A DNA stretch of 64,000 nucleotides from an uncultured Nitrososphaerota archaeon (lineage in GTDB: Archaea > Thermoproteota > Nitrososphaeria > Nitrososphaerales > Gagatemarchaeaceae), in assembly GCA_963838925.1 (NCBI GenBank), contig CAWISW010000002.1, positions 224,001-288,000 on the forward strand, given 5' to 3'. Positions 1 to 64,000 of the stretch are shown one piece after another (positions within the stretch are counted from its first letter, which is position 1; each line of letters opens with the position of its first letter). Both the position numbers and the translations under genes were made by a program. Below the pieces are notes generated by a model. The model ran no database searches and was not told where the DNA came from. It saw only the letters and a program-made list of their open reading frames with translations.

Positions 1-402
1 ATCAAGACCAGACGGACGGAATCGCTGACCACTGGGTTGCTCTTCGCTCTGATTCCTGTCATTGGCTTGGGCGCCGTCTATTCGTACGCCTCTGGGCTGA
101 GACCAGAAGGCTCTCCTCTGGGAATCGCAATAGCGATAGGGGCAGTAATAGTGATGCCCTACCTCTGGTGGCAGAAGAGGAGGATAGGCAAGGAGACGAG
201 GAGCATGACTCTGTCAATCGACGCCGTGGAGTCGGCGACCTGCCTCTTCATGTCGATTGCTCTTCTGGGCGGCCTTCTGGCCGAGTACTTCTTTGGGCTC
301 TGGTGGGCTGACTACCTCGCCACCGCGGTGATAGTAGGATTCGTGACAAGAGAAGCGCTCGAGTCCTACCACGAGCTGAAGGATGAAGGTATGCCAGCGT
401 AA
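1..402 (+). CDS. Cation-transporter (CDF-like) membrane protein, 5'-truncated by window edge
   Basis: Frame is open from base 1; several TM helices; DAVESATC and WWAD motifs; adjacent to Mn-homeostasis genes. Confidence 0.55.
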   Translation: MKTRRTESLTTGLLFALIPVIGLGAVYSYASGLRPEGSPLGIAIAIGAVIVMPYLWWQKRRIGKETRSMTLSIDAVESATCLFMSIALLGGLLAEYFFGLWWADYLATAVIVGFVTREALESYHELKDEGMPA

Positions 403-446
403 ATCAGAGCGACCTCAGAGGCCATTATGCTAATCGCAGCCTGTCA

Positions 447-1772
447 TCATACGCTTGTGTAGATCAGAGCAATATTCAGTGCTATTATGGCAGTTCCGAC
501 GGCCAGTGCCACAATGATCGTCGGATGCCGGTTGACGTACCGGCCCATTACCTTCCTCTTGCTTGTGTACCAGATCAACGGGATCATGGGGAGGGGAATC
601 AATATGCTCAGGAAGACCTGGCTGTAGAAGAGCAACGCCAACGGGCTGATCCCCAAGAGGATGCAAACCGTTGTGGGGAAGACGTTGATGCCCCTAGTGA
701 TGATCCGCCGCAGGTATGGGTTCACCTTGATTCCAAGCAGCCCGGTCATCACCTCCTGCCCTGCCAAGGTGCCAACCACGGATGAAGCAATCCCGGAGAA
801 AAGGAGGGTTATCGCAAAGATTATCGCTGCGGCAGAACCGAATAAAGGCCCCAAGATTTCATACGCTTGACTGATTTGCTGGATGTTTGTGTATCCGAAT
901 TTGAAGAACGCGGCTGCCCCGACGACCAGGATCGCCACGTTCACGCAACCGGCGATTGCCAAGATGATGATGGTCTCCCGAAGGTGGAGCCCGAGGAGCT
1001 TCCTCTTCGGGCCATGGTCGCTCTCGTTGATTCCCCACCTGCTAAGCTTGACCGAGGTCAGTGAGGAGTGAAGCCAGAGAACGTGAGGCATCACCGTGGC
1101 CCCGACTATCCCAACTACGACGAGGAGAGTACCGCTGGAAATGTTAGGCGAGACCGAACCAATGACAAAAAGGCTGAGATTCGGCCCGACTCTGAAGAGC
1201 TCATAGAGGAAACCTACGGCAATCACCGAGACGAAGACCATGAAGAAGTATTCCACGATGCGGAGGCGATTGTTTGTTAGCGCTAGGAGGATGATGACGT
1301 CGAGGGCTCCGAAGATGCTCGCATAGAGAAGGGGAATCCCGAAGAGGATGTTAAGCGCGATGACGGTCCCCAGATACTCAGCCAAGTCCGTCGAGGCTAT
1401 GGCAATTTCAGCTGCGAGCCAATAAGGGATTGTGCGGCTTCTGGACTTCAGCGAGCCTCGGATCAGCTGGGGAAGGCTCTTCCCGGTCGCGATCCCCAGC
1501 TTTCCCGACAGGTACTGGAGGATCATCGCCATCGCGCTGGCCATCCAGACCGCCCAGATTAGCGCGTAATTGAACTGCGACCCGCCCGCTATGTCCGTCC
1601 CAAAGTTCCCAGGATCTATGTACGCAAGGCTGACTATCAGAGTGGGCCCCAAGTATGTGAAGAAGTCGTGGAGGGAGATATGCGGGTTGTTCTTTCGATG
1701 CTCCGCAACCTCCGGTTTTTGCGCAGCTTCCGGCGGCTTGAGGCTTCTCGCCGGGGGCTCGGGCATCGTCAT
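447..1772 (-). CDS. mntH: Nramp-family Mn2+/Fe2+ transporter
   Basis: AYIDPGN and GATVMPH signature motifs, ~11 TM helices; start moved to ATG 1772, just downstream of a TATA box at 1795-1802. Confidence 0.93.
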   Translation of the reverse strand: MTMPEPPARSLKPPEAAQKPEVAEHRKNNPHISLHDFFTYLGPTLIVSLAYIDPGNFGTDIAGGSQFNYALIWAVWMASAMAMILQYLSGKLGIATGKSLPQLIRGSLKSRSRTIPYWLAAEIAIASTDLAEYLGTVIALNILFGIPLLYASIFGALDVIILLALTNNRLRIVEYFFMVFVSVIAVGFLYELFRVGPNLSLFVIGSVSPNISSGTLLVVVGIVGATVMPHVLWLHSSLTSVKLSRWGINESDHGPKRKLLGLHLRETIIILAIAGCVNVAILVVGAAAFFKFGYTNIQQISQAYEILGPLFGSAAAIIFAITLLFSGIASSVVGTLAGQEVMTGLLGIKVNPYLRRIITRGINVFPTTVCILLGISPLALLFYSQVFLSILIPLPMIPLIWYTSKRKVMGRYVNRHPTIIVALAVGTAIIALNIALIYTSV

Positions 1773-1794
1773 CAATAATTGGTGAACCTCATTG

Positions 1795-1817
1795 TATTTA
1801 AACTTAGACGGGTCTAA
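1795..1817 (-). promoter_or_regulatory. mntH TATA box (TTTAAATA) with adjacent DtxR/MntR-type operator TTAGAC-GG-GTCTAA
   Basis: Perfect inverted repeat at 1804-1817 of the TTAG-N6-CTAA form seen in DtxR/SirR/MntR boxes, lying over the BRE position. Confidence 0.7.
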
Positions 1818-1960
1818 TATTGTTTGACGTCTCGAACTTCCTCGTCGTGCCACACTTCTTTCTAACCGCCTGGGAATCCGGGCTGTTGGAGCTGTTCGAC
1901 TAAACATGAGTTTCCACCAATCCTTTTATCGGAAGAGTATCTTGACAGCGGCCGAAGTCC

Positions 1961-2395
1961 GTGGCGAAAGCCGTCTCCCCGAACAATGCCTCTCCCAGAT
2001 TGGAGGACTATCTCGAAGCCATCTATTCGTTGTTCGAGGAGAAGGGCTACGCAAGCACCGTCGACATCTCCGACCGATTGCAAGTGAAGCCCCCTACCGT
2101 GACCAGCATGGTCCAGAAGCTAGCGAAGAAGGGGTACCTAATCCACGAGCCCTACAGAGGGATGAAGCTGACCGAGAGCGGGGAGAAGCTTGCCAAGTCG
2201 GTGATTTCCAGGCACCAGGTTATCTCGGAGTTCCTCTCGATGATCGGGGTCGGGAGGAGGGTGGCCTACCAAGACACAGAGGGGATTGAGCACCACATCC
2301 AGCCCGTGACCTTCCGCAAGATAGAGCGGCTCGTTGAGTTCCTTCGAAAGAACCCTGACCAGCTGAGCGAAATCCGCGAATACGTGGACAAGTGA
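1961..2395 (+). CDS. mntR: DtxR/MntR-family metal-dependent repressor
   Basis: EDYLEAIY, wHTH VKPPTVTSMVQKL, RHQVISEFL, EGIEHH metal site; divergent from mntH. Confidence 0.9.
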   Translation: MAKAVSPNNASPRLEDYLEAIYSLFEEKGYASTVDISDRLQVKPPTVTSMVQKLAKKGYLIHEPYRGMKLTESGEKLAKSVISRHQVISEFLSMIGVGRRVAYQDTEGIEHHIQPVTFRKIERLVEFLRKNPDQLSEIREYVDK

Positions 2396-2461
2396 CTAGA
2401 CGCAGCGTTCTCTCGGCCCGACCAATCCTTATCTTCGTGCGCGAGACCAGCACAAGATGGA

Positions 2462-2734
2462 TTGAAGTTCCTCAAGATGGAGTACGTCCCGTCCATCGTC
2501 CTGATCCTCGCCGTCGCCCAGATGGCCTCGTTCGCCGACCAGGGGGTGTTCGAGCTCAGCTACGCGGTGGCGGGGCTCTTCAGCCTGGTCTCGCTCGCGA
2601 GCGGCGTGGGGATATTCGTGTATCTGAGGAAGAGGGACGTCACCGCAGCCAGGATCGCGATCACGACCGGAGTACTGTTCTTCATAGTCCTCTTCGCCGC
2701 GGGCGAGTACCTCTTCGCCACGTACTATCCCTAG
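2462..2734 (+). CDS. Small 3-TM membrane protein
   Basis: 90 aa, three hydrophobic segments, coding-like codon bias. Confidence 0.55.
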   Translation: MKFLKMEYVPSIVLILAVAQMASFADQGVFELSYAVAGLFSLVSLASGVGIFVYLRKRDVTAARIAITTGVLFFIVLFAAGEYLFATYYP

Positions 2735-2771
2735 CGAGCGGCAGCAACCGCCTCTGACGGACTAGGGGCTT

Positions 2772-4352
2772 CTACTTCGCGGGCCTGACCAGGGCTGGAA
2801 GGGGCTTGTGGCTCGTCTGCGCAAGCTTCGTGATGCCCCCGGCGAGGCTCTGGCTCTTGATGCCCTTCGCCTCCAGCGCTTGCGCCGCCCTTAGCGACGT
2901 GTTTCCCGACATGCACACTAGGAGGACGTGCTTCCTCTCTCCCTTTTCCTGCTCTCCGTCAAGGACCGCCAGAAGCCTCTGGGGAACCTCCTGTCCGGTG
3001 ATCAGGCTGACCACGTCTCCCGCCTCTGCGACCCTCACCGACCCCTCTGGGCGCCCGAGCATGCTGGCGATGAGCTTCATCCCTTCCTCGCTGGGCACGT
3101 AGCCCATGTGCGTCCAGACCACGCGGTCGAACCTCCCGGGCCTCGCGATCGCGCTCTCGAGGGTCACCTCGAGGCCCTCCTCCTTCTCCTCCTGGTCGAG
3201 GGCCGACTCGACGATGCGCTTGTACTTCTTCGCCCCGTCGGCGAGTATCACGACGAACCCCCCGTCCATGCCGAAGTTGACCATCTGGACGACGGCATAG
3301 AGCCCGAGCGCGCTGCTCTCGCCGATGTCGACACTCCTCCTCACGAGGAAGCTGAAGAGCCTCTTTGCCTGCTCGAAGTCGACTTCGTGCTCTCCGGCGT
3401 ACATCTGCGGCTCGTAGAACTTGAGCCCCGCCGCCTTGCCCTTTGTGCGAATACCCGCAACGTCGCGCCCCTCCGGCGGGAAGACCGCGTGCACGACCTT
3501 CCTCCCCCCGTACTTCCCCTGCACGTACCTGCTCAGCCCCCCCGACGTGCCGCCCGTCCCGAATGTGCAGACGATGTGAAAGTCACCGAGCGACTGCCCT
3601 AGCTCGTGAAGCTGTTGGTCTATCTCGGGGCCTGTCACCATGGCGTGCGCGTTCACGTTCTGCTCGTTGTCGTACTGCTCCGGGCAGTACCCGCCGTACG
3701 CCTCCGCAAACACCTTCGCCAGGTTGATCACGTCCTGCCTCGCCAGCAGCTCCTCGACCTTGGAGCGGGATGCGTCGAAGACCGCCGTGTCGAGGCCTAT
3801 CTCCGCGAACCTCTCCCTCATGTTCGTGGCCACGACCTTCGCGAGGAGCATGTTGGGGTCCATCTGCATCCCGGGAGCGGGGCAAACGTCGACGTCCAGG
3901 TCCACCGTCTTGACGTTGCTCCTGTCCAGCTCCTCAAGGACGCCCTCCTGCAGCTTCCTGGAGACCAGAACCACCACCTTGATCCCGAGGTTCCCGAGCT
4001 GCCCCAGGGCGATCCCGAAGTTGCCCGAGGTCGCCTCGAACACCACCATCCCCCGCCTGAGCTCGCCGGACATTATCGCCTCGTGCACGATCTGAGCCGC
4101 CGCCCTGCTCTTGACCGAGCCGCCTAGGAGAGGAGCCTCCAGCTTTCCGAACACAACAAAGTCCCTCTTCGAAAAGTCCAGACCGTACTCCTGGCTCGCG
4201 CAGTCTTTGATCGCCTCGGTGAGGTCGAGAAGCGGCGTCGGGTTCGCTATCCTGCCGCCTTCGACGTGAGGGATCTTGGCCAGAATCTCCTTCTCGAACG
4301 CTCGGAGGAGTTCAATGTCGACTCCGGTGCCAGGGTTAGCGCGCGCCTGCAA
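2772..4352 (-). CDS. PLP-dependent cysteine synthase-like enzyme with C-terminal rhodanese domain
   Basis: GGSVKSR (PLP Lys), EATSGNFG, GTGGTSGG; C-terminal CMSGNTS rhodanese loop. Confidence 0.8.
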   Translation of the reverse strand: MQARANPGTGVDIELLRAFEKEILAKIPHVEGGRIANPTPLLDLTEAIKDCASQEYGLDFSKRDFVVFGKLEAPLLGGSVKSRAAAQIVHEAIMSGELRRGMVVFEATSGNFGIALGQLGNLGIKVVVLVSRKLQEGVLEELDRSNVKTVDLDVDVCPAPGMQMDPNMLLAKVVATNMRERFAEIGLDTAVFDASRSKVEELLARQDVINLAKVFAEAYGGYCPEQYDNEQNVNAHAMVTGPEIDQQLHELGQSLGDFHIVCTFGTGGTSGGLSRYVQGKYGGRKVVHAVFPPEGRDVAGIRTKGKAAGLKFYEPQMYAGEHEVDFEQAKRLFSFLVRRSVDIGESSALGLYAVVQMVNFGMDGGFVVILADGAKKYKRIVESALDQEEKEEGLEVTLESAIARPGRFDRVVWTHMGYVPSEEGMKLIASMLGRPEGSVRVAEAGDVVSLITGQEVPQRLLAVLDGEQEKGERKHVLLVCMSGNTSLRAAQALEAKGIKSQSLAGGITKLAQTSHKPLPALVRPAK

Positions 4353-4520
4353 TTTCTTGACTTTCGCTTTGCCGCCACAATATAAGCCCAGTGATTTCTT
4401 GTGGGCTTGGCGGCAATCTTTTCCTGTCCCGCGTCCGTCGGCAGTCCGTCAGCGCGGGCCGCGTCCCGTGAACGCTTCAACGAACTGGTTTTCTCACGAA
4501 ACGAGGGCGGTCGGATAGAA

Positions 4521-4550
4521 TTAAATACAAACTTAACCTAACTAGTTAGG
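4521..4550 (+). promoter_or_regulatory. CIS operon promoter: TATA (TTAAATA 4521-4527) and perfect 14-bp palindrome CCTAACTAGTTAGG (4537-4550)
   Basis: TATA ~25 nt upstream of the sheath ATG (leaderless spacing); the palindrome is its own reverse complement. Confidence 0.65.
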
Positions 4551-4551
4551 C

Positions 4552-5904
4552 ATGGCAAGGGTTATTCCAGGCGTCGAAATCAAAGTCGTCAAAGAAATCG
4601 TCCCACAGCAGCTCTACCCATCGGGCGTTGTCGGGATGATCGGCACAGCTGAGGGCGGGCCCATCCTGAAGCCCACCGGGGTCACGAGCTACAGGGAGCT
4701 CGTATCGATATTCGGGGGCGAGTCCGGTTCGCTCGTACGCGACGCGAAGCTTGCCTTCCTCAACGGAGTCTTCCAGGTCTACGCGACGCGCATCGAAGGC
4801 ACGGGCGGGACCATGGCCACCGCGAGCCTCCAGGGCGCACGGAGGAGGAACGTCGTGAGGCTCACCTCGAAGCTCTCGGGCGAGGCCGGGAACGAGACCG
4901 AGGTCATCGTGATGCGCGGGCAGAGCGAGAACACGGTACGCCTGGAGATAACCAACGACAAGATGCAGGAGACTTTCGATAACCTCACGATGCAGTCCGG
5001 GACGGAGCTCTTCCTTCCAGACTTTCTGAACGCAAACTCGAAGATAGTCGCGGCTGAGGACCTGAAGGCGAGCCTGGAGTTCCCAGACAGCAACCCCGTC
5101 GACGCCGAGATCCAGCTCGCAGGCGGAGCCTCGCAGCCGCCGACCAAGGACGACTACCAGAAGGCACTCGAGATGCTCGAGATGGAGCCGGAGGTAGACA
5201 GCGTGTATGCCTGCGACTCTTGGGACCCCGCGGTCCACGCCCTCGTCGATGCCCACTGCAAGAACATGAGCACCGACTGCAAGAACAGGATCGGGTTCGG
5301 GACGGTCGCCCCCAACGAGTCAGTCGAAGACATCCTCAAGAGGGTAGACGTCCTCGCGAGCGACAGGTTCGTCCTCACAGCTCCCTATGGGATCGGGGGC
5401 GCGGTGGCCGGGCTCATAAGCAAGCTTAGCTACTGGGAGTCGCCCACGTTCAAGGCGCTCACAGGGATAGCCAACATCGAGCACAGGTACACCCCCTCGG
5501 AGCAGATGAAACTCCTCTCCAACGGCATCTTGCCGGTTGACGCGGTGAGGGGCAGGGGGCTGATAGTGGTCAAGGGCATCACGTCCAGTAAAGAGCAGAT
5601 CAGCGTGATGAGGGTGGCGGACCACGCGGTGCGCGGCGTCAAGAACGTGGCAGACAACTTCATCGGGACGCTCAACAACGACAGGGGAAGGACGGCCCTG
5701 AGGGAAGGCCTCGCGGGCTTCCTGACAGGGATGTCCAAAGAAGGCTCGCTCGTCCCAAGCGTGGACGGGAAGAACCCGCCGTTCCTGGTCGACGTCTACT
5801 CCTCCCAGGAGGACTTCGCCCAGGGCATAGTGCGCGCGGACGTGGCGGTGAGGCCGGTGAGGGCGATGGATTATATCTACGCCACACTGACGGTGGAGGC
5901 ATAA
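4552..5904 (+). CDS. Contractile tail sheath protein
   Basis: N-terminal IPGVEIKVV, GMIGTAEGGP; C-terminal FIGTLNNDRGR and VAVRPVRAMDYIYATL typical of sheath C-domain; 450 aa. Confidence 0.9.
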   Translation: MARVIPGVEIKVVKEIVPQQLYPSGVVGMIGTAEGGPILKPTGVTSYRELVSIFGGESGSLVRDAKLAFLNGVFQVYATRIEGTGGTMATASLQGARRRNVVRLTSKLSGEAGNETEVIVMRGQSENTVRLEITNDKMQETFDNLTMQSGTELFLPDFLNANSKIVAAEDLKASLEFPDSNPVDAEIQLAGGASQPPTKDDYQKALEMLEMEPEVDSVYACDSWDPAVHALVDAHCKNMSTDCKNRIGFGTVAPNESVEDILKRVDVLASDRFVLTAPYGIGGAVAGLISKLSYWESPTFKALTGIANIEHRYTPSEQMKLLSNGILPVDAVRGRGLIVVKGITSSKEQISVMRVADHAVRGVKNVADNFIGTLNNDRGRTALREGLAGFLTGMSKEGSLVPSVDGKNPPFLVDVYSSQEDFAQGIVRADVAVRPVRAMDYIYATLTVEA

Positions 5905-5913
5905 AGGGGGTAG

Positions 5914-6321
5914 ATGGAGATGTCCACACTAGTAGCGGCGAACGCCAGCCAGATCACCATCGACGGGAAGACGGTGCCAGGGATCCAGTCCATCGACTTC
6001 AAGATAGCGAGGAACAGGCAGAACATCCACGCCATCAGCACCGAGGAGCGCCTCGGCGCCTACTATGGCGCCCTGTTCGTCCAGGGCTCGATGAAGATAA
6101 AGTCCAACTACGACCCGTTGGACAAGAAGATGTACGAGACCATCCCCGCGCTCAAGTTCTTCCAGGTCGTGGTCCAGCTTCAGCCTCAGGCCGTGACCAG
6201 CCCCACCAAGAAGATCACCTTCGACGAGTGCATCCTCGAGGACAAGACCTTCGCGATGGACGCGACCGGCGTCGGGATGACGACGTACAACTTCACAGCC
6301 ACTAGAATCCGCGAAGAGTAG
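5914..6321 (+). CDS. Tail tube protein
   Basis: 135-aa beta-rich protein directly after sheath; KITFDECI and TYNFTAT tube-like pattern. Confidence 0.75.
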   Translation: MEMSTLVAANASQITIDGKTVPGIQSIDFKIARNRQNIHAISTEERLGAYYGALFVQGSMKIKSNYDPLDKKMYETIPALKFFQVVVQLQPQAVTSPTKKITFDECILEDKTFAMDATGVGMTTYNFTATRIREE

Positions 6322-6329
6322 GCTGAGCT

Positions 6330-6701
6330 TTGGCGGATAGAAAGCTCACCAAGGAGGACATACTCGAGGGCTCCCGGAAACGGGAGACCGTCTTTGTCAA
6401 GGAGTATGGCGCCAACGTGGTGGTGAGGCCCCTCACCGACGGTGAGCTTTCGAAGATCTTTTCCATCATCGGGCCCGTCCCTCTCAACCCGGACGGGACG
6501 CCCGACCTCCGCAAGATAGAGATCGACAAGAACTTCGAGGCCCTGCGCCTGGCGACCGAGCTGGGCCTGATAGAGCCCAAGCTGGACGGAATGGGCGTAT
6601 CGGACATGAAGTTCGGGGTCCCCGAGTTCATCGGGATGAAGATCCTCGAGCTGAGCGGGGTCGCTCCGGCGGAGCAGGCTAAAAAAAAAGGCGTGAAGTA
6701 G
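6330..6701 (+). CDS. Tail assembly chaperone (gpG-like)
   Basis: LTKEDIL...VVVRPLTDGE N-terminus; position between tube and tape-measure candidate; ends in A9 run (AKKK). Confidence 0.7.
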   Translation: MADRKLTKEDILEGSRKRETVFVKEYGANVVVRPLTDGELSKIFSIIGPVPLNPDGTPDLRKIEIDKNFEALRLATELGLIEPKLDGMGVSDMKFGVPEFIGMKILELSGVAPAEQAKKKGVK

Positions 6702-6922
6702 AGGACTTCGCCCGAAGCCCGGAAGGGATTGAGTTGGCGACGCTGTGCATCGACCTCGGATACAAGCTCGCCCCCGAGGCCCGCGACCTCACGCGGATGC
6801 AGATCAACTTCCTCATGGCCGTGCTCGCGACGCGGGCGGAGTCGGCAGCGGTGGCGGACCTCGCAGAGCAAGGAGTCACGAGGATAGTGTTCAGGGACGA
6901 CGCCACGGAAGGCGGGAGTTGA
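6689..6922 (+). CDS. Tail assembly chaperone C-terminal module (gpT-like), probably reached by -1 frameshift
   Basis: -1 frame is open from the A9 run (REVEDFARSPEGIELATLCIDLGYKLA...DLTRMQINFL) and closed upstream by TAA at 6680-6682. Confidence 0.6.
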   Translation, partial: RREVEDFARSPEGIELATLCIDLGYKLAPEARDLTRMQINFLMAVLATRAESAAVADLAEQGVTRIVFRDDATEGGS

Positions 6923-6929
6923 CACCTGA

Positions 6930-9900
6930 TTGGCGAAGCGTAGCGAAAGCGAGCTCGACCGGCTGCGGAAGACCGTCGCCTCCTACGTGAAGGGACTGAT
7001 AGTCCTCGGCCTTGCCGCGCAGACGCTCTCGTCCTCTGGCGGAAGCTACCTCGCCGTGTCCCGATTGATCGGCGCAGGCATAGCCCTCGCGAGCAGGCTT
7101 CAACGAGGCATCGTCGTCAGGGTGGTGGGCGCGCCGCTGGTCAGGCGCCGTCCGCGCCGCAGGTCAAGAGCCGAAGCTTCGGAGGAGTACCCCGAGCCCT
7201 CGGGCTCCGCGGCCGAGGGAGCCACTGCCCGGGACCAGGCCTCGACGGGGTGGGAGGAGGTCGTGCCGCCGTCGCTCGCTCTCGCAGAGATAGACAGCCA
7301 GCCCTTCTCACTTGCGAGGGCGCTCCCGTCGATCGTCGCCGCACAACAATCCACTTTCAGGGCACTGTCGTCAGTCAACGCCGCCGTCTCGCGCGCGGTA
7401 GGGGGCGCGGGATTCGCATCCAGCCCATCACGGGCACCGCCCAGCCTGACGGCCCTGGAGCAGGGTCAGAGGCCGAGCCCCGAAGCGTTCCCGGAGAACC
7501 AGGCGACGTCTTTCGCGGGTGGGATGCCAGCCCTCGCGGCGGGAGTCGCGTTCAGGGCGGCCGCCTCCTCGATGGCCTTCAACCTCAGCAGCGCCGCCCA
7601 CGAGATGACCAACATCGCGCTGGGCTCCCAGGCCGTCGGCGCGAACTTCGCGTCGCAGCAGCCCCGCGCGGCGAAGGAGGGAACCGGGTTCCTGCCCGCC
7701 TCTCCCGCCGCGCCCTCGCCTTCACTCGCACAACAGTCCATCACCGGGAACGTCGACACCACGTTCAAGGGCGCCCAGCCCAGCGGCGCGAACCTAGGAC
7801 TGGTCAGCAGCGCGGGAGGCGCGTCTCCACCGACGACCCAGGCCCCTGCAGCTCCTTCGGCGGCCCTTCCTCTCACCAGAGAGTCGAGCGGAGCCCCGGG
7901 TCTATCCGCGGAGGTCGGCGGGCCTGCTGCCGGTTCGCAGTCCGGGGGAGTCACCGCCGGAACTTCTTCGTCTGGGTCTGGCGTCGAGCTGAACGCGGGA
8001 CCTTACACGGTGCCGAACGGGTTCAACTCCGTCCTTGCCTCGCCGCCCGTTGCAGCTGCCAGCCGGCTCTCGATGCAGGTCCGGTCGCTCGCTGCCTCGG
8101 CGTCTTCCGGTCAACTTCCGATTCGCGCCTCTCAGGAACCCTCCCACTCCGGAAGTCCGACCCAGGCTCTATCGGTCGTCCCCGAGCAATACCCTTCCAC
8201 ATATCCCGTGGGGGCTGCCTACTCGGTGAGCAGTCTGGTCGCGTCGCTCGGGCTCGGCCAGACCGGCCGCCCTGAGGCGCCCGCCTCCGCGCAGGAGGAG
8301 GCCGCTGCGCGGCTCACCCCGGAGGAGGCGCCGGGCGCCGAGGATGCCACAAGGACCTCGCGAGGGGCTTTCGTCGGCGAGCCGTTGGAGGCGCGGGGCG
8401 CTGGGATTGGGGGAGGGCCGTCTTCTCCAGAGGAAACAGCCCTCGGCGGGCCGCAGGTGTATGCCGAAGAGGGGGGCGCAGTCGCTTCCTCAAGCGATGC
8501 GCGCATCTCTAACGCCCAGCCGGTCGCCTCAAGGGGAGAGTTCGCATCGTTCGCTCCCGTGTTTGGCAAAAGGTGGCTCCAGTCCATAGCCGAGGCTGCG
8601 AGCATTGGGGGTGCCATGCTCGGAATGCTGACTGGCTCAGCCGCTTTGCCCTGGGACGGCACCTGGATACAGAAAGTCGGAGCGGAGGCCCGACCAACAC
8701 TCCCCTCTCGAAGCGTTTCGGGTCAAGCGATCGCGCCTCCGAGTTCTGCGGTGGGTGGCGGCCGAATCCTCGGACGAGGGGCAATCGTTCCCGAGGCGCA
8801 AGCGGCCCCCGAGGCCCGCGCGACCCAGCTTTCTAGCACCGTGTCAGGTCAACCTATCGCACCCTCGAGCTCAGGGGTGGATGGGAGCCGAGCATCTGGA
8901 AGGCGGGAATTGATTCCAGAGGTCGAGGCAGCCCCCGCGGGCACAGCTACGTCGCCAAGCGCGACTCCAGCTTCAACCGAGGTTCCGCGGGGAACCGAGT
9001 GGAGAGACTTGGCGAAGCGGGAAGAGGACATCTCGCCGACCTCGGGCCGGAACGTCCCCGCCCGGCCTCAGGAGCCGGAGTCCTCCCAGGCACCCCACCG
9101 GCAAGCCGGAATCTCGACCTGGGAGGCCGCCACGCTTCTTCCCGGGATCCTCACGCCGTCACTGTCCGCCGCCTTGTCCGCGCAAGCCCCCCCATCGCCA
9201 TCGGCAAGCCTGGACCTAAACTCCCGACCTGCCGTTTCAATCTCGACATCCGGCCTGGGGCTCGAAGGGGAGACCGCGCCAAGGCAGAGCTTCGATGCGC
9301 TCCGGCTCGCTGCTTCCCTAAGATCGGCACTTCTAGGCGTCTCCGCCAGCCTCATGGGTGCAAGGACCACCCTCCCCGCGGAGTCAGCCATGAAGCCGAC
9401 CCTCCGTCCGCAACTGGCTCAATATCTCGAGGCCACGGCCGGGAGGGGCCCCGGGACGTTCGTCAGTACCGGCGCCTCCGGCGTCTCGCGGAGGGTCGAC
9501 AGCTTCGAGCTCTCAAGAGCCCAGCGGGCACGCGAAGCCTTCCAGGGGCCCACGGAGGTCGCCTCATTCGCGACCACAAACCTTGCTGCACTTCAGGCCG
9601 CTTTCGTCTCACGCGGCTTGATCCCGGGCGGTGCGGTCGGGCGAGCGGGGAGCGCCCCCTCACTCACCATCGAGGCAGCAGGCGGGGAGGGCCAGAAGGC
9701 CACGCCGGGAACTCTTGCACCGGCCTCGCGCTCACCGCTAGCCCGGCGCGCCCTCGGCCAGTCGTCGGCGGCTCCTGAGCTGTCCTCTAGAGAGCTGGAG
9801 GAGCGAGCCCACGCGACGAACGCCGGGCGGGATCATTCCGCTTCCAGGGGTGTCTCCCCAACCAGCGAGAGAGATCTCGAGGCCGTGCTGGCATCCCTGT

Positions 9901-10304
9901 CTCGAGAGGGCCGCGGGAACGCCGAGGGGGTCTTCTTCGGCCTAGAGGCGGTCGCGCATGCCCTTTCGCTCGCTGCCAGGCTTCCGTCAGCCGCGCAGCT
10001 TAACGGCGCTCTCGCACCGATGCCCTCGAGGACCAGGGCGCCTGCCAAGGGCACGGCCCCAGCAAGGCAGGCAGCGAGGGAGGGCTCCTCGGAGGTCGGT
10101 TTCACGGCAGAGCCGTCCCGCCAGTCCGCCGAGGGCTGGAGGTCTGTCCCCGAAGAGTCAATCTCAAGGATGCTCGGAGAGCCGTCAGGCCGGCCAACGC
10201 CCCCCGCCCAAGACGCCGCTGTGGAACCTGACGACCGCGAGCTCCGGAGGAAGATCGAGAGGATCATCGACGAGGACCTTAGGAGGTACGGGTACCAGCC
10301 ATGA
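6930..10304 (+). CDS. Long Ala/Ser/Pro/Gly-rich protein in the tape-measure gene position
   Basis: 1124 aa, low complexity, helical C-terminal ELRRKIERIIDEDLRRYG; follows the chaperone pair. Confidence 0.55.
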   Translation: MAKRSESELDRLRKTVASYVKGLIVLGLAAQTLSSSGGSYLAVSRLIGAGIALASRLQRGIVVRVVGAPLVRRRPRRRSRAEASEEYPEPSGSAAEGATARDQASTGWEEVVPPSLALAEIDSQPFSLARALPSIVAAQQSTFRALSSVNAAVSRAVGGAGFASSPSRAPPSLTALEQGQRPSPEAFPENQATSFAGGMPALAAGVAFRAAASSMAFNLSSAAHEMTNIALGSQAVGANFASQQPRAAKEGTGFLPASPAAPSPSLAQQSITGNVDTTFKGAQPSGANLGLVSSAGGASPPTTQAPAAPSAALPLTRESSGAPGLSAEVGGPAAGSQSGGVTAGTSSSGSGVELNAGPYTVPNGFNSVLASPPVAAASRLSMQVRSLAASASSGQLPIRASQEPSHSGSPTQALSVVPEQYPSTYPVGAAYSVSSLVASLGLGQTGRPEAPASAQEEAAARLTPEEAPGAEDATRTSRGAFVGEPLEARGAGIGGGPSSPEETALGGPQVYAEEGGAVASSSDARISNAQPVASRGEFASFAPVFGKRWLQSIAEAASIGGAMLGMLTGSAALPWDGTWIQKVGAEARPTLPSRSVSGQAIAPPSSAVGGGRILGRGAIVPEAQAAPEARATQLSSTVSGQPIAPSSSGVDGSRASGRRELIPEVEAAPAGTATSPSATPASTEVPRGTEWRDLAKREEDISPTSGRNVPARPQEPESSQAPHRQAGISTWEAATLLPGILTPSLSAALSAQAPPSPSASLDLNSRPAVSISTSGLGLEGETAPRQSFDALRLAASLRSALLGVSASLMGARTTLPAESAMKPTLRPQLAQYLEATAGRGPGTFVSTGASGVSRRVDSFELSRAQRAREAFQGPTEVASFATTNLAALQAAFVSRGLIPGGAVGRAGSAPSLTIEAAGGEGQKATPGTLAPASRSPLARRALGQSSAAPELSSRELEERAHATNAGRDHSASRGVSPTSERDLEAVLASLSREGRGNAEGVFFGLEAVAHALSLAARLPSAAQLNGALAPMPSRTRAPAKGTAPARQAAREGSSEVGFTAEPSRQSAEGWRSVPEESISRMLGEPSGRPTPPAQDAAVEPDDRELRRKIERIIDEDLRRYGYQP

Positions 10305-12481
10305 GCATCACCCTCGACGACATGGAGCTGGTGGCTCGCGACGAGGGCGACCCCGGGACCGTCAACGAGTTCAGGACCGTGAACCGGATATTCCTCAAGG
10401 GCAAGAGGCGCCTCGTCGAGACGAGGACGGCCGGCGCCGAAGGCAGCATCTTCGAGGACACGGGGAGAAGGGCCGCCGTCGTCGCCATCGAGGGCGAGAT
10501 GGTCGGGAAGACCGCGAGGACCAGCCTCGCCTCGCTGAAGACCAAGTACGACTCCAGCGAGCCCGTCTCGTTCTCCTCCGACATCTCTACCCTGGCGAAC
10601 ATCAGCCAGGTGGTCGTCGAGCGGCTCAGCATCCGCCAGCTGGCGGGGAAGGTCGACCACTACGAGTTCGCCATGACCCTCAAGGAGTACGTCTCCTCCG
10701 AAGCCCAGGACTCTTCGCCGCTTTCCCAGCTTGGCGATGCCTCCGCCGCGGTGGACGCGGTCGCCGCCGGTGAGCTCACCTCCGCGCTCGCCGACAGCGT
10801 CGACTCCAGCTTCGCCAGCGTCGAGGCGCTGAAGAACGCCGCCGAGCTTGACGTGCCCTCCCTCCTGAGCGACGCCAAGGGGCTGCTCGACGACGTGAAG
10901 GGCGCGGCCGCGGCCGAGATGGACGCCGCCGTGGAGGCAGCAGAGGAGAGCGCGAAGGAGGCGGAGGAAGCCGCCGAGCAGGCCTTCGACGAGGTGGTCA
11001 AGGTGGCGGAGGACTCCACCGAGGAGGTCCAGCAGGAGCTGGAGGCGACCGTCGAGAAGAGCAGGACCCTCCTGCAGGGGGTAATCGACGCCCTCCAGAG
11101 CGCCATAGACAAGGTGAACGAGGTCACCGACCGCATAGAGACGGATGTCCTCGAGAAGGCCCAGCAGTACGTCAAGGAGGCAGAGGACAAGCTCACAGGC
11201 CAGATCCGAGACACCGTCAACGAGGCGAGCAGCAAGCTCCAGGAGCTCATGGACGCGGGGAAGGAGCAGACCGACAAGGTCTTCGCTCTCATCCAAGATG
11301 TCATCGACAAGCTAGCCGCCGCGAAGGCTCAGATCGAGGCAAAGCTCGACTCGGCTAGCGAGAGCGCGGACGACCTCCTTGACAAAGCCACCGAGATGAA
11401 GTCGAGCCTCGAGCAGACCTTGGACGACGTCTTCCAAAAGGCCGCAGACGCGCTCGAGAAGGTCCGGGGGATCTCAGACCAGATGGCGGGCGCGGGAGAG
11501 GCCATCCAGGGGATCATCGACAAGTGCACGCAGTTCAAGCTTGACAAGGCCGCGGGCGCTGCGAAGAGCGCCAAGGACCTCCTCGAGAAGGCCGCGTCGA
11601 CCGCCGCCGAGGCGGTCTCGACGGTCACCGGGGCGCTCACTGACGCCAAGGGCCAGTACGAGGACATCAAGAGCACCCTCGACGGCGCCCTCGACGACCT
11701 CCGCGACGCCAAGGCGAAGGGCATCGAAGCGGTCAAGGGCGCGCTCGACAAGGTACAGAGCAAGGTGCTCGAGGTCCAGGCCACCGCGCAGAAGTTCGTG
11801 GACGACCTGTTCCAGAAGGCCAACGACCTTGTAACCGGGATCCAGCAGACGGTTCTGGCGACGCTCGACCAGCTCGTGGCCGACATCGACAAGATAGTCG
11901 AGACCGTGAAGGAGGGGATCCAGCAGGTACTCGAGGTCGCGCGGAAGACCGCCGTGGACGTGCTCACGCAGGCCCAAGACGCAGTGAGGGGGATCGAGGC
12001 GACCATCGAGAGCATCGGCCCCAAGCTCCAGGCCGAGAAGGACAAGGTAATCGCGCTGGTCACCGGGGCGAAGGAGCAGCTGGAGAAGGCGAAGGACGCC
12101 GTCACGACAGCCCTATCGAAGGTCAAAGAGGCCAAGGACAACGTGAGCGTCGGAGCGATAACCGACGCGATAAGCGCCATCAAGGACGCGGTGAAGGTTG
12201 TCAAGGACGCCGCCCAGTGGGCCACCCAGGCCGCGAAGGACGCTCAGGGCATACTCACGGCCGCCCTGGCGATTGCCGACGAGGTCAAGAAAGCGGCGAT
12301 GGACATGGCCGCGGCCTTCGAGAAGGCAGCCCAGGCCGTGAAGAGCGCAGCCGAGCAGGTCGCGGAGATTGCCGAGACGACCGCATCGTCCGTGGCGGAC
12401 CAGGCGAAGGGCGCCGCGGGAGACCTCGGCCAGGGCGTCGACAGCGTCACCGCAAAGGGGAAGGGAGCCCTTGGGAGTTAA
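10301..12481 (+). CDS. Mu gp43/DNA-circularisation-N-like (tube initiator) domain fused to long amphipathic helical repeat
   Basis: First ~130 aa (RRLVETRTAGAEGSIFEDTGR...IEGE...TLKEY) then ~590 aa of roughly 11-residue Ala/Asp/Lys helical repeats. Confidence 0.65.
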   Translation: MSITLDDMELVARDEGDPGTVNEFRTVNRIFLKGKRRLVETRTAGAEGSIFEDTGRRAAVVAIEGEMVGKTARTSLASLKTKYDSSEPVSFSSDISTLANISQVVVERLSIRQLAGKVDHYEFAMTLKEYVSSEAQDSSPLSQLGDASAAVDAVAAGELTSALADSVDSSFASVEALKNAAELDVPSLLSDAKGLLDDVKGAAAAEMDAAVEAAEESAKEAEEAAEQAFDEVVKVAEDSTEEVQQELEATVEKSRTLLQGVIDALQSAIDKVNEVTDRIETDVLEKAQQYVKEAEDKLTGQIRDTVNEASSKLQELMDAGKEQTDKVFALIQDVIDKLAAAKAQIEAKLDSASESADDLLDKATEMKSSLEQTLDDVFQKAADALEKVRGISDQMAGAGEAIQGIIDKCTQFKLDKAAGAAKSAKDLLEKAASTAAEAVSTVTGALTDAKGQYEDIKSTLDGALDDLRDAKAKGIEAVKGALDKVQSKVLEVQATAQKFVDDLFQKANDLVTGIQQTVLATLDQLVADIDKIVETVKEGIQQVLEVARKTAVDVLTQAQDAVRGIEATIESIGPKLQAEKDKVIALVTGAKEQLEKAKDAVTTALSKVKEAKDNVSVGAITDAISAIKDAVKVVKDAAQWATQAAKDAQGILTAALAIADEVKKAAMDMAAAFEKAAQAVKSAAEQVAEIAETTASSVADQAKGAAGDLGQGVDSVTAKGKGALGS

Positions 12482-13076
12482 GCAGTCCTCGGACTCCGTC
12501 GCCTCCAAGGGGAGCGACGCGAGCAGCAAGGCCGACGACGCCGGTCAGCACGCGCAGAACGCCGACAACCTGCAGAAGCTCCAGCCCCCGGTCGACAAGG
12601 TGAACCAGACCGTCCAGAAGGCAGTCCCTCCCGCGCTCAGCGCCATCCAGACTGCCTTCGCTACCGCGCTCCAGGCGAGGAACCTCGCCCAGGCCGCGAG
12701 GATAACGCAAAGCCCCGCACAGCTCATGGTCGCCCAGGCGATGGTCGGAGGGGCGCTCGCCTCGGCACAGGCGGCCGCGGCGCAGATAGGCCAGTCCAAG
12801 GCCCTGGTGAGCGGGGCCAAGTCCATGATCCAGGGCGCGGCGGCCACGGCCAAGTCCGCGTCGGACCAGGCCAAGTCCAAGGCCAAGGAGGGCTCGGACA
12901 AGGCGAAGGCAGCAGAGGAGGGGGCGAAGGGCCAGGCGGACCAGGCGAGGTCACAGGCGAGCGAGCAGACAGAGGCTGCGAAAGGCAAGGCGCAGGCCGC
13001 GCAATCTCAGGCGACCGAGGGCGCGACGGCCGCGAAATCCCAGGGCGAGGGAGCACTAGATGGAAGTAAAGCTTGA
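12471..13076 (+). CDS. Ala/Gln/Lys-rich helical protein
   Basis: Probable TTG start at 12471 overlapping the previous stop; coding-like region begins there (MGVKQSSDSV). Confidence 0.55.
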   Translation: MGVKQSSDSVASKGSDASSKADDAGQHAQNADNLQKLQPPVDKVNQTVQKAVPPALSAIQTAFATALQARNLAQAARITQSPAQLMVAQAMVGGALASAQAAAAQIGQSKALVSGAKSMIQGAAATAKSASDQAKSKAKEGSDKAKAAEEGAKGQADQARSQASEQTEAAKGKAQAAQSQATEGATAAKSQGEGALDGSKA

Positions 13077-13815
13077 CGACATCGACCTCGTGAAGCGGAC
13101 GCAGTCCTCCGCGACCTCGCCCCTCAGCGAGGTGAGGACGGTCTACGACGTCCACGTCGAGGGGAAGAGGAGCATCGTTGAGCTGAAGGTCCCCGGGTCG
13201 AGCGGGAACGTCCTCCAGGACATGGGCAGGGAGCCCATCACCATCCTCATCAAGGGAGAGGTCTGGGGCCCCGACGCCAAGGCCACGGTAACTTCGCTAA
13301 AGGCCAAGTCGGACACGGGGGACTCGGTCTCCTTCACCTCGGACCTCCTCGCCGCAGCCTCTGTGAGCGAGGTCATCGTCGAAGAACTCCAGGTGGACCA
13401 GATCGCCGGCAACCCGACGAGATATCGCTACCTCATGCTGCTGCGGGAGTTCAAGGAGGGAGGAGAGGCGACCGAGGGCGCGGCGAGCGAGACCGACGAG
13501 ATAGCGGAGCAGGAGGCCCGGGACCAAGCGGCTCAGGACGCGGCCGACGAGGCTGCCAAGGAGGGCGAGATACACGACATCCGGGTCCAGCTCCGGGACC
13601 ACGCGGGAGCCCTCATCCCGGAGGTCGAAGTGACCATCGAGGGGCCCGATGGGACTAACAAGTCGAAGACCGACGAGGAGGGCTACGTGGTCGTGAAGGA
13701 CGCCAAGGAGGGCACCTACGACATCTCGGTCTCTGACGACAGGTTCGGCGACGTCAGGGTGCAGGTCGAGGTGAAGAAGAAGGCGGGCGACCAAGGGGAG
13801 GAGGCCGGGGCATGA
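13060..13815 (+). CDS. Second gp43-like paralog with C-terminal carboxypeptidase-regulatory/transthyretin-like beta domain
   Basis: N-terminus aligns by eye with the 10301 protein (KRSIVELKVPGSSGNVLQDMGREP); C-terminus KTDEEGYVVVKDAKEGTYDISV. Confidence 0.65.
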   Translation: MEVKLDDIDLVKRTQSSATSPLSEVRTVYDVHVEGKRSIVELKVPGSSGNVLQDMGREPITILIKGEVWGPDAKATVTSLKAKSDTGDSVSFTSDLLAAASVSEVIVEELQVDQIAGNPTRYRYLMLLREFKEGGEATEGAASETDEIAEQEARDQAAQDAADEAAKEGEIHDIRVQLRDHAGALIPEVEVTIEGPDGTNKSKTDEEGYVVVKDAKEGTYDISVSDDRFGDVRVQVEVKKKAGDQGEEAGA

Positions 13816-15578
13816 GCGCCACCCAGCTCGCCACCACTAGCGTGGAGGAGCTCGGGAGCGGGGGCATCTTTACGACCGCGGTGACCATAGAGGCGCCCGC
13901 GCCCGGCTTCCTCTGCGTGAAGGTTGTCACCGACAAGCTCCTGAAGGAGCAGAAGGGGCTCACCGTCAAGTTCTATCCGAGCGACACCTCTGGCGCCATC
14001 AGGGGCGACCAGATAGGGGAGGACGCGACGACCGACGAGAAGGGCGTGGCAGGCGTAGACAAGAGGCTCCCGCCCGGGTACTTCGCCTGCGTGGTGGACG
14101 GAATGACGGTAAGGGTCCGCCCCATCGACGTGCAGACCTACGCGGAGGCCTCGGAGAACCCCTACCCGCTGGGGCTGCCCCGAGGGTTCCTCGCCGTCAA
14201 GCTGCTCTTCAGGAACCTCCCCATCCCGAACTTCAAGGTGAGCTTCTTCGAAACGGGCGAGGACGGGGCCAAGAAGGGCGCCGCCCTCGGGAGCGCCCCC
14301 GGCGCCGACAAGGGACTCCCGACCGACAAGAACGGTGAGGTCGCATTGGTGGGCGACGAGTTCAAGCTCGGAAACTATCTCTGCGAGCTCGAGGGCAAGT
14401 GGGTCGCTGCCGTCAGCACCGTAGAAGACACGGCGCGCCCCTACGTGCTCATGCTCCCGCTGGTCAGGCCGCTCATCGCCTACCAGAGCCCCGGGAGGAT
14501 AGAAGGGGAGGTCGAAGTCCCCGAGCTACCAGACGCCTCGAGCGGATGCCTCTCAGTCAAGGTGCTCTTCAGGGACCTTCCCGTCGTCGGGCGCAACGTG
14601 ACCTTCTACGCAGGCGACAAGGACGGCAAGGCGGCGGCCGACCAGCCGAAGGGGGAGGCAATCACCGACAACGAAGGGGTCGCCGCCCTCTCCGACAAGG
14701 CGATTCTGGGGAACTACTTCTGCCAGGTCGAGGGGGTGGCGGGGTTTGCCTCGGTCGGGACCGTCGAGGATCCGAAGCTCCCGTACGTCGTCTCGCTCCC
14801 GCTAGTCCGGCCTTTCATAGCGCACCAGAAGCCCGGCGACATCAAGTCCCTGGAGGTCGTGGAGCGGCCCGACGGCTCTTACGGCTTCCTGTGCGTGCGG
14901 GTGCTCTTCCGAGGCGTCCCCCTGACGGGCGCCAAGGTGAGCTTCTTCCAGTCCGGCCCGGACGGGACTCCCCTGACGCGAGAGGGGTCAGCCGGGGAAG
15001 CTATCACAGACAACCAGGGGGTCGCCGCCCTGGGCTCGAAGGCCGCGCTCGGGAACTACTTCTGCCAGGTCGACGGCCAGCCCGGGTTCGCCTCGATCAG
15101 CACCGTCGAGGACACCAAGGAGCCCTACGCGATTCTTCTGCCGGTGGGGCGGGCGCTCCTCACCGTGAGAGAGCCAGGAAGGATCGAGCCGGTGTCGAGC
15201 CCCGTCGACGAGCGGCCCTCCGAAGCCGGAGCCTACCTCTCGGTCATGGTCCTCTTCAGGAACGTACCCGCGCGGGGCCTCAACGTGCTCTTCTTCGCCG
15301 CGACTCCCAACGGGACAGCGGACCTTGCCCAGCAAAAAGGCGAGGCGGTTACGGACAACCTGGGGATCGCGGCGATGGAGAACCCCGCGAAGCTAGGGAA
15401 CTACTTCTGCCAAGTGGAGGGGCACGCAGGGTACGTCTCGATCAGCACGGTGGAGGACAAGGACCTGCCCTACGTGGTGAACCTGCCCCAAGGGCGACCA
15501 TACCTAGCCCTGGGCAAGCCCGGCGCCATCCCTCAGCTGAAGGAAGTCGAGGAGCGCGACCCGCCCGAGGAAAAGTAG
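13812..15578 (+). CDS. Five-repeat beta-sandwich protein (~115-aa repeats)
   Basis: Recurrent GxLxVxVLFR...TDNxGVAAL...LGNYFCQVEG...STVED..PY motif; repeat 1 is divergent. Confidence 0.75.
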   Translation: MSATQLATTSVEELGSGGIFTTAVTIEAPAPGFLCVKVVTDKLLKEQKGLTVKFYPSDTSGAIRGDQIGEDATTDEKGVAGVDKRLPPGYFACVVDGMTVRVRPIDVQTYAEASENPYPLGLPRGFLAVKLLFRNLPIPNFKVSFFETGEDGAKKGAALGSAPGADKGLPTDKNGEVALVGDEFKLGNYLCELEGKWVAAVSTVEDTARPYVLMLPLVRPLIAYQSPGRIEGEVEVPELPDASSGCLSVKVLFRDLPVVGRNVTFYAGDKDGKAAADQPKGEAITDNEGVAALSDKAILGNYFCQVEGVAGFASVGTVEDPKLPYVVSLPLVRPFIAHQKPGDIKSLEVVERPDGSYGFLCVRVLFRGVPLTGAKVSFFQSGPDGTPLTREGSAGEAITDNQGVAALGSKAALGNYFCQVDGQPGFASISTVEDTKEPYAILLPVGRALLTVREPGRIEPVSSPVDERPSEAGAYLSVMVLFRNVPARGLNVLFFAATPNGTADLAQQKGEAVTDNLGIAAMENPAKLGNYFCQVEGHAGYVSISTVEDKDLPYVVNLPQGRPYLALGKPGAIPQLKEVEERDPPEEK

Positions 15579-15631
15579 CGGCTCTCGCCGAGAGAAGAAT
15601 TATAACCTCAAGAGAGGCGGAACCAAGCGGA

Positions 15632-16666
15632 TTGTCCTCGTCCAAGGCCATGGGAATCCACACTCTCATCAGGTCCAGCGACGTCAAGGACTACTTCAAG
15701 AGCGACGAAGAGTTCGACGACGTCTACGACAAGGCCGAGAACTACAGGGAGAAGATCCGCATCGCGGTCATCGACGAAGGCGTCCACAAGGACGCCGGTC
15801 TCCCGGACGTCCCGAAGGACGGATACCTCTCGGCCCGCTGCGTCAGCCACGTGGTCTCCTCTGGGATCGCCGAGTTCAACGAAAAGTCGATAAGCCACGG
15901 GACTCGCGTAGCCGCGATAGCGGTCTGGGGCAACCCCTGCCTTAACCTCCTGGACTATAGGGTAAGGACTCAGGCCGCGGTAGGTTCGATAGGGGCCCGG
16001 GAGGCGGACAAAGAAGTGCCGCTCGTGAAGACGGCGATGGAGGCGGCCGTCAAGGCCGAGGCATCGGTGATCGTCTCCGCGCTCGCCACCGAGAACAAGA
16101 AGAAGGTCTACAAGGACAACGGCGTCGACAAGCTCATCACCGACAACCCCAACGTCCTCTTCGTGTTCGGCGCTGGGAACAACGGCAGAGACCTCGACTC
16201 GTACGACGTCTGCCCAGCCGGCCTAGGCCCGGCTGACAACATGGTGATTGTGGGTGGCTGCAGCTCTCTCTTCGCGACCTCGGCGGCCCCGGACACCGGA
16301 GGGTCCGACATCCAGTTCGGCTTCGGAGGGAAGACGGTGGACGTTGCGAGCTTCGCCGACAACCTCACCCTCTACGACCCGGGACTCCGCTATTACTACG
16401 CCCAAGCCGCCGGGATGGACGTCGCCAAGATACCGCTCCTACCGGCCACCGACACGGGAGTCTCCTTCGCAATCCCGCAAGTCGCGAACGTCTGCGCCAA
16501 GATGCTCGCGATCAACTCACACTTGCGACCCAAGGACGTGAAGTACCTCATCAGGGAGACCGGCACAGACGCGAGAGGCCCCCTCGCGAGCGCGAACATC
16601 ACCAAAGGGACCATCGCTCCAAAGTCCTGCTACCTCGCGGCGGTCAAGTATGAGCCAGAGTCGTAG
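15632..16666 (+). CDS. S8 subtilisin-like serine protease (candidate CIS cargo)
   Basis: IAVIDEG (Asp), HGTRVA (His), GAGNNG (oxyanion Asn), GVSFAIP (Ser); start TTG 15632 (or ATG 15650) behind TTATAA at 15600-15605; no signal peptide. Confidence 0.85.
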   Translation: MSSSKAMGIHTLIRSSDVKDYFKSDEEFDDVYDKAENYREKIRIAVIDEGVHKDAGLPDVPKDGYLSARCVSHVVSSGIAEFNEKSISHGTRVAAIAVWGNPCLNLLDYRVRTQAAVGSIGAREADKEVPLVKTAMEAAVKAEASVIVSALATENKKKVYKDNGVDKLITDNPNVLFVFGAGNNGRDLDSYDVCPAGLGPADNMVIVGGCSSLFATSAAPDTGGSDIQFGFGGKTVDVASFADNLTLYDPGLRYYYAQAAGMDVAKIPLLPATDTGVSFAIPQVANVCAKMLAINSHLRPKDVKYLIRETGTDARGPLASANITKGTIAPKSCYLAAVKYEPES

Positions 16667-16739
16667 AAGCGGGCGCTGGACGAGGACCGGCGCCTCCGTG
16701 AAAAGAAATAAGAACTCTCAGGGACTCCGGGTGAACTGA

Positions 16740-19424
16740 TTGTCGGAGCAGAATCGCGCGATAATCGTCCGTGCCGAGGCCGACCCCGAGTCCAACAGGT
16801 ACTCGCAGGCGACCTTCGACGTAAAGTTCCACTTCCTCAGCGAGGACTCCGGCAAGAGGATAGACTTCAAGCTCTTCGAGATAGAGAGGGACAAGGACGG
16901 AAAGGTCACCAAGAAGACTTTCGTCCCGGGCACCAAGGTCTCTGGCGTGCTCGAGAAGAAGTCCGGTGTCGGCAGGGCGGACTCGGAGAAGAAGGAGCTC
17001 GTCCCTGTCGCCTACCTGATGACCTTCAAACCCGACGGCGCAAGGCCAGACGTTGCAACGACCCTCCCCCGCATATCGTTCCTGTTCGACTCCTCGGCCA
17101 ACCCTTACTTCGTCCCGCTCCCCGACGGCAAGCCCCGCGAGCTCCAAGTCCGGATCAAGCTCACCCCTGACGGAAGCGGCGGCGCGAACTCCCCAGACCC
17201 CGCGGCGGCCGACTCGCCCGACGTGGTTGCCTCTCCCTACTTCAACGTCTCAGGGCACTTCATTGTGCCGGTCGGGGGGATGGCAACCTACGACTGGTAT
17301 TCGGGGAACGCGGTCACGTTCTACTCCAACGCGAGCAAGGACGACAAGGGAACCGAGGGCGCCTTCCACGACATCGGCGACGCCATAGCCAAGGCAAAAC
17401 ACTTCGTCCTCATCTGCGACTGGTCCTTCCACCCCTACATGCGGCTCGCCCACACCGAGAAGCCGGAGATCAAGGACACGATAGGCGGGATCCTCGTCGC
17501 AAAGGCGAAGGAGAACAAGGACATCCTGATCGCGATACACACGTGGGACCACCCTGTCGTGGGGGCTGCCAAGGACAGCGACAACGACTTCGCGCACATG
17601 CAGCTCCGGGACATCGCCCGGGCGCTCGCCAAGCCGGACGAGAAGGTCGACTGGAAGCCTCCCAACCTCCTCTGGCGCGCCAGCACGCACACGGGGGTCG
17701 GCTACTCGCACCACCAGAAGATGGTCGTCGTGGACTGCGAGGCCGAGGGCCAGAAGGGCCGCAGGGACATCAAGGTCTTCTTCGGCGGGCTCGACCTGAC
17801 CAAGGGACGATTCGACTGGTGGGCGCACCCTATCATGCCGCCCCCGGAGTCGAACCCAGAGGCGAAGGCGAAGGAGGCCACCGCCTTCGACGCGACGAGC
17901 TCCGGCTTCGTCAAGGCCATCCCTGCCACGGGCTACGGGTACCGCTCGCTGGGCGGCCTCTCCAAGCAGGCCTTCGACGGGTTCAGCGTCCTGACCGAGT
18001 ACGAGTACGACGACTGGTACAACGCCGAGTTCGGCGGCAACCAGGAGATGCCCAGGCAGCCATGGCACGACATCCACGCCCAGCTGACCGGCCCGACAGC
18101 CTGGGACATGGTTAGGGAGTTTGTCGGGAGGTGGAACGTCGATCCTGCCTCCCCCGAGGCGCGCGGCGACAGGAACGTCGACGCCGTGACCAGGGTCGTC
18201 GGCAAGTTCGCGTTCATCCTCTCCGAGAGGACCGAGGACGACAAGAACTTCCTCTTTGTCCAGCAGTATGAGAAGAGGGACCCGAAGGACGGGCAGTTCA
18301 TCGGCCAGGTCCTGAGGTCGATAAAGAAGGAGCATTGGGGCCCGCCCTCCGTGGGCAACTGGTTCCCCACCAAGGTGCAGGTCGTTGGGGCATCGCCGAA
18401 GGAGTTCGAATGGATACTCAACTGGGGCTCAGAGAGCAGCATCCAGGAGGCGTACGTCCGGGCCATCGCGGGGGCGCAGAGGTTCGTCTACATCGAGAGC
18501 CAGTACTTCATCGGCGCCGGGGTCGCATACGCCAAGAGCGTCAACAACAAGATCCCGAAGACCATCGTGAAGAGGGTGCTGCAGATGATCGAGAACAAGA
18601 AGCCCTTCCACGTCTACGTCGTAATCCCGATGTACCCAGAGGGGAACCCCGACGAGGGCGCCCTCCGCGTCGTGAGGGAGTACGAGGCGAGCACGATGGA
18701 GTACATCGCCACGAACGTCCAGAACGCTTGCGAAGCGCAGGCGAAGAAGGACTCGAGCTTCAAGGGCACCTGGAAGGACTATGTCTCCTTCTACTTCCCA
18801 GCGCGGTGGGACAGGAGGGGTAAGGTCGACATCTCCGGCAAGAGGCAGAAGCGGGTCTCCGCGAACCAGAGGTACATGATCTACGTCCACTCGAAGCTGA
18901 TGATAGTCGACGACGAGTTTGTAATAGTCGGGAGCGCAAACCTGAACGAGAGGAGCCTCGCGGGGGACCGCGACACGGAGATCTGCATAGGCATGACGGC
19001 GCAGGACCAGGCCGCGCGCACGCAGGTCCAGAACTTCAGGCTCGACCTTTGGAGCGAGCTGCTGGGCAATGCAAAGGCAAAGGCCCAGCCTAAGGACGCG
19101 TGGAAGACCCCTGAGACGGCGGGGTGCGTCGGGGACATCAAGGTGAGGGCCACGAACAATTACGTCGGGCTGAGGACGAACTCCGCCACCGACACCAGCG
19201 GGTTCCTCTGCATCTTCCCGATTGACTGGGAGAAGGGGAAGAAGGGCGACTGGAACCCGGTCTTCTTCAGCGATCCGAACCACAAGGACGTGGACTGGCT
19301 GGTCATGCCCGACGCCGACAACGAGGGGACCCGCTGGATAGACAAGACCACCTGGCGATGGGACTCTCCCGGGGCGATGCGGTCCTCGGGCGCTATCATC
19401 CGCCTGACGGACCTCCCGGAGTAG
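16740..19424 (+). CDS. Eukaryote/plant-type phospholipase D (candidate CIS toxin)
   Basis: Two HKD motifs, HHQKMVVVD and YVHSKLMIVDD..IVGSANLNERS; also GGLDLTKGRFD, PRQPWHDIH, YIESQYF. Confidence 0.92.
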   Translation: MSEQNRAIIVRAEADPESNRYSQATFDVKFHFLSEDSGKRIDFKLFEIERDKDGKVTKKTFVPGTKVSGVLEKKSGVGRADSEKKELVPVAYLMTFKPDGARPDVATTLPRISFLFDSSANPYFVPLPDGKPRELQVRIKLTPDGSGGANSPDPAAADSPDVVASPYFNVSGHFIVPVGGMATYDWYSGNAVTFYSNASKDDKGTEGAFHDIGDAIAKAKHFVLICDWSFHPYMRLAHTEKPEIKDTIGGILVAKAKENKDILIAIHTWDHPVVGAAKDSDNDFAHMQLRDIARALAKPDEKVDWKPPNLLWRASTHTGVGYSHHQKMVVVDCEAEGQKGRRDIKVFFGGLDLTKGRFDWWAHPIMPPPESNPEAKAKEATAFDATSSGFVKAIPATGYGYRSLGGLSKQAFDGFSVLTEYEYDDWYNAEFGGNQEMPRQPWHDIHAQLTGPTAWDMVREFVGRWNVDPASPEARGDRNVDAVTRVVGKFAFILSERTEDDKNFLFVQQYEKRDPKDGQFIGQVLRSIKKEHWGPPSVGNWFPTKVQVVGASPKEFEWILNWGSESSIQEAYVRAIAGAQRFVYIESQYFIGAGVAYAKSVNNKIPKTIVKRVLQMIENKKPFHVYVVIPMYPEGNPDEGALRVVREYEASTMEYIATNVQNACEAQAKKDSSFKGTWKDYVSFYFPARWDRRGKVDISGKRQKRVSANQRYMIYVHSKLMIVDDEFVIVGSANLNERSLAGDRDTEICIGMTAQDQAARTQVQNFRLDLWSELLGNAKAKAQPKDAWKTPETAGCVGDIKVRATNNYVGLRTNSATDTSGFLCIFPIDWEKGKKGDWNPVFFSDPNHKDVDWLVMPDADNEGTRWIDKTTWRWDSPGAMRSSGAIIRLTDLPE

Positions 19425-19437
19425 GAGATGGCGAGGT

Positions 19438-20403
19438 TTGCTGAAGCCGTCCTACAGCCTCTCGATGGGCTCTGCGAGCGTCGACCCGGACTCTAGCACC
19501 GACCTTATCTCGCTGAGGATAGACACTTCGATGAACGGCCCCGCAGGATGCTTCGAGGCCGTCCTCCGTTCGTCTGGGGGGCTGAGCGTCTCAAGGGGCG
19601 ACTCGATCACAGCCTCCCTGGGGTACGACGACACGGAGAACGTCTTCACCGGCGTGGTCGACGTAGTCGACGCGGGCTTCCACACGGTGAGGGTTTTCGG
19701 GCTCAACTCCATCGCCAAGATGATGCGCCGGCGCGCCAACACGTCCTACGAGTCCCAGACCTGCGGTGCGATCGTCTCCGACATGGCCGGGACGGCCGAG
19801 GTCACGCCGGGGGACGTCGAGGACGGCCTCACTCTTCCTTACTACATCGTCGACAGCGACATGTCCTTCCACGAGCACACGATGAGGCTCGCGAGGAGGA
19901 ACGGCTTCGACGTCTTCGCGAACGCCGACGACGAGCTCTGCTTCAAAGCTTACGAGGCATCCTCGGCAACAACCTTCGAGTACGGCAAGGACGTCATCCA
20001 TGTCTCGAGGCTCGACCAGGAGCCGGTCTACAAGGGAGTCAAGGTCTTCGGGGAGAGCCCCTCGAGCTCCCAGGGGGAGGACTCGATTCACTGGCTCACA
20101 AAGACCCCCGTCCAAGGCGAGAGCGGCAGCGGCAACGAGCTCATCGTCCAGGACGCCTCCCTCAGGGACACCGACTCCGCCGGATCTGCTGCCGAGGCGA
20201 TCCAGGGGCGATTCTCAAAGTCAATCGCCGTCATCCTCGACGTCGTGGGGAACGCCGCCGTGAAGCTCAACGACACCGTCGAAATCTCGGAGATGCCAGA
20301 CTCTTCCATCAACGGGGAGTATCAGGTTACCCGAGTGGAGCACTTCCTCGCAAAGTCCAAGGGATTCACCACGTCCTTCCGCCTCCTCGGTTCGTCGGAG
20401 TGA
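19438..20403 (+). CDS. Baseplate hub (Mu gp44/P2 gpD/gp27-like)
   Basis: SLGYDD..VFTGVVD, LARRNGF, FEYGKDVI, GEYQVTRVEH...GFTT pattern. Confidence 0.85.
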   Translation: MLKPSYSLSMGSASVDPDSSTDLISLRIDTSMNGPAGCFEAVLRSSGGLSVSRGDSITASLGYDDTENVFTGVVDVVDAGFHTVRVFGLNSIAKMMRRRANTSYESQTCGAIVSDMAGTAEVTPGDVEDGLTLPYYIVDSDMSFHEHTMRLARRNGFDVFANADDELCFKAYEASSATTFEYGKDVIHVSRLDQEPVYKGVKVFGESPSSSQGEDSIHWLTKTPVQGESGSGNELIVQDASLRDTDSAGSAAEAIQGRFSKSIAVILDVVGNAAVKLNDTVEISEMPDSSINGEYQVTRVEHFLAKSKGFTTSFRLLGSSE

Positions 20404-20480
20404 CCTAGCGTGTCCACGCCCCCCTTGCTGACCTTAAATCGGCCCGTTGGGGAACGGGGTACCATCGGGGTAGCAGACAG

Positions 20481-20906
20481 ATGAGCGAAGAGAAGCCCGT
20501 TCTTGGCAAGGACCTTCGACTCGTCTACGCGGACGTCGGCGCAGACCTCAAGGTCTCCCCGTCCGGTGACCTCGAGCTCGTCGACGACGAGCTCAACCTG
20601 GGCCAGGCGATAGTCCACAGGATGAGGACCCGTCCCGGGGAGCTCCTTGACATCGGGCACTCCTCCTACGGCTCAAAGCTCTACGACCTCATCGGGGAGC
20701 CCAACAACGAGGCCACGCGGGAGAAGGTGAGGGCGGTGGTCATCGAGGCCCTCGAGAGGGAGCCACGAGTGAAGAAGGTCGTGAAGGTCTCTGTGACGGT
20801 GAGGAGGGACAGGCCCGACGCCGTAGACGTAGACGTGAGCCTCATCGCGACGGACACTGAGGTGCCGCTCAACGTCGTCTTCCCGTTCTACCTGGAGAAC
20901 GCATAG
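20481..20906 (+). CDS. gp25/GPW-like baseplate wedge (sheath initiator)
   Basis: NLGQAIVHRMRTRPGEL..H.SYGSKLYDLIGEP, EALEREPRV, NVVFPFYL. Confidence 0.9.
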   Translation: MSEEKPVLGKDLRLVYADVGADLKVSPSGDLELVDDELNLGQAIVHRMRTRPGELLDIGHSSYGSKLYDLIGEPNNEATREKVRAVVIEALEREPRVKKVVKVSVTVRRDRPDAVDVDVSLIATDTEVPLNVVFPFYLENA

Positions 20907-20907
20907 C

Positions 20908-22521
20908 ATGTCCTACGAGACCAAGTCCTTCGAGGAGATCACGACGTCGATGCTCGAGCAGCTCACCAAGGCGGTCGTGAGGGAGAACCTGGTCTACGAC
21001 CCGACCAAGGTCAGATACCGCCTGGGCTCCGGCGAGGACGGAATCCGCGACGTGGTCAAGGTCGAAGGCCCGGTGAAGGGGGTGCGGGCGTCCTTCGCAA
21101 AGGGGACCGACTATCGGCTCTCGGAGGGGATGTTTGAGTGGTTAGAGGGCGGGAAACGACCCGACGTCATGTCGACGTTCGAGGTCTCATACCTCTTCGG
21201 TAGCCCGTCGCCCATCACGGACGTCAACCCGGGGAGCGTCGTTCGGACCATCATCGAGGCCATAGGCCGGGAGATCGAGTACCTGTACGCCCAGAACGAC
21301 TACGTCTACAAGGCGGGGTTCATAGACACCGCCTCCGGCAACTCGCTTGACCTCGTGGTCGCGATCCTCGGCGTGCAGAGAAGGCCTGCCCAGAACGCGG
21401 CGGGGCTGGTGACGTTCGGCAGGAGGAAGCCCCCGCCGGAGTTGCCTCCACAGGAGCAGGTGATAGTCTATGACGGAGGGAAGAAGTACGACCTGAAGCG
21501 GACGCCGGTCTTCGACATCATCAGCGTCAAGGGAATGCTGCACAACCAGCCGTTCGTCTTCAAGAAGGGTGCGGACTATTCCCTCGACGGCGACTCGCTA
21601 TCGTGGCTCGAGAGCACGTTCAAGCCCGACTACCGCTCAGAGTTCAGGGTCGCCTACAAGGCGTACCAGCAAGTGGCCATACCGAAGGGGACCCGGCTCT
21701 CCACCTCCTCCCGCCGTAAGCAGGAGGTGAAGCTCTTCGAGACCACAGATGAGGCTGTCCTCCAGAGGAAGCCGCTGGGCGTTTGGGAGGTCGACGTCCC
21801 CGTGAAGGCCGTGGACGCGGGCCCCGGGGGCAATGTGCTTTCGGGAAGCATCACGCTGATGCCTCAGCCGGTCGAGACGATAGAATTCGTGGTCAACAGG
21901 CAGCCCTTGAGCGGGGGCACCGAGCCAGAGACCGACAACGTCCTGAGGGACAGGGCGAAGAAAGGGCTCCGGGCACTTGGACGCGCCACATACAACTCGC
22001 TCAAGCAGCGCATCGAGGAGATTGACGGCGTCGTCAGGCCCGTGAGGATAGACGAGATGCCCGTCCTCTACTCCGTGGAGATGGGGGGGAGCGCGGTGGA
22101 CCTGCCGGTCCCGGGCGTGGTCAGGGTCATCGTCGACGGAGGGGAGATGGACAAGATCAAACAGGCGGTCGACGACACTAGGGCCGCGGGCGTATACGTC
22201 CAGATACTTCGGCCTAAGTTCCTGCTGCTCGACGTCCGGGTGCTCCTGGAGCTACAGGACGGGACCCAGCTCGCCGACGTCGAAGAGGCGATCAAGGACG
22301 GGGTGGAGGCCTACGTCGGCTCCGTCACGACAGGCGAGACGGTGATATTCGGGAGGCTCGTAGCCGTCGCGCTGGCCTCGAAGGGGGTGAGGGACGTCAA
22401 GGGCATCGCCGTGGACTACTACAGGGACGGCCAGCCGGGCGGCAGCAGCTCCAGGGAGAACATCGTGCTAGACGCGGACGAGAAGCCAAGGGTCAGGACA
22501 GTGAGCGTGCTAGTCGGGTGA
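20908..22521 (+). CDS. Baseplate J-like wedge protein
   Basis: DVNPGSVVRTIIEA, FIDTASGNSLD, AGPGGNV, GGTEPETDNVLRDRA, RAAGV. Confidence 0.9.
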   Translation: MSYETKSFEEITTSMLEQLTKAVVRENLVYDPTKVRYRLGSGEDGIRDVVKVEGPVKGVRASFAKGTDYRLSEGMFEWLEGGKRPDVMSTFEVSYLFGSPSPITDVNPGSVVRTIIEAIGREIEYLYAQNDYVYKAGFIDTASGNSLDLVVAILGVQRRPAQNAAGLVTFGRRKPPPELPPQEQVIVYDGGKKYDLKRTPVFDIISVKGMLHNQPFVFKKGADYSLDGDSLSWLESTFKPDYRSEFRVAYKAYQQVAIPKGTRLSTSSRRKQEVKLFETTDEAVLQRKPLGVWEVDVPVKAVDAGPGGNVLSGSITLMPQPVETIEFVVNRQPLSGGTEPETDNVLRDRAKKGLRALGRATYNSLKQRIEEIDGVVRPVRIDEMPVLYSVEMGGSAVDLPVPGVVRVIVDGGEMDKIKQAVDDTRAAGVYVQILRPKFLLLDVRVLLELQDGTQLADVEEAIKDGVEAYVGSVTTGETVIFGRLVAVALASKGVRDVKGIAVDYYRDGQPGGSSSRENIVLDADEKPRVRTVSVLVG

Positions 22522-23444
22522 CGATAGAATTGGAGAGGACCAGGCGGATTGCTGACAGGCTCCCCGAGTTCTACAGGACCTGGGACACCGACTCCGTCAT
22601 CTTCAAGGTCCTCGACTCGGTGGGGCGGTCCCTCAACGAGGAGCAGAAGAGCGTCTTCCGCATCATGCGGACACACTGGGTGGACACCGCCAACCGCGGC
22701 GACCTCGACAAGCTGGGCGCGATATTCGAGCTCACGAGGACCAACGAAGAGGCCGACGACGACTATCGCGCACGAATCAAGAGCGCGCTCCGGCAGTTCA
22801 AGGGCGGCGGCACAGTGGCATCCGTCAAGACTCTGATGGCCGACTTCCTCTCCGTGAGGGAGGAGGAGCTTGAGGTAGTGGAGAACCCCGAGCGCAAAAT
22901 GTCGATTGAAAAGAGAGTCGCGGGCGGCCAGACCTGGACCCTCGGGAGCATGAGCGTCGAGGAGGCCTCCCCGGTGATCGAGATGACGCTCCAGGGCGAG
23001 GGGAATGTCGTGCTAAACCCGGCGCTGAGGAACCTGGACTCGGGCGGGCGCGTGGGCTTCGAAGGGCGGTTCAGGGTCGGCCAGAGGCTGGTCATGAGCG
23101 AGGGCTCCGCCACACTCGACGGGGAAGACGTCTCGTCTTTGGTCACCGCCTCGCCCGCGTTCCCGAGGCTCAGTTCGGGCGGCTCGCGCTGGGTCTACGA
23201 GGAGGCCATCTCGGCGAAGGTCGGCCACCTCTCGAAGAGCTCCTTCGGCTCCTCGATCTTCGCCCTTCCGGTGCCCGACGCGGTGATACGCCTGACCTGG
23301 TCAGGGAGGCAGCCCTCTACCTTCGCGCTGCGGGTCCCTCCGAGGGCACTGGCGGCCAGCGGTGTGTCCGAGGGCGAGGCCGCGGACTTTCTTAATACTA
23401 TAAAGGGAGCAGGCGTGCGGGCAGAACTGGTTGTGAAGGAGTAG
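22518..23444 (+). CDS. Baseplate wedge protein (P2 gpI/Mu gp48-like)
   Basis: RLPEFY, DLDKLGAIF..R..EADDDYRARIK...GGGTV, IKGAGV. Confidence 0.75.
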   Translation: MTIELERTRRIADRLPEFYRTWDTDSVIFKVLDSVGRSLNEEQKSVFRIMRTHWVDTANRGDLDKLGAIFELTRTNEEADDDYRARIKSALRQFKGGGTVASVKTLMADFLSVREEELEVVENPERKMSIEKRVAGGQTWTLGSMSVEEASPVIEMTLQGEGNVVLNPALRNLDSGGRVGFEGRFRVGQRLVMSEGSATLDGEDVSSLVTASPAFPRLSSGGSRWVYEEAISAKVGHLSKSSFGSSIFALPVPDAVIRLTWSGRQPSTFALRVPPRALAASGVSEGEAADFLNTIKGAGVRAELVVKE

Positions 23445-23451
23445 AGCCCCG

Positions 23452-24105
23452 TTGACCAGCTTCAAGCCAAAGATCGCGCAGCCTGGGGACACCATCACCG
23501 CGGACGACTGGAACTACATCCAGCAGGGGATCCTCGAGGACCTCGTGCGACTGGAGGCCGAGAACGCGGAGCTGAGGAGGTACGTGGACAACATGTCCGA
23601 GATCAACACGATAACCCGCCTGGACAGCCCGGAGGGCAAGTCCTACGGGCTCGACGAGAAGGTCCCGGGCGAGACCGGCACCTACGGGACCGACCTGCTC
23701 GGCTTCATCACGAAGCAGTGGCTACCGTCGGTCAGGGCCGCCTCGGTCGACATATGCCGCTTCACCGTCGCCAACCTCTTCGACCAGCTCGACTTTTGGG
23801 CCGGCGCAGAGAACGGAAACCAAAAGGCGCTGGACGTCTCCATCAGGTACGTGGACGGCTCCACGGAGACCGTGAAGAACCTCGTCGTCCACGAGAGGAA
23901 GAAGCTCTCCGCGAAGGGGGCCGAGAACCCCTACGTCGAGTTCCTGCTCGCCCCCAACCAGTGGGTGTGGTACAGGTACAGGCTGCCCAACCCCCACCCG
24001 GACAGGGAGGTTCTCTCAGTGACTTTCAAGAACTCCAATCCAAAGTCGACCACCAGGATTGCCGACGTCATGCAGCTCAGGACGAAGATCAAGCAGCTGA
24101 AGTGA
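23452..24105 (+). CDS. CIS-associated hypothetical protein (possible fibre/attachment component)
   Basis: N-terminal QPGDTITADDWN plus coiled coil, then a beta-rich domain; in operon. Confidence 0.5.
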   Translation: MTSFKPKIAQPGDTITADDWNYIQQGILEDLVRLEAENAELRRYVDNMSEINTITRLDSPEGKSYGLDEKVPGETGTYGTDLLGFITKQWLPSVRAASVDICRFTVANLFDQLDFWAGAENGNQKALDVSIRYVDGSTETVKNLVVHERKKLSAKGAENPYVEFLLAPNQWVWYRYRLPNPHPDREVLSVTFKNSNPKSTTRIADVMQLRTKIKQLK

Positions 24106-24108
24106 TCT

Positions 24109-24825
24109 TTGGTGCTAAGCGAGATCTCCAGCGGGCTCGTGAAGGCGCTCCAGGAGAGGATGGAGAGCGTAAACAAGGAGAACATAGCCTCGCGCTCGCC
24201 GCGCCTCGACCCGGTGCCCCTCCCAGCCTTGTTCGTATACAGCCCCAACTTCACGTTTGAGGACGTAGGCCTCGGCGGCGAGGGCGTGGAGGTGAAGGAG
24301 GAGAAGCGGGAGTCGTTCAGCGGGGACGGCTCGCGGACGGTCTTCTCCCTGGCAGGCAAGGCCCAGAGGCCCCTCCTGCGCGTCGAGTCGTCCACGGGGC
24401 ACCTTCAGATAGAGAACGTGGACTACAAGATGGACTACAGCAGGGGGACGATAACCTTCCGCGCGCCTCCGCCCAAGGGCTCTGAGAACGTCTCGGTCAA
24501 GTACAACTCCGCGGCGGGCGCGGGCAAGACGAAGCAGATCCACATGAACGCCACCTACAACGTCGAGGTCTGGTCGGGGAACGAGAAGCAGAGGGACGAC
24601 ATCACGGTGGACGTGATAAAGGCGGTCGCCCTCGCGCAGGAGGACTTCGCGAACAGGGGGATGCTGGTCAAGCCGGTGGAGGGCGTAGACCTCTATGCTT
24701 CCAAGGAGCTGCCAGGCGGGGTCTTCGCGAAGCGCCTGGTCTACTCCGTCGAGGCGAACCTGCAGGTGAAGATTCCAGCCTCGAGAATCGAGCGGGTGGA
24801 CGTGAGGCAGCTCCCGCCCAAGTGA
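24109..24825 (+). CDS. Putative tail terminator/cap (Pvc16/DUF4255-like) with inserted beta domain
   Basis: LSEISSGLVKALQE...PALFVY N-terminus, YNVEVWS..QRDDI; in operon. Confidence 0.45.
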   Translation: MVLSEISSGLVKALQERMESVNKENIASRSPRLDPVPLPALFVYSPNFTFEDVGLGGEGVEVKEEKRESFSGDGSRTVFSLAGKAQRPLLRVESSTGHLQIENVDYKMDYSRGTITFRAPPPKGSENVSVKYNSAAGAGKTKQIHMNATYNVEVWSGNEKQRDDITVDVIKAVALAQEDFANRGMLVKPVEGVDLYASKELPGGVFAKRLVYSVEANLQVKIPASRIERVDVRQLPPK

Positions 24826-24837
24826 GTTGGCATTGAG

Positions 24838-25470
24838 ATGAGCGGAATAGTCGAGGCGATGAAGAAGGTCGCGGAGTCGGAGGTGGGGAAGGTCCACGTG
24901 GCCGAGCTCGGCGTCGTCACATCGGTCTTCCCCCACGCCGACGAGGGCGACAACGACAACTACGAGTGCAGCGTGAAGCTCAGGGACAAGGACGTCGAGC
25001 TCCGGCAGGTCCCAGTCGCGACGCAGCACATAGGGTTCGCGAGCATCCCACAGGTGGGGGACCTCGTCCTGGTCTCGTTCGTCAATGGGGACGTCAACGC
25101 CCCAGTCATCACTGGGCGCCTCTACAACGACGAGGACCGCCCCCCCGCATCACAGGCAGAAGAGATGGTCTACATCCCTCCCTACACCTCGAACCCTGAC
25201 CTCCGCAGGATATACATCGAGCTGCCCGACCAGACGGTCACTCTCACCATCCAGGACGAGAAAGTGACAATCCACGTCGGGGACACCGACGTCGCAATAA
25301 GCAAGGAGGAGGGCGTCAGCCTCACCTCGAAGCTGCCGATATCGATAAGCACCGAGGACGACCTCTCGATAAAGGCGAAGAACGTCAAGATAGAGAGCGA
25401 CGCCGACACCGAGATCACGGCGAGCGGAAAGACCACGATCAAGGGGACCACCGTGGACCTCAACCCGTAG
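24838..25470 (+). CDS. Central spike (gpV/gp5-like, OB fold plus short beta-helix)
   Basis: ELGVVTSV, IPQVGDLVLVSFVNGDVNAPVITGRLYN; C-terminal TIKGTTVDLNP. Confidence 0.9.
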   Translation: MSGIVEAMKKVAESEVGKVHVAELGVVTSVFPHADEGDNDNYECSVKLRDKDVELRQVPVATQHIGFASIPQVGDLVLVSFVNGDVNAPVITGRLYNDEDRPPASQAEEMVYIPPYTSNPDLRRIYIELPDQTVTLTIQDEKVTIHVGDTDVAISKEEGVSLTSKLPISISTEDDLSIKAKNVKIESDADTEITASGKTTIKGTTVDLNP

Positions 25471-25479
25471 TGGGACCCA

Positions 25480-25797
25480 ATGCCAGCCGCCGCCCGCCAG
25501 ACTGATCCGGTGCAAGGCAACTGCAGCCACGGCTGCCCCATATGCCCCCACCCGGTCGTGGGGATTGTCTCCGCCGGCTCGCCGACCGTGCTCATAAACA
25601 GCCTGCCTGCAGCGAGGCAGGACGACAAGGGGCTGCACGCCCCCTGCTGCGGCCCGAACAACTTCACCGTCGCAAAGGGCTCTGGTACCGTGAACATCAA
25701 CGGAAAGCCGGCCGCGAGGAGCGGGGACAGCACAAAGCACTGCGGAGGCGACGGCTCGATACAGAACGGTAGCCCGACCGTGAACATAGGAGGCTAG
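25480..25797 (+). CDS. PAAR-repeat spike tip protein
   Basis: PAAARQTD, PAARQDD, PAARSGD; His/Cys metal ligands; GSPTVNIGG end. Confidence 0.95.
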   Translation: MPAAARQTDPVQGNCSHGCPICPHPVVGIVSAGSPTVLINSLPAARQDDKGLHAPCCGPNNFTVAKGSGTVNINGKPAARSGDSTKHCGGDGSIQNGSPTVNIGG

Positions 25798-25800
25798 TCG

Positions 25801-26618
25801 GTGCCCGCCCCAGACGCGAAGATGTTCGCTCAGCTCGCGAAGACCCAGTACCTTTCCAAGGGGGTGAGCCTCCCGCCGAGCTGGGACTCGGGGCTCGAGG
25901 ACGACGTCAACGGCAAGACCCCGGAGTTCGGCCCCGGGTCCCGAAGCCCACGAACCTGTTCATGCCGCCCAGCCCCAAGAAGATAGCGGTCGACGCGGCC
26001 AACGCGATAAGCGACGGCTTCAACGGGTTCATCGACGACGTCGCTGCGGCGGTCTGCGGCGCCTGGGCGAACTGGCAGAGCTCGGTGAAGTTCGTGGGCG
26101 TCATCATCAACGGTCCGATCGGGATCCTTCCCCCCGCGGGGATGATAGGAGGGGGGATGATGGCCACGCCCATGATAATGTCTCAGTTCAACCAAAAGTC
26201 CGCGAACTACACTCTCTACGGGAGCGCCGTTGCGTTCGCGATAGGCCAGGCGTGGACCGCGTGGGAGCTGGGGTACACCAACCCCGCCATCCCGTTCCCT
26301 GGCGGCGCAGCGGCCTCTGCCACGATGCCTCCCTCTCCCAACACCCCCGTCCCGCTCGCCTCGGGAGTCTCTCCCGGGGACGCGCTGATGCAAGGAGCGG
26401 CCCTGAAGGGATTGATGATGAGTCAGGTCGCCCCTCCGGGCCTGCACGACGACGAGCTCTTCGACTCCATAGCCCAGGCCTTCGCCCAGGTCTTCCTCAC
26501 GTGGAAGGGCACGTCGATGATAAGCAACATAATGGGCGCGGGGGGCGTCGCTCCTCCTCCGCCCGCGCCTCCAGGGCCCGTTGCCGGTGCCATAGGCAGC
26601 GGCGGGGCCGTGCAGTAG
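25801..26618 (+). CDS. PAAR-adjacent hypothetical protein, split by a frameshift near 25936-25938
   Basis: Adding one G to GGG 25936-25938 joins ORFs 25801-25986 and 25962-26618 (…PEFGPGVPKPTNLFMPP…). Confidence 0.6.
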
Positions 26619-26620
26619 AT

Positions 26621-27403
26621 CTAGCTCGCGGGGCTTGCCGACGCGTCCGAAGTTGCCCGCGGCGCCGGAGCCGGGTTCGGCTGGACAGCCCCGCAGTTGA
26701 AGCAGAAGATCGCGTTCGAGGCGATGGTCTCCTTGCAGTTCACGCAGTCCTTGGTGTCCGACCCGCTGAACGCCTCCACTGGGACGCCGCAGTTGGGGCA
26801 GAACTTCCCTGAGAGCGGCATCGAGTACTGGCAGTTCATGCAGAACTTCGTCGGGCCGATTATCCCCGATCCTGCCTTGGGCATCGTCACCGCCAGGAGT
26901 AGCGTCATCTTTCCTTCAGACCCCCTGAGGCTCTTGAACCGCCCGCGGACGATGTAGTTCACCTCGAAGTCGTTCGGAATTCCCTGCGGCCCCGTCCTCA
27001 CGAACTTCGTCACGTCCACGCTCTCTTTCTTGATGGCGCGCAGCTTCTCCGGGTCGGCCGGAAGGTCCTTGATGGGGACGATGTCTCCGTTGATCCTGAT
27101 TGGCTTGACTGGGTCGAGGTAGGCGTTCTTGTTCTTGGTTAGGTCGAGGAAGAACGACATGCTGACCCTCTGAGGCCCGTCGTACGTCATGACGACCGTC
27201 TTGCGAGCGGGAGGGGAACCGATGTCCTCCGCGTTCCAGACGTACTTGGTATAGTCGGCATTTGGTAAGGGCTCACCGCTCTTTGGCGGGGGCGCGGCTC
27301 CGACAATCTTTCGAAGGCCCTCCCAGAAGATCACGAATATGCTCACGACGACGCCGAGCAAGATTACGAGGAGTATCGCCCACTCGCCCGTCGCTATGGC
27401 CAT
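26621..27403 (-). CDS. Membrane-anchored double zinc-ribbon protein
   Basis: N-terminal TM; four CxxC motifs (CMNC, CPNC, CVNC, CFNC). Confidence 0.75.
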   Translation of the reverse strand: MAIATGEWAILLVILLGVVVSIFVIFWEGLRKIVGAAPPPKSGEPLPNADYTKYVWNAEDIGSPPARKTVVMTYDGPQRVSMSFFLDLTKNKNAYLDPVKPIRINGDIVPIKDLPADPEKLRAIKKESVDVTKFVRTGPQGIPNDFEVNYIVRGRFKSLRGSEGKMTLLLAVTMPKAGSGIIGPTKFCMNCQYSMPLSGKFCPNCGVPVEAFSGSDTKDCVNCKETIASNAIFCFNCGAVQPNPAPAPRATSDASASPAS

Positions 27404-27448
27404 CTATCTCGTCAAACTCCCCGAAATTCTATTTAAGAATTGCAAATC

Positions 27449-28417
27449 TCACAACCCCGTGTACCCCAGAAGGAGAAGGAACCCGAGTATCACAGCCCCG
27501 ATGAACGGGACTAGTATCGCGCCCTTCGTGTTCAACCTCTTGGCGCGCTCAAAGTCCTTGTTCTCGACCTGCCTCGCGAGGATGATCGTGACGCCTATGC
27601 TGTAGAGGAATAGGGCGTACACCGTTATCATCATCTTGTCAGCGATGGTGAGGTAGTTCACGGGGGGGATCTGCCCCAGAAGGGAGAGGTTGAACTCGAC
27701 CGCCGCAATCAGGGTGGTCACCCCGATCAGGATCCTCTCGAACGACCTTGTGGGAGGGAGGAAGAATGCAAGGAGCGATATCAGGGTGATCAGGACGATG
27801 GGGAACACGTTCGCCATGAACGACTGGACGCCGGGCCTCCCAATCGTGACGGTGAAGGTCAGCCGCGAAAAGGTCTGGCTCGAGGAATACGCGTGGGGCG
27901 CCGCCTGTATGCTCGACCCGAGCAGGTTCCACCCCACGACGCTCAGCGAAGGGTCCAATCCGCTCGCAGCAGTGTCGGGGACGAAGGTCAGTTGGCTGGA
28001 GGGCATGTTCCTGCTCTCCACCTGTATGCTGAGGCTGTGGTTCTCGAAGGGGAAATTGGAGAAGTCAAGGCCGGTCGTGAATGTCCCCACTATCCTGTAC
28101 TCTTGATACGAGCTGGTGTTGGCGTCGACCGTGACCGAGGTCGCCTGCCCGTTGACGAGCTCGTACTGGACGGTCTGAGGGCTCCCAGTCGAGTTGAACC
28201 AGAGGTAAAAGTCCGCCCCGAACGTCCCCGAGTTCAGGTTGATCTGCTGGACGTCAAGGAGCAGGATCCCCGCGGTCACGGTCGGGTCGGATTGGGCAGT
28301 GAACTGGGGCTGAGCGCGGACCTGGTTCCGGGATGCGAGCGACGAGCCCGCGACGACGAGGATGGCGAGAATCGCCAGGACAAACACGACCCCCGCCCGT
28401 CCCCCCGTCCCCCTCAT
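27449..28417 (-). CDS. Pentameric ligand-gated ion channel (GLIC/ELIC-like)
   Basis: Signal peptide, beta-rich ECD with Pro-loop FSNFPFE, M1 Pro (VFPIVL), M2 ERILIGVTTLIAAVEFN, M2-M3 PPVNYLT, four TMs. Confidence 0.88.
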   Translation of the reverse strand: MRGTGGRAGVVFVLAILAILVVAGSSLASRNQVRAQPQFTAQSDPTVTAGILLLDVQQINLNSGTFGADFYLWFNSTGSPQTVQYELVNGQATSVTVDANTSSYQEYRIVGTFTTGLDFSNFPFENHSLSIQVESRNMPSSQLTFVPDTAASGLDPSLSVVGWNLLGSSIQAAPHAYSSSQTFSRLTFTVTIGRPGVQSFMANVFPIVLITLISLLAFFLPPTRSFERILIGVTTLIAAVEFNLSLLGQIPPVNYLTIADKMMITVYALFLYSIGVTIILARQVENKDFERAKRLNTKGAILVPFIGAVILGFLLLLGYTGL

Positions 28418-28519
28418 GACGACCCCTTTGCGGTTTGGAGTTTAAGAGAGTTACCACAGTGGTCTCTCTATATCACGGGGCAATCAGTTTATCAGCAGTC
28501 GCCGACGAAGCGCCCTCCA

Positions 28520-29074
28520 ATGTCCGGCCGCAAGCCCGTCAACTTCATCGCGGACGACGCGGAGCTTGGGAAGAACGTCAAGGTGTGGCATTTCGCCTAC
28601 GTGGGCTCTAAGACCAAGTTGGGGGACAACGTCTCGATCGGCTCGCTGGCGCACGTCGACTACAACGTGAGGATCGGGGCCAACACCAGGATCGAGGGCT
28701 CGGTCTACATCCCCCCGCTCACCCGGATTGGAAAGGGCGTCTTCATAGGGCCAGCGGCTGTCATCACCAACGACCCGTACCCGATGAGCAAGCGGATGGT
28801 CGGCGTGACCATCGAGGACGGCGCGGTCATCGGCGGGGGCTCAGTCATCAAGGCAGGAGTCGCCGTCGGGAAGAACAGCGTCGTGGCTATGGGAGCTGTC
28901 GTCACGAAGGACGTCCCCCCGGGCGTGGTCGTCCTAGGAGCCCCCGCGAGAGTCGTCTACACCAGGAAGGAATACGACGCTAAGAAGGTGGCCTGGGAGT
29001 CTGGAAAGCCTTCAGGTACAACCGCGACATCGCAAACATCGCGAACACCAAGAACGCGCCCAGGCCTAAGGTGA
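28520..29074 (+). CDS. Hexapeptide-repeat (LbH) sugar N-acetyltransferase
   Basis: VWHFAYVG, IGKGVFIGP, TNDPYP, GAVVTKDVP; true start ATG 28520. Confidence 0.85.
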   Translation: MSGRKPVNFIADDAELGKNVKVWHFAYVGSKTKLGDNVSIGSLAHVDYNVRIGANTRIEGSVYIPPLTRIGKGVFIGPAAVITNDPYPMSKRMVGVTIEDGAVIGGGSVIKAGVAVGKNSVVAMGAVVTKDVPPGVVVLGAPARVVYTRKEYDAKKVAWESGKPSGTTATSQTSRTPRTRPGLR

Positions 29075-29258
29075 GGATTATCTTCGCGACGGATGAGGGC
29101 ACGTCTCCCGCGTGCAGTTCAGGTCCCAGAGGCCTGACTATCGCAAAGAACACATACGTCTCTCCGAGTATCAAGACCCAAGATGCGGCCACGATCAGCA
29201 GCATCCCGACGAGGCTGGCCCTGCTCCTGTTCTCGTCCGAGCTCCTCATAGCAACCAC
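28980..29258 (-). CDS. Small 2-TM membrane protein
   Basis: Two hydrophobic helices; overlaps the end of the upstream GT gene. Confidence 0.5.
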   Translation of the reverse strand: MVAMRSSDENRSRASLVGMLLIVAASWVLILGETYVFFAIVRPLGPELHAGDVPSSVAKIILTLGLGAFLVFAMFAMSRLYLKAFQTPRPPS

Positions 29259-30346
29259 GTCATCACCGATGTGACCACGCAGAGAGCGGCCGCGAAAGCG
29301 GCTATCGTGAGAATCCTATTGACGAGCGTCCGTTCGTTCAGGGGTCCGCCGACGAGCATCAGCCGCACCAAGGTTATCGGGGCCCGGGGCTCGGTAGAGG
29401 CGTAAATCTTCATGTCGTCGCCGAGGTAGGTCGGCCTCGCAGCCATCTTCTTCCTCTCCACAAGCCCCCTTACGCTCGAGAGGATGTAGTACGAGTTCAA
29501 CACGGCGGGAATGAGCGCCACCAGCGCAGCAATTTCCACCCCGCAGAGGATGGACAAGATGACATACATGGCGCCGAAGGATAGGCTCCCGCTGTCCCCA
29601 TCGAATATCTTGGAGGGATACCTGTTGAAGTAATAGAACGAGGCCGAGACGGCCAACAAAGGCAGCGCGACCGCGATGGTCCCGGCAGACGTGTCGGGCA
29701 GAGCGGAGGACCTGAGCACTACCGAGACCACGAGGGCCGCAGAGACTATCATTGTGAAGCCCGATATCTCGCCATTGAAGGCGTCTAGCATGTTGAATGC
29801 GTTTGAGGAGACGGGGATCGAGGCGACCACGATCAGCGCGAAGATGATGTAGTGAGTGCCTGTCTGCGTGAAGAGTGGGAAGTAAAGTATTGGCTCGTAG
29901 ACCCCTGGATAGAAGTGCTCCGCGAGCACGACGAAGAGGCCCACGCCGGCCAGCAGCGCCGGCTTGACAACCCCGCCGAGCCCGTGCAGGTCATCGTAGA
30001 GCCCTATGAGCCCTGCGCTCAGAACAACTACGATGAGCACTGGGGGGAGGAGGGTGTCGTAGAACACCCAGGCCACCACCTCCCCCACGACCATCGCCGC
30101 GATGATGAGAGGGCCGGCCGGGGTGGGCACCTTTGCGTCCCCTCGCTTGTGGACGTCGTTGGCCGTCCTGCCCCTGGAGACCAAGAACCTCATGTATGGA
30201 GGCATTAGCAGGAACATCACCCCCGCCGGTAGGGCGATTGCAAGAGCGAGCGGGACGATATCGCCTGCGGAAGGAAGCAACGCAGTCGCCGCTCCCCAAG
30301 CGAACCTTAAAACCTTCGATGCCGCAGTCGGTGTTAAGGGTTCCAA
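29246..30346 (-). CDS. aglH: UDP-GlcNAc:dolichyl-phosphate GlcNAc-1-P transferase (MraY/GPT family)
   Basis: DVHK..VP..AG, GLYDD, NAFNMLD.FNG, FNRYPSKIFDGDSG. Confidence 0.8.
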   Translation of the reverse strand: MEPLTPTAASKVLRFAWGAATALLPSAGDIVPLALAIALPAGVMFLLMPPYMRFLVSRGRTANDVHKRGDAKVPTPAGPLIIAAMVVGEVVAWVFYDTLLPPVLIVVVLSAGLIGLYDDLHGLGGVVKPALLAGVGLFVVLAEHFYPGVYEPILYFPLFTQTGTHYIIFALIVVASIPVSSNAFNMLDAFNGEISGFTMIVSAALVVSVVLRSSALPDTSAGTIAVALPLLAVSASFYYFNRYPSKIFDGDSGSLSFGAMYVILSILCGVEIAALVALIPAVLNSYYILSSVRGLVERKKMAARPTYLGDDMKIYASTEPRAPITLVRLMLVGGPLNERTLVNRILTIAAFAAALCVVTSVMTWLL

Positions 30347-30394
30347 TCAAGGATAAATATCTCTCGCGCATGGGTAGGACGCGACTAGCCTAAG

Positions 30395-30682
30395 ATGAAC
30401 ATCAAAGATCTCAGGGACGGAATGAGGACGGTAGAGGCGGAAGGAGAGATAATTGACATCTCGACCCCAAGGGAAGTCTCTCTGCGCACCGGCGGTAACG
30501 CCAAGGTCGCTGACGCCACCCTGAAGGACGAGACGGGGACTATCAAGCTCTCGCTGTGGGACAACCAGATCGACCAGGTGTCGAAGGGCGCCAAAGTGAA
30601 GGTCACTAACGGGTACATCAACAACTTCAGGGGAGAACGGCAGCTGAACGTGGGTAGGTACGGCAAGCTCGAGATCCTCTAG
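30395..30682 (+). CDS. ssb: Single-OB-fold ssDNA-binding protein
   Basis: IKDLRDG, LKDETGTIKLSLW, NGYINNFRGERQLNVGRYG. Confidence 0.85.
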   Translation: MNIKDLRDGMRTVEAEGEIIDISTPREVSLRTGGNAKVADATLKDETGTIKLSLWDNQIDQVSKGAKVKVTNGYINNFRGERQLNVGRYGKLEIL

Positions 30683-30727
30683 GCCTTCGTACCTCTCCAA
30701 CAGGATTATACGAGACTCCTCCGCTCG

Positions 30728-31279
30728 GTGGAGGAGGACATGGGAAGGACAGGAAAGGCCTACAGGAGGATACGCGCCAACTTCACCGACAGGCCCACCC
30801 TGTTCACTTGGGTGAGGGGCTCTAGCCTCGCCGCCTCAGGCAGACCCTACTCGAAGAGCCAAGTGGACTGGCTCCGCGACAACGGCGTCAACGTGATACT
30901 CAGCCTGACGGAGGAGCCCCTTCCAAGCGGCTGGACATCGGGCATGGAGACGAGGCACATCTCCATGAAGGACCACGCCCCCGTGAGCCACGCAGACATG
31001 CAGCAGGGCGCGGACTACATCGCAACGTCCCTCTCTGAGGGAAAGGTCGTCCTGGTCCACTGCCTAGCCGGCAAGGGGAGGACGGGTAGCGTCCTCGCAG
31101 CGTACATGATGACCTACGAAGGGAAGACCGCCCGTCAGGCGCTCGACGAGCTCCGCGCCAAGCGCAGGGGGTCAGTGGAGTCGCCTCAGGAGCGGAACGT
31201 CCTAGAGTTCGAAGGAGTCGCGCTCAAAGAATGGTCAAAAGGCCGACGCCGAGAAACCACAACCCGAACGCCCCCATGA
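30728..31279 (+). CDS. Dual-specificity protein phosphatase
   Basis: VHCLAGKGRT CX5R loop. Confidence 0.88.
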   Translation: MEEDMGRTGKAYRRIRANFTDRPTLFTWVRGSSLAASGRPYSKSQVDWLRDNGVNVILSLTEEPLPSGWTSGMETRHISMKDHAPVSHADMQQGADYIATSLSEGKVVLVHCLAGKGRTGSVLAAYMMTYEGKTARQALDELRAKRRGSVESPQERNVLEFEGVALKEWSKGRRRETTTRTPP

Positions 31280-31850
31280 TGGCCGCAGAGGCGTAGGCTA
31301 TCAACGGCGAGAGCCTCTCGTACCTCCTCACGCTCGCGTGGACCGTCCAGGTGAGGACCACGGTCCATGAGACGATCCCTATGAAGAACCCCGCTGCGAT
31401 GCTCCCGCCGAACTCGGCGACCATCCCCGCCCCGATGGCAATCCACCACCCCAGCTGGTAAGGGTTTGTCAGGCCCATAGTCAGGCCAAGGAGAAAGGGG
31501 TGCCTCCGGATCGGGGACGACGACCAGCGGTCAGGTCGCTGTGAGGATGAGAGCGCACGTCTACGCCTTGTCCCCCTGAGGATGGAAGCCGCGAGGTACA
31601 GCATCAGCAAGCCCCCGAGGATGAACAGAAAGTCCCTTTCACCAGGCGTGACGAGCCTCGCCACCCCGAAGTAGGTCAGCATGAAGAAAACACCGTCGGA
31701 GACCGTCGCCCCGAGCATCACGAGCCAGCCCGAGAGCCACGATCGCGAGACGACCTGTTGCGCCGCAAATGCCGTGACCGGGCCTGGTGGCGCCGCAATC
31801 GAGAACCCGAGCGCCACGCCGCTCAAGAAGACCTGGAGGGCGTCAGGCAA
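31224..31850 (-). CDS. LysE-family translocator
   Basis: GFSIAAPPGP, LGATVSD, GLTMGLTNPYQLGWW. Confidence 0.88.
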   Translation of the reverse strand: MPDALQVFLSGVALGFSIAAPPGPVTAFAAQQVVSRSWLSGWLVMLGATVSDGVFFMLTYFGVARLVTPGERDFLFILGGLLMLYLAASILRGTRRRRALSSSQRPDRWSSSPIRRHPFLLGLTMGLTNPYQLGWWIAIGAGMVAEFGGSIAAGFFIGIVSWTVVLTWTVHASVRRYERLSPLIAYASAAIMGAFGLWFLGVGLLTIL

Positions 31851-32004
31851 TCGAGCACACGCAAGCAGCCATTCGCCTAAAAGCCTTGGCTGGGGCCGGA
31901 ACGGACGGTGCCGACGCTGTCGTGAGAATCGGCATTAACATAGCTGCAACAGGTTCATGGAGATGCGTATGACTTAAATCGCCGAGACAACATTGGGAGG
32001 TGCC

Positions 32005-32124
32005 ATGACCCTAGAAGATAAGGTAAGATACGGCATGGTGGCACTCGGCGGCGCATCCATCGTCTTCGCGACGCTGGGCGTGCACATCTCCCCGCTCGAC
32101 ACTATCGGCGGCTGGGGAATCTAG
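32005..32124 (+). CDS. 39-aa hydrophobic peptide MTLEDKVRYGMVALGGASIVFATLGVHISPLDTIGGWGI (absent from ORF track)
   Basis: SD GGAGGTG just upstream of ATG, TTAAAT box ~31974, downstream hairpin. Confidence 0.7.
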   Translation: MTLEDKVRYGMVALGGASIVFATLGVHISPLDTIGGWGI

Positions 32125-32133
32125 AGACTGGAA

Positions 32134-32162
32134 AGAGAAGGGGCGACGAAAGGCCCTTCTCT
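32134..32162. terminator. Hairpin between convergent genes
   Basis: AGAGAAGGG (32134-32142) pairs with CCCTTCTCT (32154-32162). Confidence 0.45.
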
Positions 32163-33312
32163 ACTGTCCTCTTTTTACCTGCATGAGCAGCTGCTCGAAC
32201 TTGCCGAGCACCTCTGCCTGGTTGAACGTCCACGCCTTGGACTCGTTGTCGTAGAGCCTCGGCTCAAGCCCGAACGCGCGTGTGTGCTTCTGGTCCGCCA
32301 TGAACCAGCGCGCCCTGTCCTTCAGCGGGTAGAGCACTCTCCCTAGGAACTCCATCGCCTCAGATATCGTCTCGGTGGGGAACGCGAGCTGCGCGTAGTA
32401 GCTGCTCCTGCCCGACGCCTCCCACCAAAGGAAGGGGAGCGCGTTGGTGAGCCCCATCACGGTCGCCTTCTCGCCGGGGGAGATGTCCTTGATTATGACG
32501 TCTATCGGCTGGTAGGTGTGCCTCCTGTGCTTGCCCGCGTCGCTCTGGGGGTTGTACGCGGTGCCAATCCAGTTCACCTTGTGCCCCTTCAGCATCTGCC
32601 GCCCGAGGACGTGCTTCCTGTGGTGGAAGCTCAGCGTCTTGTAGTTGATCCCGGTCTCCTTCTGAATCTCCGAGAGCGGCTTCGTCTCGTCCCTCTGCAG
32701 CCGCCTGATTATCTCGAGGTCGATCTTGTCGACCTGTGCCTTTGCGGAAGGAGCCTGCAGCGCCTCCGGGTACACCTTCGCGGGAGTCGACCACTCGAAC
32801 TCCCACTGCCCCGCCTCGAAGTCATAGAAGTCCGACTTCATGGGGGCGTTCCTGGCCCAGTCGTACGTGGAGAACTCCAGCGACGAGAAGAGCCCCTCGT
32901 CGCCCAGGCGGCGCATCGTCTCGATCCACTGGCCGACCGACTCGACCGGCACCGCCCCGTGCACGATGTAGTGCCCCTCTGGCAGCGTCTTGACGAACGC
33001 CTGGACGTAGCAGAGCTGGCTCATGGCGATGAGGATCGCCTCTGCCTGGCTCTCGAACTCTTTGGAAAAGTCGACGACCGCGACGACGCGCGCCAGCCCC
33101 AGCTTCTCAAAGTTCACCGAGGGCTGGATCACGATGCCCTGCTTGAGGAGCTTCTTGAACCAATAGCGCACCGACTCCTTGTGCTCTCCCATCCTCTTCG
33201 CGATCGCCGGGATGTCGGGGCCGACCTCGTTCACAAGCTTCACGAACTCTGCAATTTTTGCATTGATATCCCTCGGCCTCTTGATATGCTCCATGGCAGG
33301 TTCGGACACCAA
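32161..33312 (-). CDS. Tandem Lrp/AsnC-like (double HTH) transcriptional regulator
   Basis: N-terminal HTH IPAIAKRMGEHKESVRYW, VNFEKLGL; second HTH DKIDLEIIRRLQRD..LSEIQKETGINYKTLSFH; start approximated from TATA spacing. Confidence 0.7.
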   Translation of the reverse strand: MVSEPAMEHIKRPRDINAKIAEFVKLVNEVGPDIPAIAKRMGEHKESVRYWFKKLLKQGIVIQPSVNFEKLGLARVVAVVDFSKEFESQAEAILIAMSQLCYVQAFVKTLPEGHYIVHGAVPVESVGQWIETMRRLGDEGLFSSLEFSTYDWARNAPMKSDFYDFEAGQWEFEWSTPAKVYPEALQAPSAKAQVDKIDLEIIRRLQRDETKPLSEIQKETGINYKTLSFHHRKHVLGRQMLKGHKVNWIGTAYNPQSDAGKHRRHTYQPIDVIIKDISPGEKATVMGLTNALPFLWWEASGRSSYYAQLAFPTETISEAMEFLGRVLYPLKDRARWFMADQKHTRAFGLEPRLYDNESKAWTFNQAEVLGKFEQLLMQVKRGQ

Positions 33313-33463
33313 GTCGTCTTGTTCCATGAGAGATTGGTATTTAATCTTGTGTGAATTCGCAGTTAGTCTCAATAGATACAATAGTCTATAGAGCCTCAGA
33401 AAACCCCCGGTTTCTTCACGTCTATATGGCTCGAAACGGGTCTGGGACGTAGGCGGGATCGCA

Positions 33464-34048
33464 GTGAAGATCGGCCGGTTCTCCAACTTGACGCTCGTCC
33501 TCGTCTCCTGCTTCTCGCTCGGCATCCTTCTGATGCTGGAGCTCGTCCCGCGGCCTTATTTCTTCGGGTTGGGCTCCCTCGCCGACCTCTTCGGATTCAT
33601 CGCCCTCGGGCTCATCGTCGCGACCGGTGCGCTCATGCTCTTCAAGAGGCCCCTGACCGCATGGATGGGGAGCCCTGAGAGGCTCTGGCGCCTCCACGTG
33701 GTGGTCGCCGGGGTCGGAGGGGCGTTCCTGGGACTGCACGTCGTCCTCTTCCTCTCTTTCCCCCTCTCCCTGCCGGTGCTCCTGGGGTACGCGGCCACCG
33801 GGGCAGCCCTCTTTGTGTGGATCACGGGGGCGATCTACTTCCAGGGCGTCAGGAACTCGATGTTCTACCACGGGCTTCTCACTATAGGGGGAATCTTCCT
33901 GATGGTCGTGCACACCTTCGGGGCTGGGAGGAACATCCCGGTGGAGCTCTCGGGCATCAGCCTGGCGGCGACCGCGATCGTCGTGCTTGCCGTCGTCAGC
34001 TGGCGGCTCGCGAAGGCTTGGAAGGACGAGGGGACTTTTCCTGCATGA
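33464..34048 (+). CDS. Membrane protein with paired His (ferric-reductase/cytochrome b-like)
   Basis: Six TMs; WRLH...LGLH and FYH...VVH. Confidence 0.5.
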   Translation: MKIGRFSNLTLVLVSCFSLGILLMLELVPRPYFFGLGSLADLFGFIALGLIVATGALMLFKRPLTAWMGSPERLWRLHVVVAGVGGAFLGLHVVLFLSFPLSLPVLLGYAATGAALFVWITGAIYFQGVRNSMFYHGLLTIGGIFLMVVHTFGAGRNIPVELSGISLAATAIVVLAVVSWRLAKAWKDEGTFPA

Positions 34049-34532
34049 CCCTGCTGACCTTGGGGCTCTTCAGGTCGACGTCCATCTCCCAGGTGCGCTT
34101 CCAGCCCAGCTGTGCGTAGACCTTCCTTCCCACCAACGAAGCGTGCAGGAGCATCTTCCGATATCCGTGCTTCTTCGCCCACGCCATCGTCTCCAGCATG
34201 ACCATGCTCGCGAGCCCCTTCCTCCTGAACTTGGGGTCGGTGTATACCGACATGACGTAAGGGACCAGAGCTGCGGGACGGCCTCTGGAGGGCTGCTGCT
34301 CCCGCAGCCACACGCATCCGCTCGCCGCGACCCTTCCGCCGCTGGTCTCGACGATGTAGCCGTGGAAGAGCTTCTTCTTCATCATCTCCTTCGCCCATTC
34401 CGGGTAGGCCTTCACCGCGACCGCGCTCTCCTCAGGGGTCAGCGGCGCGTACGCCTCGAACATCGCGTTCCTGTGCTTTACCAGGACGTCCATGTCCTTC
34501 AACCTGGCTCTCCGGATCTTGAAGCTTGGCAA
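33996..34532 (-). CDS. GNAT N-acetyltransferase
   Basis: VYTDPKFRRKGLA, LHAS..GRKVYAQLGW. Confidence 0.9.
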   Translation of the reverse strand: MPSFKIRRARLKDMDVLVKHRNAMFEAYAPLTPEESAVAVKAYPEWAKEMMKKKLFHGYIVETSGGRVAASGCVWLREQQPSRGRPAALVPYVMSVYTDPKFRRKGLASMVMLETMAWAKKHGYRKMLLHASLVGRKVYAQLGWKRTWEMDVDLKSPKVSRVMQEKSPRPSKPSRAAS

Positions 34533-34707
34533 GCCCTGGCTCGGCCATGCCGGCCTTGGGACTTATCCTTTGGTGGTCAAGGCTCGGCGCATCAAAGGCA
34601 AGGGGAGCCACCTATTGGCGCCGACCCGGTGCGGCCCCCAAGTGGACATATATGTGCATAAATGCATATTAGCGAGCATACCGCTGCCATGAACGCGAGC
34701 AACATGG

Positions 34708-36150
34708 GTGACCACTTTTGGCAGCGATCTCAAGCTGTCTCCGCTCTCGCTCAAAGCTGAACGGCTCCTAACCAAGGACTCTCCCAGCACCCTCTTCGTC
34801 AAGGTCCAAGACGAGTTCGAGAGCGCGTTCCTCCTGGAGTCCGCGATAGGGGCTAGGAGGCTGGCGGAGTACTCGTTCATAGGATTCGAGCCTCAGACGG
34901 CCGTTACCGTAAAGGACGGCGTCCTGAGGACCAAGTCCATCGACGGCGCGAAGGACAGCATGAAGACAAAGGACCCGCTCAAGGACCTGAGGCAGCTCGT
35001 CGCCGCTCAGGGGTCTCCAGATCTCACCGCCCGCAGCCCCTTCCGGTTCGTAGGGGGCGCCGTCGGGTACATCTCATACGACTCGGTCCGCTACTGGGAG
35101 CGCATCCCGACAAAGGCGAAGGACGACCTTTCCCTCCCCGACATGGAGTTCGGGATCTACACCGACGGGATAGTCTTCGACCACATCAACAAGGGGGTCC
35201 ACTACTACTCGCTGGGCCGGGCCAACAGGCTGAAGGAGGTCGAGTCGCTCCTGAGGCGGAGCGCCGCAGATCAACACGGTGGACTCACCGCGCCAAACGA
35301 CGCGAGGCCCACGGTCGAGAAGGAGAAATTCAAGGCCATGGTCGAGACCGCCAAGAGGCAGATCACCGCCGGGGACATCTTCCAGGTCGTCCTATCGAAG
35401 CGCTACGACTTCGAGCTCCAGGGCGACCTTTCCATGTTCTACCAGGCGCTCAGCCAGATCAACCCCTCCCCCTACATGTACTTCCTGAAGTTCGGAGAGA
35501 CCAAGATAGTAGGCTCGAGCCCTGAGATGCTCGTCCGCGTCGAGGACCGCCGGGTCGAGACGTTCCCGATCGCCGGGACGCGCCCCCATCTCGCTGACGC
35601 GAAGGAGAACGCCAAGCTCACGAAGGAGATGCTCAAAGACCCGAAGGAGAGAGCCGAGCACACGATGCTGGTCGACCTCGCGAGGAACGACGTCGGAAGG
35701 GTTGCGAGGTACGGGAGCGTCAAGGTCCCGGAGATCTTCACGGTCCAGCAGTTCAGCCACGTGCAGCACATAGTCTCCCGCGTCGTCGGGACGCTAAGGG
35801 AGGAGTTCGACTCGTACGACGCGATGCGCGCGATGTTCCCCGCGGGCACCGTCTCGGGAGCCCCCAAGCCCCGGGCCATGGAGATAATCGAGGAACTAGA
35901 GCCAGTGAGGAGGGGGCCCTATGCCGGCGCGCTGGGCTACTTCTCCTTCAACGGGAACGCGGACTTTGCCATAACCATCAGGACGCTCGTGGCGAGGGGC
36001 ACCAAGTGCAGCATCCAGTCGGGCGCTGGCATCGTAGCCGACTCCGACCCGGAGAAGGAGTGGCACGAGACCGAATCCAAGGCGGCCGGCCTCATGAAAG
36101 CGGTCGAGAGCGCGACGGGCCGCAATCTCATCGGGGAGGGGAAGGATTGA
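34708..36150 (+). CDS. trpE: Anthranilate synthase component I
   Basis: FLLESA, GDIFQVVLS, NPSPYMY, GSSPE, PIAGTR, EHTMLVDLARND, PAGTVSGAPK. Confidence 0.97.
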   Translation: MTTFGSDLKLSPLSLKAERLLTKDSPSTLFVKVQDEFESAFLLESAIGARRLAEYSFIGFEPQTAVTVKDGVLRTKSIDGAKDSMKTKDPLKDLRQLVAAQGSPDLTARSPFRFVGGAVGYISYDSVRYWERIPTKAKDDLSLPDMEFGIYTDGIVFDHINKGVHYYSLGRANRLKEVESLLRRSAADQHGGLTAPNDARPTVEKEKFKAMVETAKRQITAGDIFQVVLSKRYDFELQGDLSMFYQALSQINPSPYMYFLKFGETKIVGSSPEMLVRVEDRRVETFPIAGTRPHLADAKENAKLTKEMLKDPKERAEHTMLVDLARNDVGRVARYGSVKVPEIFTVQQFSHVQHIVSRVVGTLREEFDSYDAMRAMFPAGTVSGAPKPRAMEIIEELEPVRRGPYAGALGYFSFNGNADFAITIRTLVARGTKCSIQSGAGIVADSDPEKEWHETESKAAGLMKAVESATGRNLIGEGKD

Positions 36151-36731
36151 AGGTCCTGGTAATCGACAACTACGACTCGTTCGTCTACAACCTCGCCCAG
36201 TACGTGGGGGAGCTTGGCGGCGACCCACAGGTCTTCAGGAACGACGAGATCACAATGGCGCAGGTTCGCGACATGGCCCCCGACCGCATCATCATCTCCC
36301 CGGGCCCCGGACATCCGGCGGACAGGCACTACTTCGGCGTCTGCGAGCGCGTCCTGCAGGAGGTCAGCCCCAGCGTCCCCACCCTCGGGGTGTGCCTTGG
36401 ACACCAGGGGATAGGCACCTCTTTCGGGGGGACAGTGAGCGGCGCCACCCGGCTTATGCACGGCAAGACCAGCATGATAGTCCACGACGGGCAAGGGCTG
36501 CTCAAGGGGGTGAAGAACCCGTTCGAGGCGACCCGCTACCACTCCCTCGCCATCCAGAAGGACGACATCCCCGCGGAGCTCAGGGTCACCGCTCTCTCCA
36601 TGGACGACGCCGAGATTATGGGCGTAAGGCACAGGAAGTACCCCATCGAGGGCGTCCAGTTCCACCCAGAGTCGATCATGACGGGCGAGGGAAAGAAGAT
36701 AATCCGAAACCTACTCAGGGGACAGCGATGA
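36147..36731 (+). CDS. trpG: Anthranilate synthase component II
   Basis: IDNYDSF, ISPGPG, GVCLGHQ, RYHSL, QFHPES; TTG start. Confidence 0.96.
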   Translation: MKVLVIDNYDSFVYNLAQYVGELGGDPQVFRNDEITMAQVRDMAPDRIIISPGPGHPADRHYFGVCERVLQEVSPSVPTLGVCLGHQGIGTSFGGTVSGATRLMHGKTSMIVHDGQGLLKGVKNPFEATRYHSLAIQKDDIPAELRVTALSMDDAEIMGVRHRKYPIEGVQFHPESIMTGEGKKIIRNLLRGQR

Positions 36732-37804
36732 CTGCCGTCCAGGGGGCCATCCAGCTCATACTCGACGGGAGTGACCTGTCCGCCGAGACCATATCGGGGT
36801 GCCTGAGGGAGATAGTCGACGGGACGGCGACACCTGCCCAAATCGCGGGGCTACTCGTCGGGCTCAGGAAGAAGGGGGAGACCGTGGACGAGATCGCCGC
36901 GTTGGCCTCCGGCCTGAGGGGCTACTCGACCATGAAGGACCGCCCCCGGGTGAGGGGAAGGATGGTCGACACATGCGGGACCGGCGGCGACGCCGTCAAG
37001 ACGCCCAACGTCAGCACGATGTCGTCGTTCGTCGCCGCAGGGGCGGGGGCGGTGGTCGCAAAGCACGGCGGGAGGTCTGTCACGAGCAAGTCGGGGAGCG
37101 CCGACGTCCTCGAGAGGCTGGGGTTCAACCTCGCGATGGAGCCCTCTCGAGTGAAGGACTCGATAGAGCAGCTGGGGATAGGGTTCATGTTCGCGCCCGC
37201 CTTTCATCCCGCGATGAGACAGGTGGCGCCCGTCAGGAAGGAACTTGGGGTGAGGACGGTCTTCAACCTCATGGGGCCGCTGATCAACCCGGCCAGAGTC
37301 GACGCCCAGCTCGTCGGGCTCTACTCGCCCACCCTCGTCCCTCAGGTGGCCGCCGTGCTTGGGAAGCTAGGCCTCCAAGAGGCGATGGTTGTCCACGGGT
37401 TAGAGGGCGTCGACGAGATCTCCGTGACGGGGAGGACCCTCGTATCTCACCTCAAGGACGGCGAGATTGCCACGCGCGAGTACATCCCGCGGGAATTCGG
37501 GCTCCGCGAAGGGCCTCTCATCCCCCCGAAGAGCCCGGCGGACGCCGAGGAGGGGGCGATGCTCGCGCTGTCCATCCTGGGCGGGGACGCGCAGGAGAGG
37601 GACTGCGGCGCGCAGATGGTGCTCGTTAACAGCGCCGTGTGCCTTGTCCTGGCACAGAAGGCGACCACCTTCGGAGAGGGCATCGAGCTTGCGGCAGACT
37701 CGATAAAGAGCGGCAGGGCTATGAGCAAGCTCGAACAGACCGTGAAGTTCAGCGGCGGGAGCCTGGAGGCAGCGAGGGAGAGATATGCAAAGCAGAAGGG
37801 CTGA
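36728..37804 (+). CDS. trpD: Anthranilate phosphoribosyltransferase
   Basis: DTCGTGGD, KHGGRSVTSKSGSAD, RTVFNLMGPL. Confidence 0.96.
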   Translation: MTAVQGAIQLILDGSDLSAETISGCLREIVDGTATPAQIAGLLVGLRKKGETVDEIAALASGLRGYSTMKDRPRVRGRMVDTCGTGGDAVKTPNVSTMSSFVAAGAGAVVAKHGGRSVTSKSGSADVLERLGFNLAMEPSRVKDSIEQLGIGFMFAPAFHPAMRQVAPVRKELGVRTVFNLMGPLINPARVDAQLVGLYSPTLVPQVAAVLGKLGLQEAMVVHGLEGVDEISVTGRTLVSHLKDGEIATREYIPREFGLREGPLIPPKSPADAEEGAMLALSILGGDAQERDCGAQMVLVNSAVCLVLAQKATTFGEGIELAADSIKSGRAMSKLEQTVKFSGGSLEAARERYAKQKG

Positions 37805-38621
37805 ATCAAACTTCATCTTCACCCTGGCCGCTTCGGCTGCCAAGACCATCGAGGAGGGCTACTACCAAGACCTGGGGGAGACGCCCGACACCGGGATGGA
37901 GCATAGGAGCCTGAAGGAGTCGATCCTTCGCTCGAGGTTCACACCCCTCCTCGCCGAGATCAAGTTCACATCACCCGCCGAGGGGAAGCTGAGGCCGGCA
38001 GGGGACGTGAAGAAGATAGCCCGCTCTTACGAGCGCGGAGGCGTCTCGGGGATATCCGTCCTCACAGAGCCCAAGCACTTTGAGGGCGACATCCGCTATC
38101 TGCCGCTGGTCAAAAAGTCGGTGAAGGTCCCGGTCCTGATGAAGGACATAATCATAGACCCGGTCCAGATAGACGCCGCTGCGCGGATGGGAGCGGACGC
38201 TGTCCTGTTCATTGCCGCCATCTTCATGAACAGGCTCTCGAGGATGAGCCTCGAGAAGATGTTCTCGCGCGCGCGCATCAGGGGCCTTGAGGTCCTCTTC
38301 GAGGCGCACACGGAGAACGAGTACATGTTCGCGCTCGAGTCGGAGGCGGACGTTGTGGGGATCAACAACCGGGACCTCGACACCCTCGAGGTCTCTCTAG
38401 CGACCTCAAAGCACCTGCTCGCAAGCGGCAAGGACAGGAGGGAGCGCCTCAAGATGATGGGGAAGGACAAGCTTGTGATATCGGAGAGCGGGATAAACTC
38501 CAGGCGAGAGATAGACGAGCTCCGCGAACTTGGCGCGGACGGCTTCCTGGTCGGCTCGGCCTTCATGAAGTCCACAGACATAGAGGCCAAGGTGCGGTCG
38601 CTGACGGGGGCATCAAGATGA
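37785..38621 (+). CDS. trpC: Indole-3-glycerol phosphate synthase
   Basis: AEIKFTSP, ISVLTEP, GINNRDL, ISESGI. Confidence 0.95.
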   Translation: MQSRRAESNFIFTLAASAAKTIEEGYYQDLGETPDTGMEHRSLKESILRSRFTPLLAEIKFTSPAEGKLRPAGDVKKIARSYERGGVSGISVLTEPKHFEGDIRYLPLVKKSVKVPVLMKDIIIDPVQIDAAARMGADAVLFIAAIFMNRLSRMSLEKMFSRARIRGLEVLFEAHTENEYMFALESEADVVGINNRDLDTLEVSLATSKHLLASGKDRRERLKMMGKDKLVISESGINSRREIDELRELGADGFLVGSAFMKSTDIEAKVRSLTGASR

Positions 38622-39295
38622 CGCGCGTCAAGATCTGCGGGCTCACCAGGGAGGAGGACGTCGACGCGGTGGTCGACGCGGGTGCAGACGCGGTGGGGTT
38701 CATCTCGGGCATCTCGAGCTCGCCCAGGAACATCGCAATGTCGAGGGCCGCCGCGCTCGTCTCGAGGGTCCCCCTCTTCGTGACCTCCGTACTGGTCACG
38801 ACGGGCGAGGCGCTCGTGGAGAACTCGGACGCGGTCAAGCGGATGGCACCCAAGACCATCCAGCTCTACGGGAGCCTCTTCTCGCCCGAGACGGTGAGGA
38901 ACTCGTTCCACGCGTACCTCCTGAAGCCTTTCCCCGTTCCGAGGCAGGAGAGCGCCAACGACGGCGCGGACATCCCGCCAAAGGCGAAGGAGGCGGTCAG
39001 GGGCTACGACGCCCTCCTCACGGACACCTACCAGAGGGGACGCGACGGGGGGACGGGGCTGACGTCAGACTGGACCGTGTGCGCCGCGATCCGCAAGACC
39101 ATCGCTCCGACCCCTATGATACTCTCGGGGGGGCTGAGGCCTGAGAACGTTGAGCTCGCGATATCCACCGTAGCCCCGTTCTGCGTCGACGTCTCCTCCG
39201 GAGTGGAGTCCGCCCCGGGGGTCAAGGACCCCGCCAAGGTCAGGGCGTTCATGAGCAAGGCCAATCAGTCGGGGGAGCGGCAGGTGGCCCGGTAG
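38618..39295 (+). CDS. trpF: Phosphoribosylanthranilate isomerase
   Basis: VKICGLT, GGTG, LSGGL, VDVSSGVE. Confidence 0.95.
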   Translation: MTRVKICGLTREEDVDAVVDAGADAVGFISGISSSPRNIAMSRAAALVSRVPLFVTSVLVTTGEALVENSDAVKRMAPKTIQLYGSLFSPETVRNSFHAYLLKPFPVPRQESANDGADIPPKAKEAVRGYDALLTDTYQRGRDGGTGLTSDWTVCAAIRKTIAPTPMILSGGLRPENVELAISTVAPFCVDVSSGVESAPGVKDPAKVRAFMSKANQSGERQVAR

Positions 39296-40507
39296 ATGGC
39301 TAGACCAAAGAGGCGCGCCACTGGCAAGGAGGACTATCCGACCAACGGGCGCTTCGGGGTGTTCGGGGGCCAGTTCGTCCCCGAGACCCTCGTCCCAGCA
39401 GTACAGGAGCTCGAGAAGGCGTACCTTTCAGCCCGGAAGGACAAGAAGTTCCTTGCGGAGCTGGACCGGCTGCTCCACGACTTTGCGGGAAGACCCACGC
39501 CCGTCTACTTTGCCTCCAACCTCACCGCCTACGCCGGGGGAGCCAAGATCTTCCTCAAGAGGGAGGACCTCCTCCACGGCGGGGCCCACAAGATCAACAA
39601 CACGATCGGTCAGGCGCTCCTCGCGAAGAGGATGGGGAAGAATCGCATCATCGCCGAGACTGGAGCCGGGCAGCACGGAGTCGCGACGGCGATGGCCTGC
39701 GCGGCGCTAGGCCTGAAGGCCGAGGTGTACATGGGCTCAGAGGACATCGAAAGGCAGAAGCTGAACGTCTTCAGGATGAAGCTCCTTGGGGCTGAGGTCC
39801 ACCCCGTCGAGAGCGGCTCCCGCACCCTCAAGGACGCGATAAACGAGGCCCTCAGGGACTGGGTCACCAACGTCGCGACCACCTACTACCTCCTCGGCTC
39901 GGTCGTCGGGCCCCATCCATACCCGGTCATGGTCAGGGACTTCCAGAGCGTCATCGGGCGAGAAGTGAGGGCTGATTTCAAGAAGAGGGGACGCCTCCCG
40001 GACGCGGTGGTGGCCTGCGTCGGCGGGGGCAGCAACTCCATGGGAAGCTTCCACGCGTTCATCGGCGACAAGGGGGTCAAGCTTTACGGAGTCGAGGCCG
40101 GCGGGACCGGGACGGGCAAGAACGCCGCCTCGCTCATCGAGGGGCGGAAGGGCGTCCTCCACGGGATGCTCACCTACGTCCTCCAGGACGAGAACGGGCA
40201 GGTGAGGAGCACGGAGAGCATCTCGGCGGGGCTCGACTACCCGGGCGTCGGTCCCGAGCACTCCTACCTGAAGGACAGCGGGCGGGCGACGTACGTCACG
40301 GTCTCCGACGACGAGGCTGTGGAGGCCTTCCACCTCGTCTCGAGGAAGGAGGGGATCATCCCCGCCTTGGAGTCCGCCCACGCCGTCGCCTTCGCCGTCA
40401 AGCTCGCGAAGGAGATGAAGAAGACCCAGTCCATCGTCGTCACCCTCTCAGGGAGGGGCGACAAGGACGTCCACACAATCGCCAAGCGGTCGGGCTTCGA
40501 GCTTTGA
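39296..40507 (+). CDS. trpB: Tryptophan synthase beta
   Basis: [28 protein letters not shown]. Confidence 0.97.
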
Positions 40508-41313
40508 GCCCCATCTCGTCCGTCTTCAAGGGGCTCCACGATGAAGGAGCGCTCGTCGCCTACGTGATGGGGGGAGACCCCGACCTGATCACCTCCGCCG
40601 CCGTGATAGACGCCGTCGTAAGGGGAGGCGCCGACATCGTGGAGGTCGGCATCCCCTTCTCTGACCCCATCGCGGACGGCAAGTCGATCCAGGCCGCAGA
40701 CGTCCGCTCGCTCGCAGCGGGAACGACGCCCGCCCAGGTGCTCGACCTGATCAACGCAGCCAAGTCGCGCAACCCGAGAGTGCCGATAGTCGCCATGACC
40801 TACTACAACATCCTCTACTCCAACGGCCTTGAGAAGTTCCTTGAGGACGCGAAACACCACGGGGTGGACGGGCTCATAATCCCAGACCTCCCCTTCGACG
40901 AGATCCGGGACTACGCCCCGCTGGCCAAGCGCCACGGGCTGGACGCCGTCCTCCTAGCGGCGCCGACGAGCACCCCGGCACGGCTGAAGGCGATCGCCAA
41001 GCACACTTCGGGGTTCCTCTACCTGGTCTCCCTCACGGGCGTGACGGGCGCGAGGTCCGCCGTCCAGGAGAGCACGGTCGCGCTGATCCGATCGGTCAGG
41101 AGATACGCGAAGGGAGTGCCTCTCGGGGTGGGGTTCGGTATCTCCACGCCGGAGCACGTCCGTGCAATCCTCGCCGCCGGCGCCGACGCGGTCGTCGTGG
41201 GGAGTGCGATCGTCGACAGGGTCGCCAGCTCCCAGAAGGACGGCCCGGCGAGGATGCTCGCGAACGTAGAGAGCTACGTGCGCTCCTTGAAGGCGGCCAC
41301 CAGGGGAGCCTAG
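40504..41313 (+). CDS. trpA: Tryptophan synthase alpha
   Basis: [22 protein letters not shown]. Confidence 0.97.
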
Positions 41314-42188
41314 GCTGCCTTCTCCGCCGCGCTGTATATTTCCCTGATGACCGCGCTCGCCCTCTTGCCGGTCTTGTAGGTCTTCGAGAGCCTCGAGAAC
41401 CGCTCGTCGAAGGCCTTCCAGTCCGAGTCCTCCACGGTTGCGAGGACGCCCTTGAGCTCGCGCATCGCAGCGCGGGCTACCTTCCCGGTGTAGGCGTTGC
41501 CTGCCTGGATGGAATACGAGAGCCGGGCGTCCTGCGCGAGTACCGCCTCTGCCAGGGTGAGCTGCATCGACGAGTTGGGGGTCGAGACCCTCATGAACTC
41601 GTCAGGGGTGAGGAACTGCGACACAGTACCAGCGTAGACCATGTTGAGGAGGTGCGTCAGCGACAGCACGACGGCCATCGACCTGTCGTGCTCCTTGCGG
41701 CCCATGGGGACTATCCTCGCTTCCGGGAAGAGCTTCCTCGCGAGGGCAGGCTCCGTCCGCTCTGCACCCCCCTCCTTGGTGGTGATCACCGCGATCTTCA
41801 TCCCCTTCTTCGACTCGAGGGCGGGCCCGAAGAGCGGATGGATTGACAGCAGCCTGGCACGCTTCCCGAGAAGCTCCCTCAGCGCGGGAAGCGTGTCACC
41901 CTTCACGGACGACATCTCCACCAGCGTGGAGCCTGGCTTCAGCCGTCCCGCCACCTCCTTCGCGACCTTCAGTGTGCCGTCCATAGGGACGGCGATTATC
42001 GTGACGTCGCAGCCCCTGACCGCGTCGGAGTTCGTCTCGCAAGGCACGAATCTCCCACAGCCGCCAGATACGGGCTCTCTCTTGCCCCGTCCTGGGTCTG
42101 ATCCCCTGACGGTCGCCCCCTTCTCGAGGAAGTACCGGACGAAGAAGGAGCCCATCCCGCCCGACGCGCCGAGCACGGCGACCCTCAA
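41310..42188 (-). CDS. tyrA: Prephenate/arogenate dehydrogenase
   Basis: GASGGMG Rossmann fold, SSVK, HPLFGP, EHDRSMA..LTH; TTG start at 42188. Confidence 0.9.
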   Translation of the reverse strand: MRVAVLGASGGMGSFFVRYFLEKGATVRGSDPGRGKREPVSGGCGRFVPCETNSDAVRGCDVTIIAVPMDGTLKVAKEVAGRLKPGSTLVEMSSVKGDTLPALRELLGKRARLLSIHPLFGPALESKKGMKIAVITTKEGGAERTEPALARKLFPEARIVPMGRKEHDRSMAVVLSLTHLLNMVYAGTVSQFLTPDEFMRVSTPNSSMQLTLAEAVLAQDARLSYSIQAGNAYTGKVARAAMRELKGVLATVEDSDWKAFDERFSRLSKTYKTGKRASAVIREIYSAAEKAA

Positions 42189-43609
42189 CTCAGAAGTTCG
42201 CCTATCTTCCTCATCCCCGCGGTTATCGTCTCCTGCGGCTGGCCGAGCGAGAGCCTGAAACACCTCGGGTAGTCGCCGAAGCCCGTCCCCGGGCTGATGG
42301 TCACGCCCTTCTTCTCGAGGAGCTCCATCGCGAAGGCGGACGAGTCGAAGGCCGGGTCCCTGGCCTGGGGGAAGGCGTAGATCGCGCCGTCGGGCTTCAC
42401 GATCTCGAGCGCCCCTATCTTCTCCAGCTCCAGGGTGGTGGCGTCGATCCGCTCCTTCATGACCCTGGAGTTGCGCGACACCTCGTCGTGGCACTCCAGG
42501 GCCTTCGCGGCCCCGCGCTGTATGAACTCAGGCACGCACGTGATCATCAGCCCCAGGATCTTCAGCATCCTCGCGCTCGTCTCCGCCGGGGCTAGAGAGT
42601 ACCCGACCCTGAACCCGGTCATGCTCCAGGCCTTGGAGAACGACGAGGTGAGGATGTATCGCTTCGGGAGGTCCTCTAGGATGGTGGGGCAGGGCTTGTA
42701 CGCGTAGTCGTTGTAGATCTCGTCGCTTATCACCGTGAGGCCGCGCTCGTCGGCGATCTCGACTATCTCCTTGAACCTCGCCTTGCTCATTATCCTCCCC
42801 GTGGGGTTGGCCGGGTAGCTGAGCACGATGGCCTTAGTGTTGGGTCTTATCGCCGCCTTCACCCTCTCCGGGGACGGTTCCCACATCTCCTCCATCGTCG
42901 TGTGTATCGTGATCGCCCGCGCCCCGATGTAGTCGAGCCCCTCCTTGTACGCCGGCCAGTTCGGCTCGACCACGATGACGCTGTCCCCCTCAGAGGCCAC
43001 GGTGGCTAGCGCGGAGTACACGGCGAACCTCCCGCCGGGTGTGACGAGAAGCTGGTTGTCCGCCGCCTCCCTGTAGCGGTATCGGGTCGCCAGGTGGGTG
43101 CGCAGCGCGTCGAGGAGCTCCGGGATTCCCCTCCCGACGGTGTAGTACGTCTTGTACGAATAGAGCGCGTTGGACACCGCGTCGAGGACCGCCTTCGGCG
43201 GGCGAAAGTCCGGCTCCCCCACGTCGAGGCGGATGAGCTTCTTCCCGCTCCTCTCTATCTCGGTGGCCTTGGCCATCATCACCATCGGCGTGATCAGCGG
43301 TTGCTGCTTGCCCCCTCCGTGCGCGCGCTGGGCCTTCTTGGACTCTTTGAGCAGGGTGCTCAGGATCTTTGCCCCGAGCTCCTGGTCGAGGCCCAGCCTC
43401 TTGCACTCCCTGATGACGTCCTCGAGGAGCGCGTCCTCCACCTTCTCGTTGTCTATCGGGAGCGACTCCCTGCTCTTGACCTCGCCGATCTTCTTCGCGA
43501 GCCCCGCCCTCTTGGCCACGAGCTTGATGATCTCCTTGGTGGTTGCCGCCACCTCTTCGCGCAGTTCCTGGAGCTCCGCCCCTGCCTGCTCCGCTTCGCT
43601 ACTTGTCAA
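42185..43609 (-). CDS. Chorismate mutase (AroQ)-class I/II aminotransferase fusion
   Basis: N-terminal LQELREEV...KRAGLAKKIGEVK; then GEPDF, NPTG, SDEIY, SFSKAWSMTGFRVG. Confidence 0.85.
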   Translation of the reverse strand: MTSSEAEQAGAELQELREEVAATTKEIIKLVAKRAGLAKKIGEVKSRESLPIDNEKVEDALLEDVIRECKRLGLDQELGAKILSTLLKESKKAQRAHGGGKQQPLITPMVMMAKATEIERSGKKLIRLDVGEPDFRPPKAVLDAVSNALYSYKTYYTVGRGIPELLDALRTHLATRYRYREAADNQLLVTPGGRFAVYSALATVASEGDSVIVVEPNWPAYKEGLDYIGARAITIHTTMEEMWEPSPERVKAAIRPNTKAIVLSYPANPTGRIMSKARFKEIVEIADERGLTVISDEIYNDYAYKPCPTILEDLPKRYILTSSFSKAWSMTGFRVGYSLAPAETSARMLKILGLMITCVPEFIQRGAAKALECHDEVSRNSRVMKERIDATTLELEKIGALEIVKPDGAIYAFPQARDPAFDSSAFAMELLEKKGVTISPGTGFGDYPRCFRLSLGQPQETITAGMRKIGELLS

Positions 43610-44735
43610 GGCTCTTCCCCCTTCCTCCAAGGACGGGTGAGATAAAGCCGGCTCTTATCGCGTGGTCCGCGAGCACAATCGCCGTGCAGCACTCGACTAT
43701 GGGCACCGCGCGAGGGACGACCACGGGGTCGTGCCTCCCTGGCACAACCATCTCCACCTGCCTCTTCTTCGCGAGGTCGACGGTCTTCTGCCTCTTCGCG
43801 ATCGAAGCGGGCGGCTTGAAGGCGAGCCTGTACACGAGGGGCATCCCGCTGGAGACGCCTCCGATTATCCCGCCCGAGTTGTTGGTCTCGGTGGAGACCC
43901 GCCCGCTCTTGTCGATGTAGTACTGGTCGTTGTTCTCGCTGCCCTTCAGCCGTGCGGAGGAGAAGCCAGAGCCGAACTCCACGCCTTTCACCGCGGGGAT
44001 GGAGAGCGCCATCTGGGCGAGGTCGGAGTCCAGCGAGTTGAAGACCGGTTCCCCCAGGCCGATGGGGAGGTTGAGGGCCACGCACTCCACGATGCCGCCC
44101 AAGCTGTCTCCCTCTCCCCTGCTCTTGATCACCATCTGCTTCATCCTCTCGGCGAGCTTGAGGTCGGGGCTCCTCACGTCGTTGGAGTACCTGTTCTTCC
44201 GGGCGTCGTCGAGGGTGAAGCCCTCCGCCCTCAGCCCCCCCAGCTCGAGGGTGTAGGCGATTATCTCGATCCCAAGCGTCTCCTTCAGGAGCTTCTTGGC
44301 GACCGCCCCCGCCATGACGAAGCCTGCCGTCACCCTCGCGGAGGCCCTCCCGCTGCCTCTGTAGTCGTTGAAGCCCCCGTACTTTGTGCGGTGCGTCAGG
44401 TCGGCGTGGCTGGGTCGGGGGGTGTTGACCATCGCCTCGTACGAGCGCGAGTCGACGTCGAGGTTCCGGATCATCATCATGACAGGGGCTCCGGTCGTGC
44501 GCCCGTTGAAGACCCCCGACATTATCTCGACGACGTCCCCCTCCTTCCTCTGCGTCGTCACTATGGACTGGCCCGGCCTCCTGAGGTCGAGGTCGGGCTG
44601 GATGTCGCCCTCGGAGAGCGCCAGCCCGGCGGGCACCCCATCGACCACGGTCCCTACCCCCTTACCGTGGCTCTCGCCGAAGCTCACGACGACGAACCTC
44701 TCGCCGAATATGTTGCCTGGCATCCCTCTCGCCAC
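43599..44735 (-). CDS. aroC: Chorismate synthase
   Basis: GESHG, RRPGQS, PRPSHAD, SIPAVKGVEFG, GRHDP. Confidence 0.96.
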   Translation of the reverse strand: MARGMPGNIFGERFVVVSFGESHGKGVGTVVDGVPAGLALSEGDIQPDLDLRRPGQSIVTTQRKEGDVVEIMSGVFNGRTTGAPVMMMIRNLDVDSRSYEAMVNTPRPSHADLTHRTKYGGFNDYRGSGRASARVTAGFVMAGAVAKKLLKETLGIEIIAYTLELGGLRAEGFTLDDARKNRYSNDVRSPDLKLAERMKQMVIKSRGEGDSLGGIVECVALNLPIGLGEPVFNSLDSDLAQMALSIPAVKGVEFGSGFSSARLKGSENNDQYYIDKSGRVSTETNNSGGIIGGVSSGMPLVYRLAFKPPASIAKRQKTVDLAKKRQVEMVVPGRHDPVVVPRAVPIVECCTAIVLADHAIRAGFISPVLGGRGKSLDK

Positions 44736-44739
44736 TCCA

Positions 44740-46062
44740 CTACTCGCTCTTTACCTTCGCCCCGAGCCTCTTGATGTCCTCGAGGAAGGTGGGGTATGAG
44801 ACGTCGAGGCTCTCCGCCCCCACGATGGGGGTCCCTCCTGGGATGAGCATCGAGGCCAGGGAGAAGGCCATGAACATCCTGTGGTCGTCGTGCGCGTCCA
44901 AGGGAGCCGCCTCCAGCTTGGCCTTCTGCGGGAGGATCTTCAAGCCGTCTTGCCTCTCCTTCACGTTCACGCCGAGCTTCGAGAGCTCTTTCGCCACTAT
45001 CGCTATCCTGTCAGTCTCCTTGAACCGAGCGTGGGCTGTCCCCACGATCTCGACGGGCGTGTCGCACCTGAGGGCCAGCGCCGCGACCACCGGGAGGAGG
45101 TCGGGGGTGTCGCCGAGGTCGAACCTCCCTCCGCGGAGCCTTTCTCCGTCCGAGGAGACGACGAGCGCGCCCTTCTCCTCTGCCACCTCCGCGCCCATGA
45201 GCTTGACTATCCGCGTTATGCGCGCGTCCCCCTGGGGCAGGCTCGCGTCGAGGTTCTCGATCCTCACCCTCCCCCCTATCATCGCGACGGCCGCCACAAT
45301 GAACGACGCCGAGCTGAAGTCCGCGGGCACGGAGAAGTCCACGGCGCGGTACTCCTGCCCCGATGGGACCTCGAACTCCGAGTATCCCTTCTTCCTCACC
45401 TTCACGCCGAACAGCTCCGCGAGCTTGAGGGTCATGTCGATGTACGGCCTCGAGACCGCGTCCGCGACCTTCAGGTTAGTGTCCATCTCGGCCAACGGGC
45501 TCGAGACGAGCAGCGAGGAGACGAACTGGGAGGAGACGTCCCCCCTGATCGACGCTCGCCCGCCCCTCATCCCGCCCGCCCTCACGACCACGGGCGCGCA
45601 CCCGTTCCCTGTCGTGCTCCATGCCTGCACGCCCAGCTGGCCGAGGGCGTCGAGGAGCGGCTGCATAGGTCTCCGCCTGATGCTGGAGTCGCCTGTGAGC
45701 ACCACGAAGCCGTCCGGGGCGAGAGAGAAGGCCGATGTCATGAACCTCAGCGTCGTCCCAGAGTTTTCGACGTTCACGACGTCGCCTGGGACCTTGGGGC
45801 TCGTCCCCTTGATGGCTAGGACCCGCTCTCGCCTCTCCATGGCGGCCCCCATCGCGGCGCACGCGTCTACCGTGGCGTTGGTGTCGCGGGAGAGCAATGG
45901 GTTGCGGATTGTCGAGCCCCTTCCTCCCTTGTCCACCGCCAGGCTGGCCATGAGCACCGCCCTGTGGGTGTAGCTCTTGCTCGGGGGGACAGAGACGCTG
46001 CCGGTCAGCGGCCCTGCCGACAGGACTCGGGTCGCCCCTTGGACGCTCGCGCTCCTAGCCAA
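44740..46062 (-). CDS. aroA: EPSP synthase
   Basis: PPSKSYTHR, NSGTTLRF, RRPM, SSQF, KETDR, DHRM. Confidence 0.96.
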   Translation of the reverse strand: MARSASVQGATRVLSAGPLTGSVSVPPSKSYTHRAVLMASLAVDKGGRGSTIRNPLLSRDTNATVDACAAMGAAMERRERVLAIKGTSPKVPGDVVNVENSGTTLRFMTSAFSLAPDGFVVLTGDSSIRRRPMQPLLDALGQLGVQAWSTTGNGCAPVVVRAGGMRGGRASIRGDVSSQFVSSLLVSSPLAEMDTNLKVADAVSRPYIDMTLKLAELFGVKVRKKGYSEFEVPSGQEYRAVDFSVPADFSSASFIVAAVAMIGGRVRIENLDASLPQGDARITRIVKLMGAEVAEEKGALVVSSDGERLRGGRFDLGDTPDLLPVVAALALRCDTPVEIVGTAHARFKETDRIAIVAKELSKLGVNVKERQDGLKILPQKAKLEAAPLDAHDDHRMFMAFSLASMLIPGGTPIVGAESLDVSYPTFLEDIKRLGAKVKSE

Positions 46063-46947
46063 CTGCGAGGAGCCTCCCGTGCTCGTTGTTCGTCTCGGTC
46101 TCGATCACAGCGCCGACCTCGGCCGCCCAGTCCTTCGCCAGGGCGTCAAAGTCGGCTTGCTTCGAGGGGTCGAAGACCGCGGCGACCGCAGGCCCGGTCC
46201 CCGAGAGCCCAGCCCCCAAAGCGCCTAGTTCCACGGCACGGAGCGCCGGGTACGGGTCGTATTTGAGGATGGAAGAGTAGGCCATCCCGTTCAAGACCAT
46301 CGCCCTCCAGTAGTCTCCCTTGAGGCTCATCTCGAAGAACAGGCTGGTGAGGCCGCCGAACCTCCTGATGAACTCGGGGTCGACGCTCTCCCTCCTGCTC
46401 CTCACCTTGGGCACCACGACCAGCACCTTGAGCTTCTTGTCGAACAGCCTCGAGCTCACGACCTTCCGTCCGAGGTTGTCCGTCATGTTCAGCCCTCCTA
46501 GTACGCAAGCTGCAGCGTCGTCCAGCGCGCCGGTGATGCTGGCGCCGCTGGCCATCGACGCCTCGACGCTGCAGTCCATGACCTTCTTTGGGTCGAAGGC
46601 CTTCTGACCGAGGGCGGCGAACACGCCCATGGCGATGGCCGTCGACGAAGCCGAGGAGGTCTTGAGCCCGACCCCGATCGGGACGCTCGACGACGTGCTT
46701 ACCGCTCCGCAGTAGGCGCCGGGTCCTTCCCCGCGATCTTCATTGCGCTCCGAACGGTCTCGACCGCGAGCCGAGACTCCGACCTCCTTCCGTTGACCTT
46801 GACCTCCCACGTCCCGGGCGAGTCTTCCACCTCCACCTCCGCCTCCGTCGTGAGCCTGACGCTGGCGGTGGCCCCCTTTCCGCAGGCTATCGCGTTGACT
46901 ATGCTGATCGCCCCGAAGGTCTGGGCCCTCGCCCTGGCGTAGGTCAT
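46055..46947 (-). CDS. aroK: Archaeal (GHMP) shikimate kinase, interrupted by a frameshift near 46716-46722
   Basis: N-part GAISIVNAIACGKG in one frame; C-part VPIGVGLKTSSA, ITGALDDA, GLSGTGP in another. Confidence 0.85.
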
Positions 46948-47813
46948 CTCTTCCCCCGGCCCCCCTTCGGCCTTTTCAAGGCTCCCCCGGAGGAACCCGC
47001 GAGCGCCTTCCTCATCGCCTTCTCCGGGGCTTCCTTCCCGGTCCAAAGCCTGAATGCGGCCATCCCCTGGTGCAGGAGCATCTCCTCGCCATGTATGACC
47101 TTGGACCCGTTCCTCTTCGCCTCTGCCAGGAGCTTGGTCTCCTTCGGTCGGTAGACGGCGTCGAACACGACCTTGGTCCCGGGGAGCACTCGCTTCAGCT
47201 CCTTGGGGAGCGCCTCGCCGCCCGCCCCCATGGGCGATGCGTTGAAGACCAGGTCGTGGTTGAGGTGGCGCAGGTCGTCCATCGAGGCCAGGGTGAGGTT
47301 CATCCGGGGGAACGCCTTCTCCATGTCGCTAACAAACCGGAGCGCCCGCTCCTTGTCCCTGACCGCCACCGCGACGTCGATGCAGCCCATCCTGTTCATT
47401 GCCTCGCAGAATGCGCGGGCTGCCCCGCCGGCTCCCACCAGCATCGAGTTCCTGATGTCGAGGGACGCCGCGACCGCCTTCAACGGCCCCTCGATCCCGT
47501 CCGGGTCGGTGTTGTGGCCGAGGTAGCGCCCGTCCGCCTCCATCGTCACGGTGTTGACCGCCTGTATCCTGGTCGCGACCGCGTCCAGGCCGCCCAGCCA
47601 GGGGATCACGGCCGCCTTGAAGGGGATCGTGACGTTCATCCCCTTGATCCTTGACGCCATCAGGCGCCCCAGCTCGCGGACGAACGAGCTCTCCGAAACG
47701 CTCACGCTGGTGTACTCGGCGTCGATGCGAAGGAACCGGAAGGCGGCGTTCATCATGGCCGGCGACGGAGAGCGTGAGACGTCCCTCCCGATCACGCAGT
47801 ACCTGTCCGTCAT
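46944..47813 (-). CDS. aroE: Shikimate dehydrogenase
   Basis: SPSPAMMN, NVTIPFK, AVNT, NTD, GAGGAARA. Confidence 0.95.
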   Translation of the reverse strand: MTDRYCVIGRDVSRSPSPAMMNAAFRFLRIDAEYTSVSVSESSFVRELGRLMASRIKGMNVTIPFKAAVIPWLGGLDAVATRIQAVNTVTMEADGRYLGHNTDPDGIEGPLKAVAASLDIRNSMLVGAGGAARAFCEAMNRMGCIDVAVAVRDKERALRFVSDMEKAFPRMNLTLASMDDLRHLNHDLVFNASPMGAGGEALPKELKRVLPGTKVVFDAVYRPKETKLLAEAKRNGSKVIHGEEMLLHQGMAAFRLWTGKEAPEKAMRKALAGSSGGALKRPKGGRGKR

Positions 47814-47817
47814 CTTT

Positions 47818-48507
47818 TCAGGCTACCATTCTCCGGAGCTGCTTCATCGTGGAGACGGAGAGCTGCCCGGGCGCGACTGCCTCGTTCGGCATGGACGCGT
47901 AGACCAGGGGCGTGCCCGTCCGCATCGCGACGACGCGCGAGACCGTCCCCAGCTCCCCCATGCAGAAGGAGATCACCCTCCCGGGTCTCTCCTCGCTGAG
48001 GGCTAGGGTCGTGAGGTTGTCCTCGGCGCTCCTGGCGGTGGTGACGACCTTGGCCAGCGAGCCAAAGCCGAGCTCCTCGCGGCAGATAGACCGCAGCTCC
48101 TTCAGCGCGGGAGTGTCCTTGAAGTCGTGCCAGGAGACTATCCTCTTCACCGCCTTCGGCAGCAACTTCACCCAGTCCTTGTTCTCCCTCGCTGTGTCGA
48201 GCTCTATGTCGAGAAACGCCGGCTTCATGCCAGCCAGTCTAGAGATGAGGTCGAGGCGGTGGGACTCGCTTCCCATGAAGCCGCCTCCCTCCCTGCTCGA
48301 CCTGACGGTGATGATGGCCCGCCTCGAGAAGACCGAGAGTTCTGACTCGAGCACGCTCATGGCCTCGCCCCCCGTCAGCCTGTCTATGCGGAACTCGACG
48401 AGGTCGGAGCCGAGCGAGAACGCGGCCTTCGCCTTCTTCGCCATCTCCCCGGGGGAGTCCGCCACGACCGACGTGCAGAGCTTGGGCGCGCCCTTCCTCT
48501 TCGCCAA
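47818..48507 (-). CDS. aroD: Type I 3-dehydroquinate dehydratase
   Basis: VEFRID, EGGGF, SWHDF, MGELG..SR, APGQ. Confidence 0.93.
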   Translation of the reverse strand: MAKRKGAPKLCTSVVADSPGEMAKKAKAAFSLGSDLVEFRIDRLTGGEAMSVLESELSVFSRRAIITVRSSREGGGFMGSESHRLDLISRLAGMKPAFLDIELDTARENKDWVKLLPKAVKRIVSWHDFKDTPALKELRSICREELGFGSLAKVVTTARSAEDNLTTLALSEERPGRVISFCMGELGTVSRVVAMRTGTPLVYASMPNEAVAPGQLSVSTMKQLRRMVA

Positions 48508-48544
48508 CGGCGCTCACCGCGCCGCCCGCGCTTGCCCTGCCTGG

Positions 48545-49576
48545 CTAGCGCTCGACAATGAACTCGTCGACCTCACCGCCGAAGTGCCTTCCCTTGGCCT
48601 GTCCGGCCACATGGACGAGTATCTCGTCTCCCTCCTTAGCCTCGGTTATCGCGAGCGGGGCCCCGTCTGGGCGGACCAGCCTGATGGTCTCCGCGTTCTG
48701 GAGCATCGCCGTCCCCTCCTGGCCGCCCACCTCCGCCTCTATCATCACCAAGGGCCTTCTCTCCATCTTGATGCGCCCCACGATGGCGTCCCGCCTGGCG
48801 CCCGACTTGTCGACCAGCTGGACCTTGTCGCCGCTCCTGAGCTCCGAGAGGTATCGCGTCTTGCCGTCGACCCCTAGGATGTAGCTGTGGAGCGCCCCCG
48901 CGTTGACCCGAAATGGGCGGGTCGGGATGTACTCCGTCGGCACGGTCTCGCTGTGCACGAGGAAGAAGAAGCTCGCCATGCTCCCTATCAGCATGCCCTC
49001 CCCGAGCCCCAGCTGGGACGCTGTGTCTATGCAGACCCTCTCCCCGTCGCCGACGTCCACTATCCGCTTGATCCTTGCCTTCTCGAGCGGCAGGCCGCGC
49101 CCCTTGCTTAGGGCGGCCGATGTCATCTTGGAGATCAGCTCCTTGGAGGCCTTCAGCGAGGAGTACGGGACCACTACGCCGTCCACCCCCTTCTCCAGTA
49201 TCGAGAACGCGAGCTTGATGTCGCTCTCCGACTTCATGAACGCGTAGATCCTGCGGCGCTTCCGCCTGAACTCGCCTATCAGGTTCTCGAGCGGGATGAT
49301 CTTCCAGTTGGTGCAGTCGACCACCACGAACTTGTAATCCTTCTGCAGGGATGAGTCGACGGCGCGGTCGAGGTCCTTCGACCCCTTGACCTCCACCCAA
49401 ACAAAGTCCCCGTCCTTCTCCCTGTACTCGTGGAGCCCCCCCGCCCCTTCGAGCGGCTTCGACTGACCGCGTGTCAGGACGGCCCCTATCCCCGCAGCCT
49501 TCGCCTCCTTCAGCGCCCTTGCGATGTCTTGGATGTCGGTGACGTCGAGGACTATCTCCTTCTCAGGCGTTGGCAG
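48545..49576 (-). CDS. 3-dehydroquinate synthase II (archaeal AroB')
   Basis: WKIIPLENLI, GERVCIDT, RPFRVNAG, LQNAETIRL, GRHFG; frame extends upstream to CTG 49576. Confidence 0.92.
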   Translation of the reverse strand: MPTPEKEIVLDVTDIQDIARALKEAKAAGIGAVLTRGQSKPLEGAGGLHEYREKDGDFVWVEVKGSKDLDRAVDSSLQKDYKFVVVDCTNWKIIPLENLIGEFRRKRRRIYAFMKSESDIKLAFSILEKGVDGVVVPYSSLKASKELISKMTSAALSKGRGLPLEKARIKRIVDVGDGERVCIDTASQLGLGEGMLIGSMASFFFLVHSETVPTEYIPTRPFRVNAGALHSYILGVDGKTRYLSELRSGDKVQLVDKSGARRDAIVGRIKMERRPLVMIEAEVGGQEGTAMLQNAETIRLVRPDGAPLAITEAKEGDEILVHVAGQAKGRHFGGEVDEFIVER

Positions 49577-50357
49577 CGCTCATGACCTCCATCGCCTCCT
49601 CGACGCTGCTCCTTTCTATCACTATCCTTCTCAACGCCCTCACGATCAGGGTCGGGTCGCGGTGCTGGAAGACGTTCCTTCCGAAGGTCACTCCCATCGC
49701 CCCGGCCTCCATGACGTCGTCAGCGAGCTTGAGTATCTCTGCGTCCGATTCCACCTTCGCCCCGCCGGCGAGCACCACCGGGACGGGGCACTTTCTGACC
49801 ACTTCCCTGAAGCTCTCCTTGTCTCCCGTGTAGACGGTCTTGACGATGTCGGCCCCGCTCTCCGCCCCCACCCTCGCCACGTGCGCCACGACCTCGGGGT
49901 CGGAGGGGTCCTTGACGTTCTCGCCGCGCGGGTACATCATCGCGATGAAAGGGATCTGGTAGTTGTCGCAGTGGTCTGCCACCATCCCCAGCTGCTCGAG
50001 CATCTCGGGCTCCTCCTTCGAGCCCATGTTGACGTGGATGGAGATCGCGTCGGCCCCCAGCCTCACTCCCTCCAGGACCGAGGCGCACAGCATCTTCCGG
50101 TTGGGGGCCAGGCTCAGGTGCGTGCTCGCGGAGGCGTGCATTATCATCCCGGTCGAGACCGGCTTCTTCAGGGCCTTGATTATCCCCTTGTGGACCAAGA
50201 ATGCGGTCGCCCCGCCCTTCGCCACCTTCACTATCATCTCCTCGGGGTTCTCGAGACCTTCGATGGGCCCTATCGTGAAGGAGTGGTCCATGGGGATGCA
50301 GAGCATCCTCCCGTTCTTCGTTATCCTGTTCAACCTGACTTGCTTTCCAAAGACCAA
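49563..50357 (-). CDS. 2-amino-3,7-dideoxy-D-threo-hept-6-ulosonate synthase (AroA', class I aldolase)
   Basis: PMDH, MMYPRG, GADIVKT, AGG, GRNVFQH; operon context. Confidence 0.9.
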   Translation of the reverse strand: MVFGKQVRLNRITKNGRMLCIPMDHSFTIGPIEGLENPEEMIVKVAKGGATAFLVHKGIIKALKKPVSTGMIMHASASTHLSLAPNRKMLCASVLEGVRLGADAISIHVNMGSKEEPEMLEQLGMVADHCDNYQIPFIAMMYPRGENVKDPSDPEVVAHVARVGAESGADIVKTVYTGDKESFREVVRKCPVPVVLAGGAKVESDAEILKLADDVMEAGAMGVTFGRNVFQHRDPTLIVRALRRIVIERSSVEEAMEVMSAANA

Positions 50358-50367
50358 CTTGTTCCAC

Positions 50368-51441
50368 CTAGTTCCCCAGGTATCCTTCCCGCTCCATGAG
50401 CTCCGCTGTGAGTATCGCCGTGCCCGCCGCCCCCCTGATCGTGTTGTGAGAGAGCAAGGTGAGCTGGAGGGACTTGCGGTCGATCCCGCTCCTGACCCTC
50501 CCGACCACCACGCTCATCCCGGGGACGCTCCCAGCCATCCTGTCGAGCCGGGGCTGCGGCCTGTCGTTCTCCTTCCTGACGATGATCGGCCGGTCGGGGG
50601 CCGTGGGGAGCTTGAGCCTCTGGGGCTCTCCCCTGAACCTGCTGAGGGACCTTACGGCTGCCGCCGGGGTGATCTCGTGGGCGAACTCGGCGTAGAGCGT
50701 CTCCAGGTGCCCGTCGATTACCGCGACCCTGTTGCACGAGATCCCCATGCTGAGGGGGCTGGGCTTTATCGCGCCGTTCTTGTACGTCCCAAGGATCTTC
50801 TTCGCCTCCGCCGCGACCTTCTCCTCCTCGTTCTTGATGTAGGGGATCACGTTCTCCTGGATCGAGAGCGAGGGCACGCCTGGGAACCCGGCTCCAGATA
50901 GGGCCTGCATGGTCGTCACTATGGCCTTCCTTGCCCCGAACTCGTCGACGAGCGGCTTCAGGACCATCGACAGACCCGTACCCGTGCAGTTGGGGGTCGT
51001 GGCGATAGCACCCTTCCACCCTCGCTTCTTCTTCTGGGACTCTAGGAGTTGGAGATGGTCCGCGTTGATCTCCGGGATCATGAGCGGGACGTCGGCGTCC
51101 ATGCGGTGGGCGCTCGCTTCGCTGACAACCGTGAACCCTGCCTCTGCGAACTTGGCCTCGACCTCCGCCGCGACCTCAGAGGGGAGGGCAGAGAAGACGA
51201 TGTCGCACCCCTTCGCGGACTCTGGCTTAGCCTGGCGCACCACCTTCTCGGCCATCGCCGGGTCGATAGCGTCCGGGAAGAGCCACCTGACCGCCTGGCC
51301 GTACTTCTTGCCGGCGGACTCACCGCCCATCAGCACCTCGAGGTGGAGGTACGGGTGCTTGGGGAGCATGTTGATGTACCGCTGCCCTACCGCTCCCGTC
51401 GCGCCGAGGAGCGCGGCCTTCACCTCTCTTCGTCTGGTCAT
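50368..51441 (-). CDS. asd: Aspartate-semialdehyde dehydrogenase
   Basis: GATGAVGQ, TPNC, QALSGAG, HNTIRGAAG. Confidence 0.95.
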   Translation of the reverse strand: MTRRREVKAALLGATGAVGQRYINMLPKHPYLHLEVLMGGESAGKKYGQAVRWLFPDAIDPAMAEKVVRQAKPESAKGCDIVFSALPSEVAAEVEAKFAEAGFTVVSEASAHRMDADVPLMIPEINADHLQLLESQKKKRGWKGAIATTPNCTGTGLSMVLKPLVDEFGARKAIVTTMQALSGAGFPGVPSLSIQENVIPYIKNEEEKVAAEAKKILGTYKNGAIKPSPLSMGISCNRVAVIDGHLETLYAEFAHEITPAAAVRSLSRFRGEPQRLKLPTAPDRPIIVRKENDRPQPRLDRMAGSVPGMSVVVGRVRSGIDRKSLQLTLLSHNTIRGAAGTAILTAELMEREGYLGN

Positions 51442-52685
51442 CTCGATCTCGACTCTCCCTTGGCAGCCGGCGCCCCCATCATCGCCTCCCTCACGAGGCC
51501 GCACGCTCGCTCCGCCTGCTCGGCCGAGACGAATACCCTCACGGAGGAAAGGATGGTGACTATCCCGTACACGTTTATCGAAGCGTGCGCCAGCGGCCGG
51601 GTTATCCTCTGGACGACGCCCTTCTCCGTCTCGAGCGCCGCCCCCTTCACGGTGATCATCGACAGGCGGGGGAACTCGGAGACCGCCTTCCCTATCTTGT
51701 CCTCCACCAGCACCTTGTGGACCGCCTCGAGGACGTTCTCGCCTCCTCCCACGTAGAATATCGCCGCGTTGGCCTCGAGCGAAAGGGCGAGCATCTCCCC
51801 GCGCGCCTGCCTGACCGCGCTGACCGCGCGGATAATGGACTCTGCCTTCTCAGGGTTCAGGCCCACGAACGTTATCATCGAGACGCCCTGGCCTAGGAGC
51901 TCCACTTGGACCGGGGATAGCTCTCCCTTGATGACCGTGCCCGAATCGAGCCTGTCGAGGTTCGTCACCCTGATCCTGAGGCCTGATGACTGGTACCTTA
52001 GCGCCTTCACGTGGAGGAACTTGGCGCCGCCTGCGGCGAGCATCTCAGCCTCCTCACCGTTCAGGCTCTCGATGAACTGCGGGTTGGTGACCTTGTCGGG
52101 GTCGCTGGAGTACACCCCCTCGACGTCCTTGACCAGTATGACCTCGTTAGCGCCCAGGCAGTTGCCGAGCAGCACCGCCGTCGTGTCGCTACCGCCTCTT
52201 CCCAGGGTCGTGGTCTTCCCGCGAATCGTCTTCCCCAGGAACCCGCATACGACCGGGACCTTGCCCGCGGCAAGCAGGGGGAGTATGAGCTGCTGGGTCT
52301 TTGCCCGGCTCTCCTCAACCAGAGGGTTCGCGTCGAGGTGCCTGTCGTCCGTGATGACGGGCCAGTACGGCGTGTCGGGGTCGACTATCACGGACTGCAG
52401 GCCGTGTGACGCGAGCGCCGCGGCTACCAGTCGAGCGCTCGTCTTCTCTCCGGAGGAGAGGAGCTCGTCGAGGAGGTGGGGCTCGATCTCCGGGTTCTCC
52501 TTCTTGGAGAGCGCCATGATCTGGTCGGTTACCCCCTTCATAGCGGAGACTACGACAACGACGCCAAGCCCCTTCCCCTTCGTCTCCTTGATCAGGGACG
52601 CCACTTGGTCGACGGCCTTCTCGTCCTCTAGGACGGACCCGCCGAACTTCACGACGACTGTCTCTAACATCTTAGTTGTGCTCAT
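51438..52685 (-). CDS. lysC: Aspartate kinase
   Basis: VVKFGGS, VVSAM, TTLGRGGSD, DVEGVYSSDP, ACT domains. Confidence 0.92.
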   Translation of the reverse strand: MSTTKMLETVVVKFGGSVLEDEKAVDQVASLIKETKGKGLGVVVVVSAMKGVTDQIMALSKKENPEIEPHLLDELLSSGEKTSARLVAAALASHGLQSVIVDPDTPYWPVITDDRHLDANPLVEESRAKTQQLILPLLAAGKVPVVCGFLGKTIRGKTTTLGRGGSDTTAVLLGNCLGANEVILVKDVEGVYSSDPDKVTNPQFIESLNGEEAEMLAAGGAKFLHVKALRYQSSGLRIRVTNLDRLDSGTVIKGELSPVQVELLGQGVSMITFVGLNPEKAESIIRAVSAVRQARGEMLALSLEANAAIFYVGGGENVLEAVHKVLVEDKIGKAVSEFPRLSMITVKGAALETEKGVVQRITRPLAHASINVYGIVTILSSVRVFVSAEQAERACGLVREAMMGAPAAKGESRSR

Positions 52686-52693
52686 GGTGCAAG

Positions 52694-52808
52694 ACGCTCC
52701 AGCTGATTTTCGCGGAAAGGACTAGAGCGCGAACTAGTAGCGAAAACCGAAGATGGGCTTCTGATAGCTGAGATGCGGATAAACTGAACCGCCTCGTTGA
52801 AGCCTCAT
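52694..52808 (-). promoter_or_regulatory. Putative leader peptide (52808-52734, MRLQRGGSVYPHLSYQKPIFGFRY) and attenuator-like RNA
   Basis: uORF downstream of TATA ~52839-52846; 5 Phe/Tyr in the last 15 codons; two alternative 9-bp pairings. Confidence 0.5.
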
Positions 52809-53036
52809 CTTTTCTCGGACAAAACCGCCCCCGAATCGATATTTATGCGTTGCTGAAGAAAACCTGCGATGGCACGAAAGCACCTATCGGAAACGTAGGC
52901 GAGCCCGGTCCCGCAACGAATCCGTCGCGTAAGTCATTGCAACCGATACAAATTCGATAATTCTGTTGCCAATATATTAAATAGTGGAGTGGCGAGGAGC
53001 AAAAAAAGCCTCGCGGTCAAGGTGGTGTTTGGTAGA

Positions 53037-54599
53037 ATGGTCGTAGCCGTTGTGTTCTCCCCAGTGGCCGACGTAATCCTCGGAGTCTCCGTCCTGCTCA
53101 GCTTCTCCTTCTTCATCTACGGGATCAACACGCTGCACCTGACGAGGAGGGCGCGGCGCTACATCCAGCCCTCGCAGAACGGGATGACCTCGAGGCCTGC
53201 CGTCGCGGTCCACCTCCCGGTCTACAACGAGTTCTACGTCGCGGACAGGCTCCTCAGCGCCTGCGCGAAGATGGCCGACCACTACGGGCGGGGCTTGGTG
53301 AGGGTCTGCGTCATCGACGACTCGGACGACGAGACCCGCGAGAAGCTCGACGCGCTGTCGAAGAGCTACATGGAGCAGGGCTACAACGTCGAGATACTCC
53401 GCCGTGGGACGAGGGCGGGTTTCAAGGCGGGCGCCCTCCAGGCGGCGCTCGAGAAGACGACCGAGCCCTTCGTGGCGGTCTTCGACGCTGACTTCGCCCC
53501 GAGCGAGGACTTCCTCGATCGGACGGTGCCATTCATGCTCCAGGACGACAAGGTCGGGTTCGTCCAGTGCAGGTGGGCGCACTTCGACAGGGGATACAAC
53601 ATGATCACCGAGACCCTCGCCATAGGCATCGACGCGCACTTCCTCCTCGAGCAGCCGGGCCGCTGGAGCAGCGGGTACATGATGAACTTCAACGGCAGCG
53701 CCGGGCTGCTCAGGACCTCGGCCATACTGGGCGCCGGAGGCTGGAACTCGGACACCCTCGCCGAGGACCTCGACCTGAGCTACCGCATGCAGCTCTCAGG
53801 ATACAAGCCGGTCTACCTCAAGGACGTGAAGGTCCCGGCGGAGCTACCGCCTACTATAACGAGCCTCAAGCGGCAGCAGGGCCGCTGGGCGAGGGGCTCC
53901 ATACAGACCGCCCGCAAGGTCTGGCCGAGCGTCTACGCCTCAAAGAAGCTCTCCGTCCGGCAAAAGTTCGAGGCGTTCGTGCACCTCACCTACTACATGG
54001 TGCACCCCCTGATGGTCGCCTCGTTCGTGCTCGCCCTCCTGGCGACATTCCTGAACGTGAACGTCATCAACTATGCAGTCCACGTCACCGTCCCCACCCC
54101 CGGGGCCTTGATCGGCTCTCCCGCGCAGATGACCGTGGCCATAGTGCCGTGGGCGATATTCGCTCTGATGATCGTGCTATCGACCCTCGCCGTGCTCTAC
54201 TACTGCATCGAGGCCGTGAGGGTGCAGCACCTCGGTCTCCTCAGCAACGTCAAGCAGATCCTTCTGCTCGTCATCCTCGGATACGGGATCAGCGTCAGCA
54301 ACTCCGTGAGCGCGCTCTCGGGCCTCCTTTCGAGCAAGACCGGGACGTTCCTCAGGACGCCGAAGTACGCGATCACCAGCAAGACCGGCACGTGGAAGGA
54401 GAAGAAGTACCAGCTCACCCTGAACAGAGAGACCGCCTTCGAGATGCTGGCGACGGTCGTCGGCATCATAGCGATAATCTATGCCGCGGCCCTCGGCAAC
54501 CTGGGCATACTCCCGATACTCGCGGTGTACGTCACCGGGTACCTCCTGGTGCTCTTCCTTACGCTCTCCCAGTCGGTCTCAAAGCAGCTGCTGAACTAA
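53037..54599 (+). CDS. Processive GT2 glycosyltransferase (cellulose-synthase-like)
   Basis: LPVYNE, DDSDD, GFKAGAL, FDADF, AEDLD, QQGRW; C-terminal TMs. Confidence 0.88.
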   Translation: MVVAVVFSPVADVILGVSVLLSFSFFIYGINTLHLTRRARRYIQPSQNGMTSRPAVAVHLPVYNEFYVADRLLSACAKMADHYGRGLVRVCVIDDSDDETREKLDALSKSYMEQGYNVEILRRGTRAGFKAGALQAALEKTTEPFVAVFDADFAPSEDFLDRTVPFMLQDDKVGFVQCRWAHFDRGYNMITETLAIGIDAHFLLEQPGRWSSGYMMNFNGSAGLLRTSAILGAGGWNSDTLAEDLDLSYRMQLSGYKPVYLKDVKVPAELPPTITSLKRQQGRWARGSIQTARKVWPSVYASKKLSVRQKFEAFVHLTYYMVHPLMVASFVLALLATFLNVNVINYAVHVTVPTPGALIGSPAQMTVAIVPWAIFALMIVLSTLAVLYYCIEAVRVQHLGLLSNVKQILLLVILGYGISVSNSVSALSGLLSSKTGTFLRTPKYAITSKTGTWKEKKYQLTLNRETAFEMLATVVGIIAIIYAAALGNLGILPILAVYVTGYLLVLFLTLSQSVSKQLLN

Positions 54600-55570
54600 G
54601 AAACTGGCCCGAAGCGCTCTCGCGCCGATATCCTGCCCTCCCGCCGGAGTATGAGGATCACGAACCCGACTATCCAAGGTATGAAGATGAGCTCTCCGAC
54701 GACGGAGTGGAACGCCTCGAACGCCTTCTCGTTTGTGATGTTGCTCATCGCGTACTCCGCGAGGAGCACCAGCCGGAGCACGTTCACAAGGAACGAACCC
54801 AGCGCGCCCACCGCGAGATAGAGCGCCCCCCTCGACCACCCGGTGCCCACCTTGACGCAGATGGCGAGGACGACCAGGAGCCCGATCACGATGCCGTCGA
54901 GGCCCGCGGAGGGCCAGAAGACCTGGAGCCTCATCGACCCTAGGCTGTTCTGGAGCGTCAAGATGTTCCCCTGCGAGTGCGCCGCCCCCGGGCTGAAGAG
55001 GTCCAGAGTCCGCGCCACGACCTGAAGGACGGGCGGCACAACGTACCCGAAGGGGCCAAGCGTGTTCTCGGGCAGGATGACGTCGATGAAGAGGAAGGAG
55101 GCCATCCCTACCGTGTAGATCAGCGGAGTGATGATCTTGGCACCCCGGTCTAGGAGCAGGAGCGAAACGAGGAACACCGAGGTCACGGCGTAGTCGATTC
55201 CCCATACCCAGCTGAACTGGACTATCGCGGGGTCGACCCCCAGGCTGGTGCCCAGAGAAACGATCGAGTTGAAGACGGCGGGCTGCGCGAAGGCGAAGTA
55301 GTAGACGGCTGCCGCGCCCACAGTCGCCCATGCGAAGAGCGCGCTCCTTCTCCCAAGTGGAGCGAACGACTTGCGCCCCGCCTCGAGGAAGACCAGCGGC
55401 ACTATAGCGAGCATCGCAGACCTCCCTTGGTTCCATGCCCGGGTGAAGCTGTAGGGGTCGGCGAGGAACGCGACGAGCACCAAGATGACGAAGTAACCCA
55501 GATACGGCGTCCCTGCAGCTCTTGTCCTAAAACGGACCAAGAAGTTCGAACTGCTCAAACCAAAGGACAC
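54596..55570 (-). CDS. Archaeosortase/exosortase family (thaumarchaeosortase-like)
   Basis: VFWPSAG, VNVLR, FHSVVGE motifs; multi-TM. Confidence 0.75.
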   Translation of the reverse strand: MSFGLSSSNFLVRFRTRAAGTPYLGYFVILVLVAFLADPYSFTRAWNQGRSAMLAIVPLVFLEAGRKSFAPLGRRSALFAWATVGAAAVYYFAFAQPAVFNSIVSLGTSLGVDPAIVQFSWVWGIDYAVTSVFLVSLLLLDRGAKIITPLIYTVGMASFLFIDVILPENTLGPFGYVVPPVLQVVARTLDLFSPGAAHSQGNILTLQNSLGSMRLQVFWPSAGLDGIVIGLLVVLAICVKVGTGWSRGALYLAVGALGSFLVNVLRLVLLAEYAMSNITNEKAFEAFHSVVGELIFIPWIVGFVILILRREGRISARERFGPVS

Positions 55571-55710
55571 CGGCGAGATACCATAACGACCACTCCGAAA
55601 ACGCTTCGGTTTGTTGATTCCTGTTCCGCAGCATCAGCAGCACTGGGACGTTGATCCAGCTCTTCTTGCCATTCTTTCCGCGAGGAAAGCCAGGTGTCCT
55701 CTTGTGCAGG

Positions 55711-56280
55711 CTAGCCTGCCTGTGCTTCCAGAGTCAGGGTCCCCGAGTAAGGGGTCGGGGAAGCCGTCACATTGACTGTGAGAATGGTCTCCATACCTCC
55801 GTTCGAGGTTACGTCCGCCGCTCCGTCGGTGCATATGAACCCGCAGGCCGCAAACTGAACAGGTAGAGACGGCGTCGTGCCCGTCACCATGAAGCCAGGA
55901 GTCAAGGAAATCACCGATGTCACTTGCGCAGGACAACCGGACGAGCAATCCTGATAGACGAGGCCGAAAACGACATCGAATGTCTCTCCGGGATACCCGT
56001 CGAACGTGCTTCTATCGGCGACAGAGGAGGAGTTGCTCGTAGGAGCCTGATAACCGGGCCCAATCACGTCCGCGAACATGTTCGTGATTGTCAGCCCGCC
56101 TGACGACCGTCCCGATGTCGTCGCCTCAGAGGTCGCTTGAGAGTTGGAGGTGGAGCTTGAGACGGGCGTGGGCCTCCTTGGGACGACGAAGTACGCTGCA
56201 GCCGCCGCACCAACAACAATCAAGCTCAACGCGATGGCGATTGCCACGATTGGTCTGCGGCTACTTGCCTTGGATTCCAA
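55711..56280 (-). CDS. Membrane-anchored Ser/Thr-rich surface protein
   Basis: N-terminal TM, S/T linker, beta domain with two Cys pairs; start approximate. Confidence 0.55.
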   Translation of the reverse strand: MESKASSRRPIVAIAIALSLIVVGAAAAAYFVVPRRPTPVSSSTSNSQATSEATTSGRSSGGLTITNMFADVIGPGYQAPTSNSSSVADRSTFDGYPGETFDVVFGLVYQDCSSGCPAQVTSVISLTPGFMVTGTTPSLPVQFAACGFICTDGAADVTSNGGMETILTVNVTASPTPYSGTLTLEAQAG

Positions 56281-56438
56281 ACTCGATAACGGAATCGTCT
56301 GGGGAGATATACGCGTTCTGCGTCCCCTTTCTAGTCTTCTTTGCGCAACGGTCGGGAGCTCGAAAAGCCTGTGGCCATTCAACGCTCGTTCGCCATATTA
56401 ATATGCGCCGGAGAAAAGAGCCTCTGGGTGCTGATTGG

Positions 56439-57371
56439 GTGAGTAGGGACGCCTGGAGAGGCAGGGACGTCATCAGCATCTTGGACTTTTCACGCTCAGA
56501 GCTCGAGTCGCTCTTCGACGCGGCAAACGCGTTCGTGGGGCCGCCAAAGCCTCGCAACGACCTCTCCGACTACATCGTAGCGACCGCGTTCTTCGAGCCC
56601 AGCACAAGGACGAGGCTCAGCTTCACGACCGCGGCCCTCAGACTGGGCGCCAAGGTGATCGACCTCTCCCCGGACGTGTCGTCGATACTCAAGGGAGAGA
56701 GCCTCCACGACACGACCATGATGCTGGAAGGGTACTCCGACCTGATCGTCATGCGGCATCCCTCGGAGGGGGCGGCCCTCCTCGCCGCTGAGCTCAGCTC
56801 CGTCCCGGTCGTCAACGGCGGCGACGGCTCTCAGCACCACCCCTCCCAGGCGATGCTCGACCTCTTCACGGTCCGCAGGCTGAAGGGGAAGATAGACGGG
56901 CTGACCTACACGGTGCTGGGAGACAACAGGTACGCGAGGAGCGCGACGTCGTTCCTCTACGGCCTGACCAAGTTCAAGCCAAAGATGGTGTACATCGTCT
57001 CCCCCGAGACGCTGCGCCCCAGGGACGAGATCGTCAAGCAGCTCAAGGGCCTCGGGCTGCGCTTCGAGCTCCGCTCCGACCTCGAGCAGGTGATCGGGAG
57101 CACCGACGTTCTCTACCTCACGAGGATCCAGAAGGAGCGCTTCCCAGACCCTAACGACTACGAGAAGGTGAAGGGGAGCTACAAGCTCACGAAGGACGTC
57201 CTCTCGAGGGGCAAGGGCGGCTTCATCGTCCTCCACCCGCTGCCCAGGTCCACCGAGCTGCCCTACGACGTCGACTCCGACAAGTCGGCGGCCTACATGA
57301 CCCAGGCTCACCTCGGCGTCCCGCTGAGGATGGCGCTCCTCCTCAAGATCATAGGCGGAGGCAAGTCCTGA
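56439..57371 (+). CDS. pyrB: Aspartate carbamoyltransferase catalytic subunit
   Basis: FFEPSTRT, HPSQ, RIQKER, HPLPR. Confidence 0.96.
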   Translation: MSRDAWRGRDVISILDFSRSELESLFDAANAFVGPPKPRNDLSDYIVATAFFEPSTRTRLSFTTAALRLGAKVIDLSPDVSSILKGESLHDTTMMLEGYSDLIVMRHPSEGAALLAAELSSVPVVNGGDGSQHHPSQAMLDLFTVRRLKGKIDGLTYTVLGDNRYARSATSFLYGLTKFKPKMVYIVSPETLRPRDEIVKQLKGLGLRFELRSDLEQVIGSTDVLYLTRIQKERFPDPNDYEKVKGSYKLTKDVLSRGKGGFIVLHPLPRSTELPYDVDSDKSAAYMTQAHLGVPLRMALLLKIIGGGKS

Positions 57372-57886
57372 TGGGTGTCACCACCGTCTCGCGCAGGGGT
57401 GGCCAGCCGCCCGACGATGACAAGACGACGATGCTGGTCAGGAAGATCCCCGACGGTAGCGTGATCGACCACATCGCCGCCGGAAAGGCGCTCTCCGTCC
57501 TTAGGCTCCTAGGCAACCCCCAGGAGAACGGATTCACCATCGCCATGGTGATGAACGTCAGCAGCTCGAAGATGGGGCGGAAGGACATCGTCAAGGTCGA
57601 GGGGATAGAGCTCTCCCAGGAGCAGGTCCAGAAGTTGGCCCTCATCGCCCCCCGCGCGAGCGTCAACATCGTCCGGTCGTACCGTGTTGTCGCTAAGAGG
57701 AACGCCGTCCCTCCCCGCACGCTACGCGGGATCCTCAACTGCACGGCAACGACCTGCGTCTCTGTCCGCGAGAAGGACTCGGCACCCTCGATCTTCTTCA
57801 TCTCTGGGAGGTCCCCGCTGCGATACCGTTGCAAGTACTGCGGTAGGCCGCTCGACGAGAAGGAAATCTCTGCGCAGCTTGGCTAG
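57371..57886 (+). CDS. pyrI: Aspartate carbamoyltransferase regulatory subunit
   Basis: GSVIDHI, KDIVKVE, C..C / CKYC zinc site. Confidence 0.95.
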   Translation: MGVTTVSRRGGQPPDDDKTTMLVRKIPDGSVIDHIAAGKALSVLRLLGNPQENGFTIAMVMNVSSSKMGRKDIVKVEGIELSQEQVQKLALIAPRASVNIVRSYRVVAKRNAVPPRTLRGILNCTATTCVSVREKDSAPSIFFISGRSPLRYRCKYCGRPLDEKEISAQLG

Positions 57887-57894
57887 GAAAACCG

Positions 57895-58305
57895 ATGAAG
57901 ACCCGGGTTTTCACGACTGGCGTCGTGCTCAATCGGGGAAGGTTGCTCATCCTCAAGCGCAAGCCGGACGACGACACCTATCCCGGGGTCTGGGATTGCG
58001 TTGGCGGTCACTTCGAGGAGGGCGAGTCCGCTGAGCAGTGCATGCTTAGGGAGGCTCGGGAGGAGAGCGGGCAGGCCATGAAGATAGTGAGGGTCGGTCC
58101 CCTGATCGAGTATCTCGACGACTACGGCAGAGCCGTGGCGGTCCCGTTCATCCTAAGGCCCGACATCAAGAAGCGCATCGTGCCCACCGAGCACTCCGAG
58201 TTCAAGTGGATCAAGATTGCGGAAGCCAAGGACTACGAGATCGTCCCAGACCTAGCCAAGGCTCTCGGTGTCTTCGGGCTCTTGCGGGCGTCGAAGCACG
58301 GCTGA
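57895..58305 (+). CDS. NUDIX hydrolase
   Basis: GGHFEEGESAEQCMLREAREESG Nudix box. Confidence 0.9.
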   Translation: MKTRVFTTGVVLNRGRLLILKRKPDDDTYPGVWDCVGGHFEEGESAEQCMLREAREESGQAMKIVRVGPLIEYLDDYGRAVAVPFILRPDIKKRIVPTEHSEFKWIKIAEAKDYEIVPDLAKALGVFGLLRASKHG

Positions 58306-58311
58306 GCATGG

Positions 58312-59571
58312 TCAAGGGCTCAGGAGCGGGTCTTCGGTCTTGATGCCCCTCTCCTTGTAGAGGGAATAGAAGTAGTAGATGTTCAGGGCGCAGAATGCCA
58401 TCGCCTGCAGGAAGAGGAGGGCGTTCCTCTCCGGGTTGACAGCCGCGATGATGTTCCCCTCTATCACCAGCACATGAGGATAGACGGGTGAAACGAATCT
58501 CAGGAGCAGGACGTTGTTCGTCACCACCCCGAGCATGATGTCTGCGAGGGACGCAATGAAGAGTCCCTTCCTGTGCGGGCTCCACATCGCCACGTCGATG
58601 AGCATCAGGGCGAAGAGGTAGACGGCGTACTGCTCGTTGACCTGCCCCCTCAGCAAGAGGAAGGTCAGCGTGACCAGCAGCAGGGACTGGACGACTCCTC
58701 TCTCAGTGTCGAAGCCGAACCACTTGTAGGCGAGGACGGTCGCGACCCCCACCGCGGCGATCCAGACGTACCCGGCCGAGGAGTAGAGGCCGAGCCCAGA
58801 GTTGGATATCACCCCGGCGTAGTTGAGGTAGAACACGACCTCCCACAGAGAGAGAGACCATCCGCCCTTCGCCAGGGTGCTCTGCAGCGTGCTCCCGAAG
58901 ACCGAGAACGACCAGCCGGTAAGCCAGACGATCGCCAAGCTCGCCACCACGGGGACGCCCACCGCGAGCGCGAGGTTCCTCAGCGCCTTGGGCCCTCTCG
59001 CGAGGGGGATGGTGTAGATCAGCGGGATGGACTTGGCGAAGGTCGCCAAGCCTGCCCAGACACCTCTGTAGGCGCCTGGGCGGGCGGTGAGGGCGAGGAC
59101 AACGAAGAGCATGGGGATTGCGTCGAACATCCCCCAGATGCCGGAGAGTATGACGTTGAACGGGGAGAAGAGCCACACCTTCAGGACGAACATGGCCTTG
59201 TCTGAGCCCCTCTTCTCCAGGTACCGGTATAGGAAGTACGCCAGGAGGATGTCGCAGACGATGATGGGCTGCTTCAGCAGGAAATAGTAGACGAGGGGGC
59301 TCGGGGACCCTAGGAACGCGTAGACCTGGTACAGCCCGGCGAGGAGGATGGGCCAGAACGGGAGGTACGCGATCGTGGGGTTCCCCCCGGCCGAGATGTC
59401 GTTCACGAAGCTCAACCCGGGCGCGGGGTCGATGTACCCGTAGGGGCTCACTCCCCTCGCCACCCAGTATCCCGTCCTCACCCAGAGCTCAAAGTCGTAG
59501 GGGTGCCCCGTCCAGAAGCTGAAGACCTCCCTGGCGACTATCGCCAGCACCAAGAATGTCCTGACCCTCAA
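58312..59571 (-). CDS. GT-C-type (GT87-like) membrane glycosyltransferase
   Basis: GHPYD, YLPFW, WGMFD, VNEQY; many TMs. Confidence 0.7.
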   Translation of the reverse strand: MRVRTFLVLAIVAREVFSFWTGHPYDFELWVRTGYWVARGVSPYGYIDPAPGLSFVNDISAGGNPTIAYLPFWPILLAGLYQVYAFLGSPSPLVYYFLLKQPIIVCDILLAYFLYRYLEKRGSDKAMFVLKVWLFSPFNVILSGIWGMFDAIPMLFVVLALTARPGAYRGVWAGLATFAKSIPLIYTIPLARGPKALRNLALAVGVPVVASLAIVWLTGWSFSVFGSTLQSTLAKGGWSLSLWEVVFYLNYAGVISNSGLGLYSSAGYVWIAAVGVATVLAYKWFGFDTERGVVQSLLLVTLTFLLLRGQVNEQYAVYLFALMLIDVAMWSPHRKGLFIASLADIMLGVVTNNVLLLRFVSPVYPHVLVIEGNIIAAVNPERNALLFLQAMAFCALNIYYFYSLYKERGIKTEDPLLSP

Positions 59572-59587
59572 CCCATCGCACCCGCGG

Positions 59588-60465
59588 CTATCCCTGCGCC
59601 GGCGGCCGTCCCGCTTCCGGCTCTACGAGGTCTATGATCCGCCCGTACTTCCTTCCGCAGGCCTGGCACGACCCGTTCAGTATCCTCCCTCCGCACCGGC
59701 ACAGCACGTGGGGCTCGGCCCGGGCCGGCCCATGCGTGCGGGGCTTCCTCACCTTGAACCTAAGGAACAGGTTCGTCTTGGCAGGCCAAAGCCTCGAGGT
59801 GCCCACGTCAATCGAGGACAGTGGAGAGAGCCTCTCCAGCCTGATGCCCACCGCGTTGTCGAACAGCCCCACGCCGCGTATCTCCTCCCTGACGAGGGAC
59901 GGGTCCTTGTACTCCTCGAGCCTGGTGGCGTAGATGAGGTGTCCCTGGGGGCCGACCCCGACCACGCCGCCGTCGGGTAGCGCGCTCGTCTTCCTCAGCA
60001 GCCTCTGCGTGACCGCGTTCGGGTCGCTCATGACGAACGTCGCCCCGTCCCTCCCCACGCGCGCGACCTCCGAAAGTAGGGGTGCGGGGTCGGGGATGTG
60101 GTGCATGACCCTGATCAGGGAGATGAAGTCGAACGCGTCGTCCTCGAAGGGCAGGGTCCCGAGCTCGCACCGGACCAAGGTGGTCGACTTCCGCAGCCTC
60201 GCGGAGGCCGCCATGAGGTTCCTCTTCGAGTAGTCGAGCATGAAGACGTCGCGGTAGAGCGGCTCCAGTACGCGCGTCACCCTCCCGAACCCCCCGCCTA
60301 GGTCGAGGCACGACTCTCCCCCGGCCGGGCCCACCTGTAGACCAGCATCCTCTCCGCGGCGTCTGCTATCCCCCTCCCGAGCCAGACAGAATAGAAGTCG
60401 TAGTTTTCGTAGTCCGGGATCTGGCTTCCTCGGTCGGCGGCGACGAGCGCCTCCCTGGAGTTCAT
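59588..60465 (-). CDS. Class I SAM methyltransferase, frameshifted near 60315-60330
   Basis: N-part from ATG 60465 (IPDYENYDFYSVW) is out of frame with LDLGGGFGR, LPFEDDAFD. Confidence 0.7.
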
Positions 60466-60481
60466 GCCCCGGACGCCAGCC

Positions 60482-61774
60482 TCAAGGCCCCGTTTCTGCC
60501 TCGTGAGAGATGCGGTCGTTCCTCTGGAAGACGAAGAGCGTCTGGTCTCCGAACCTGTTGAACGGGAACCTATCGGCCAGCGCCGTGTCAGCGCGCTCCA
60601 CCAACGCCAGACGCGACCTCAGCTTGACGTAGAGGTCGTTCAGGTAGGGCGGCGGGATTATGGCGGGCAGGGCGACTATCTTCTTCGTGTCAAAGTATGG
60701 CTTGAAGAACGCCGCGAACTCCCCGGGCGAATAGTAGTACGCGGGGATGTCCATCCCTCCCACCGAGACCATCTTGGGCTGCTTCTTCCGGGGTGTCAGG
60801 TTCTTGAACCTCAAGAGGGCGGCGCGGTAGAGGGACTCTTCCAGGCAGAACCTGTTCCTGATCGAGCAGACGAAGAAGCCGCCGGGCGCGGTGACCTTCC
60901 AGAGCTCGCGCGGGAACCGCCTGATGTTCACCTCGCAGTTAAGCGCGCCGTTGAAAGAGTACACCATCTTGGTCTTCCCCCCCGGGAGCCGGTCCCTCGC
61001 CTCGGCTACGTCGATCGCCTTCATCTGGAAGGCCTGGACCTTCCCGCTGAGCTTCCTGGCCTCGATCTTGCGCTTCAGGAGCGCGATCATGCTCGCCGAG
61101 ATGTCGGTGGCGACAACCTCCTTCACGCGCTTCGAGATCCGTATCGCCTCCGTGCCAGTCCCGCACCCTAGCTCGAGCAGGACGTCGTCGCGCCCCGCGC
61201 GCTCCATGACCTCCTTGATCGACCTCTCCCTCGTCCAGACGTTGATGAAGTTCCCGCTGATCGTGAAGTCGTACTCCTCGGAAGCCGAGTCGAACGCGTC
61301 TGCGACGGAGCCCATATAGTCCAGTCCCTGGGCCTTCCACGCGAGGAAGTCCAGCTTCACCTGCCCCTCTCCTCTGATGGCGCCGCGTGGAGTGAGCGGG
61401 GCGGTGGGGGTCAGCCGCAGCGCGCGCGCCTGCTCGCCGGAGTACCAGTCCTTGACTATCCTGCCCCCGTACTTCTTGGCGTAGAGCTCCCTCACCCTGC
61501 CCTTGTCGAGGAACTCCTCGCACGCGACCGTCTGGATGTAGTCGCCAAGGCGGACCTTGCCCTTCCCGCTGGAGAGCGCGTTCAGGATCCAGTCGCTCTT
61601 CCGGCCGGCTCCCATGACGTAGTACCCGCCTTCCGAGTACACGAACCTCATTATGGCGATGTGAGGTAACCCGGTGGTCCTGCCTGTGGTGATGAGCTTC
61701 AGAGTGGTTGGCTGGAGGTGCGACTCGCCTCCTTCTTCCTCCTCGCCTCGCAGCATCAACCTACCTTCGACCAT
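60482..61774 (-). CDS. Deazaflavin-dependent nitroreductase-like split-barrel domain fused to SAM methyltransferase
   Basis: LITTGRTTG..H, SDWILN; then LELGCGTG, TDISASM, YSFNGALN. Confidence 0.7.
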   Translation of the reverse strand: MVEGRLMLRGEEEEGGESHLQPTTLKLITTGRTTGLPHIAIMRFVYSEGGYYVMGAGRKSDWILNALSSGKGKVRLGDYIQTVACEEFLDKGRVRELYAKKYGGRIVKDWYSGEQARALRLTPTAPLTPRGAIRGEGQVKLDFLAWKAQGLDYMGSVADAFDSASEEYDFTISGNFINVWTRERSIKEVMERAGRDDVLLELGCGTGTEAIRISKRVKEVVATDISASMIALLKRKIEARKLSGKVQAFQMKAIDVAEARDRLPGGKTKMVYSFNGALNCEVNIRRFPRELWKVTAPGGFFVCSIRNRFCLEESLYRAALLRFKNLTPRKKQPKMVSVGGMDIPAYYYSPGEFAAFFKPYFDTKKIVALPAIIPPPYLNDLYVKLRSRLALVERADTALADRFPFNRFGDQTLFVFQRNDRISHEAETGP

Positions 61775-61789
61775 CCCCGCAGCCCATCC

Positions 61790-62728
61790 TCACCCTTCTT
61801 CCTCGAGCTCTCCGTACATCCGCCTCAGCTTCCTGTACCTGTTGGACTCGTAGATGTAGAATCCCATCCCGATCCTGACGGCGAAGATGGACGAGTGCCA
61901 TGCCGCCTTCGTGAACTTCCTGTTGAGCGCCCAGGACTTCATCCTGAGGAACGACCCGAGCGTGTAGAAGAGGAAGGAGTTCAGGACCCTCGAGCCGCCC
62001 CTTCCGTCCGCAGCATCCGTCATGGCCCTCTCTCCCTTTGTCTCGGTCTCGCGGAGCCTCATGCTGTAGAAGGCCGGGAAGTAGCTCCCCATCCACTGCG
62101 CCTCTGCGAGCAGCGAGTGGTACGCCTCCCTTCCCCCTATCAGCTTCGCAGTGAGGGCGTCCCTCGCGAAGATCGGCTTCTGCCTCGACCTGAACGCTTC
62201 GGTCGCCCACCTCTCGTCCATGATGCAGCTGAAGCAGAGCTCCGGGACGTCTCTGTTCGTCAGGCGGTGGAGCCTCGCCATGACCAGCGCCTTTAGCATG
62301 AAGGGCCACATCCCGTCCGTCTTGGTCACGCAGAAGAAGTCGATGTCCTCGTTCTCCCTCGCGGAGAGGTACGAGTTCGCCCCGCTGACTGACACCAGGA
62401 CCGTCCCCCTGAGCAGCACCCTCCCGAACGTGCTCGCCCTCCTCAGGTTCGCGCGCGCCCTCTCCCTCCTCCTCTCCTCCTCCTCGACCGTCTCGTAGAG
62501 CGTCCCCCTGGCGTCCGGGGACCTCTCGAGGACGTAGCCAGACTCCAGCTGGAACTTCGACTTCAGCTTAGAGTCGGAAAGGAACGCGTCCTCGAGCTCG
62601 CGCTCGCTCGCGTCGATGGAGGCCAGCCCTATCAGCTCGCGCAGGGAGATCATCGCGCCGTTCTCCCTGGCGATCTGGCAGAACGCCTCTATCTCCCGGG
62701 CCTGCTTCTCGGTAAGGGTGAGGCTCAT
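61790..62728 (-). CDS. Hypothetical protein with Pol-beta nucleotidyltransferase-like motif
   Basis: VSVSGANS...EDIDFF. Confidence 0.5.
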   Translation of the reverse strand: MSLTLTEKQAREIEAFCQIARENGAMISLRELIGLASIDASERELEDAFLSDSKLKSKFQLESGYVLERSPDARGTLYETVEEEERRRERARANLRRASTFGRVLLRGTVLVSVSGANSYLSARENEDIDFFCVTKTDGMWPFMLKALVMARLHRLTNRDVPELCFSCIMDERWATEAFRSRQKPIFARDALTAKLIGGREAYHSLLAEAQWMGSYFPAFYSMRLRETETKGERAMTDAADGRGGSRVLNSFLFYTLGSFLRMKSWALNRKFTKAAWHSSIFAVRIGMGFYIYESNRYRKLRRMYGELEEEG

Positions 62729-62729
62729 G

Positions 62730-63701
62730 CTAGCCCTGCTCGTACCTCCTCCACACGGCGTGGCTTTGGCTCGAGCTCACAGTGTCCCAAAGCGCGCCTG
62801 AGAGCGCGATGAGCTCTCCCATCGCTGCCACCGGGAGGACGAGGACCATCCTCGGCTTCGTCGCCAGCATGTCGATGACTATCCTGACGCTCTGGGCGGG
62901 GCTGAAGAACATCATAGTCTCGACCGTGCGTGGCGCCTTCCCGACAAGCCTCTTCACCTGTATGTGCCCGAAGAGTATCCGCCTCCTCTGCCTGATGAGG
63001 TCCACCATCCTCTTGGGCACGTCGATCTGCACGACGGCTTCCGGCTGGAAGCCGACGCGGAACCCCCTCTCCCTGATCCTTCCCGCGATGTAGGCTCCGT
63101 CGTTGACGACGCCCGGCGGGAGCTCGGTGAGCAGCTCGCTCCTTATCACCATAAGCTCGTCGGTCCCGTGGTTGCTCTGCTCGGCCTGGTTGGGGTCGGA
63201 AGAGAGGCGGTTGAACGAGGTCCACATGACCTCAAGCACGTCCGAGACGAGCCCCTTCGGCCTCTCGAAGACCGGCCTTCCCCCGATGAAGCCAGCCCTG
63301 CCGTCCTCCTCCACGGACCTTAGCAGCGCCGGGATCGACCCCGCCCTGATCATTGCGTCCGCGTTGACGTAGACCAAGAAGTCGCCTTCAGTCTCCCTGA
63401 ATATCTCGTTGATCGCGTCGGCCTTTCCAGTCCTCTTGTCGTGCTCGATGAGCTTGATTCGCTGGTCGCGCGCCGCCATCTTCCGAGCCCCAGTGATGGT
63501 CTCTTCGGAGCAGTCGCTCGCGATTAGCACCACCTTCCTGAGGACGAAGCCCGGCATCTCGGTCAGGACGACGGCCGAAAGCAGGGGCTGGAGGGTCGGG
63601 GGCTGCCCGGTGGCGCAAATGCCCACGGTGAAGGTATAGAGCCTGCTCTTGGCGGACTGGCCGCTCTGGGGAACCACACCCAACTCTTCGCTTTTCTGCA
63701 T
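62730..63701 (-). CDS. GT2 glycosyltransferase
   Basis: GKADAIN, NADA, VNDG, QRRRI. Confidence 0.8.
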   Translation of the reverse strand: MQKSEELGVVPQSGQSAKSRLYTFTVGICATGQPPTLQPLLSAVVLTEMPGFVLRKVVLIASDCSEETITGARKMAARDQRIKLIEHDKRTGKADAINEIFRETEGDFLVYVNADAMIRAGSIPALLRSVEEDGRAGFIGGRPVFERPKGLVSDVLEVMWTSFNRLSSDPNQAEQSNHGTDELMVIRSELLTELPPGVVNDGAYIAGRIRERGFRVGFQPEAVVQIDVPKRMVDLIRQRRRILFGHIQVKRLVGKAPRTVETMMFFSPAQSVRIVIDMLATKPRMVLVLPVAAMGELIALSGALWDTVSSSQSHAVWRRYEQG

Positions 63702-64000
63702 TCTTGAGCACTCTATTGAAGGTGCCAGACCTCCTTCTGCCGAAGGCTGGCCATCGAAGATATTGGCATCTCCTTCTCATAAGGGTTTATCGGCGAATCG
63801 GGGCGCGACCGTCCTATCGGGCGGGCTGATTTGAGCCTGATATTGAAAAATCGTTAATATTCAGTTCCGACCGGCTCGTCTCATGGCCGTAGTCTGTGGG
63901 CATGGTAGCGCGGCCGGCTCGGGCGGGCCCAGATGAGGCCCCGGCTCAGAAGGTTCCTCCTCGGCGTTGGCGCGGGCGCCGTCGCCCTCTCGATATCTTT

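Follow-up and report, generated by a model that had tools for sequence, protein, structure and literature searches.

Genes of the locus

The DNA analysed, here called the window, is a 64 kb stretch from the 1.84 Mb, 87% complete genome (G000) of a non-ammonia-oxidising Nitrososphaerales archaeon from soil. An initial annotation had described the host as thaumarchaeal, with which both the archaeal SSU rRNA and the same-genus relatives (Nitrososphaerales/Nitrososphaerota) agree. Positions 4552–26618 of the plus strand form a single tightly packed operon, with junctions mostly between −4 and 13 nt, some genes overlapping and all open reading frames intact. Its neighbours are cellular (Nramp, a PLP enzyme, a zinc-ribbon protein, a channel, a hexapeptide transferase and GT4). 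Integrase and head genes were not seen, nor was a tRNA border, and neither a lysis cassette nor a membrane complex is visible in the operon. A simple hydropathy scan detected no signal peptide or transmembrane segment in any operon protein. The features are listed below; the tube, tape-measure and receptor-binding assignments are candidates drawn from position and weak matches.

4552–5904, +, tail sheath, 450 aa (Pfam Phage_sheath_1, E = 3.6e-15)
5914–6321, +, candidate tail tube, 135 aa (position, size, conservation; phrog_365 "tail protein", E = 8.4e-4)
6330–6701, +, G-like tail assembly chaperone, 123 aa (phrog_344 "tail assembly chaperone", E = 1.8e-3)
6681–6922, +, A9 slippery run (6681–6689) with a −1 frame extension (6683–6922, 79 aa)
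6930–10304, +, Ala/Ser/Pro/Gly-rich protein at the tape-measure position, 1124 aa
10301–12481, +, DUF6046 domain like the N-domain of Mu gp43 (Pfam, E = 4.1e-7), then about 600 aa of helical apolipoprotein-like repeats
12471–13076, +, small Ala/Gln/Lys-rich helical protein, about 201 aa from TTG 12471 (no Pfam family)
13060–13815, +, gp43-like DUF6046 domain (Pfam, 3.8e-6) and Ig-like CarboxypepD_reg domain (6.9e-7)
13812–15578, +, repeat protein, 588 aa, with about five Ig/transthyretin-like repeats of about 110 aa (translation and self-matches)
15632–16666, +, subtilisin-family (S8) protease (Pfam Peptidase_S8, E = 1.2e-11)
16740–19424, +, eukaryote-type phospholipase D (PLD), 894 aa (PLDc, E = 1.9e-13; PLDc_2)
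19438–20403, +, gpD/gp27-like baseplate hub, 321 aa (phrog_52, E = 2.2e-12)
20481–20906, +, gp25-like sheath initiator (Pfam Sheath_initiator, 3e-8; GPW_gp25, 1.9e-6)
20908–22521, +, J/gp6-like baseplate wedge (Pfam Baseplate_J, E = 5.2e-25)
22518–23444, +, I/gp7-like baseplate wedge (phrog_1160 "baseplate protein", E = 4.4e-17)
23452–24105, +, candidate receptor-binding protein (short fibre), occupying the fibre position that follows J and I
24109–24825, +, tail terminator/cap (AlphaFold model, pLDDT 82; Foldseek against PDB)
24838–25470, +, central spike, gpV/gp5 OB-fold and beta-helix (Pfam Phage_base_V, 4.6e-8)
25480–25797, +, PAAR tip (Pfam PAAR_motif, E = 1.4e-14)
25962–26618, +, Gly/Ala/Pro/Met-rich genus-specific protein after PAAR, effector or adaptor candidate
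26621–27403, −, N-terminal transmembrane helix, beta-rich domain of about 130 aa and two Cys4 zinc ribbons (Pfam DZR, 5.9e-10)

Contractile-tail components

Every tail part named in the initial annotation is present at its stated position. The sheath family profile A1 is closest to the haloarchaeal Cis2 sheath (9ezm, E = 7.7e-23), with further PDB matches to 8bky (1.7e-17), 5li2 (2e-14) and Afp3 (6e-8); Streptomyces CIS sheaths are also close. The haloarchaeal CIS (9ezm) is membrane-bound and the Streptomyces CIS (8bky, 8bl4) are cytoplasmic, according to PMC11566945. With the sheath nearest to CIS sheaths and the remaining anatomy phage- or tailocin-like, the earlier label "hybrid" is apt. 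The label "Mu-like" is borne out only by the order of the genes and by a weak DNA_circ_N signal; phage Mu is not among the 23 phage records that the sheath matches (tblastn, E ≤ 1e-3).

Gene content was examined in 80 of 308 related loci (see below). The tube gene follows the sheath in 71 of the 80, and its profile has no PDB sequence match. The G-like chaperone is kept in 66, which bears out the earlier claim that chaperones are retained and now adds a conserved −1 frameshift. The A9 run is the sole run of A or T of at least nine in the window. The −1 frame has 38 of 72 and 38 of 68 residues identical to small overlapping ORFs in Methanosuratincola and Methanocella, both with the same A9 run; slip site and extension are conserved in three archaeal lineages. 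From the two frames, translated separately, we predict a GT-like chaperone fusion. An ORF at 6745–6990 was rejected as an off-frame artefact, the genuine feature at this place being the extension. The tape-measure-position protein matches no Pfam or PHROGs family, and its C-terminal motif recurs in same-position proteins of 577 and 727 aa in Methanosuratincola and Methanocella.

The 13060–13815 protein is a family-wide baseplate or tube-plug component. Its type occurs in 53 of the 80 loci, and its nearest ESM Atlas clusters are archaeal, with CarboxypepD_reg and DNA_circ_N on 47–53% of members. The hub also matches the N-part of NCBIfam VgrG_rel (E = 1.7e-16) and, under the cut-off, Pfam Phage_GPD (E = 0.0027), and the spike matches the VgrG C-part and phage_P2_V in NCBIfam. 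The VgrG-related profile is split between positions 85–188 on the hub and 415–539 on the spike, in keeping with the earlier observation that the two are separate genes. The closest PDB entries to the J-like protein are 9ndy (phage Bas63, 5.8e-11) and diffocin CD1371 (8v3w, 1.8e-10). The candidate receptor-binding protein is the family's most conserved accessory protein (mean column identity 55%). Its predicted fold is a long N-terminal helix with a beta-sandwich (AlphaFold, pLDDT 81), weakly matching carbohydrate-binding modules, MAM and other beta-sandwiches in the PDB (Foldseek, E ~1e-3). Foldseek matches of the terminator include the phage 812 neck (8qkh_G, E = 9.4e-9), the E217 and Pa193 necks, HFTV1 tail, T5 p142, lambda gpU, the pyocin R2 collar and the PVC cap 9qgn.

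The putative cargo island and accessory proteins

The N-domain of the 10301–12481 protein is 37% identical to that of 13060–13815, and both carry sub-threshold DNA_circ_N signals (Pfam; E = 0.009 in the former). Tape-measure PHROGs also match the former (5.7e-12), as does Pfam Apolipoprotein under the cut-off (1.4e-10), and it may be an ejected effector or act as a second tape measure. Its gene is missing from the single-contig genome of the same genus, G007. The small 12471–13076 protein is conserved in the sister species G012 (82%) and G014 (62%). The repeat protein, with a Pfam DUF4198 match under the cut-off, is 68% identical in G012, 34% in G014, and missing from G007.

The S8 gene is missing from G014 and G007. 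It starts at TTG 15632 or ATG 15650, downstream of the stop codon that ends the repeat protein; a 755-aa ORF at 14399–16666 was rejected as its extent. The translation has the Asp, His, Ser and oxyanion Asn motifs, with no signal peptide or hydrophobic N-terminus by hydropathy scan. The PLD has both HKD motifs (HxKxxxxD at residues 325 and 717), an additional N-terminal region of about 190 aa and no signal peptide. Its closest PDB entry is plant PLD alpha1 (6kz8, E = 6.6e-59), with human PLD1/PLD2 and 7v53 also matched. Both enzymes might serve release or penetration instead of acting as injected toxins. The putative cargo proteins were not found to have an N-terminal loading domain in common, and a loading ATPase is likewise absent.

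The 25962–26618 protein matches no family in Pfam, PHROGs or NCBIfam, lacks homologues among the 80 related loci and has low ESM Atlas recognition; it is conserved in G012, G014 and G007 (dN/dS 0.08–0.17). The zinc-ribbon neighbour has one hydrophobic N-terminal segment, its bulk being predicted cytoplasmic, and is a possible accessory, anchor or regulator. The 1.84 Mb genome contains two DZR loci. Full-length homologues adjoin the cluster in G007, G012 and G014 and also in L023, L026, L027, L029, L040, L075, L102 and L103; those outside the genus have no transmembrane helix.

Absence of head, packaging and ATPase genes

The initial annotation had described a complete tail set with no head. 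The structural set is indeed complete, and Pfam Phage_capsid, Terminase_6N, Phage_portal and TerL_ATPase each matched none of five genomes, including G007. These are the four informative head or packaging families, Portal_Mu being uninformative because it matched no control genome. Terminase_6N was likewise not found in the two complete genomes G041 and G042, which are those of Methanosuratincola verstraetei LCB70 and Methanocella sp. MCL-LM. As G000 is 87% complete, its missing part might hold head genes. The reported lack of an AAA+ ATPase is confirmed within the window, which has no PF00004 match; the nearest on the contig lie at 24.6 kb and 596 kb, the window spanning 224–288 kb.

A family of headless clusters

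A search of genome contigs places the locus in a family of 308 related headless clusters of about 11.7 kb, with hosts in Bathyarchaeia, Hadarchaeota, Methanosuratincola, Methanocella, Methanoperedens, Thermoplasmatota and some bacteria. All recurrent genes lie at 0 to +10.6 kb from the sheath, and no recurrent head module occurs in the 80 loci examined. Three IMG/VR contigs with this sheath carry the tail cluster only. The sheath tree tracks host taxonomy, with 13 label changes compared with a mean of 41.7 in shuffles. No published description of this family was found; one published CIS survey drops clusters without an ATPase. The locus is not the one-off that it had seemed to be, as the family is large and spans many archaeal phyla; what is special to this genus is the cargo island of 6–9 kb and the shift of spike and PAAR to the operon end.

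Of 42 loci, 35 have nothing in the slot between the DUF6046 gene and the hub. The remaining 7 hold enzyme or binding genes: PLD, an M12-like protease with a TPR protein, peptidoglycan amidase (Amidase_2) and PG_binding_1 proteins. In G007 the M12-like and TPR proteins are homologous (41% and 27%) to a same-slot pair in a Bathyarchaeia locus, and L026 and L074 have PG-binding proteins that share 43% identity. In relatives (L026, L074) some of the inserts run on the opposite strand, an arrangement as compatible with the insertion of unrelated genes as with cargo.

Inheritance and selection

Three sister species (G012, G014, G008) carry the locus at the same chromosomal site. Compared with G012, dN/dS is 0.04–0.15 in the structural genes (0.069 in the sheath, 0.038 in the tube) and 0.10–0.21 in flanking genes. 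The tape-measure-position protein evolves fast yet is conserved (0.24). With dS of operon genes at 0.34–0.88, similar to the flanks, these values indicate a locus that is maintained, not decaying, under purifying selection over a long divergence. The locus is vertically inherited, and the proposed domestication is upheld.

Possible function

These results lead us to consider it moderately probable that the locus encodes a domesticated, headless tailocin-type contractile injection machine with swappable enzyme effectors. By analogy with homologous phage and tailocin machines, the baseplate would be built from the gpD-like hub, gpV spike and PAAR tip, gp25, J, I and the short receptor-binding protein, with the tape-measure-position protein and the Mu-gp43-like DUF6046 protein occupying the hub and tube channel. 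Tube polymerisation would be directed by the frameshifted G/GT chaperone pair, the sheath would polymerise round the tube, and the terminator would close the end. As to delivery, target and release mode, we infer that contact with the target, which may be a bacterium, an archaeon or a eukaryote, would lead to sheath contraction, driving tube and spike through the target envelope. Effectors on or in the tube–spike assembly would be the DUF6046–coiled-coil paralogue, the repeat protein, the S8 protease and the two-HKD PLD, the enzymes acting on the target's protein layer and membrane. As the cargo has no signal peptide, the machine is its only obvious exit from the cell. Since neither lysis genes nor a membrane complex are visible, neither a released nor an anchored mode is supported. 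Of the earlier description as a toxin-loaded system that delivers enzymes, the PLD and protease inside the operon stand, whereas loading and injection are presumed.

The machine may be as described while the PLD, S8 and repeat proteins are penetration or release enzymes, or unrelated genes in a permissive gap. Archaeal envelopes are protein S-layers, so a protease could take the role of peptidoglycan hydrolases in phage tails: it would breach the S-layer, either the target's or, to let particles out, the producer's own, and the lipase would open the membrane, both acting like tail lysozymes or lysis proteins. The frequently empty slot implies that the machine works without these genes, and the opposite-strand inserts and the lack of a visible lysis cassette also favour this explanation. 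However, the enzymes of G000 and G012 lie in-line, tightly spaced and co-oriented with structural genes, loci of different phyla have the same enzyme families at the same slot, and a peptidoglycan amidase and PG-binding domains are senseless against an archaeal producer's own wall. We regard this explanation as rather unlikely. It is also unlikely that the system stays in the cell, as a membrane-attached type-VI-like device like that of haloarchaea or a stress or cell-death device like that of Streptomyces. The closest solved sheaths, as characterised in PMC11566945, would suit such a mode, as would the lack of visible lysis genes and the conserved genus neighbour with its transmembrane helix and predicted cytoplasmic bulk. 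Homologues of that neighbour outside the genus have no such helix, however, and the recycling ATPase is absent, the receptor-binder-like protein with its carbohydrate-binding-type beta-sandwich is conserved in the family, and relatives' cargo targets peptidoglycan, which the producer does not have.

A viral reading could take two forms. That the locus is instead a decaying, functionless remnant of a Mu-like myovirus provirus is extremely unlikely: its genes are ordered much as in a myovirus tail module, related archaea are reported to carry Mu-like proviruses (PMC10547907) and IMG/VR labels the three contigs viral, but the intact reading frames, the selection described above, the shared site in several species, the missing integrase, head genes and tRNA border, and the recurrence of the same headless cluster across many phyla all speak against decay. 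It is very unlikely that the locus supplies the tail of an active virus, with head and packaging genes located in another part of the genome or so divergent that they escape recognition. The incompleteness of G000, the ability of archaeal virus capsid proteins to escape Pfam models and a terminase on another contig of the relative genome G044 would allow it. Against it stand the missing Terminase_6N in G007, G041 and G042, the further lack of capsid, portal and TerL_ATPase matches in G007, the agreement of the sheath tree with host taxonomy and the stable synteny with host genes.

A contractile tail operon with no head genes recognised in the host genome

The window (contig C2, 224001-288000) belongs to a 1.84 Mb archaeal genome (G000; three contigs, 61% G+C, 87% complete, SSU rRNA match of 1475 bits to the archaeal model). 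Between 4552 and 26618 every long ORF lies on the + strand, and most gene pairs are −4 to 13 nt apart. The parts were assigned from Pfam, PHROGs and NCBIfam matches, which confirm the initial annotation in its observation of a tail set with a phospholipase D and a protease inside. The structural genes are as follows.

4552-5904 (+), sheath, a single 450-aa protein with phage-type domains (Pfam)
5914-6321 (+), tube-position protein
6330-6701 (+), tail assembly chaperone
10301-12481 (+), protein with an N-terminal DUF6046/DNA_circ_N-like domain
13060-13815 (+), second protein with this N-terminal domain
19438-20403 (+), gpD-like hub
20481-20906 (+), gp25
20908-22521 (+), J, with diffocin CD1371 among its nearest solved relatives
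22518-23444 (+), I-like wedge protein
23452-24105 (+), receptor-binder candidate (model pLDDT 81)
24109-24825 (+), tail terminator (model pLDDT 82, Foldseek)
24838-25470 (+), gpV spike
25480-25797 (+), PAAR protein

Models of the proteins at 23452-24105 and 24109-24825 were built on two family alignments, one with 21 and one with 24 members. The second model has a tail-terminator fold, with a phage 812 neck chain as its best Foldseek match (8qkh_G, E 9.4e-9) and further matches to neck proteins of E217 and Pa193, to lambda gpU, to the collar of pyocin R2 and to a PVC cap. The first model consists of a long N-terminal helix followed by a beta-sandwich weakly similar to carbohydrate-binding modules (E about 1e-3); this model and the position of the gene after J and I make the protein a candidate receptor binder. 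Hub and spike are separate, with NCBIfam VgrG_rel positions 85-188 matching the hub and 415-539 the spike, in genes ~4.4 kb apart. The two paralogues that share the DUF6046 domain (Mu gp43-like) match DUF6046 at its own cut-off or just under it and DNA_circ_N at 16.8-16.9 bits against a cut-off of 21, the homologue at the related locus L061 reaching 24.3 bits; in the nearest ESM Atlas clusters 47-53% of the members carry DNA_circ_N. The 726-aa paralogue also matches TMP PHROGs through its helical repeats. Searches of the PDB with the tube profile and the DUF6046 N-domain profile gave no usable match, and the ESM Atlas matches of the last ORF (25962-26618), to unnamed viral clusters at low recognition, were given no weight. 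A hydropathy scan detected no signal-peptide-like or transmembrane segment in any operon protein.

The absence of head genes from the locus, stated in the initial annotation, extends to the rest of the 87%-complete genome for the families searched. Phage_capsid (PF05065), Terminase_6N (PF03237), Phage_portal (PF04860) and TerL_ATPase (PF03354) each matched in none of five genomes, namely G000 and four genomes of the same genus including the single-contig, 95%-complete G007; Portal_Mu (PF06074), silent in the control genomes too, was not counted. The window contains no tRNA or Rfam match, and the flanking ORFs are cellular (Nramp, a PLP enzyme, a zinc-ribbon protein, a pentameric-channel-like protein, a hexapeptide transferase, GT4 and a phosphatase). 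With cellular flanks, no tRNA and no head families, the locus does not look like an integrated provirus. The initial annotation was likewise right that the locus has no AAA+ ATPase: PF00004 has no match in the window (12 in G000, two of them on the same contig at 24.6 kb and 596 kb, compared with 224-288 kb for the window), and no ATPase family matched among the operon ORFs in Pfam. Holin, endolysin and repressor families were also absent among the operon and flank ORFs scanned with Pfam. To our knowledge archaeal lysis genes are poorly known, so the silence of Pfam on a lysis cassette is not decisive.

The amoA gene was present in the Nitrososphaera control genome and absent from G000 and the same-genus genomes G007, G012 and G014. 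The host is apparently a soil lineage of Nitrososphaerales with high G+C that does not oxidise ammonia; the sequencing runs listed as containing the locus are DNA runs labelled soil metagenome, all from one study, with no RNA run among them.

A predicted frameshift in the tail assembly chaperone

The chaperone gene ends in a run of nine adenines (6681-6689), the sole A/T homopolymer of at least 9 nt in the 64 kb window. The −1 frame begins exactly at this run and continues to 6922 (ORF 6683-6922, 79 aa). The resulting peptide is identical at 38/72 and 38/68 positions to small ORFs that overlap the chaperone gene in Methanosuratincola verstraetei and in Methanocella sp., respectively, and the same A9 run is present in both. 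Judged from sequence, the A9 run and the −1 ORF would constitute the G/GT arrangement of tailed-phage tails, with ribosomal slippage predicted at the run. The ORF at 6745-6990, initially listed as a gene, is an off-frame artefact of this region.

The chaperone is followed by a 1124-aa ORF rich in Ala, Ser, Pro and Gly, at the position of a tape measure. It matches no family in Pfam or PHROGs, but a motif at its C-terminus recurs in the proteins of 577 aa and 727 aa at this position in Methanosuratincola and Methanocella. The gene at this position in G007 (C1, about 1900035-1903153; L011:35-3153) consists of two overlapping frames of 919 and 151 aa, with the conserved C-terminal motif in the second. 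The split could reflect a genuine frameshift, or else misassembly of Pro/Ala-rich sequence.

Enzyme genes and a proposed cargo slot

Three further genes of the operon, located between the second DUF6046 gene and the hub gene, encode a repeat protein and two enzymes.

13812-15578 (+), repeat protein of 588 aa with about five Ig/transthyretin-like repeats
start at 15632 or 15650 (+), S8 protease with Asp, His, Ser and Asn motifs present
within the operon (+), phospholipase D (PLD) of 894 aa, HxKxxxxD motifs at residues 325 and 717, Pfam PLDc and PLDc_2

The closest solved relatives of the PLD are plant PLD alpha1 (6kz8, E 6.6e-59 in 3 stretches) and human PLD1/2; with both motifs and similarity across both halves, the protein belongs to the eukaryote-type HKD PLD superfamily. 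The S8 protease has no PDB match at E ≤ 1e-3. A 755-aa ORF (14399-16666) was rejected as a single protein, its first ~410 residues being Arg/Gly/Pro-rich off-frame sequence over the repeat gene.

The stretch between the DUF6046 gene and the hub gene, here referred to as the cargo slot, was measured from DUF6046 start to hub start in the 42 loci where both were detected on one strand. The slot is shorter than 1.5 kb in 35 of the 42 and 2-4.6 kb long in the other 7; in the window it spans 6.4 kb, or 9.1 kb if measured from the first DUF6046 paralogue. The inserts identified at other loci are listed below.

Inserts in the cargo slot of related loci
L061: Amidase_2 peptidoglycan amidase
L026 (Nitrososphaerales): PLD and PG_binding_1 protein
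L074 (Bathyarchaeia): M12-like metalloprotease, TPR protein and PG_binding_1 protein
G007 (same genus as the window): M12-like protease and TPR protein

The loci L062, L063 and L065 (Bathyarchaeia, close relatives of L061) have inserts equal in length to that of L061, ~2.0 kb. The M12-like and TPR proteins of G007 and L074 share 41% and 27% identity, and the PG-binding proteins of L026 and L074 share 43%. These homologous inserts indicate that the same enzyme modules are exchanged at one position across phyla, as would be expected of effector cassettes. When 17 proteins from the cargo slot and the accessory set were compared all against all by blastp, no N-terminal domain emerged that could act as a shared loading signal.

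Elsewhere in the family the DUF6046 and hub proteins have variable C-terminal extensions. In Methanocella sp. MCL-LM, whose locus has two DUF6046 paralogues, the hub continues into a coiled coil of about 500 aa rich in Glu and Lys (L068, 15681-18299), and in Methanosuratincola verstraetei a DUF6046 protein carries a ~200-aa tail rich in E, K and G (L044, 14108-15115). The same pattern is seen in the window, where one DUF6046 paralogue carries helical repeats of amphipathic appearance over about 600 aa.

A widespread archaeal family, inherited vertically within the genus

The locus is not unique, being one member of a widespread archaeal family. Among 1.84 billion representative proteins scanned with HMMER, 554 are related to the sheath at E ≤ 1e-3, of which 80 reach E ≤ 1e-30, and in a scan of one genome per prokaryote species 308 loci encode a sheath relative. 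Among the best 80 of these 308 loci, which were examined further, sheath identity is 80-93% within the genus. At 53-65% identity, sheaths are encoded on contigs labelled Nitrososphaeraceae, Bathyarchaeia, Hadarchaeota, Methanomethylicia/Methanosuratincola, Methanoperedens, Methanocella, Methanoregula, Methanothrix and Altiarchaeales, and at 40-43% identity in Thermoplasmatota and a few bacteria; labels of Patescibacteria and Krumholzibacteria inside Bathyarchaeia clades may be binning errors. In a quick maximum-likelihood tree (IQ-TREE, midpoint rooted), which shows taxon clustering and not root or donor, the sheaths group by host taxon, with 13 label changes compared to a mean of 41.7 in shuffles.

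Comparison of the loci by tblastn of all window proteins and ORF clustering yields a compact core of about 11.7 kb with 13-14 genes, in the order sheath, tube, chaperone (with the −1 ORF), tape-measure-position gene, DUF6046, hub, spike, (PAAR), gp25, J, I, receptor-binder candidate and terminator. The recurrent gene clusters all lie between 0 and +10.6 kb from the sheath, and the recurrent upstream ORFs are cellular or zinc-ribbon genes; the flanking genes of the proteobacterial relatives are cellular too. Neither Methanosuratincola verstraetei LCB70 nor Methanocella sp. MCL-LM, both with complete genomes, has a Terminase_6N match, and in one Bathyarchaeia genome a terminase is on a different contig from the cluster. 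Three IMG/VR contigs with this sheath (L102, L103, L104) contain nothing but the tail cluster, joined in L102 and L103 by the zinc-ribbon neighbour, lack head genes and are probably cellular loci misfiled as viruses.

Within the genus the sheath was found in 6 of 22 other species, compared with 0 of 18 sampled genomes of other genera of the family and order. With the family profile it is detected in 14 of the 401 genomes in the order, G000 among them, and in 4 of 82 genera. Synteny across related genomes, named as a check in the initial annotation, holds: the cluster lies between the same host genes in the same-genus genomes G012, G014 and G008. Compared with G012, dN/dS is 0.04-0.15 for structural genes, 0.19-0.26 for the S8, PLD and repeat genes and 0.10-0.21 for flanking host genes, with similar dS in the operon and the flanks. 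The shared site and the low dN/dS at flank-like dS indicate long-term vertical inheritance under purifying selection, and not decay.

Comparison with known contractile systems

Profile comparison of the sheath with the PDB places haloarchaeal Cis2 closest (9ezm, E 7.7e-23, near full length), followed by the Streptomyces CIS (8bky), phage 812, PVC-type sheaths (9qgl; PVC, E 5.7e-10) and Afp3 (6e-8). No close named relative was found among phages or plasmids by tblastn with the sheath: the 23 phage records, none of them Mu or P2, are all below 60% identity (about 26-28% in the best match) with none covering 80% of the query, and the one plasmid record is a Kitasatospora plasmid. Beyond the sheath, the locus is built like a phage tail or an R-type tailocin: the chaperones have a predicted frameshift, a gp43-like protein is present, hub and spike are separate genes and an ATPase is lacking. 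The locus shares with R-type tailocins (pyocin R2, diffocin) and the P2 and Mu tails a single sheath, a tube, a candidate for the tape measure, a G/GT-type chaperone with a (here predicted) −1 frameshift, separate gpD hub and gpV spike, a gp25-J-I wedge, a fibre position after I, a terminator and the lack of an AAA+ ATPase, and with the tailocins also the lack of a head, no capsid, portal or terminase family having matched in the five genomes searched. The usual gene order of the family, with gp43-like protein, hub, spike, gp25, J, I and fibre, agrees with that of phage Mu. Tailocins kill by depolarisation without cargo, whereas the locus has enzyme genes within the operon and a PAAR tip. It further differs from tailocins and from the P2 and Mu tails in its archaeal host, in that no lysis cassette or SOS-type regulator is visible, and in that its terminator gene lies near the end of the operon, not before the sheath.

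The Afp, PVC and MAC systems resemble the locus as headless sheath-tube-baseplate assemblies with PAAR and a cap and with enzyme or toxin cargo encoded alongside. Their cargo genes, however, usually come after the structural operon, and their VgrG-like Afp8 is one fused gene, whereas here the cargo genes are inside the operon and Afp8 corresponds to two genes. Compared with the cis1-16 set of eCIS, the locus possesses the sheath, gp25-like, J-like, PAAR and cap/terminator genes and lacks the ATPase and the fused hub-spike. An Afp15-type AAA+ ATPase is listed for eCIS lineages I and II (Chen 2019, PMC6899500). The CIS of Halogeometricum borinquense (Sci Adv 2024, PMC11566945) belongs to eCIS clade IIa and has the canonical cis1-16 including the ATPase and a type-VI-like mode. 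In the model strain it lies on a plasmid, and it appears to have come from Firmicutes-like donors by horizontal transfer. Its toxin genes, in an “interspacing region” between structural subclusters (PMC11566945), recall the cargo slot described here. The present family differs from the haloarchaeal CIS in lacking an ATPase, in its predicted chaperone frameshift and its gp43-like protein, and in following archaeal taxonomy. The literature searched yielded no other functionally studied archaeal CIS.

A type VI secretion system (TssB/TssC, ClpV, TssJLM) does not match the single sheath, the window without AAA and the operon without transmembrane proteins. The PLD effectors of such systems (Tle5/PldA-PldB) are similar in that a eukaryote-type two-HKD PLD is tied to a contractile machine, and the PDB matches of the window PLD include 7v53, a 1099-aa bacterial “Phospholipase D” that we take to be a Tle5-type effector. 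The window PLD differs from Tle5-type effectors in being nearest to the plant and human enzymes and in having no recognisable immunity gene adjacent to it. As archaea have ether lipids, self-immunity to the PLD may be unneeded.

Possible function and significance

We believe that the locus probably, though not with great assurance, encodes a functional headless injection machine with enzyme effectors. Of the initial interpretation as a toxin-loaded injection system the machine is upheld, while the delivery of toxins is something we continue to infer. Here lies the main uncertainty. The enzymes could be penetration or release factors instead of injected cargo, and the machine could fire from the cell instead of being released.

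A wider reading, which taken as a whole we hold to be speculative and rather doubtful, is that the family represents an old archaeal lineage of ATPase-independent contractile injection machines for cross-domain attack. Its descent would be largely vertical across Nitrososphaerota, Bathyarchaeia, Hadarchaeota, Methanomethylicia and the methanogen classes, its targets would be bacteria and perhaps eukaryotes, and the DUF6046/gp43-like protein would serve as a carrier with effector domains fused on; gp43 is ejected in phage Mu. The effectors would then act on structures that archaea lack (peptidoglycan, ester lipids), which would explain why no immunity genes accompany them.

How archaea fight bacteria is, as far as we know, an open question. 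With a machine and with PLD, proteases, an amidase and PG-binding proteins at one slot, the family provides candidates for archaeal anti-bacterial weapons. Methanosuratincola verstraetei LCB70 and Methanocella sp. MCL-LM are presumably in culture or enrichment, and the presence of the family in these two archaea with complete genomes makes it testable by microscopy and proteomics; no cultured member is known to us from the genus of the window itself. A 2025 study (PMC12352652) reports, for archaeal peptidoglycan hydrolases that lack a signal peptide, some enrichment in genomes with a sheath gene, and urges a search for archaeal enzymes acting on bacterial phospholipids.

The catalogues have a blind spot for such loci. 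A metagenome CIS survey (PMC12210884) drops clusters with tape measure and fibre and no ATPase to avoid phages and R-type bacteriocins, and IMG/VR files three tail-only contigs as viruses. The ATPase filter may explain why the family is absent from the descriptions found. In the full-text literature searched, which covers subscription journals thinly and leaves out eCIS supplementary tables that could list some of these loci, we found no mention of an ATPase-less archaeal tail-like cluster family, an archaeal tailocin or DUF6046. Of particular interest are the family itself, the single position set aside for cargo and the targets in other domains of life to which that cargo points. A compact ATPase-free machine with a natural cargo slot may also interest protein-delivery engineers.

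Neighbouring genes

The gene at 26621-27403 (−), which accompanies the cluster in Nitrososphaerales loci, encodes a protein that combines two Cys4 zinc ribbons with a conserved domain of ~130 aa rich in beta structure. Homologues are found at L023, L026, L027, L029, L040, L075 and the IMG/VR contigs L102 and L103; at L027 and L029 the gene is directly upstream of PAAR on the same strand. There are two zinc-ribbon loci of this kind in the 1.84 Mb of G000, and the N-terminal membrane helix of the protein is confined to the genus of the window. A complex prediction for PAAR and this neighbour (residues 47-245) returned a score of 0.00, “no answer”, which speaks neither for nor against binding. 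Several Bathyarchaeia loci have a 777-aa protein with beta-propeller, Ig and zinc-ribbon domains nearby.

A pentameric ligand-gated-channel-like protein with a signal-like N-terminus (Neur_chan_memb, E 1.3e-6) is encoded at 27449-28417 (−), and distant paralogues of this channel (24-27% identity) lie on one side of the cluster or the other in G012, G014 and G007. A 393-aa hexapeptide-transferase ORF (27893-29074, +) overlaps the channel gene on the opposite strand by about 500 nt; since its first Pfam match begins at residue 223, the gene probably starts well inside the listed ORF. A dual-specificity phosphatase is encoded at 30728-31279 (+), some 4 kb beyond the downstream end of the cluster, and “Polymorphic toxin system, DSP-PTPase phosphatase” (Tc-R-P, E 2.6e-15) is among its Pfam matches. 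For Nitrososphaera viennensis, the species description mentions “tubule-like structures” seen by electron microscopy (PMC4129164), and Nitrososphaera MAGs carry the cluster family (L027, L029).

Follow-up and report, generated by a model that had tools for sequence, protein, structure and literature searches.

Among the closest described counterparts of the locus reported here are PldA and PldB (Tle5a and Tle5b) of P. aeruginosa, phospholipases D (PLDs) that go with a type VI secretion system (T6SS). According to the relevant part of PMC6684961, VgrG4b and VgrG5 each have a C-terminal transthyretin-like (TTR-like) domain by which PldA and PldB are specifically stabilised and delivered, and a section of PMC9550806 describes that the VgrG4b C-terminus, together with PA3488, fully inactivates PldA. 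Archaeal attack on, or manipulation of, neighbours is little known. Archaeal contractile injection systems (CIS), which made up 10 of 631 loci in one survey (PMC6899500) and are placed in one archaeal phylum in part of PMC8213781, are known from genome surveys, and their cargo is largely unknown.

In this study, we analysed a window, a 64,000-nucleotide stretch of archaeal DNA, that carries a PLD gene among contractile tail genes. At a probability of about 0.6, our reading is that this PLD is CIS cargo, that its gene and the partner gene were acquired together from bacteria, and that this module was set in a variable slot of the operon. The partner, g588, is on our best reading what loads the PLD, restrains it, or both.

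A contractile injection operon in an archaeal genome

The host, labelled Nitrososphaerales, has an archaeal genome (Rfam archaeal SSU, 1475 bits, and archaeal LSU). AmoA (PF12942) had no match in this genome, but neither did it match in any control genome, so the result is uninformative. The PLD gene lies inside a 22-kb phage-tail-like CIS operon, which runs co-directionally from sheath to PAAR with short gaps and has cellular genes on both flanks. Its genes are as follows.

4552..5904, + strand: tail sheath (Pfam Phage_sheath_1, E 3.6e-15; PHROG tail sheath, E 7e-51)
5914..6321, + strand: probable tube protein, by position only (no Pfam match; 87-96% identical in relatives)
6930..10304, + strand: 1124-aa protein of no recognised family (no Pfam or PHROG match; 37-58% identity in relatives, diverging faster than its neighbours)
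10301..12481, + strand: tape-measure-like protein with N-terminal DUF6046 (Pfam DUF6046; PHROG tape measure, E 5.7e-12)
13060..13815, + strand: DUF6046 plus CarboxypepD_reg-like protein, the last conserved gene ahead of the variable slot
13812..15578, + strand: g588, five tandem transthyretin-like (prealbumin-fold) domains of ~95 aa, the conserved PLD partner
15632..16666, + strand: subtilase (Peptidase_S8), between g588 and PLD, starting at TTG 15632 or ATG 15650
16740..19424, + strand: two-HKD phospholipase D, 894 aa (ORF, Pfam, structure-sequence matches and predicted model)
19438..20403, + strand: baseplate hub, gpD-like (Pfam Phage_GPD, weak, E 0.0027; PHROG tail protein, E 2.2e-12)
20481..20906, + strand: gp25-like sheath initiator (Pfam, PHROG)
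20908..22521, + strand: Baseplate_J, gp6-like wedge (Pfam, E 5.2e-25; PHROG, E 6.4e-49)
22518..23444, + strand: baseplate protein (PHROG baseplate protein, E 4.4e-17)
24838..25470, + strand: spike with OB domain (Phage_base_V; Pfam, E 4.6e-8)
25480..25797, + strand: PAAR tip protein (Pfam PAAR_motif, E 1.4e-14)

We scanned 18 ORFs against Pfam (E ≤ 0.01). The results showed no head-gene family and no T6SS-specific family among their matches, and no match to an Afp15-like AAA+ ATPase or an Afp16/Pvc16 cap, several of these ORFs having no family at all; nor was a holin-like or other lysis gene recognised among them. A prophage was also considered and rejected: IMG/VR held no relative of Baseplate_J or of the PLD, and in the phage collection the best sheath match was 25.7% identical and the PLD had one weak match.

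A preliminary description of this DNA had taken the PLD for an injected effector, and the position of the gene inside an operon of sheath, tape-measure-like protein, hub, gp25, Baseplate_J, spike and PAAR makes this, in our analysis, the best reading. The description was also accurate in placing the hub start (TTG 19438) 13 nt past the PLD stop (TAG, 19422-19424); relatives align the hub from its residue 1-2. That there is no room for an immunity gene held for the downstream side; upstream, a conserved partner gene is present.

Features of the PLD protein

The PLD consists of an N-terminal beta-sandwich (~1-141), a linker and a eukaryote-like catalytic region (~180-894). Every motif named beforehand was present in the translation, including both HKD motifs: HHQK (residues 324-327) with the first HxKxxxxD (325-332, HQKMVVVD), MIYVHSK (713-719) with the second (717-724, HSKLMIVD), GGLDLTKGRFD (349-359), PRQPWHDIH (438-446), YIESQYF (584-590) and RDTEI (744-748). 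The blocks of long eukaryote-like PLDs beyond HKD (GGxDLxxGRxD, PRxPWHD, IYIExQYF and GSANxNxRS) were all found, and each of the four archaeal orthologues retains GSANLNERS and both HxKxxxxD motifs intact. The ORF starts with TTG, with GGTGA 8 nt upstream, and this start agrees with the N-termini of close homologues, which begin MSEQNRAIIVRA.

Pfam matched the protein to PLDc (E 1.9e-13; 50.2 bits, cut-off 21.9) and PLDc_2 (E 5.5e-10; 39.6 bits, cut-off 27). The top solved-structure match was plant PLD-alpha1 (6kz8, E 6.6e-59, in three stretches), followed by human PLD1 (3.6e-29), PLD2 (2.1e-25) and 7v53 (4e-25), an entry from the P. aeruginosa PldA paper. As scored, the motif, Pfam and structure matches are far above chance, and the predicted protein is a member of the long, eukaryote-like two-HKD class and an active-looking enzyme.

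Two HKD motifs and membership of the PLD superfamily are also what a housekeeping lipid enzyme of the cardiolipin-synthase type would have, but that explanation is effectively refuted. The protein is 894 aa long and has no apparent membrane segment or signal peptide (top Kyte-Doolittle 19-residue window, 1.08); the layout given for Cls_pld in the relevant part of PMC8141893 is one of N-terminal membrane helices and ~480 aa. The best solved matches are PLD-alpha, PLD1/2 and PldA, and the gene is embedded among tail genes. It was found in only 4 of 61 related genomes, and in none of 400 other genomes sampled from the phylum (E ≤ 1e-10).

A variable slot in related archaea

Of the 22 other genomes of the genus, the searches picked up the PLD in 3 and Baseplate_J in 6, and no PLD was found in 38 further relatives. 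In all four archaeal genomes with the PLD, the module lies at the identical operon site with tight spacing, retained through 42-72% divergence. G008 and G012 have the S8 gene, which the G014 module lacks. In G014, the identities are 42% for the PLD and 34% for g588, versus 78% for the hub, 78% for Baseplate_J, 90% for the spike and 95% for PAAR; by these figures, the module is diverging faster than the core CIS genes.

Two other relatives, G007 and G016, have a CIS at 53-55% identity and no PLD, g588 or S8 (tblastn). The slot of G007 holds a 510-aa protein with the motif HELGHSVGLWHH, followed by a TPR protein. The 510-aa protein matched Reprolysin_5 (E 1.3e-5) at 26.0 bits, below the cut-off of 27, and is a putative metzincin-like protease in place of the module. 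Judged from gene content, the module of g588, PLD and, where present, S8 protease occupies a variable slot.

Bacterial ancestry and bacterial loci

The closest relatives of the PLD were bacterial PLDs at 33-44% identity, with unnamed or bacterial homologues scoring 375-717 bits. In the tree, the four archaeal PLDs formed one clade (SH-aLRT 100) within the bacterial ones, with enclosing branches at 96-97, indicating that the gene was acquired from bacteria, not plants. The earlier label of a plant/eukaryote-type PLD thus stood as to the eukaryote-like class, in which PLD-alpha1 is the best solved match, and failed as to the nearest relatives; the phylogeny proposed as its check places the archaeal copies inside a bacterial radiation.

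Pairs of PLD and partner were found in Myxococcota, Armatimonadota, Abditibacteriota, Planctomycetota and Acidobacteriota. A CIS or T6SS marker within 7 kb was absent in 15 of the 19 bacterial loci examined, indicating that the pair works without an adjacent injector in most hosts. Three bacterial loci tie family PLDs to eCIS or T6SS. In two Chloroflexota loci (L022 and L025), the PLD is flanked by the Pvc16_N and sheath genes of an eCIS operon; these PLDs have neither N-domain nor partner, so neither is required for a CIS link. The third (L034) reads ClpV, VgrG, lysozyme, PG-binding protein, partner and PLD.

Tailocin clusters carry embedded lysis genes, and the slot could likewise be a release cassette, in which S8 and PLD free the particles by attacking the S-layer and membrane of the producer itself, and g588 checks the PLD until release. 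The protease adjoins the lipid hydrolase, the scanned ORFs include no recognisable lysis gene, eCIS are thought to exit by cell lysis (a passage of PMC11297309), and a two-HKD enzyme is able to hydrolyse archaeal ether phospholipids (part of PMC8141893). However, G007 and G016 have a CIS without the module, yet would need release too, and G014 has PLD and g588 without S8. The neighbourhood of VgrG in L034 and the eCIS operons of L022 and L025 are places where effectors are expected, and most bacterial pairs have no tail genes within 7 kb. We therefore regard release as unlikely.

The injector-free loci would also suit a self-contained g588-PLD unit, for example an enzyme with an inhibitor or envelope-anchoring subunit, that serves lipid turnover or phosphate scavenging and sits at a permissive site with no link to the particle. 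Inheritance of the pair as a unit and the peptidoglycan-binding domains on long bacterial partners (see below) agree with this. Against it stand the constant in-operon site in the four archaeal genomes, with its tight spacing and long retention, the different hydrolase in the slot of G007, and the three loci tied to eCIS or T6SS. Such a passenger is an improbable explanation.

g588 is a conserved transthyretin-like partner

No membrane segment is predicted in g588, whose pI is 4.8, and a repeat HMM found five copies of its domain. The predicted repeat model (pLDDT 88.8) matched transthyretin and related folds in Foldseek (probability 1.00, E 6e-4 to 3e-3) and transthyretin-type folds in VIA (Z up to 9.2). 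The 50 VIA matches listed included no VgrG chain, and the likeness of the modelled repeat to VgrG TTR domains is one of fold class only.

The bacterial partner has one domain copy and is mostly immediately upstream of the PLD. The repeat HMM located it directly upstream on the same strand in L016, L018-L021, L023, L024, L031, L034, L035, L037-L039 and L041, and within 3 kb in L029, L036 and L048. It consists of the single domain alone (~135-190 aa) or of the domain behind OmpA-like and PG_binding_1 domains (~450 aa); the long form points to an envelope role rather than that of a spike adaptor. A word-indexed search of longer proteins for the partner domain fused to spikes gave 15 matches, none with a VgrG family, which is weak evidence.

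The partner was present with all 19 PLD rows that have the N-domain and with none of the 11 clearly without it, 4 ambiguous rows being left out. Among the 61 related archaeal genomes, the partner domain occurs solely in the four carrying the PLD. Distances of partner and PLD co-vary (r = 0.90), and the partial correlation of N-domain and partner, given the catalytic domain, is 0.37. Since their co-occurrence on the tree amounts to 2 independent contrasts (sign test, p 0.5), we present the association of the N-domain with the partner as a pattern and not as the outcome of a test. In the literature searched, we found no description of the bacterial pair of PLD and transthyretin-like partner.

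Judged from gene neighbourhoods, g588 is the sole neighbour whose conservation with this PLD spans bacteria and archaea, and it may load the enzyme, inhibit it, or do both. The earlier view that the PLD has no adjacent immunity gene had overlooked it.

The N-terminal beta-sandwich of the PLD

The AlphaFold2 model (pLDDT 75.9, pTM 0.72) showed eight strands in residues 7-141, followed by a low-confidence linker, so the region had been correctly called beta-rich. Residues 1-185 had no Pfam match, Foldseek found nothing in PDB at E ≤ 0.001, and the PDB profile search returned nothing at E ≤ 10; neither Pfam nor the profile search detected a C2 there. In the VIA-wide comparison, the best Z was 6.1, a generic value with many tied Ig-like sandwiches, among them the N-domain of a B. 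fragilis T6SS effector (Z 6.0), and no C2 entry was among the best 50 matches listed. A weak lead from a language-model atlas (0.76) pointed to a cluster whose members are plant PLD-alpha proteins carrying C2. The sandwich may stand in for a lipid-binding domain or be a divergent form of one. On the predicted model, no specific fold family is nameable for the N-domain.

We searched 1.84 billion representatives with an N-domain profile and obtained 62 clusters at E ≤ 0.001, of which the Pfam scan took in 27. PLDc was present in 15 of 15 scanned proteins of at least 795 aa. Pfam matched none of the 12 shorter ones; ten of these continue into the PLD catalytic region by blastp and are therefore truncated PLDs, and P0130 and P0147 do not. 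About ten multi-stretch partial matches (P0132, P0152-P0161) had no PLD match by blastp and resemble repeat proteins. The N-domain was also considered as a general toxin-delivery module; this was rejected for full-length matches, which among those scanned were found on PLDs only. As far as the profile search reaches, the domain is not CIS-specific and at full length is found only on this PLD family.

These results bear on the original proposal, a PLD injected without an immunity partner, to which ether and tetraether lipids are not substrates and whose N-domain is a CIS loading signal. The CIS context is real, the 13 nt between PLD and hub encode nothing, and the PLD has no evident membrane segment or signal peptide. 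On the other side, the conserved upstream partner strictly co-occurs with the PLD, and the N-domain is common to bacterial PLDs, mostly not beside a CIS, while eCIS-linked PLDs do without it. PLD cleaves the head-group phosphodiester, not the ether or ester link. According to part of PMC8141893, an archaeal enzyme with two HKD motifs does not select by backbone stereochemistry or tail type and carries out PLD-like hydrolysis of archaetidylglycerol, so ether links and the G1P backbone are no block in principle to HKD enzymes and the producer's intrinsic resistance is unproven; in our analysis, ether lipids need not protect it. The missing immunity gene had been offered as a clue, but most eCIS toxins have no recognisable immunity gene (part of PMC8213781), so its absence here needs no special explanation. 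In its original form, the proposal has a low probability.

A proposed role for the PLD

Gene integrity, family, operon context, bacterial ancestry, partner co-occurrence and slot variability are established. From here we infer PLD-g588 binding, loading, PLD activity and the identity of the target. The ancestor of the archaeal genus would have gained the PLD from bacteria together with the partner gene, as a module that was inserted between the tape-measure/DUF6046 genes and the hub. The five transthyretin-like domains of g588 would bind the PLD, most likely via its N-terminal beta-sandwich, keep it stable, harmless or both in the producer, and put it on or near the hub and spike. On contraction, the spike and PAAR tip would pierce the target envelope, and the PLD would then hydrolyse the head-group phosphodiester of target membrane phospholipids. 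The S8 protease may be a second cargo or an envelope-opening enzyme.

Several observations count against a cargo role. The PLD gene is in mid-operon, and known eCIS toxin genes are usually downstream (part of PMC11297309). Others are the injector-free bacterial pairs, the PG-binding domains of long partners, the eCIS PLDs without N-domain or partner, and the absence of an AAA+ ATPase from the matches seen.

A more far-reaching version of the cargo reading is possible, although doubtful: a portable two-part weapon crossed the domain boundary, its partner silencing the PLD and handing it to whichever injector the host has. The free-standing partner would correspond to the effector-binding tail of T6SS spikes, now detached, and the PLD's private N-terminal beta-sandwich would dock onto this partner. 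After transfer, multiplication to five domains in the soil Nitrososphaerales lineage would have let the particle carry the PLD. If true, the locus would be one of the earliest concrete candidates for an archaeal particle equipped to attack the ester-lipid membranes of bacteria or eukaryotes.

The locus is a testable cargo candidate, with clear chemistry, acquisition from bacteria and a slot occupied by another hydrolase in a sister lineage. Our results also reveal a conserved PLD-partner gene pair in at least five bacterial phyla, resembling the TTR-domain handling of PldA and PldB; should the partner load or inhibit PLD effectors in general, it would be a marker for finding them. The case further permits a clean test of an old question, whether ether-lipid membranes protect archaea from phospholipases.

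Comparison with known systems

Like PldA and PldB, the window PLD is a eukaryote-like two-HKD PLD that goes with a spike- and PAAR-bearing contractile machine, and a transthyretin-fold domain is encoded beside it, as in VgrG4b and VgrG5. Unlike in VgrG4b and VgrG5, this domain makes up a free-standing five-copy protein, not a spike tail. The machine is a phage-tail-type CIS (Phage_sheath_1, gpD-like hub, Baseplate_J) in an archaeon, not a T6SS; PldA is a more distant match than plant PLD-alpha; and the window PLD has its own N-terminal beta-sandwich and nothing encoded in the short downstream spacer.

With plant PLD-alpha1 (6KZ8/6KZ9), the PLD shares the HKD motifs, the GGxDLxxGRxD, PRxPWHDIH and IYIExQYF blocks, and a beta-rich domain before the catalytic region. 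However, its identity to the plant enzyme is far below that to bacterial homologues, the tree puts the archaeal genes within bacteria, and, the weak atlas lead aside, it has no C2 detectable by Pfam or the PDB profile search.

The locus also resembles the eCIS-associated toxins (EATs) of Afp/PVC-type systems, as portrayed in parts of PMC8213781 and PMC11297309, in that a candidate toxin enzyme is encoded with a headless contractile tail, is patchy and strain-specific in its distribution, and lacks an obvious immunity gene. Neither 'lipase' nor 'PLD' occurs as a word in the main text of PMC8213781. As a rule, EAT genes come after the last core gene (part of PMC11297309), whereas the window PLD lies between the tape-measure-like gene and the hub, and, unlike in Afp/PVC-type eCIS, an Afp15-like ATPase was not seen among the 18 scanned ORFs.

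The bacterial pairs differ in that their partner has a single domain, versus five in g588, and in that most are not beside an injector. They share the N-terminal beta-sandwich, the catalytic region and the upstream transthyretin-like partner, and are the direct relatives of the archaeal module.

PLD and its place in the injection operon

The open reading frame at 16740-19424 encodes an 894-aa PLD with a TTG start codon and two HxKxxxxD motifs, at residues 325 and 717. All motifs named in the preliminary description were found in the translation, and Pfam matched PLDc (E 1.9e-13) and PLDc_2. Among solved structures, the top sequence match was the plant PLD-alpha1 6kz8 (E 6.6e-59, in three stretches), followed by human PLD1 and PLD2 and then by 7v53 (E 4e-25), a structure from the paper on P. 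aeruginosa PldA. A housekeeping cardiolipin synthase was ruled out by the size of PLD, its lack of membrane segments, its relatives and its distribution.

The host genome (1.84 Mb, 3 contigs, 87% complete) is archaeal, with full-length matches to archaeal SSU and LSU rRNA. The PLD gene lies inside a co-directional cluster, a phage-tail-like contractile injection (CIS) operon, with the following order and surroundings:

4552 to about 26618: the co-directional cluster
4552-5904, 5914-6321: tail sheath, probable tube
6930-10304: 1124-aa protein of no known family
10301-12481: tape-measure-like protein, N-terminal DUF6046
13060-13815: second DUF6046 protein, CarboxypepD_reg-like end
13812-15578 (+): g588, five transthyretin-like domains
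15632-16666: S8, a subtilase
16740-19424 (+): PLD
Last part: gpD-like hub, gp25, Baseplate_J, further baseplate proteins, OB-fold spike, PAAR
27449-28417 (-), just downstream of the CIS: 322-aa protein
34708-47813: tryptophan operon, with shikimate/aromatic genes on the opposite strand

The hub gene starts 13 nt past the PLD stop, as first reported, and its product is gpD-like. Because Pfam matched no head or packaging family among the 18 ORFs scanned and the genes on both sides are cellular, the cluster is a headless contractile tail, either a CIS or a tailocin-like element. The best sheath match in the phage collection reached 25.7% identity, and close relatives were found neither there nor in IMG/VR. 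The two DUF6046 N-terminal domains are paralogous (36-39% mutual identity), one fused to tape-measure-like repeats and the other to a CarboxypepD_reg-like domain, and both weakly matched the Mu DNA_circ_N family. For the 322-aa protein, NCBIfam gave weak similarity to pentameric ligand-gated ion channels (E 1.6e-12, well under the cut-off). The tryptophan genes (trpE, trpD, trpC, trpB and others) and the opposite aroA, aroC, aroE, prephenate dehydrogenase and aminotransferase genes are ordinary core metabolism flanking the CIS.

Bacterial ancestry of the archaeal PLDs

In a word-indexed protein search with PLD, 7999 candidates were scored, and 544 of them had E<=0.001. Five matches were 65-67% identical at full length; the other matches listed were 33-44% identical, with bacterial or generic source names. 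The closest PLDs on record were labelled Nitrososphaerota archaeon and Nitrososphaerales archaeon. A scan of species-representative genomes yielded 60 PLD loci, the non-archaeal ones in Abditibacteriota, Armatimonadota, Myxococcota, Chloroflexota, Planctomycetota, Acidobacteriota, Pseudomonadota and other bacteria. We then inferred a tree by maximum likelihood from the catalytic regions of every near-full-length row of these loci, 34 in all, rooted on two distant gammaproteobacterial rows. In this archaeal and bacterial set, the four archaeal PLDs grouped together (SH-aLRT 100) and were nested within bacterial PLDs (enclosing branches 96-97). The label "plant-type" holds for the enzyme class and not for the origin. 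The simplest history is a single transfer from bacteria to this archaeal lineage.

A variable slot in the operon

Within the genus, 3 of 22 further genomes had PLD; it was found in none of 38 more distant genomes examined as relatives and, at E<=1e-10, in none of 400 sampled other genomes of the phylum. Baseplate_J of the CIS occurred in six of the 22, and three of these six (G008, G012 and G014) carry PLD at the same place. The CIS of the remaining three (G004, G007 and G016) is 53-55% identical, and no PLD was found at that place, the G004 contig stopping at Baseplate_J with the slot outside it. By tblastn of loci L009-L011, PLD, g588 and S8 were absent from G007 and G016. Between its DUF6046 gene and hub (L009:14485-16904), G007 encodes a protein of 510 aa that contains HELGHSVGLWHH, an HExxHxxGxxH zinc motif of the metzincin type, and that has a near-cut-off Reprolysin_5 match, followed downstream by a 306-aa TPR protein; this pair may be another cargo with its helper. 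Since G007 holds a metzincin-type protein where other genomes have the PLD module, the slot is variable and holds different hydrolases in different lineages.

In G014 the module lacks S8 and is made up of g588 and PLD, which are far more diverged (PLD 42% and g588 34% identity) than the tail genes (hub 78%, Baseplate_J 78%, spike 90%, PAAR 95%). The 1124-aa protein, which matched no Pfam or PHROG family, is 37-58% identical in relatives, against 74-96% for adjoining genes, and an unrelated 919-aa gene takes its position in G007; this position may be a second variable slot.

The N-terminal domain of PLD

The beta-rich N-terminal region noted earlier was modelled by AlphaFold2 as an eight-stranded beta-sandwich (residues 1 to about 141, pLDDT 75.9). 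Foldseek found nothing at E<=0.001, and VIA gave a best Z of 6.1 with many tied sandwiches, so that no specific fold family stood out. There was no Pfam or PDB profile match; a weak language-model lead (0.76) pointed to a cluster in which plant PLD-alpha proteins carry C2. Eukaryotic PLDs have C2 or PX/PH membrane-binding domains (PMC9550806), and the N-domain may be their counterpart.

The N-domain HMM matched the N-termini of 19 PLD rows, archaeal and bacterial. The domain is thus common to both and not special to the CIS, which argues against the proposal that it is a CIS-specific loading signal. Searched against 1.84 billion representative proteins, its profile matched only 62 clusters. 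Of the 27 scanned with Pfam, 15 were long, all with PLDc, and 12 were short, 10 of them truncated PLDs, indicating that the N-domain is peculiar to this PLD family. In the 333-aa metagenome protein P0130, the N-domain follows a stretch resembling the end of a hub/VgrG-like protein, separated from it by arginine-rich low-complexity sequence. P0130 is probably a frameshifted read-through of adjoining genes, and hints that its contig has PLD after hub/VgrG.

A conserved partner upstream of PLD

The partner g588 surfaced unexpectedly, when tblastn with the window CIS proteins matched DNA just upstream of bacterial PLDs. It consists of five copies of a domain of roughly 95 aa. The repeat was modelled confidently (pLDDT 88.8) as a transthyretin-like, prealbumin-type sandwich; Foldseek matched transthyretin, hydroxyisourate hydrolase and SlaB with probability 1.00 (E 6e-4 to 3e-3), and the matches listed by VIA (Z up to 9.2) include CnaB pilin and carboxypeptidase-D TTR-like domains.

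A partner HMM detected one copy directly upstream of PLD on the same strand at L016, L018-L021, L023, L024, L031, L034, L035, L037-L039 and L041, and one copy within 3 kb at L029, L036 and L048. The bacterial partner has a short form (about 135-190 aa, acidic tail, no signal peptide evident) and a long form (about 450 aa) in which OmpA-like and PG_binding_1 domains come first. The partner was present for 19/19 PLD rows with the N-domain and 0/11 rows clearly without it, leaving out four ambiguous rows (L037 and L048, partner present; L032, absent; L042, where the contig begins). Mapped on the tree, the pattern comes down to only two independent contrasts and is no statistical test. Partner distances vary together with PLD distances (r = 0.90), and the partial correlation between N-domain and partner was 0.37. 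Among 61 related archaeal genomes, the partner domain occurred only in the four with PLD, in five copies each, and no orphan copies were found.

Genomic contexts of the PLD family

Of the 60 loci, 19 combined a near-full-length PLD with flanking sequence, and at these we surveyed 7 kb on each side of PLD. At L022 and L025 (Chloroflexota), a PLD without N-domain or partner lies between the Pvc16_N and sheath genes of an eCIS operon. At L034 (Phycisphaerales), ClpV, VgrG, lysozyme, a PG-binding protein, the partner and PLD follow one another on one strand (L034:90-10270), and L021 has a Tox-PAAR-like gene 7 kb off. No injector markers were found within 7 kb at 15 of the 19 loci. The survey indicates that injection systems recruit the PLD family repeatedly and that the family is not tied to them.

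Three loci showed further features. Between its Pvc16_N and sheath genes, L022 has two adjacent, divergent PLD paralogues of different tree clades (L022:9803-14107). In the T6SS-type cluster of L034, the phage-lysozyme protein has a weak CarboxypepD_reg match, the PG-binding protein is PG_binding_1 and the partner is OmpA+PG_binding_1+TTR; two successive effectors that degrade the envelope appear to be encoded in this cluster. At L024 (L024:13268-16438), the full PLD is followed by two additional C-terminal PLD fragments of about 297 aa. Each contains an HKD motif and adjoins a 407-aa ORF on the opposite strand; they look like duplicated remnants.

Two other explanations are less likely. S8 and PLD could form a release cassette that opens the producer's own envelope, which fits the need for lysis; this explanation is weakened by the bacterial contexts of PLD and by the CIS variants that exist without the module. 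The g588-PLD pair could also be a passenger without physical link to the particle. The many stand-alone bacterial PLD-partner pairs agree with this; the fixed mid-operon position, kept through deep divergence, does not.

Immunity and ether lipids

The preliminary description had reported no adjacent immunity gene. Nothing of the kind is encoded downstream of PLD; upstream, however, lies the conserved partner g588. The empty downstream side is uninformative, because PLD attacks the head-group phosphodiester and because the upstream partner exists. A third reason is that most eCIS-associated toxins have no recognisable immunity genes (PMC8213781). A two-HKD archaeal cardiolipin synthase is reported not to discriminate by glycerol stereochemistry or tail type, and to perform PLD-like hydrolysis of archaetidylglycerol (PMC8141893). 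Ether lipids may or may not protect the PLD producer. The retention of the partner in 4/4 archaeal genomes suggests that PLD needs handling even inside the archaeal cell.

Proposed delivery and comparison with known systems

T6SS PLD effectors, eCIS toxins and archaeal eCIS loci are each already known. We found no description of a PLD inside an archaeal CIS, or of the PLD-partner pair, in a literature search mostly outside subscription journals; supplementary tables of eCIS surveys may list such loci.

As a delivered cargo, PLD would be bound by g588, probably at the N-domain. By analogy with VgrG proteins, g588 would keep PLD stable and harmless and position it at the hub or spike, and the particle would carry it to the membrane of a target. 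Each of these elements (binding, loading, activity, target) is an inference. The closest worked-out case of a TTR-like domain handling a eukaryote-like PLD is that of Pseudomonas. PldA and PldB, two eukaryote-like PLDs, are specifically stabilised and delivered there by the TTR-like C-terminal domains of P. aeruginosa VgrG4b and VgrG5 (PMC6684961), and full inactivation of PldA is achieved by the immunity protein PA3488 acting with the C-terminus of VgrG4b (PMC9550806). The TTR-like domain is the C-terminus of VgrG in Pseudomonas, whereas g588 is free-standing and has five copies; it may represent a free-standing, five-fold version of the VgrG-type domain.
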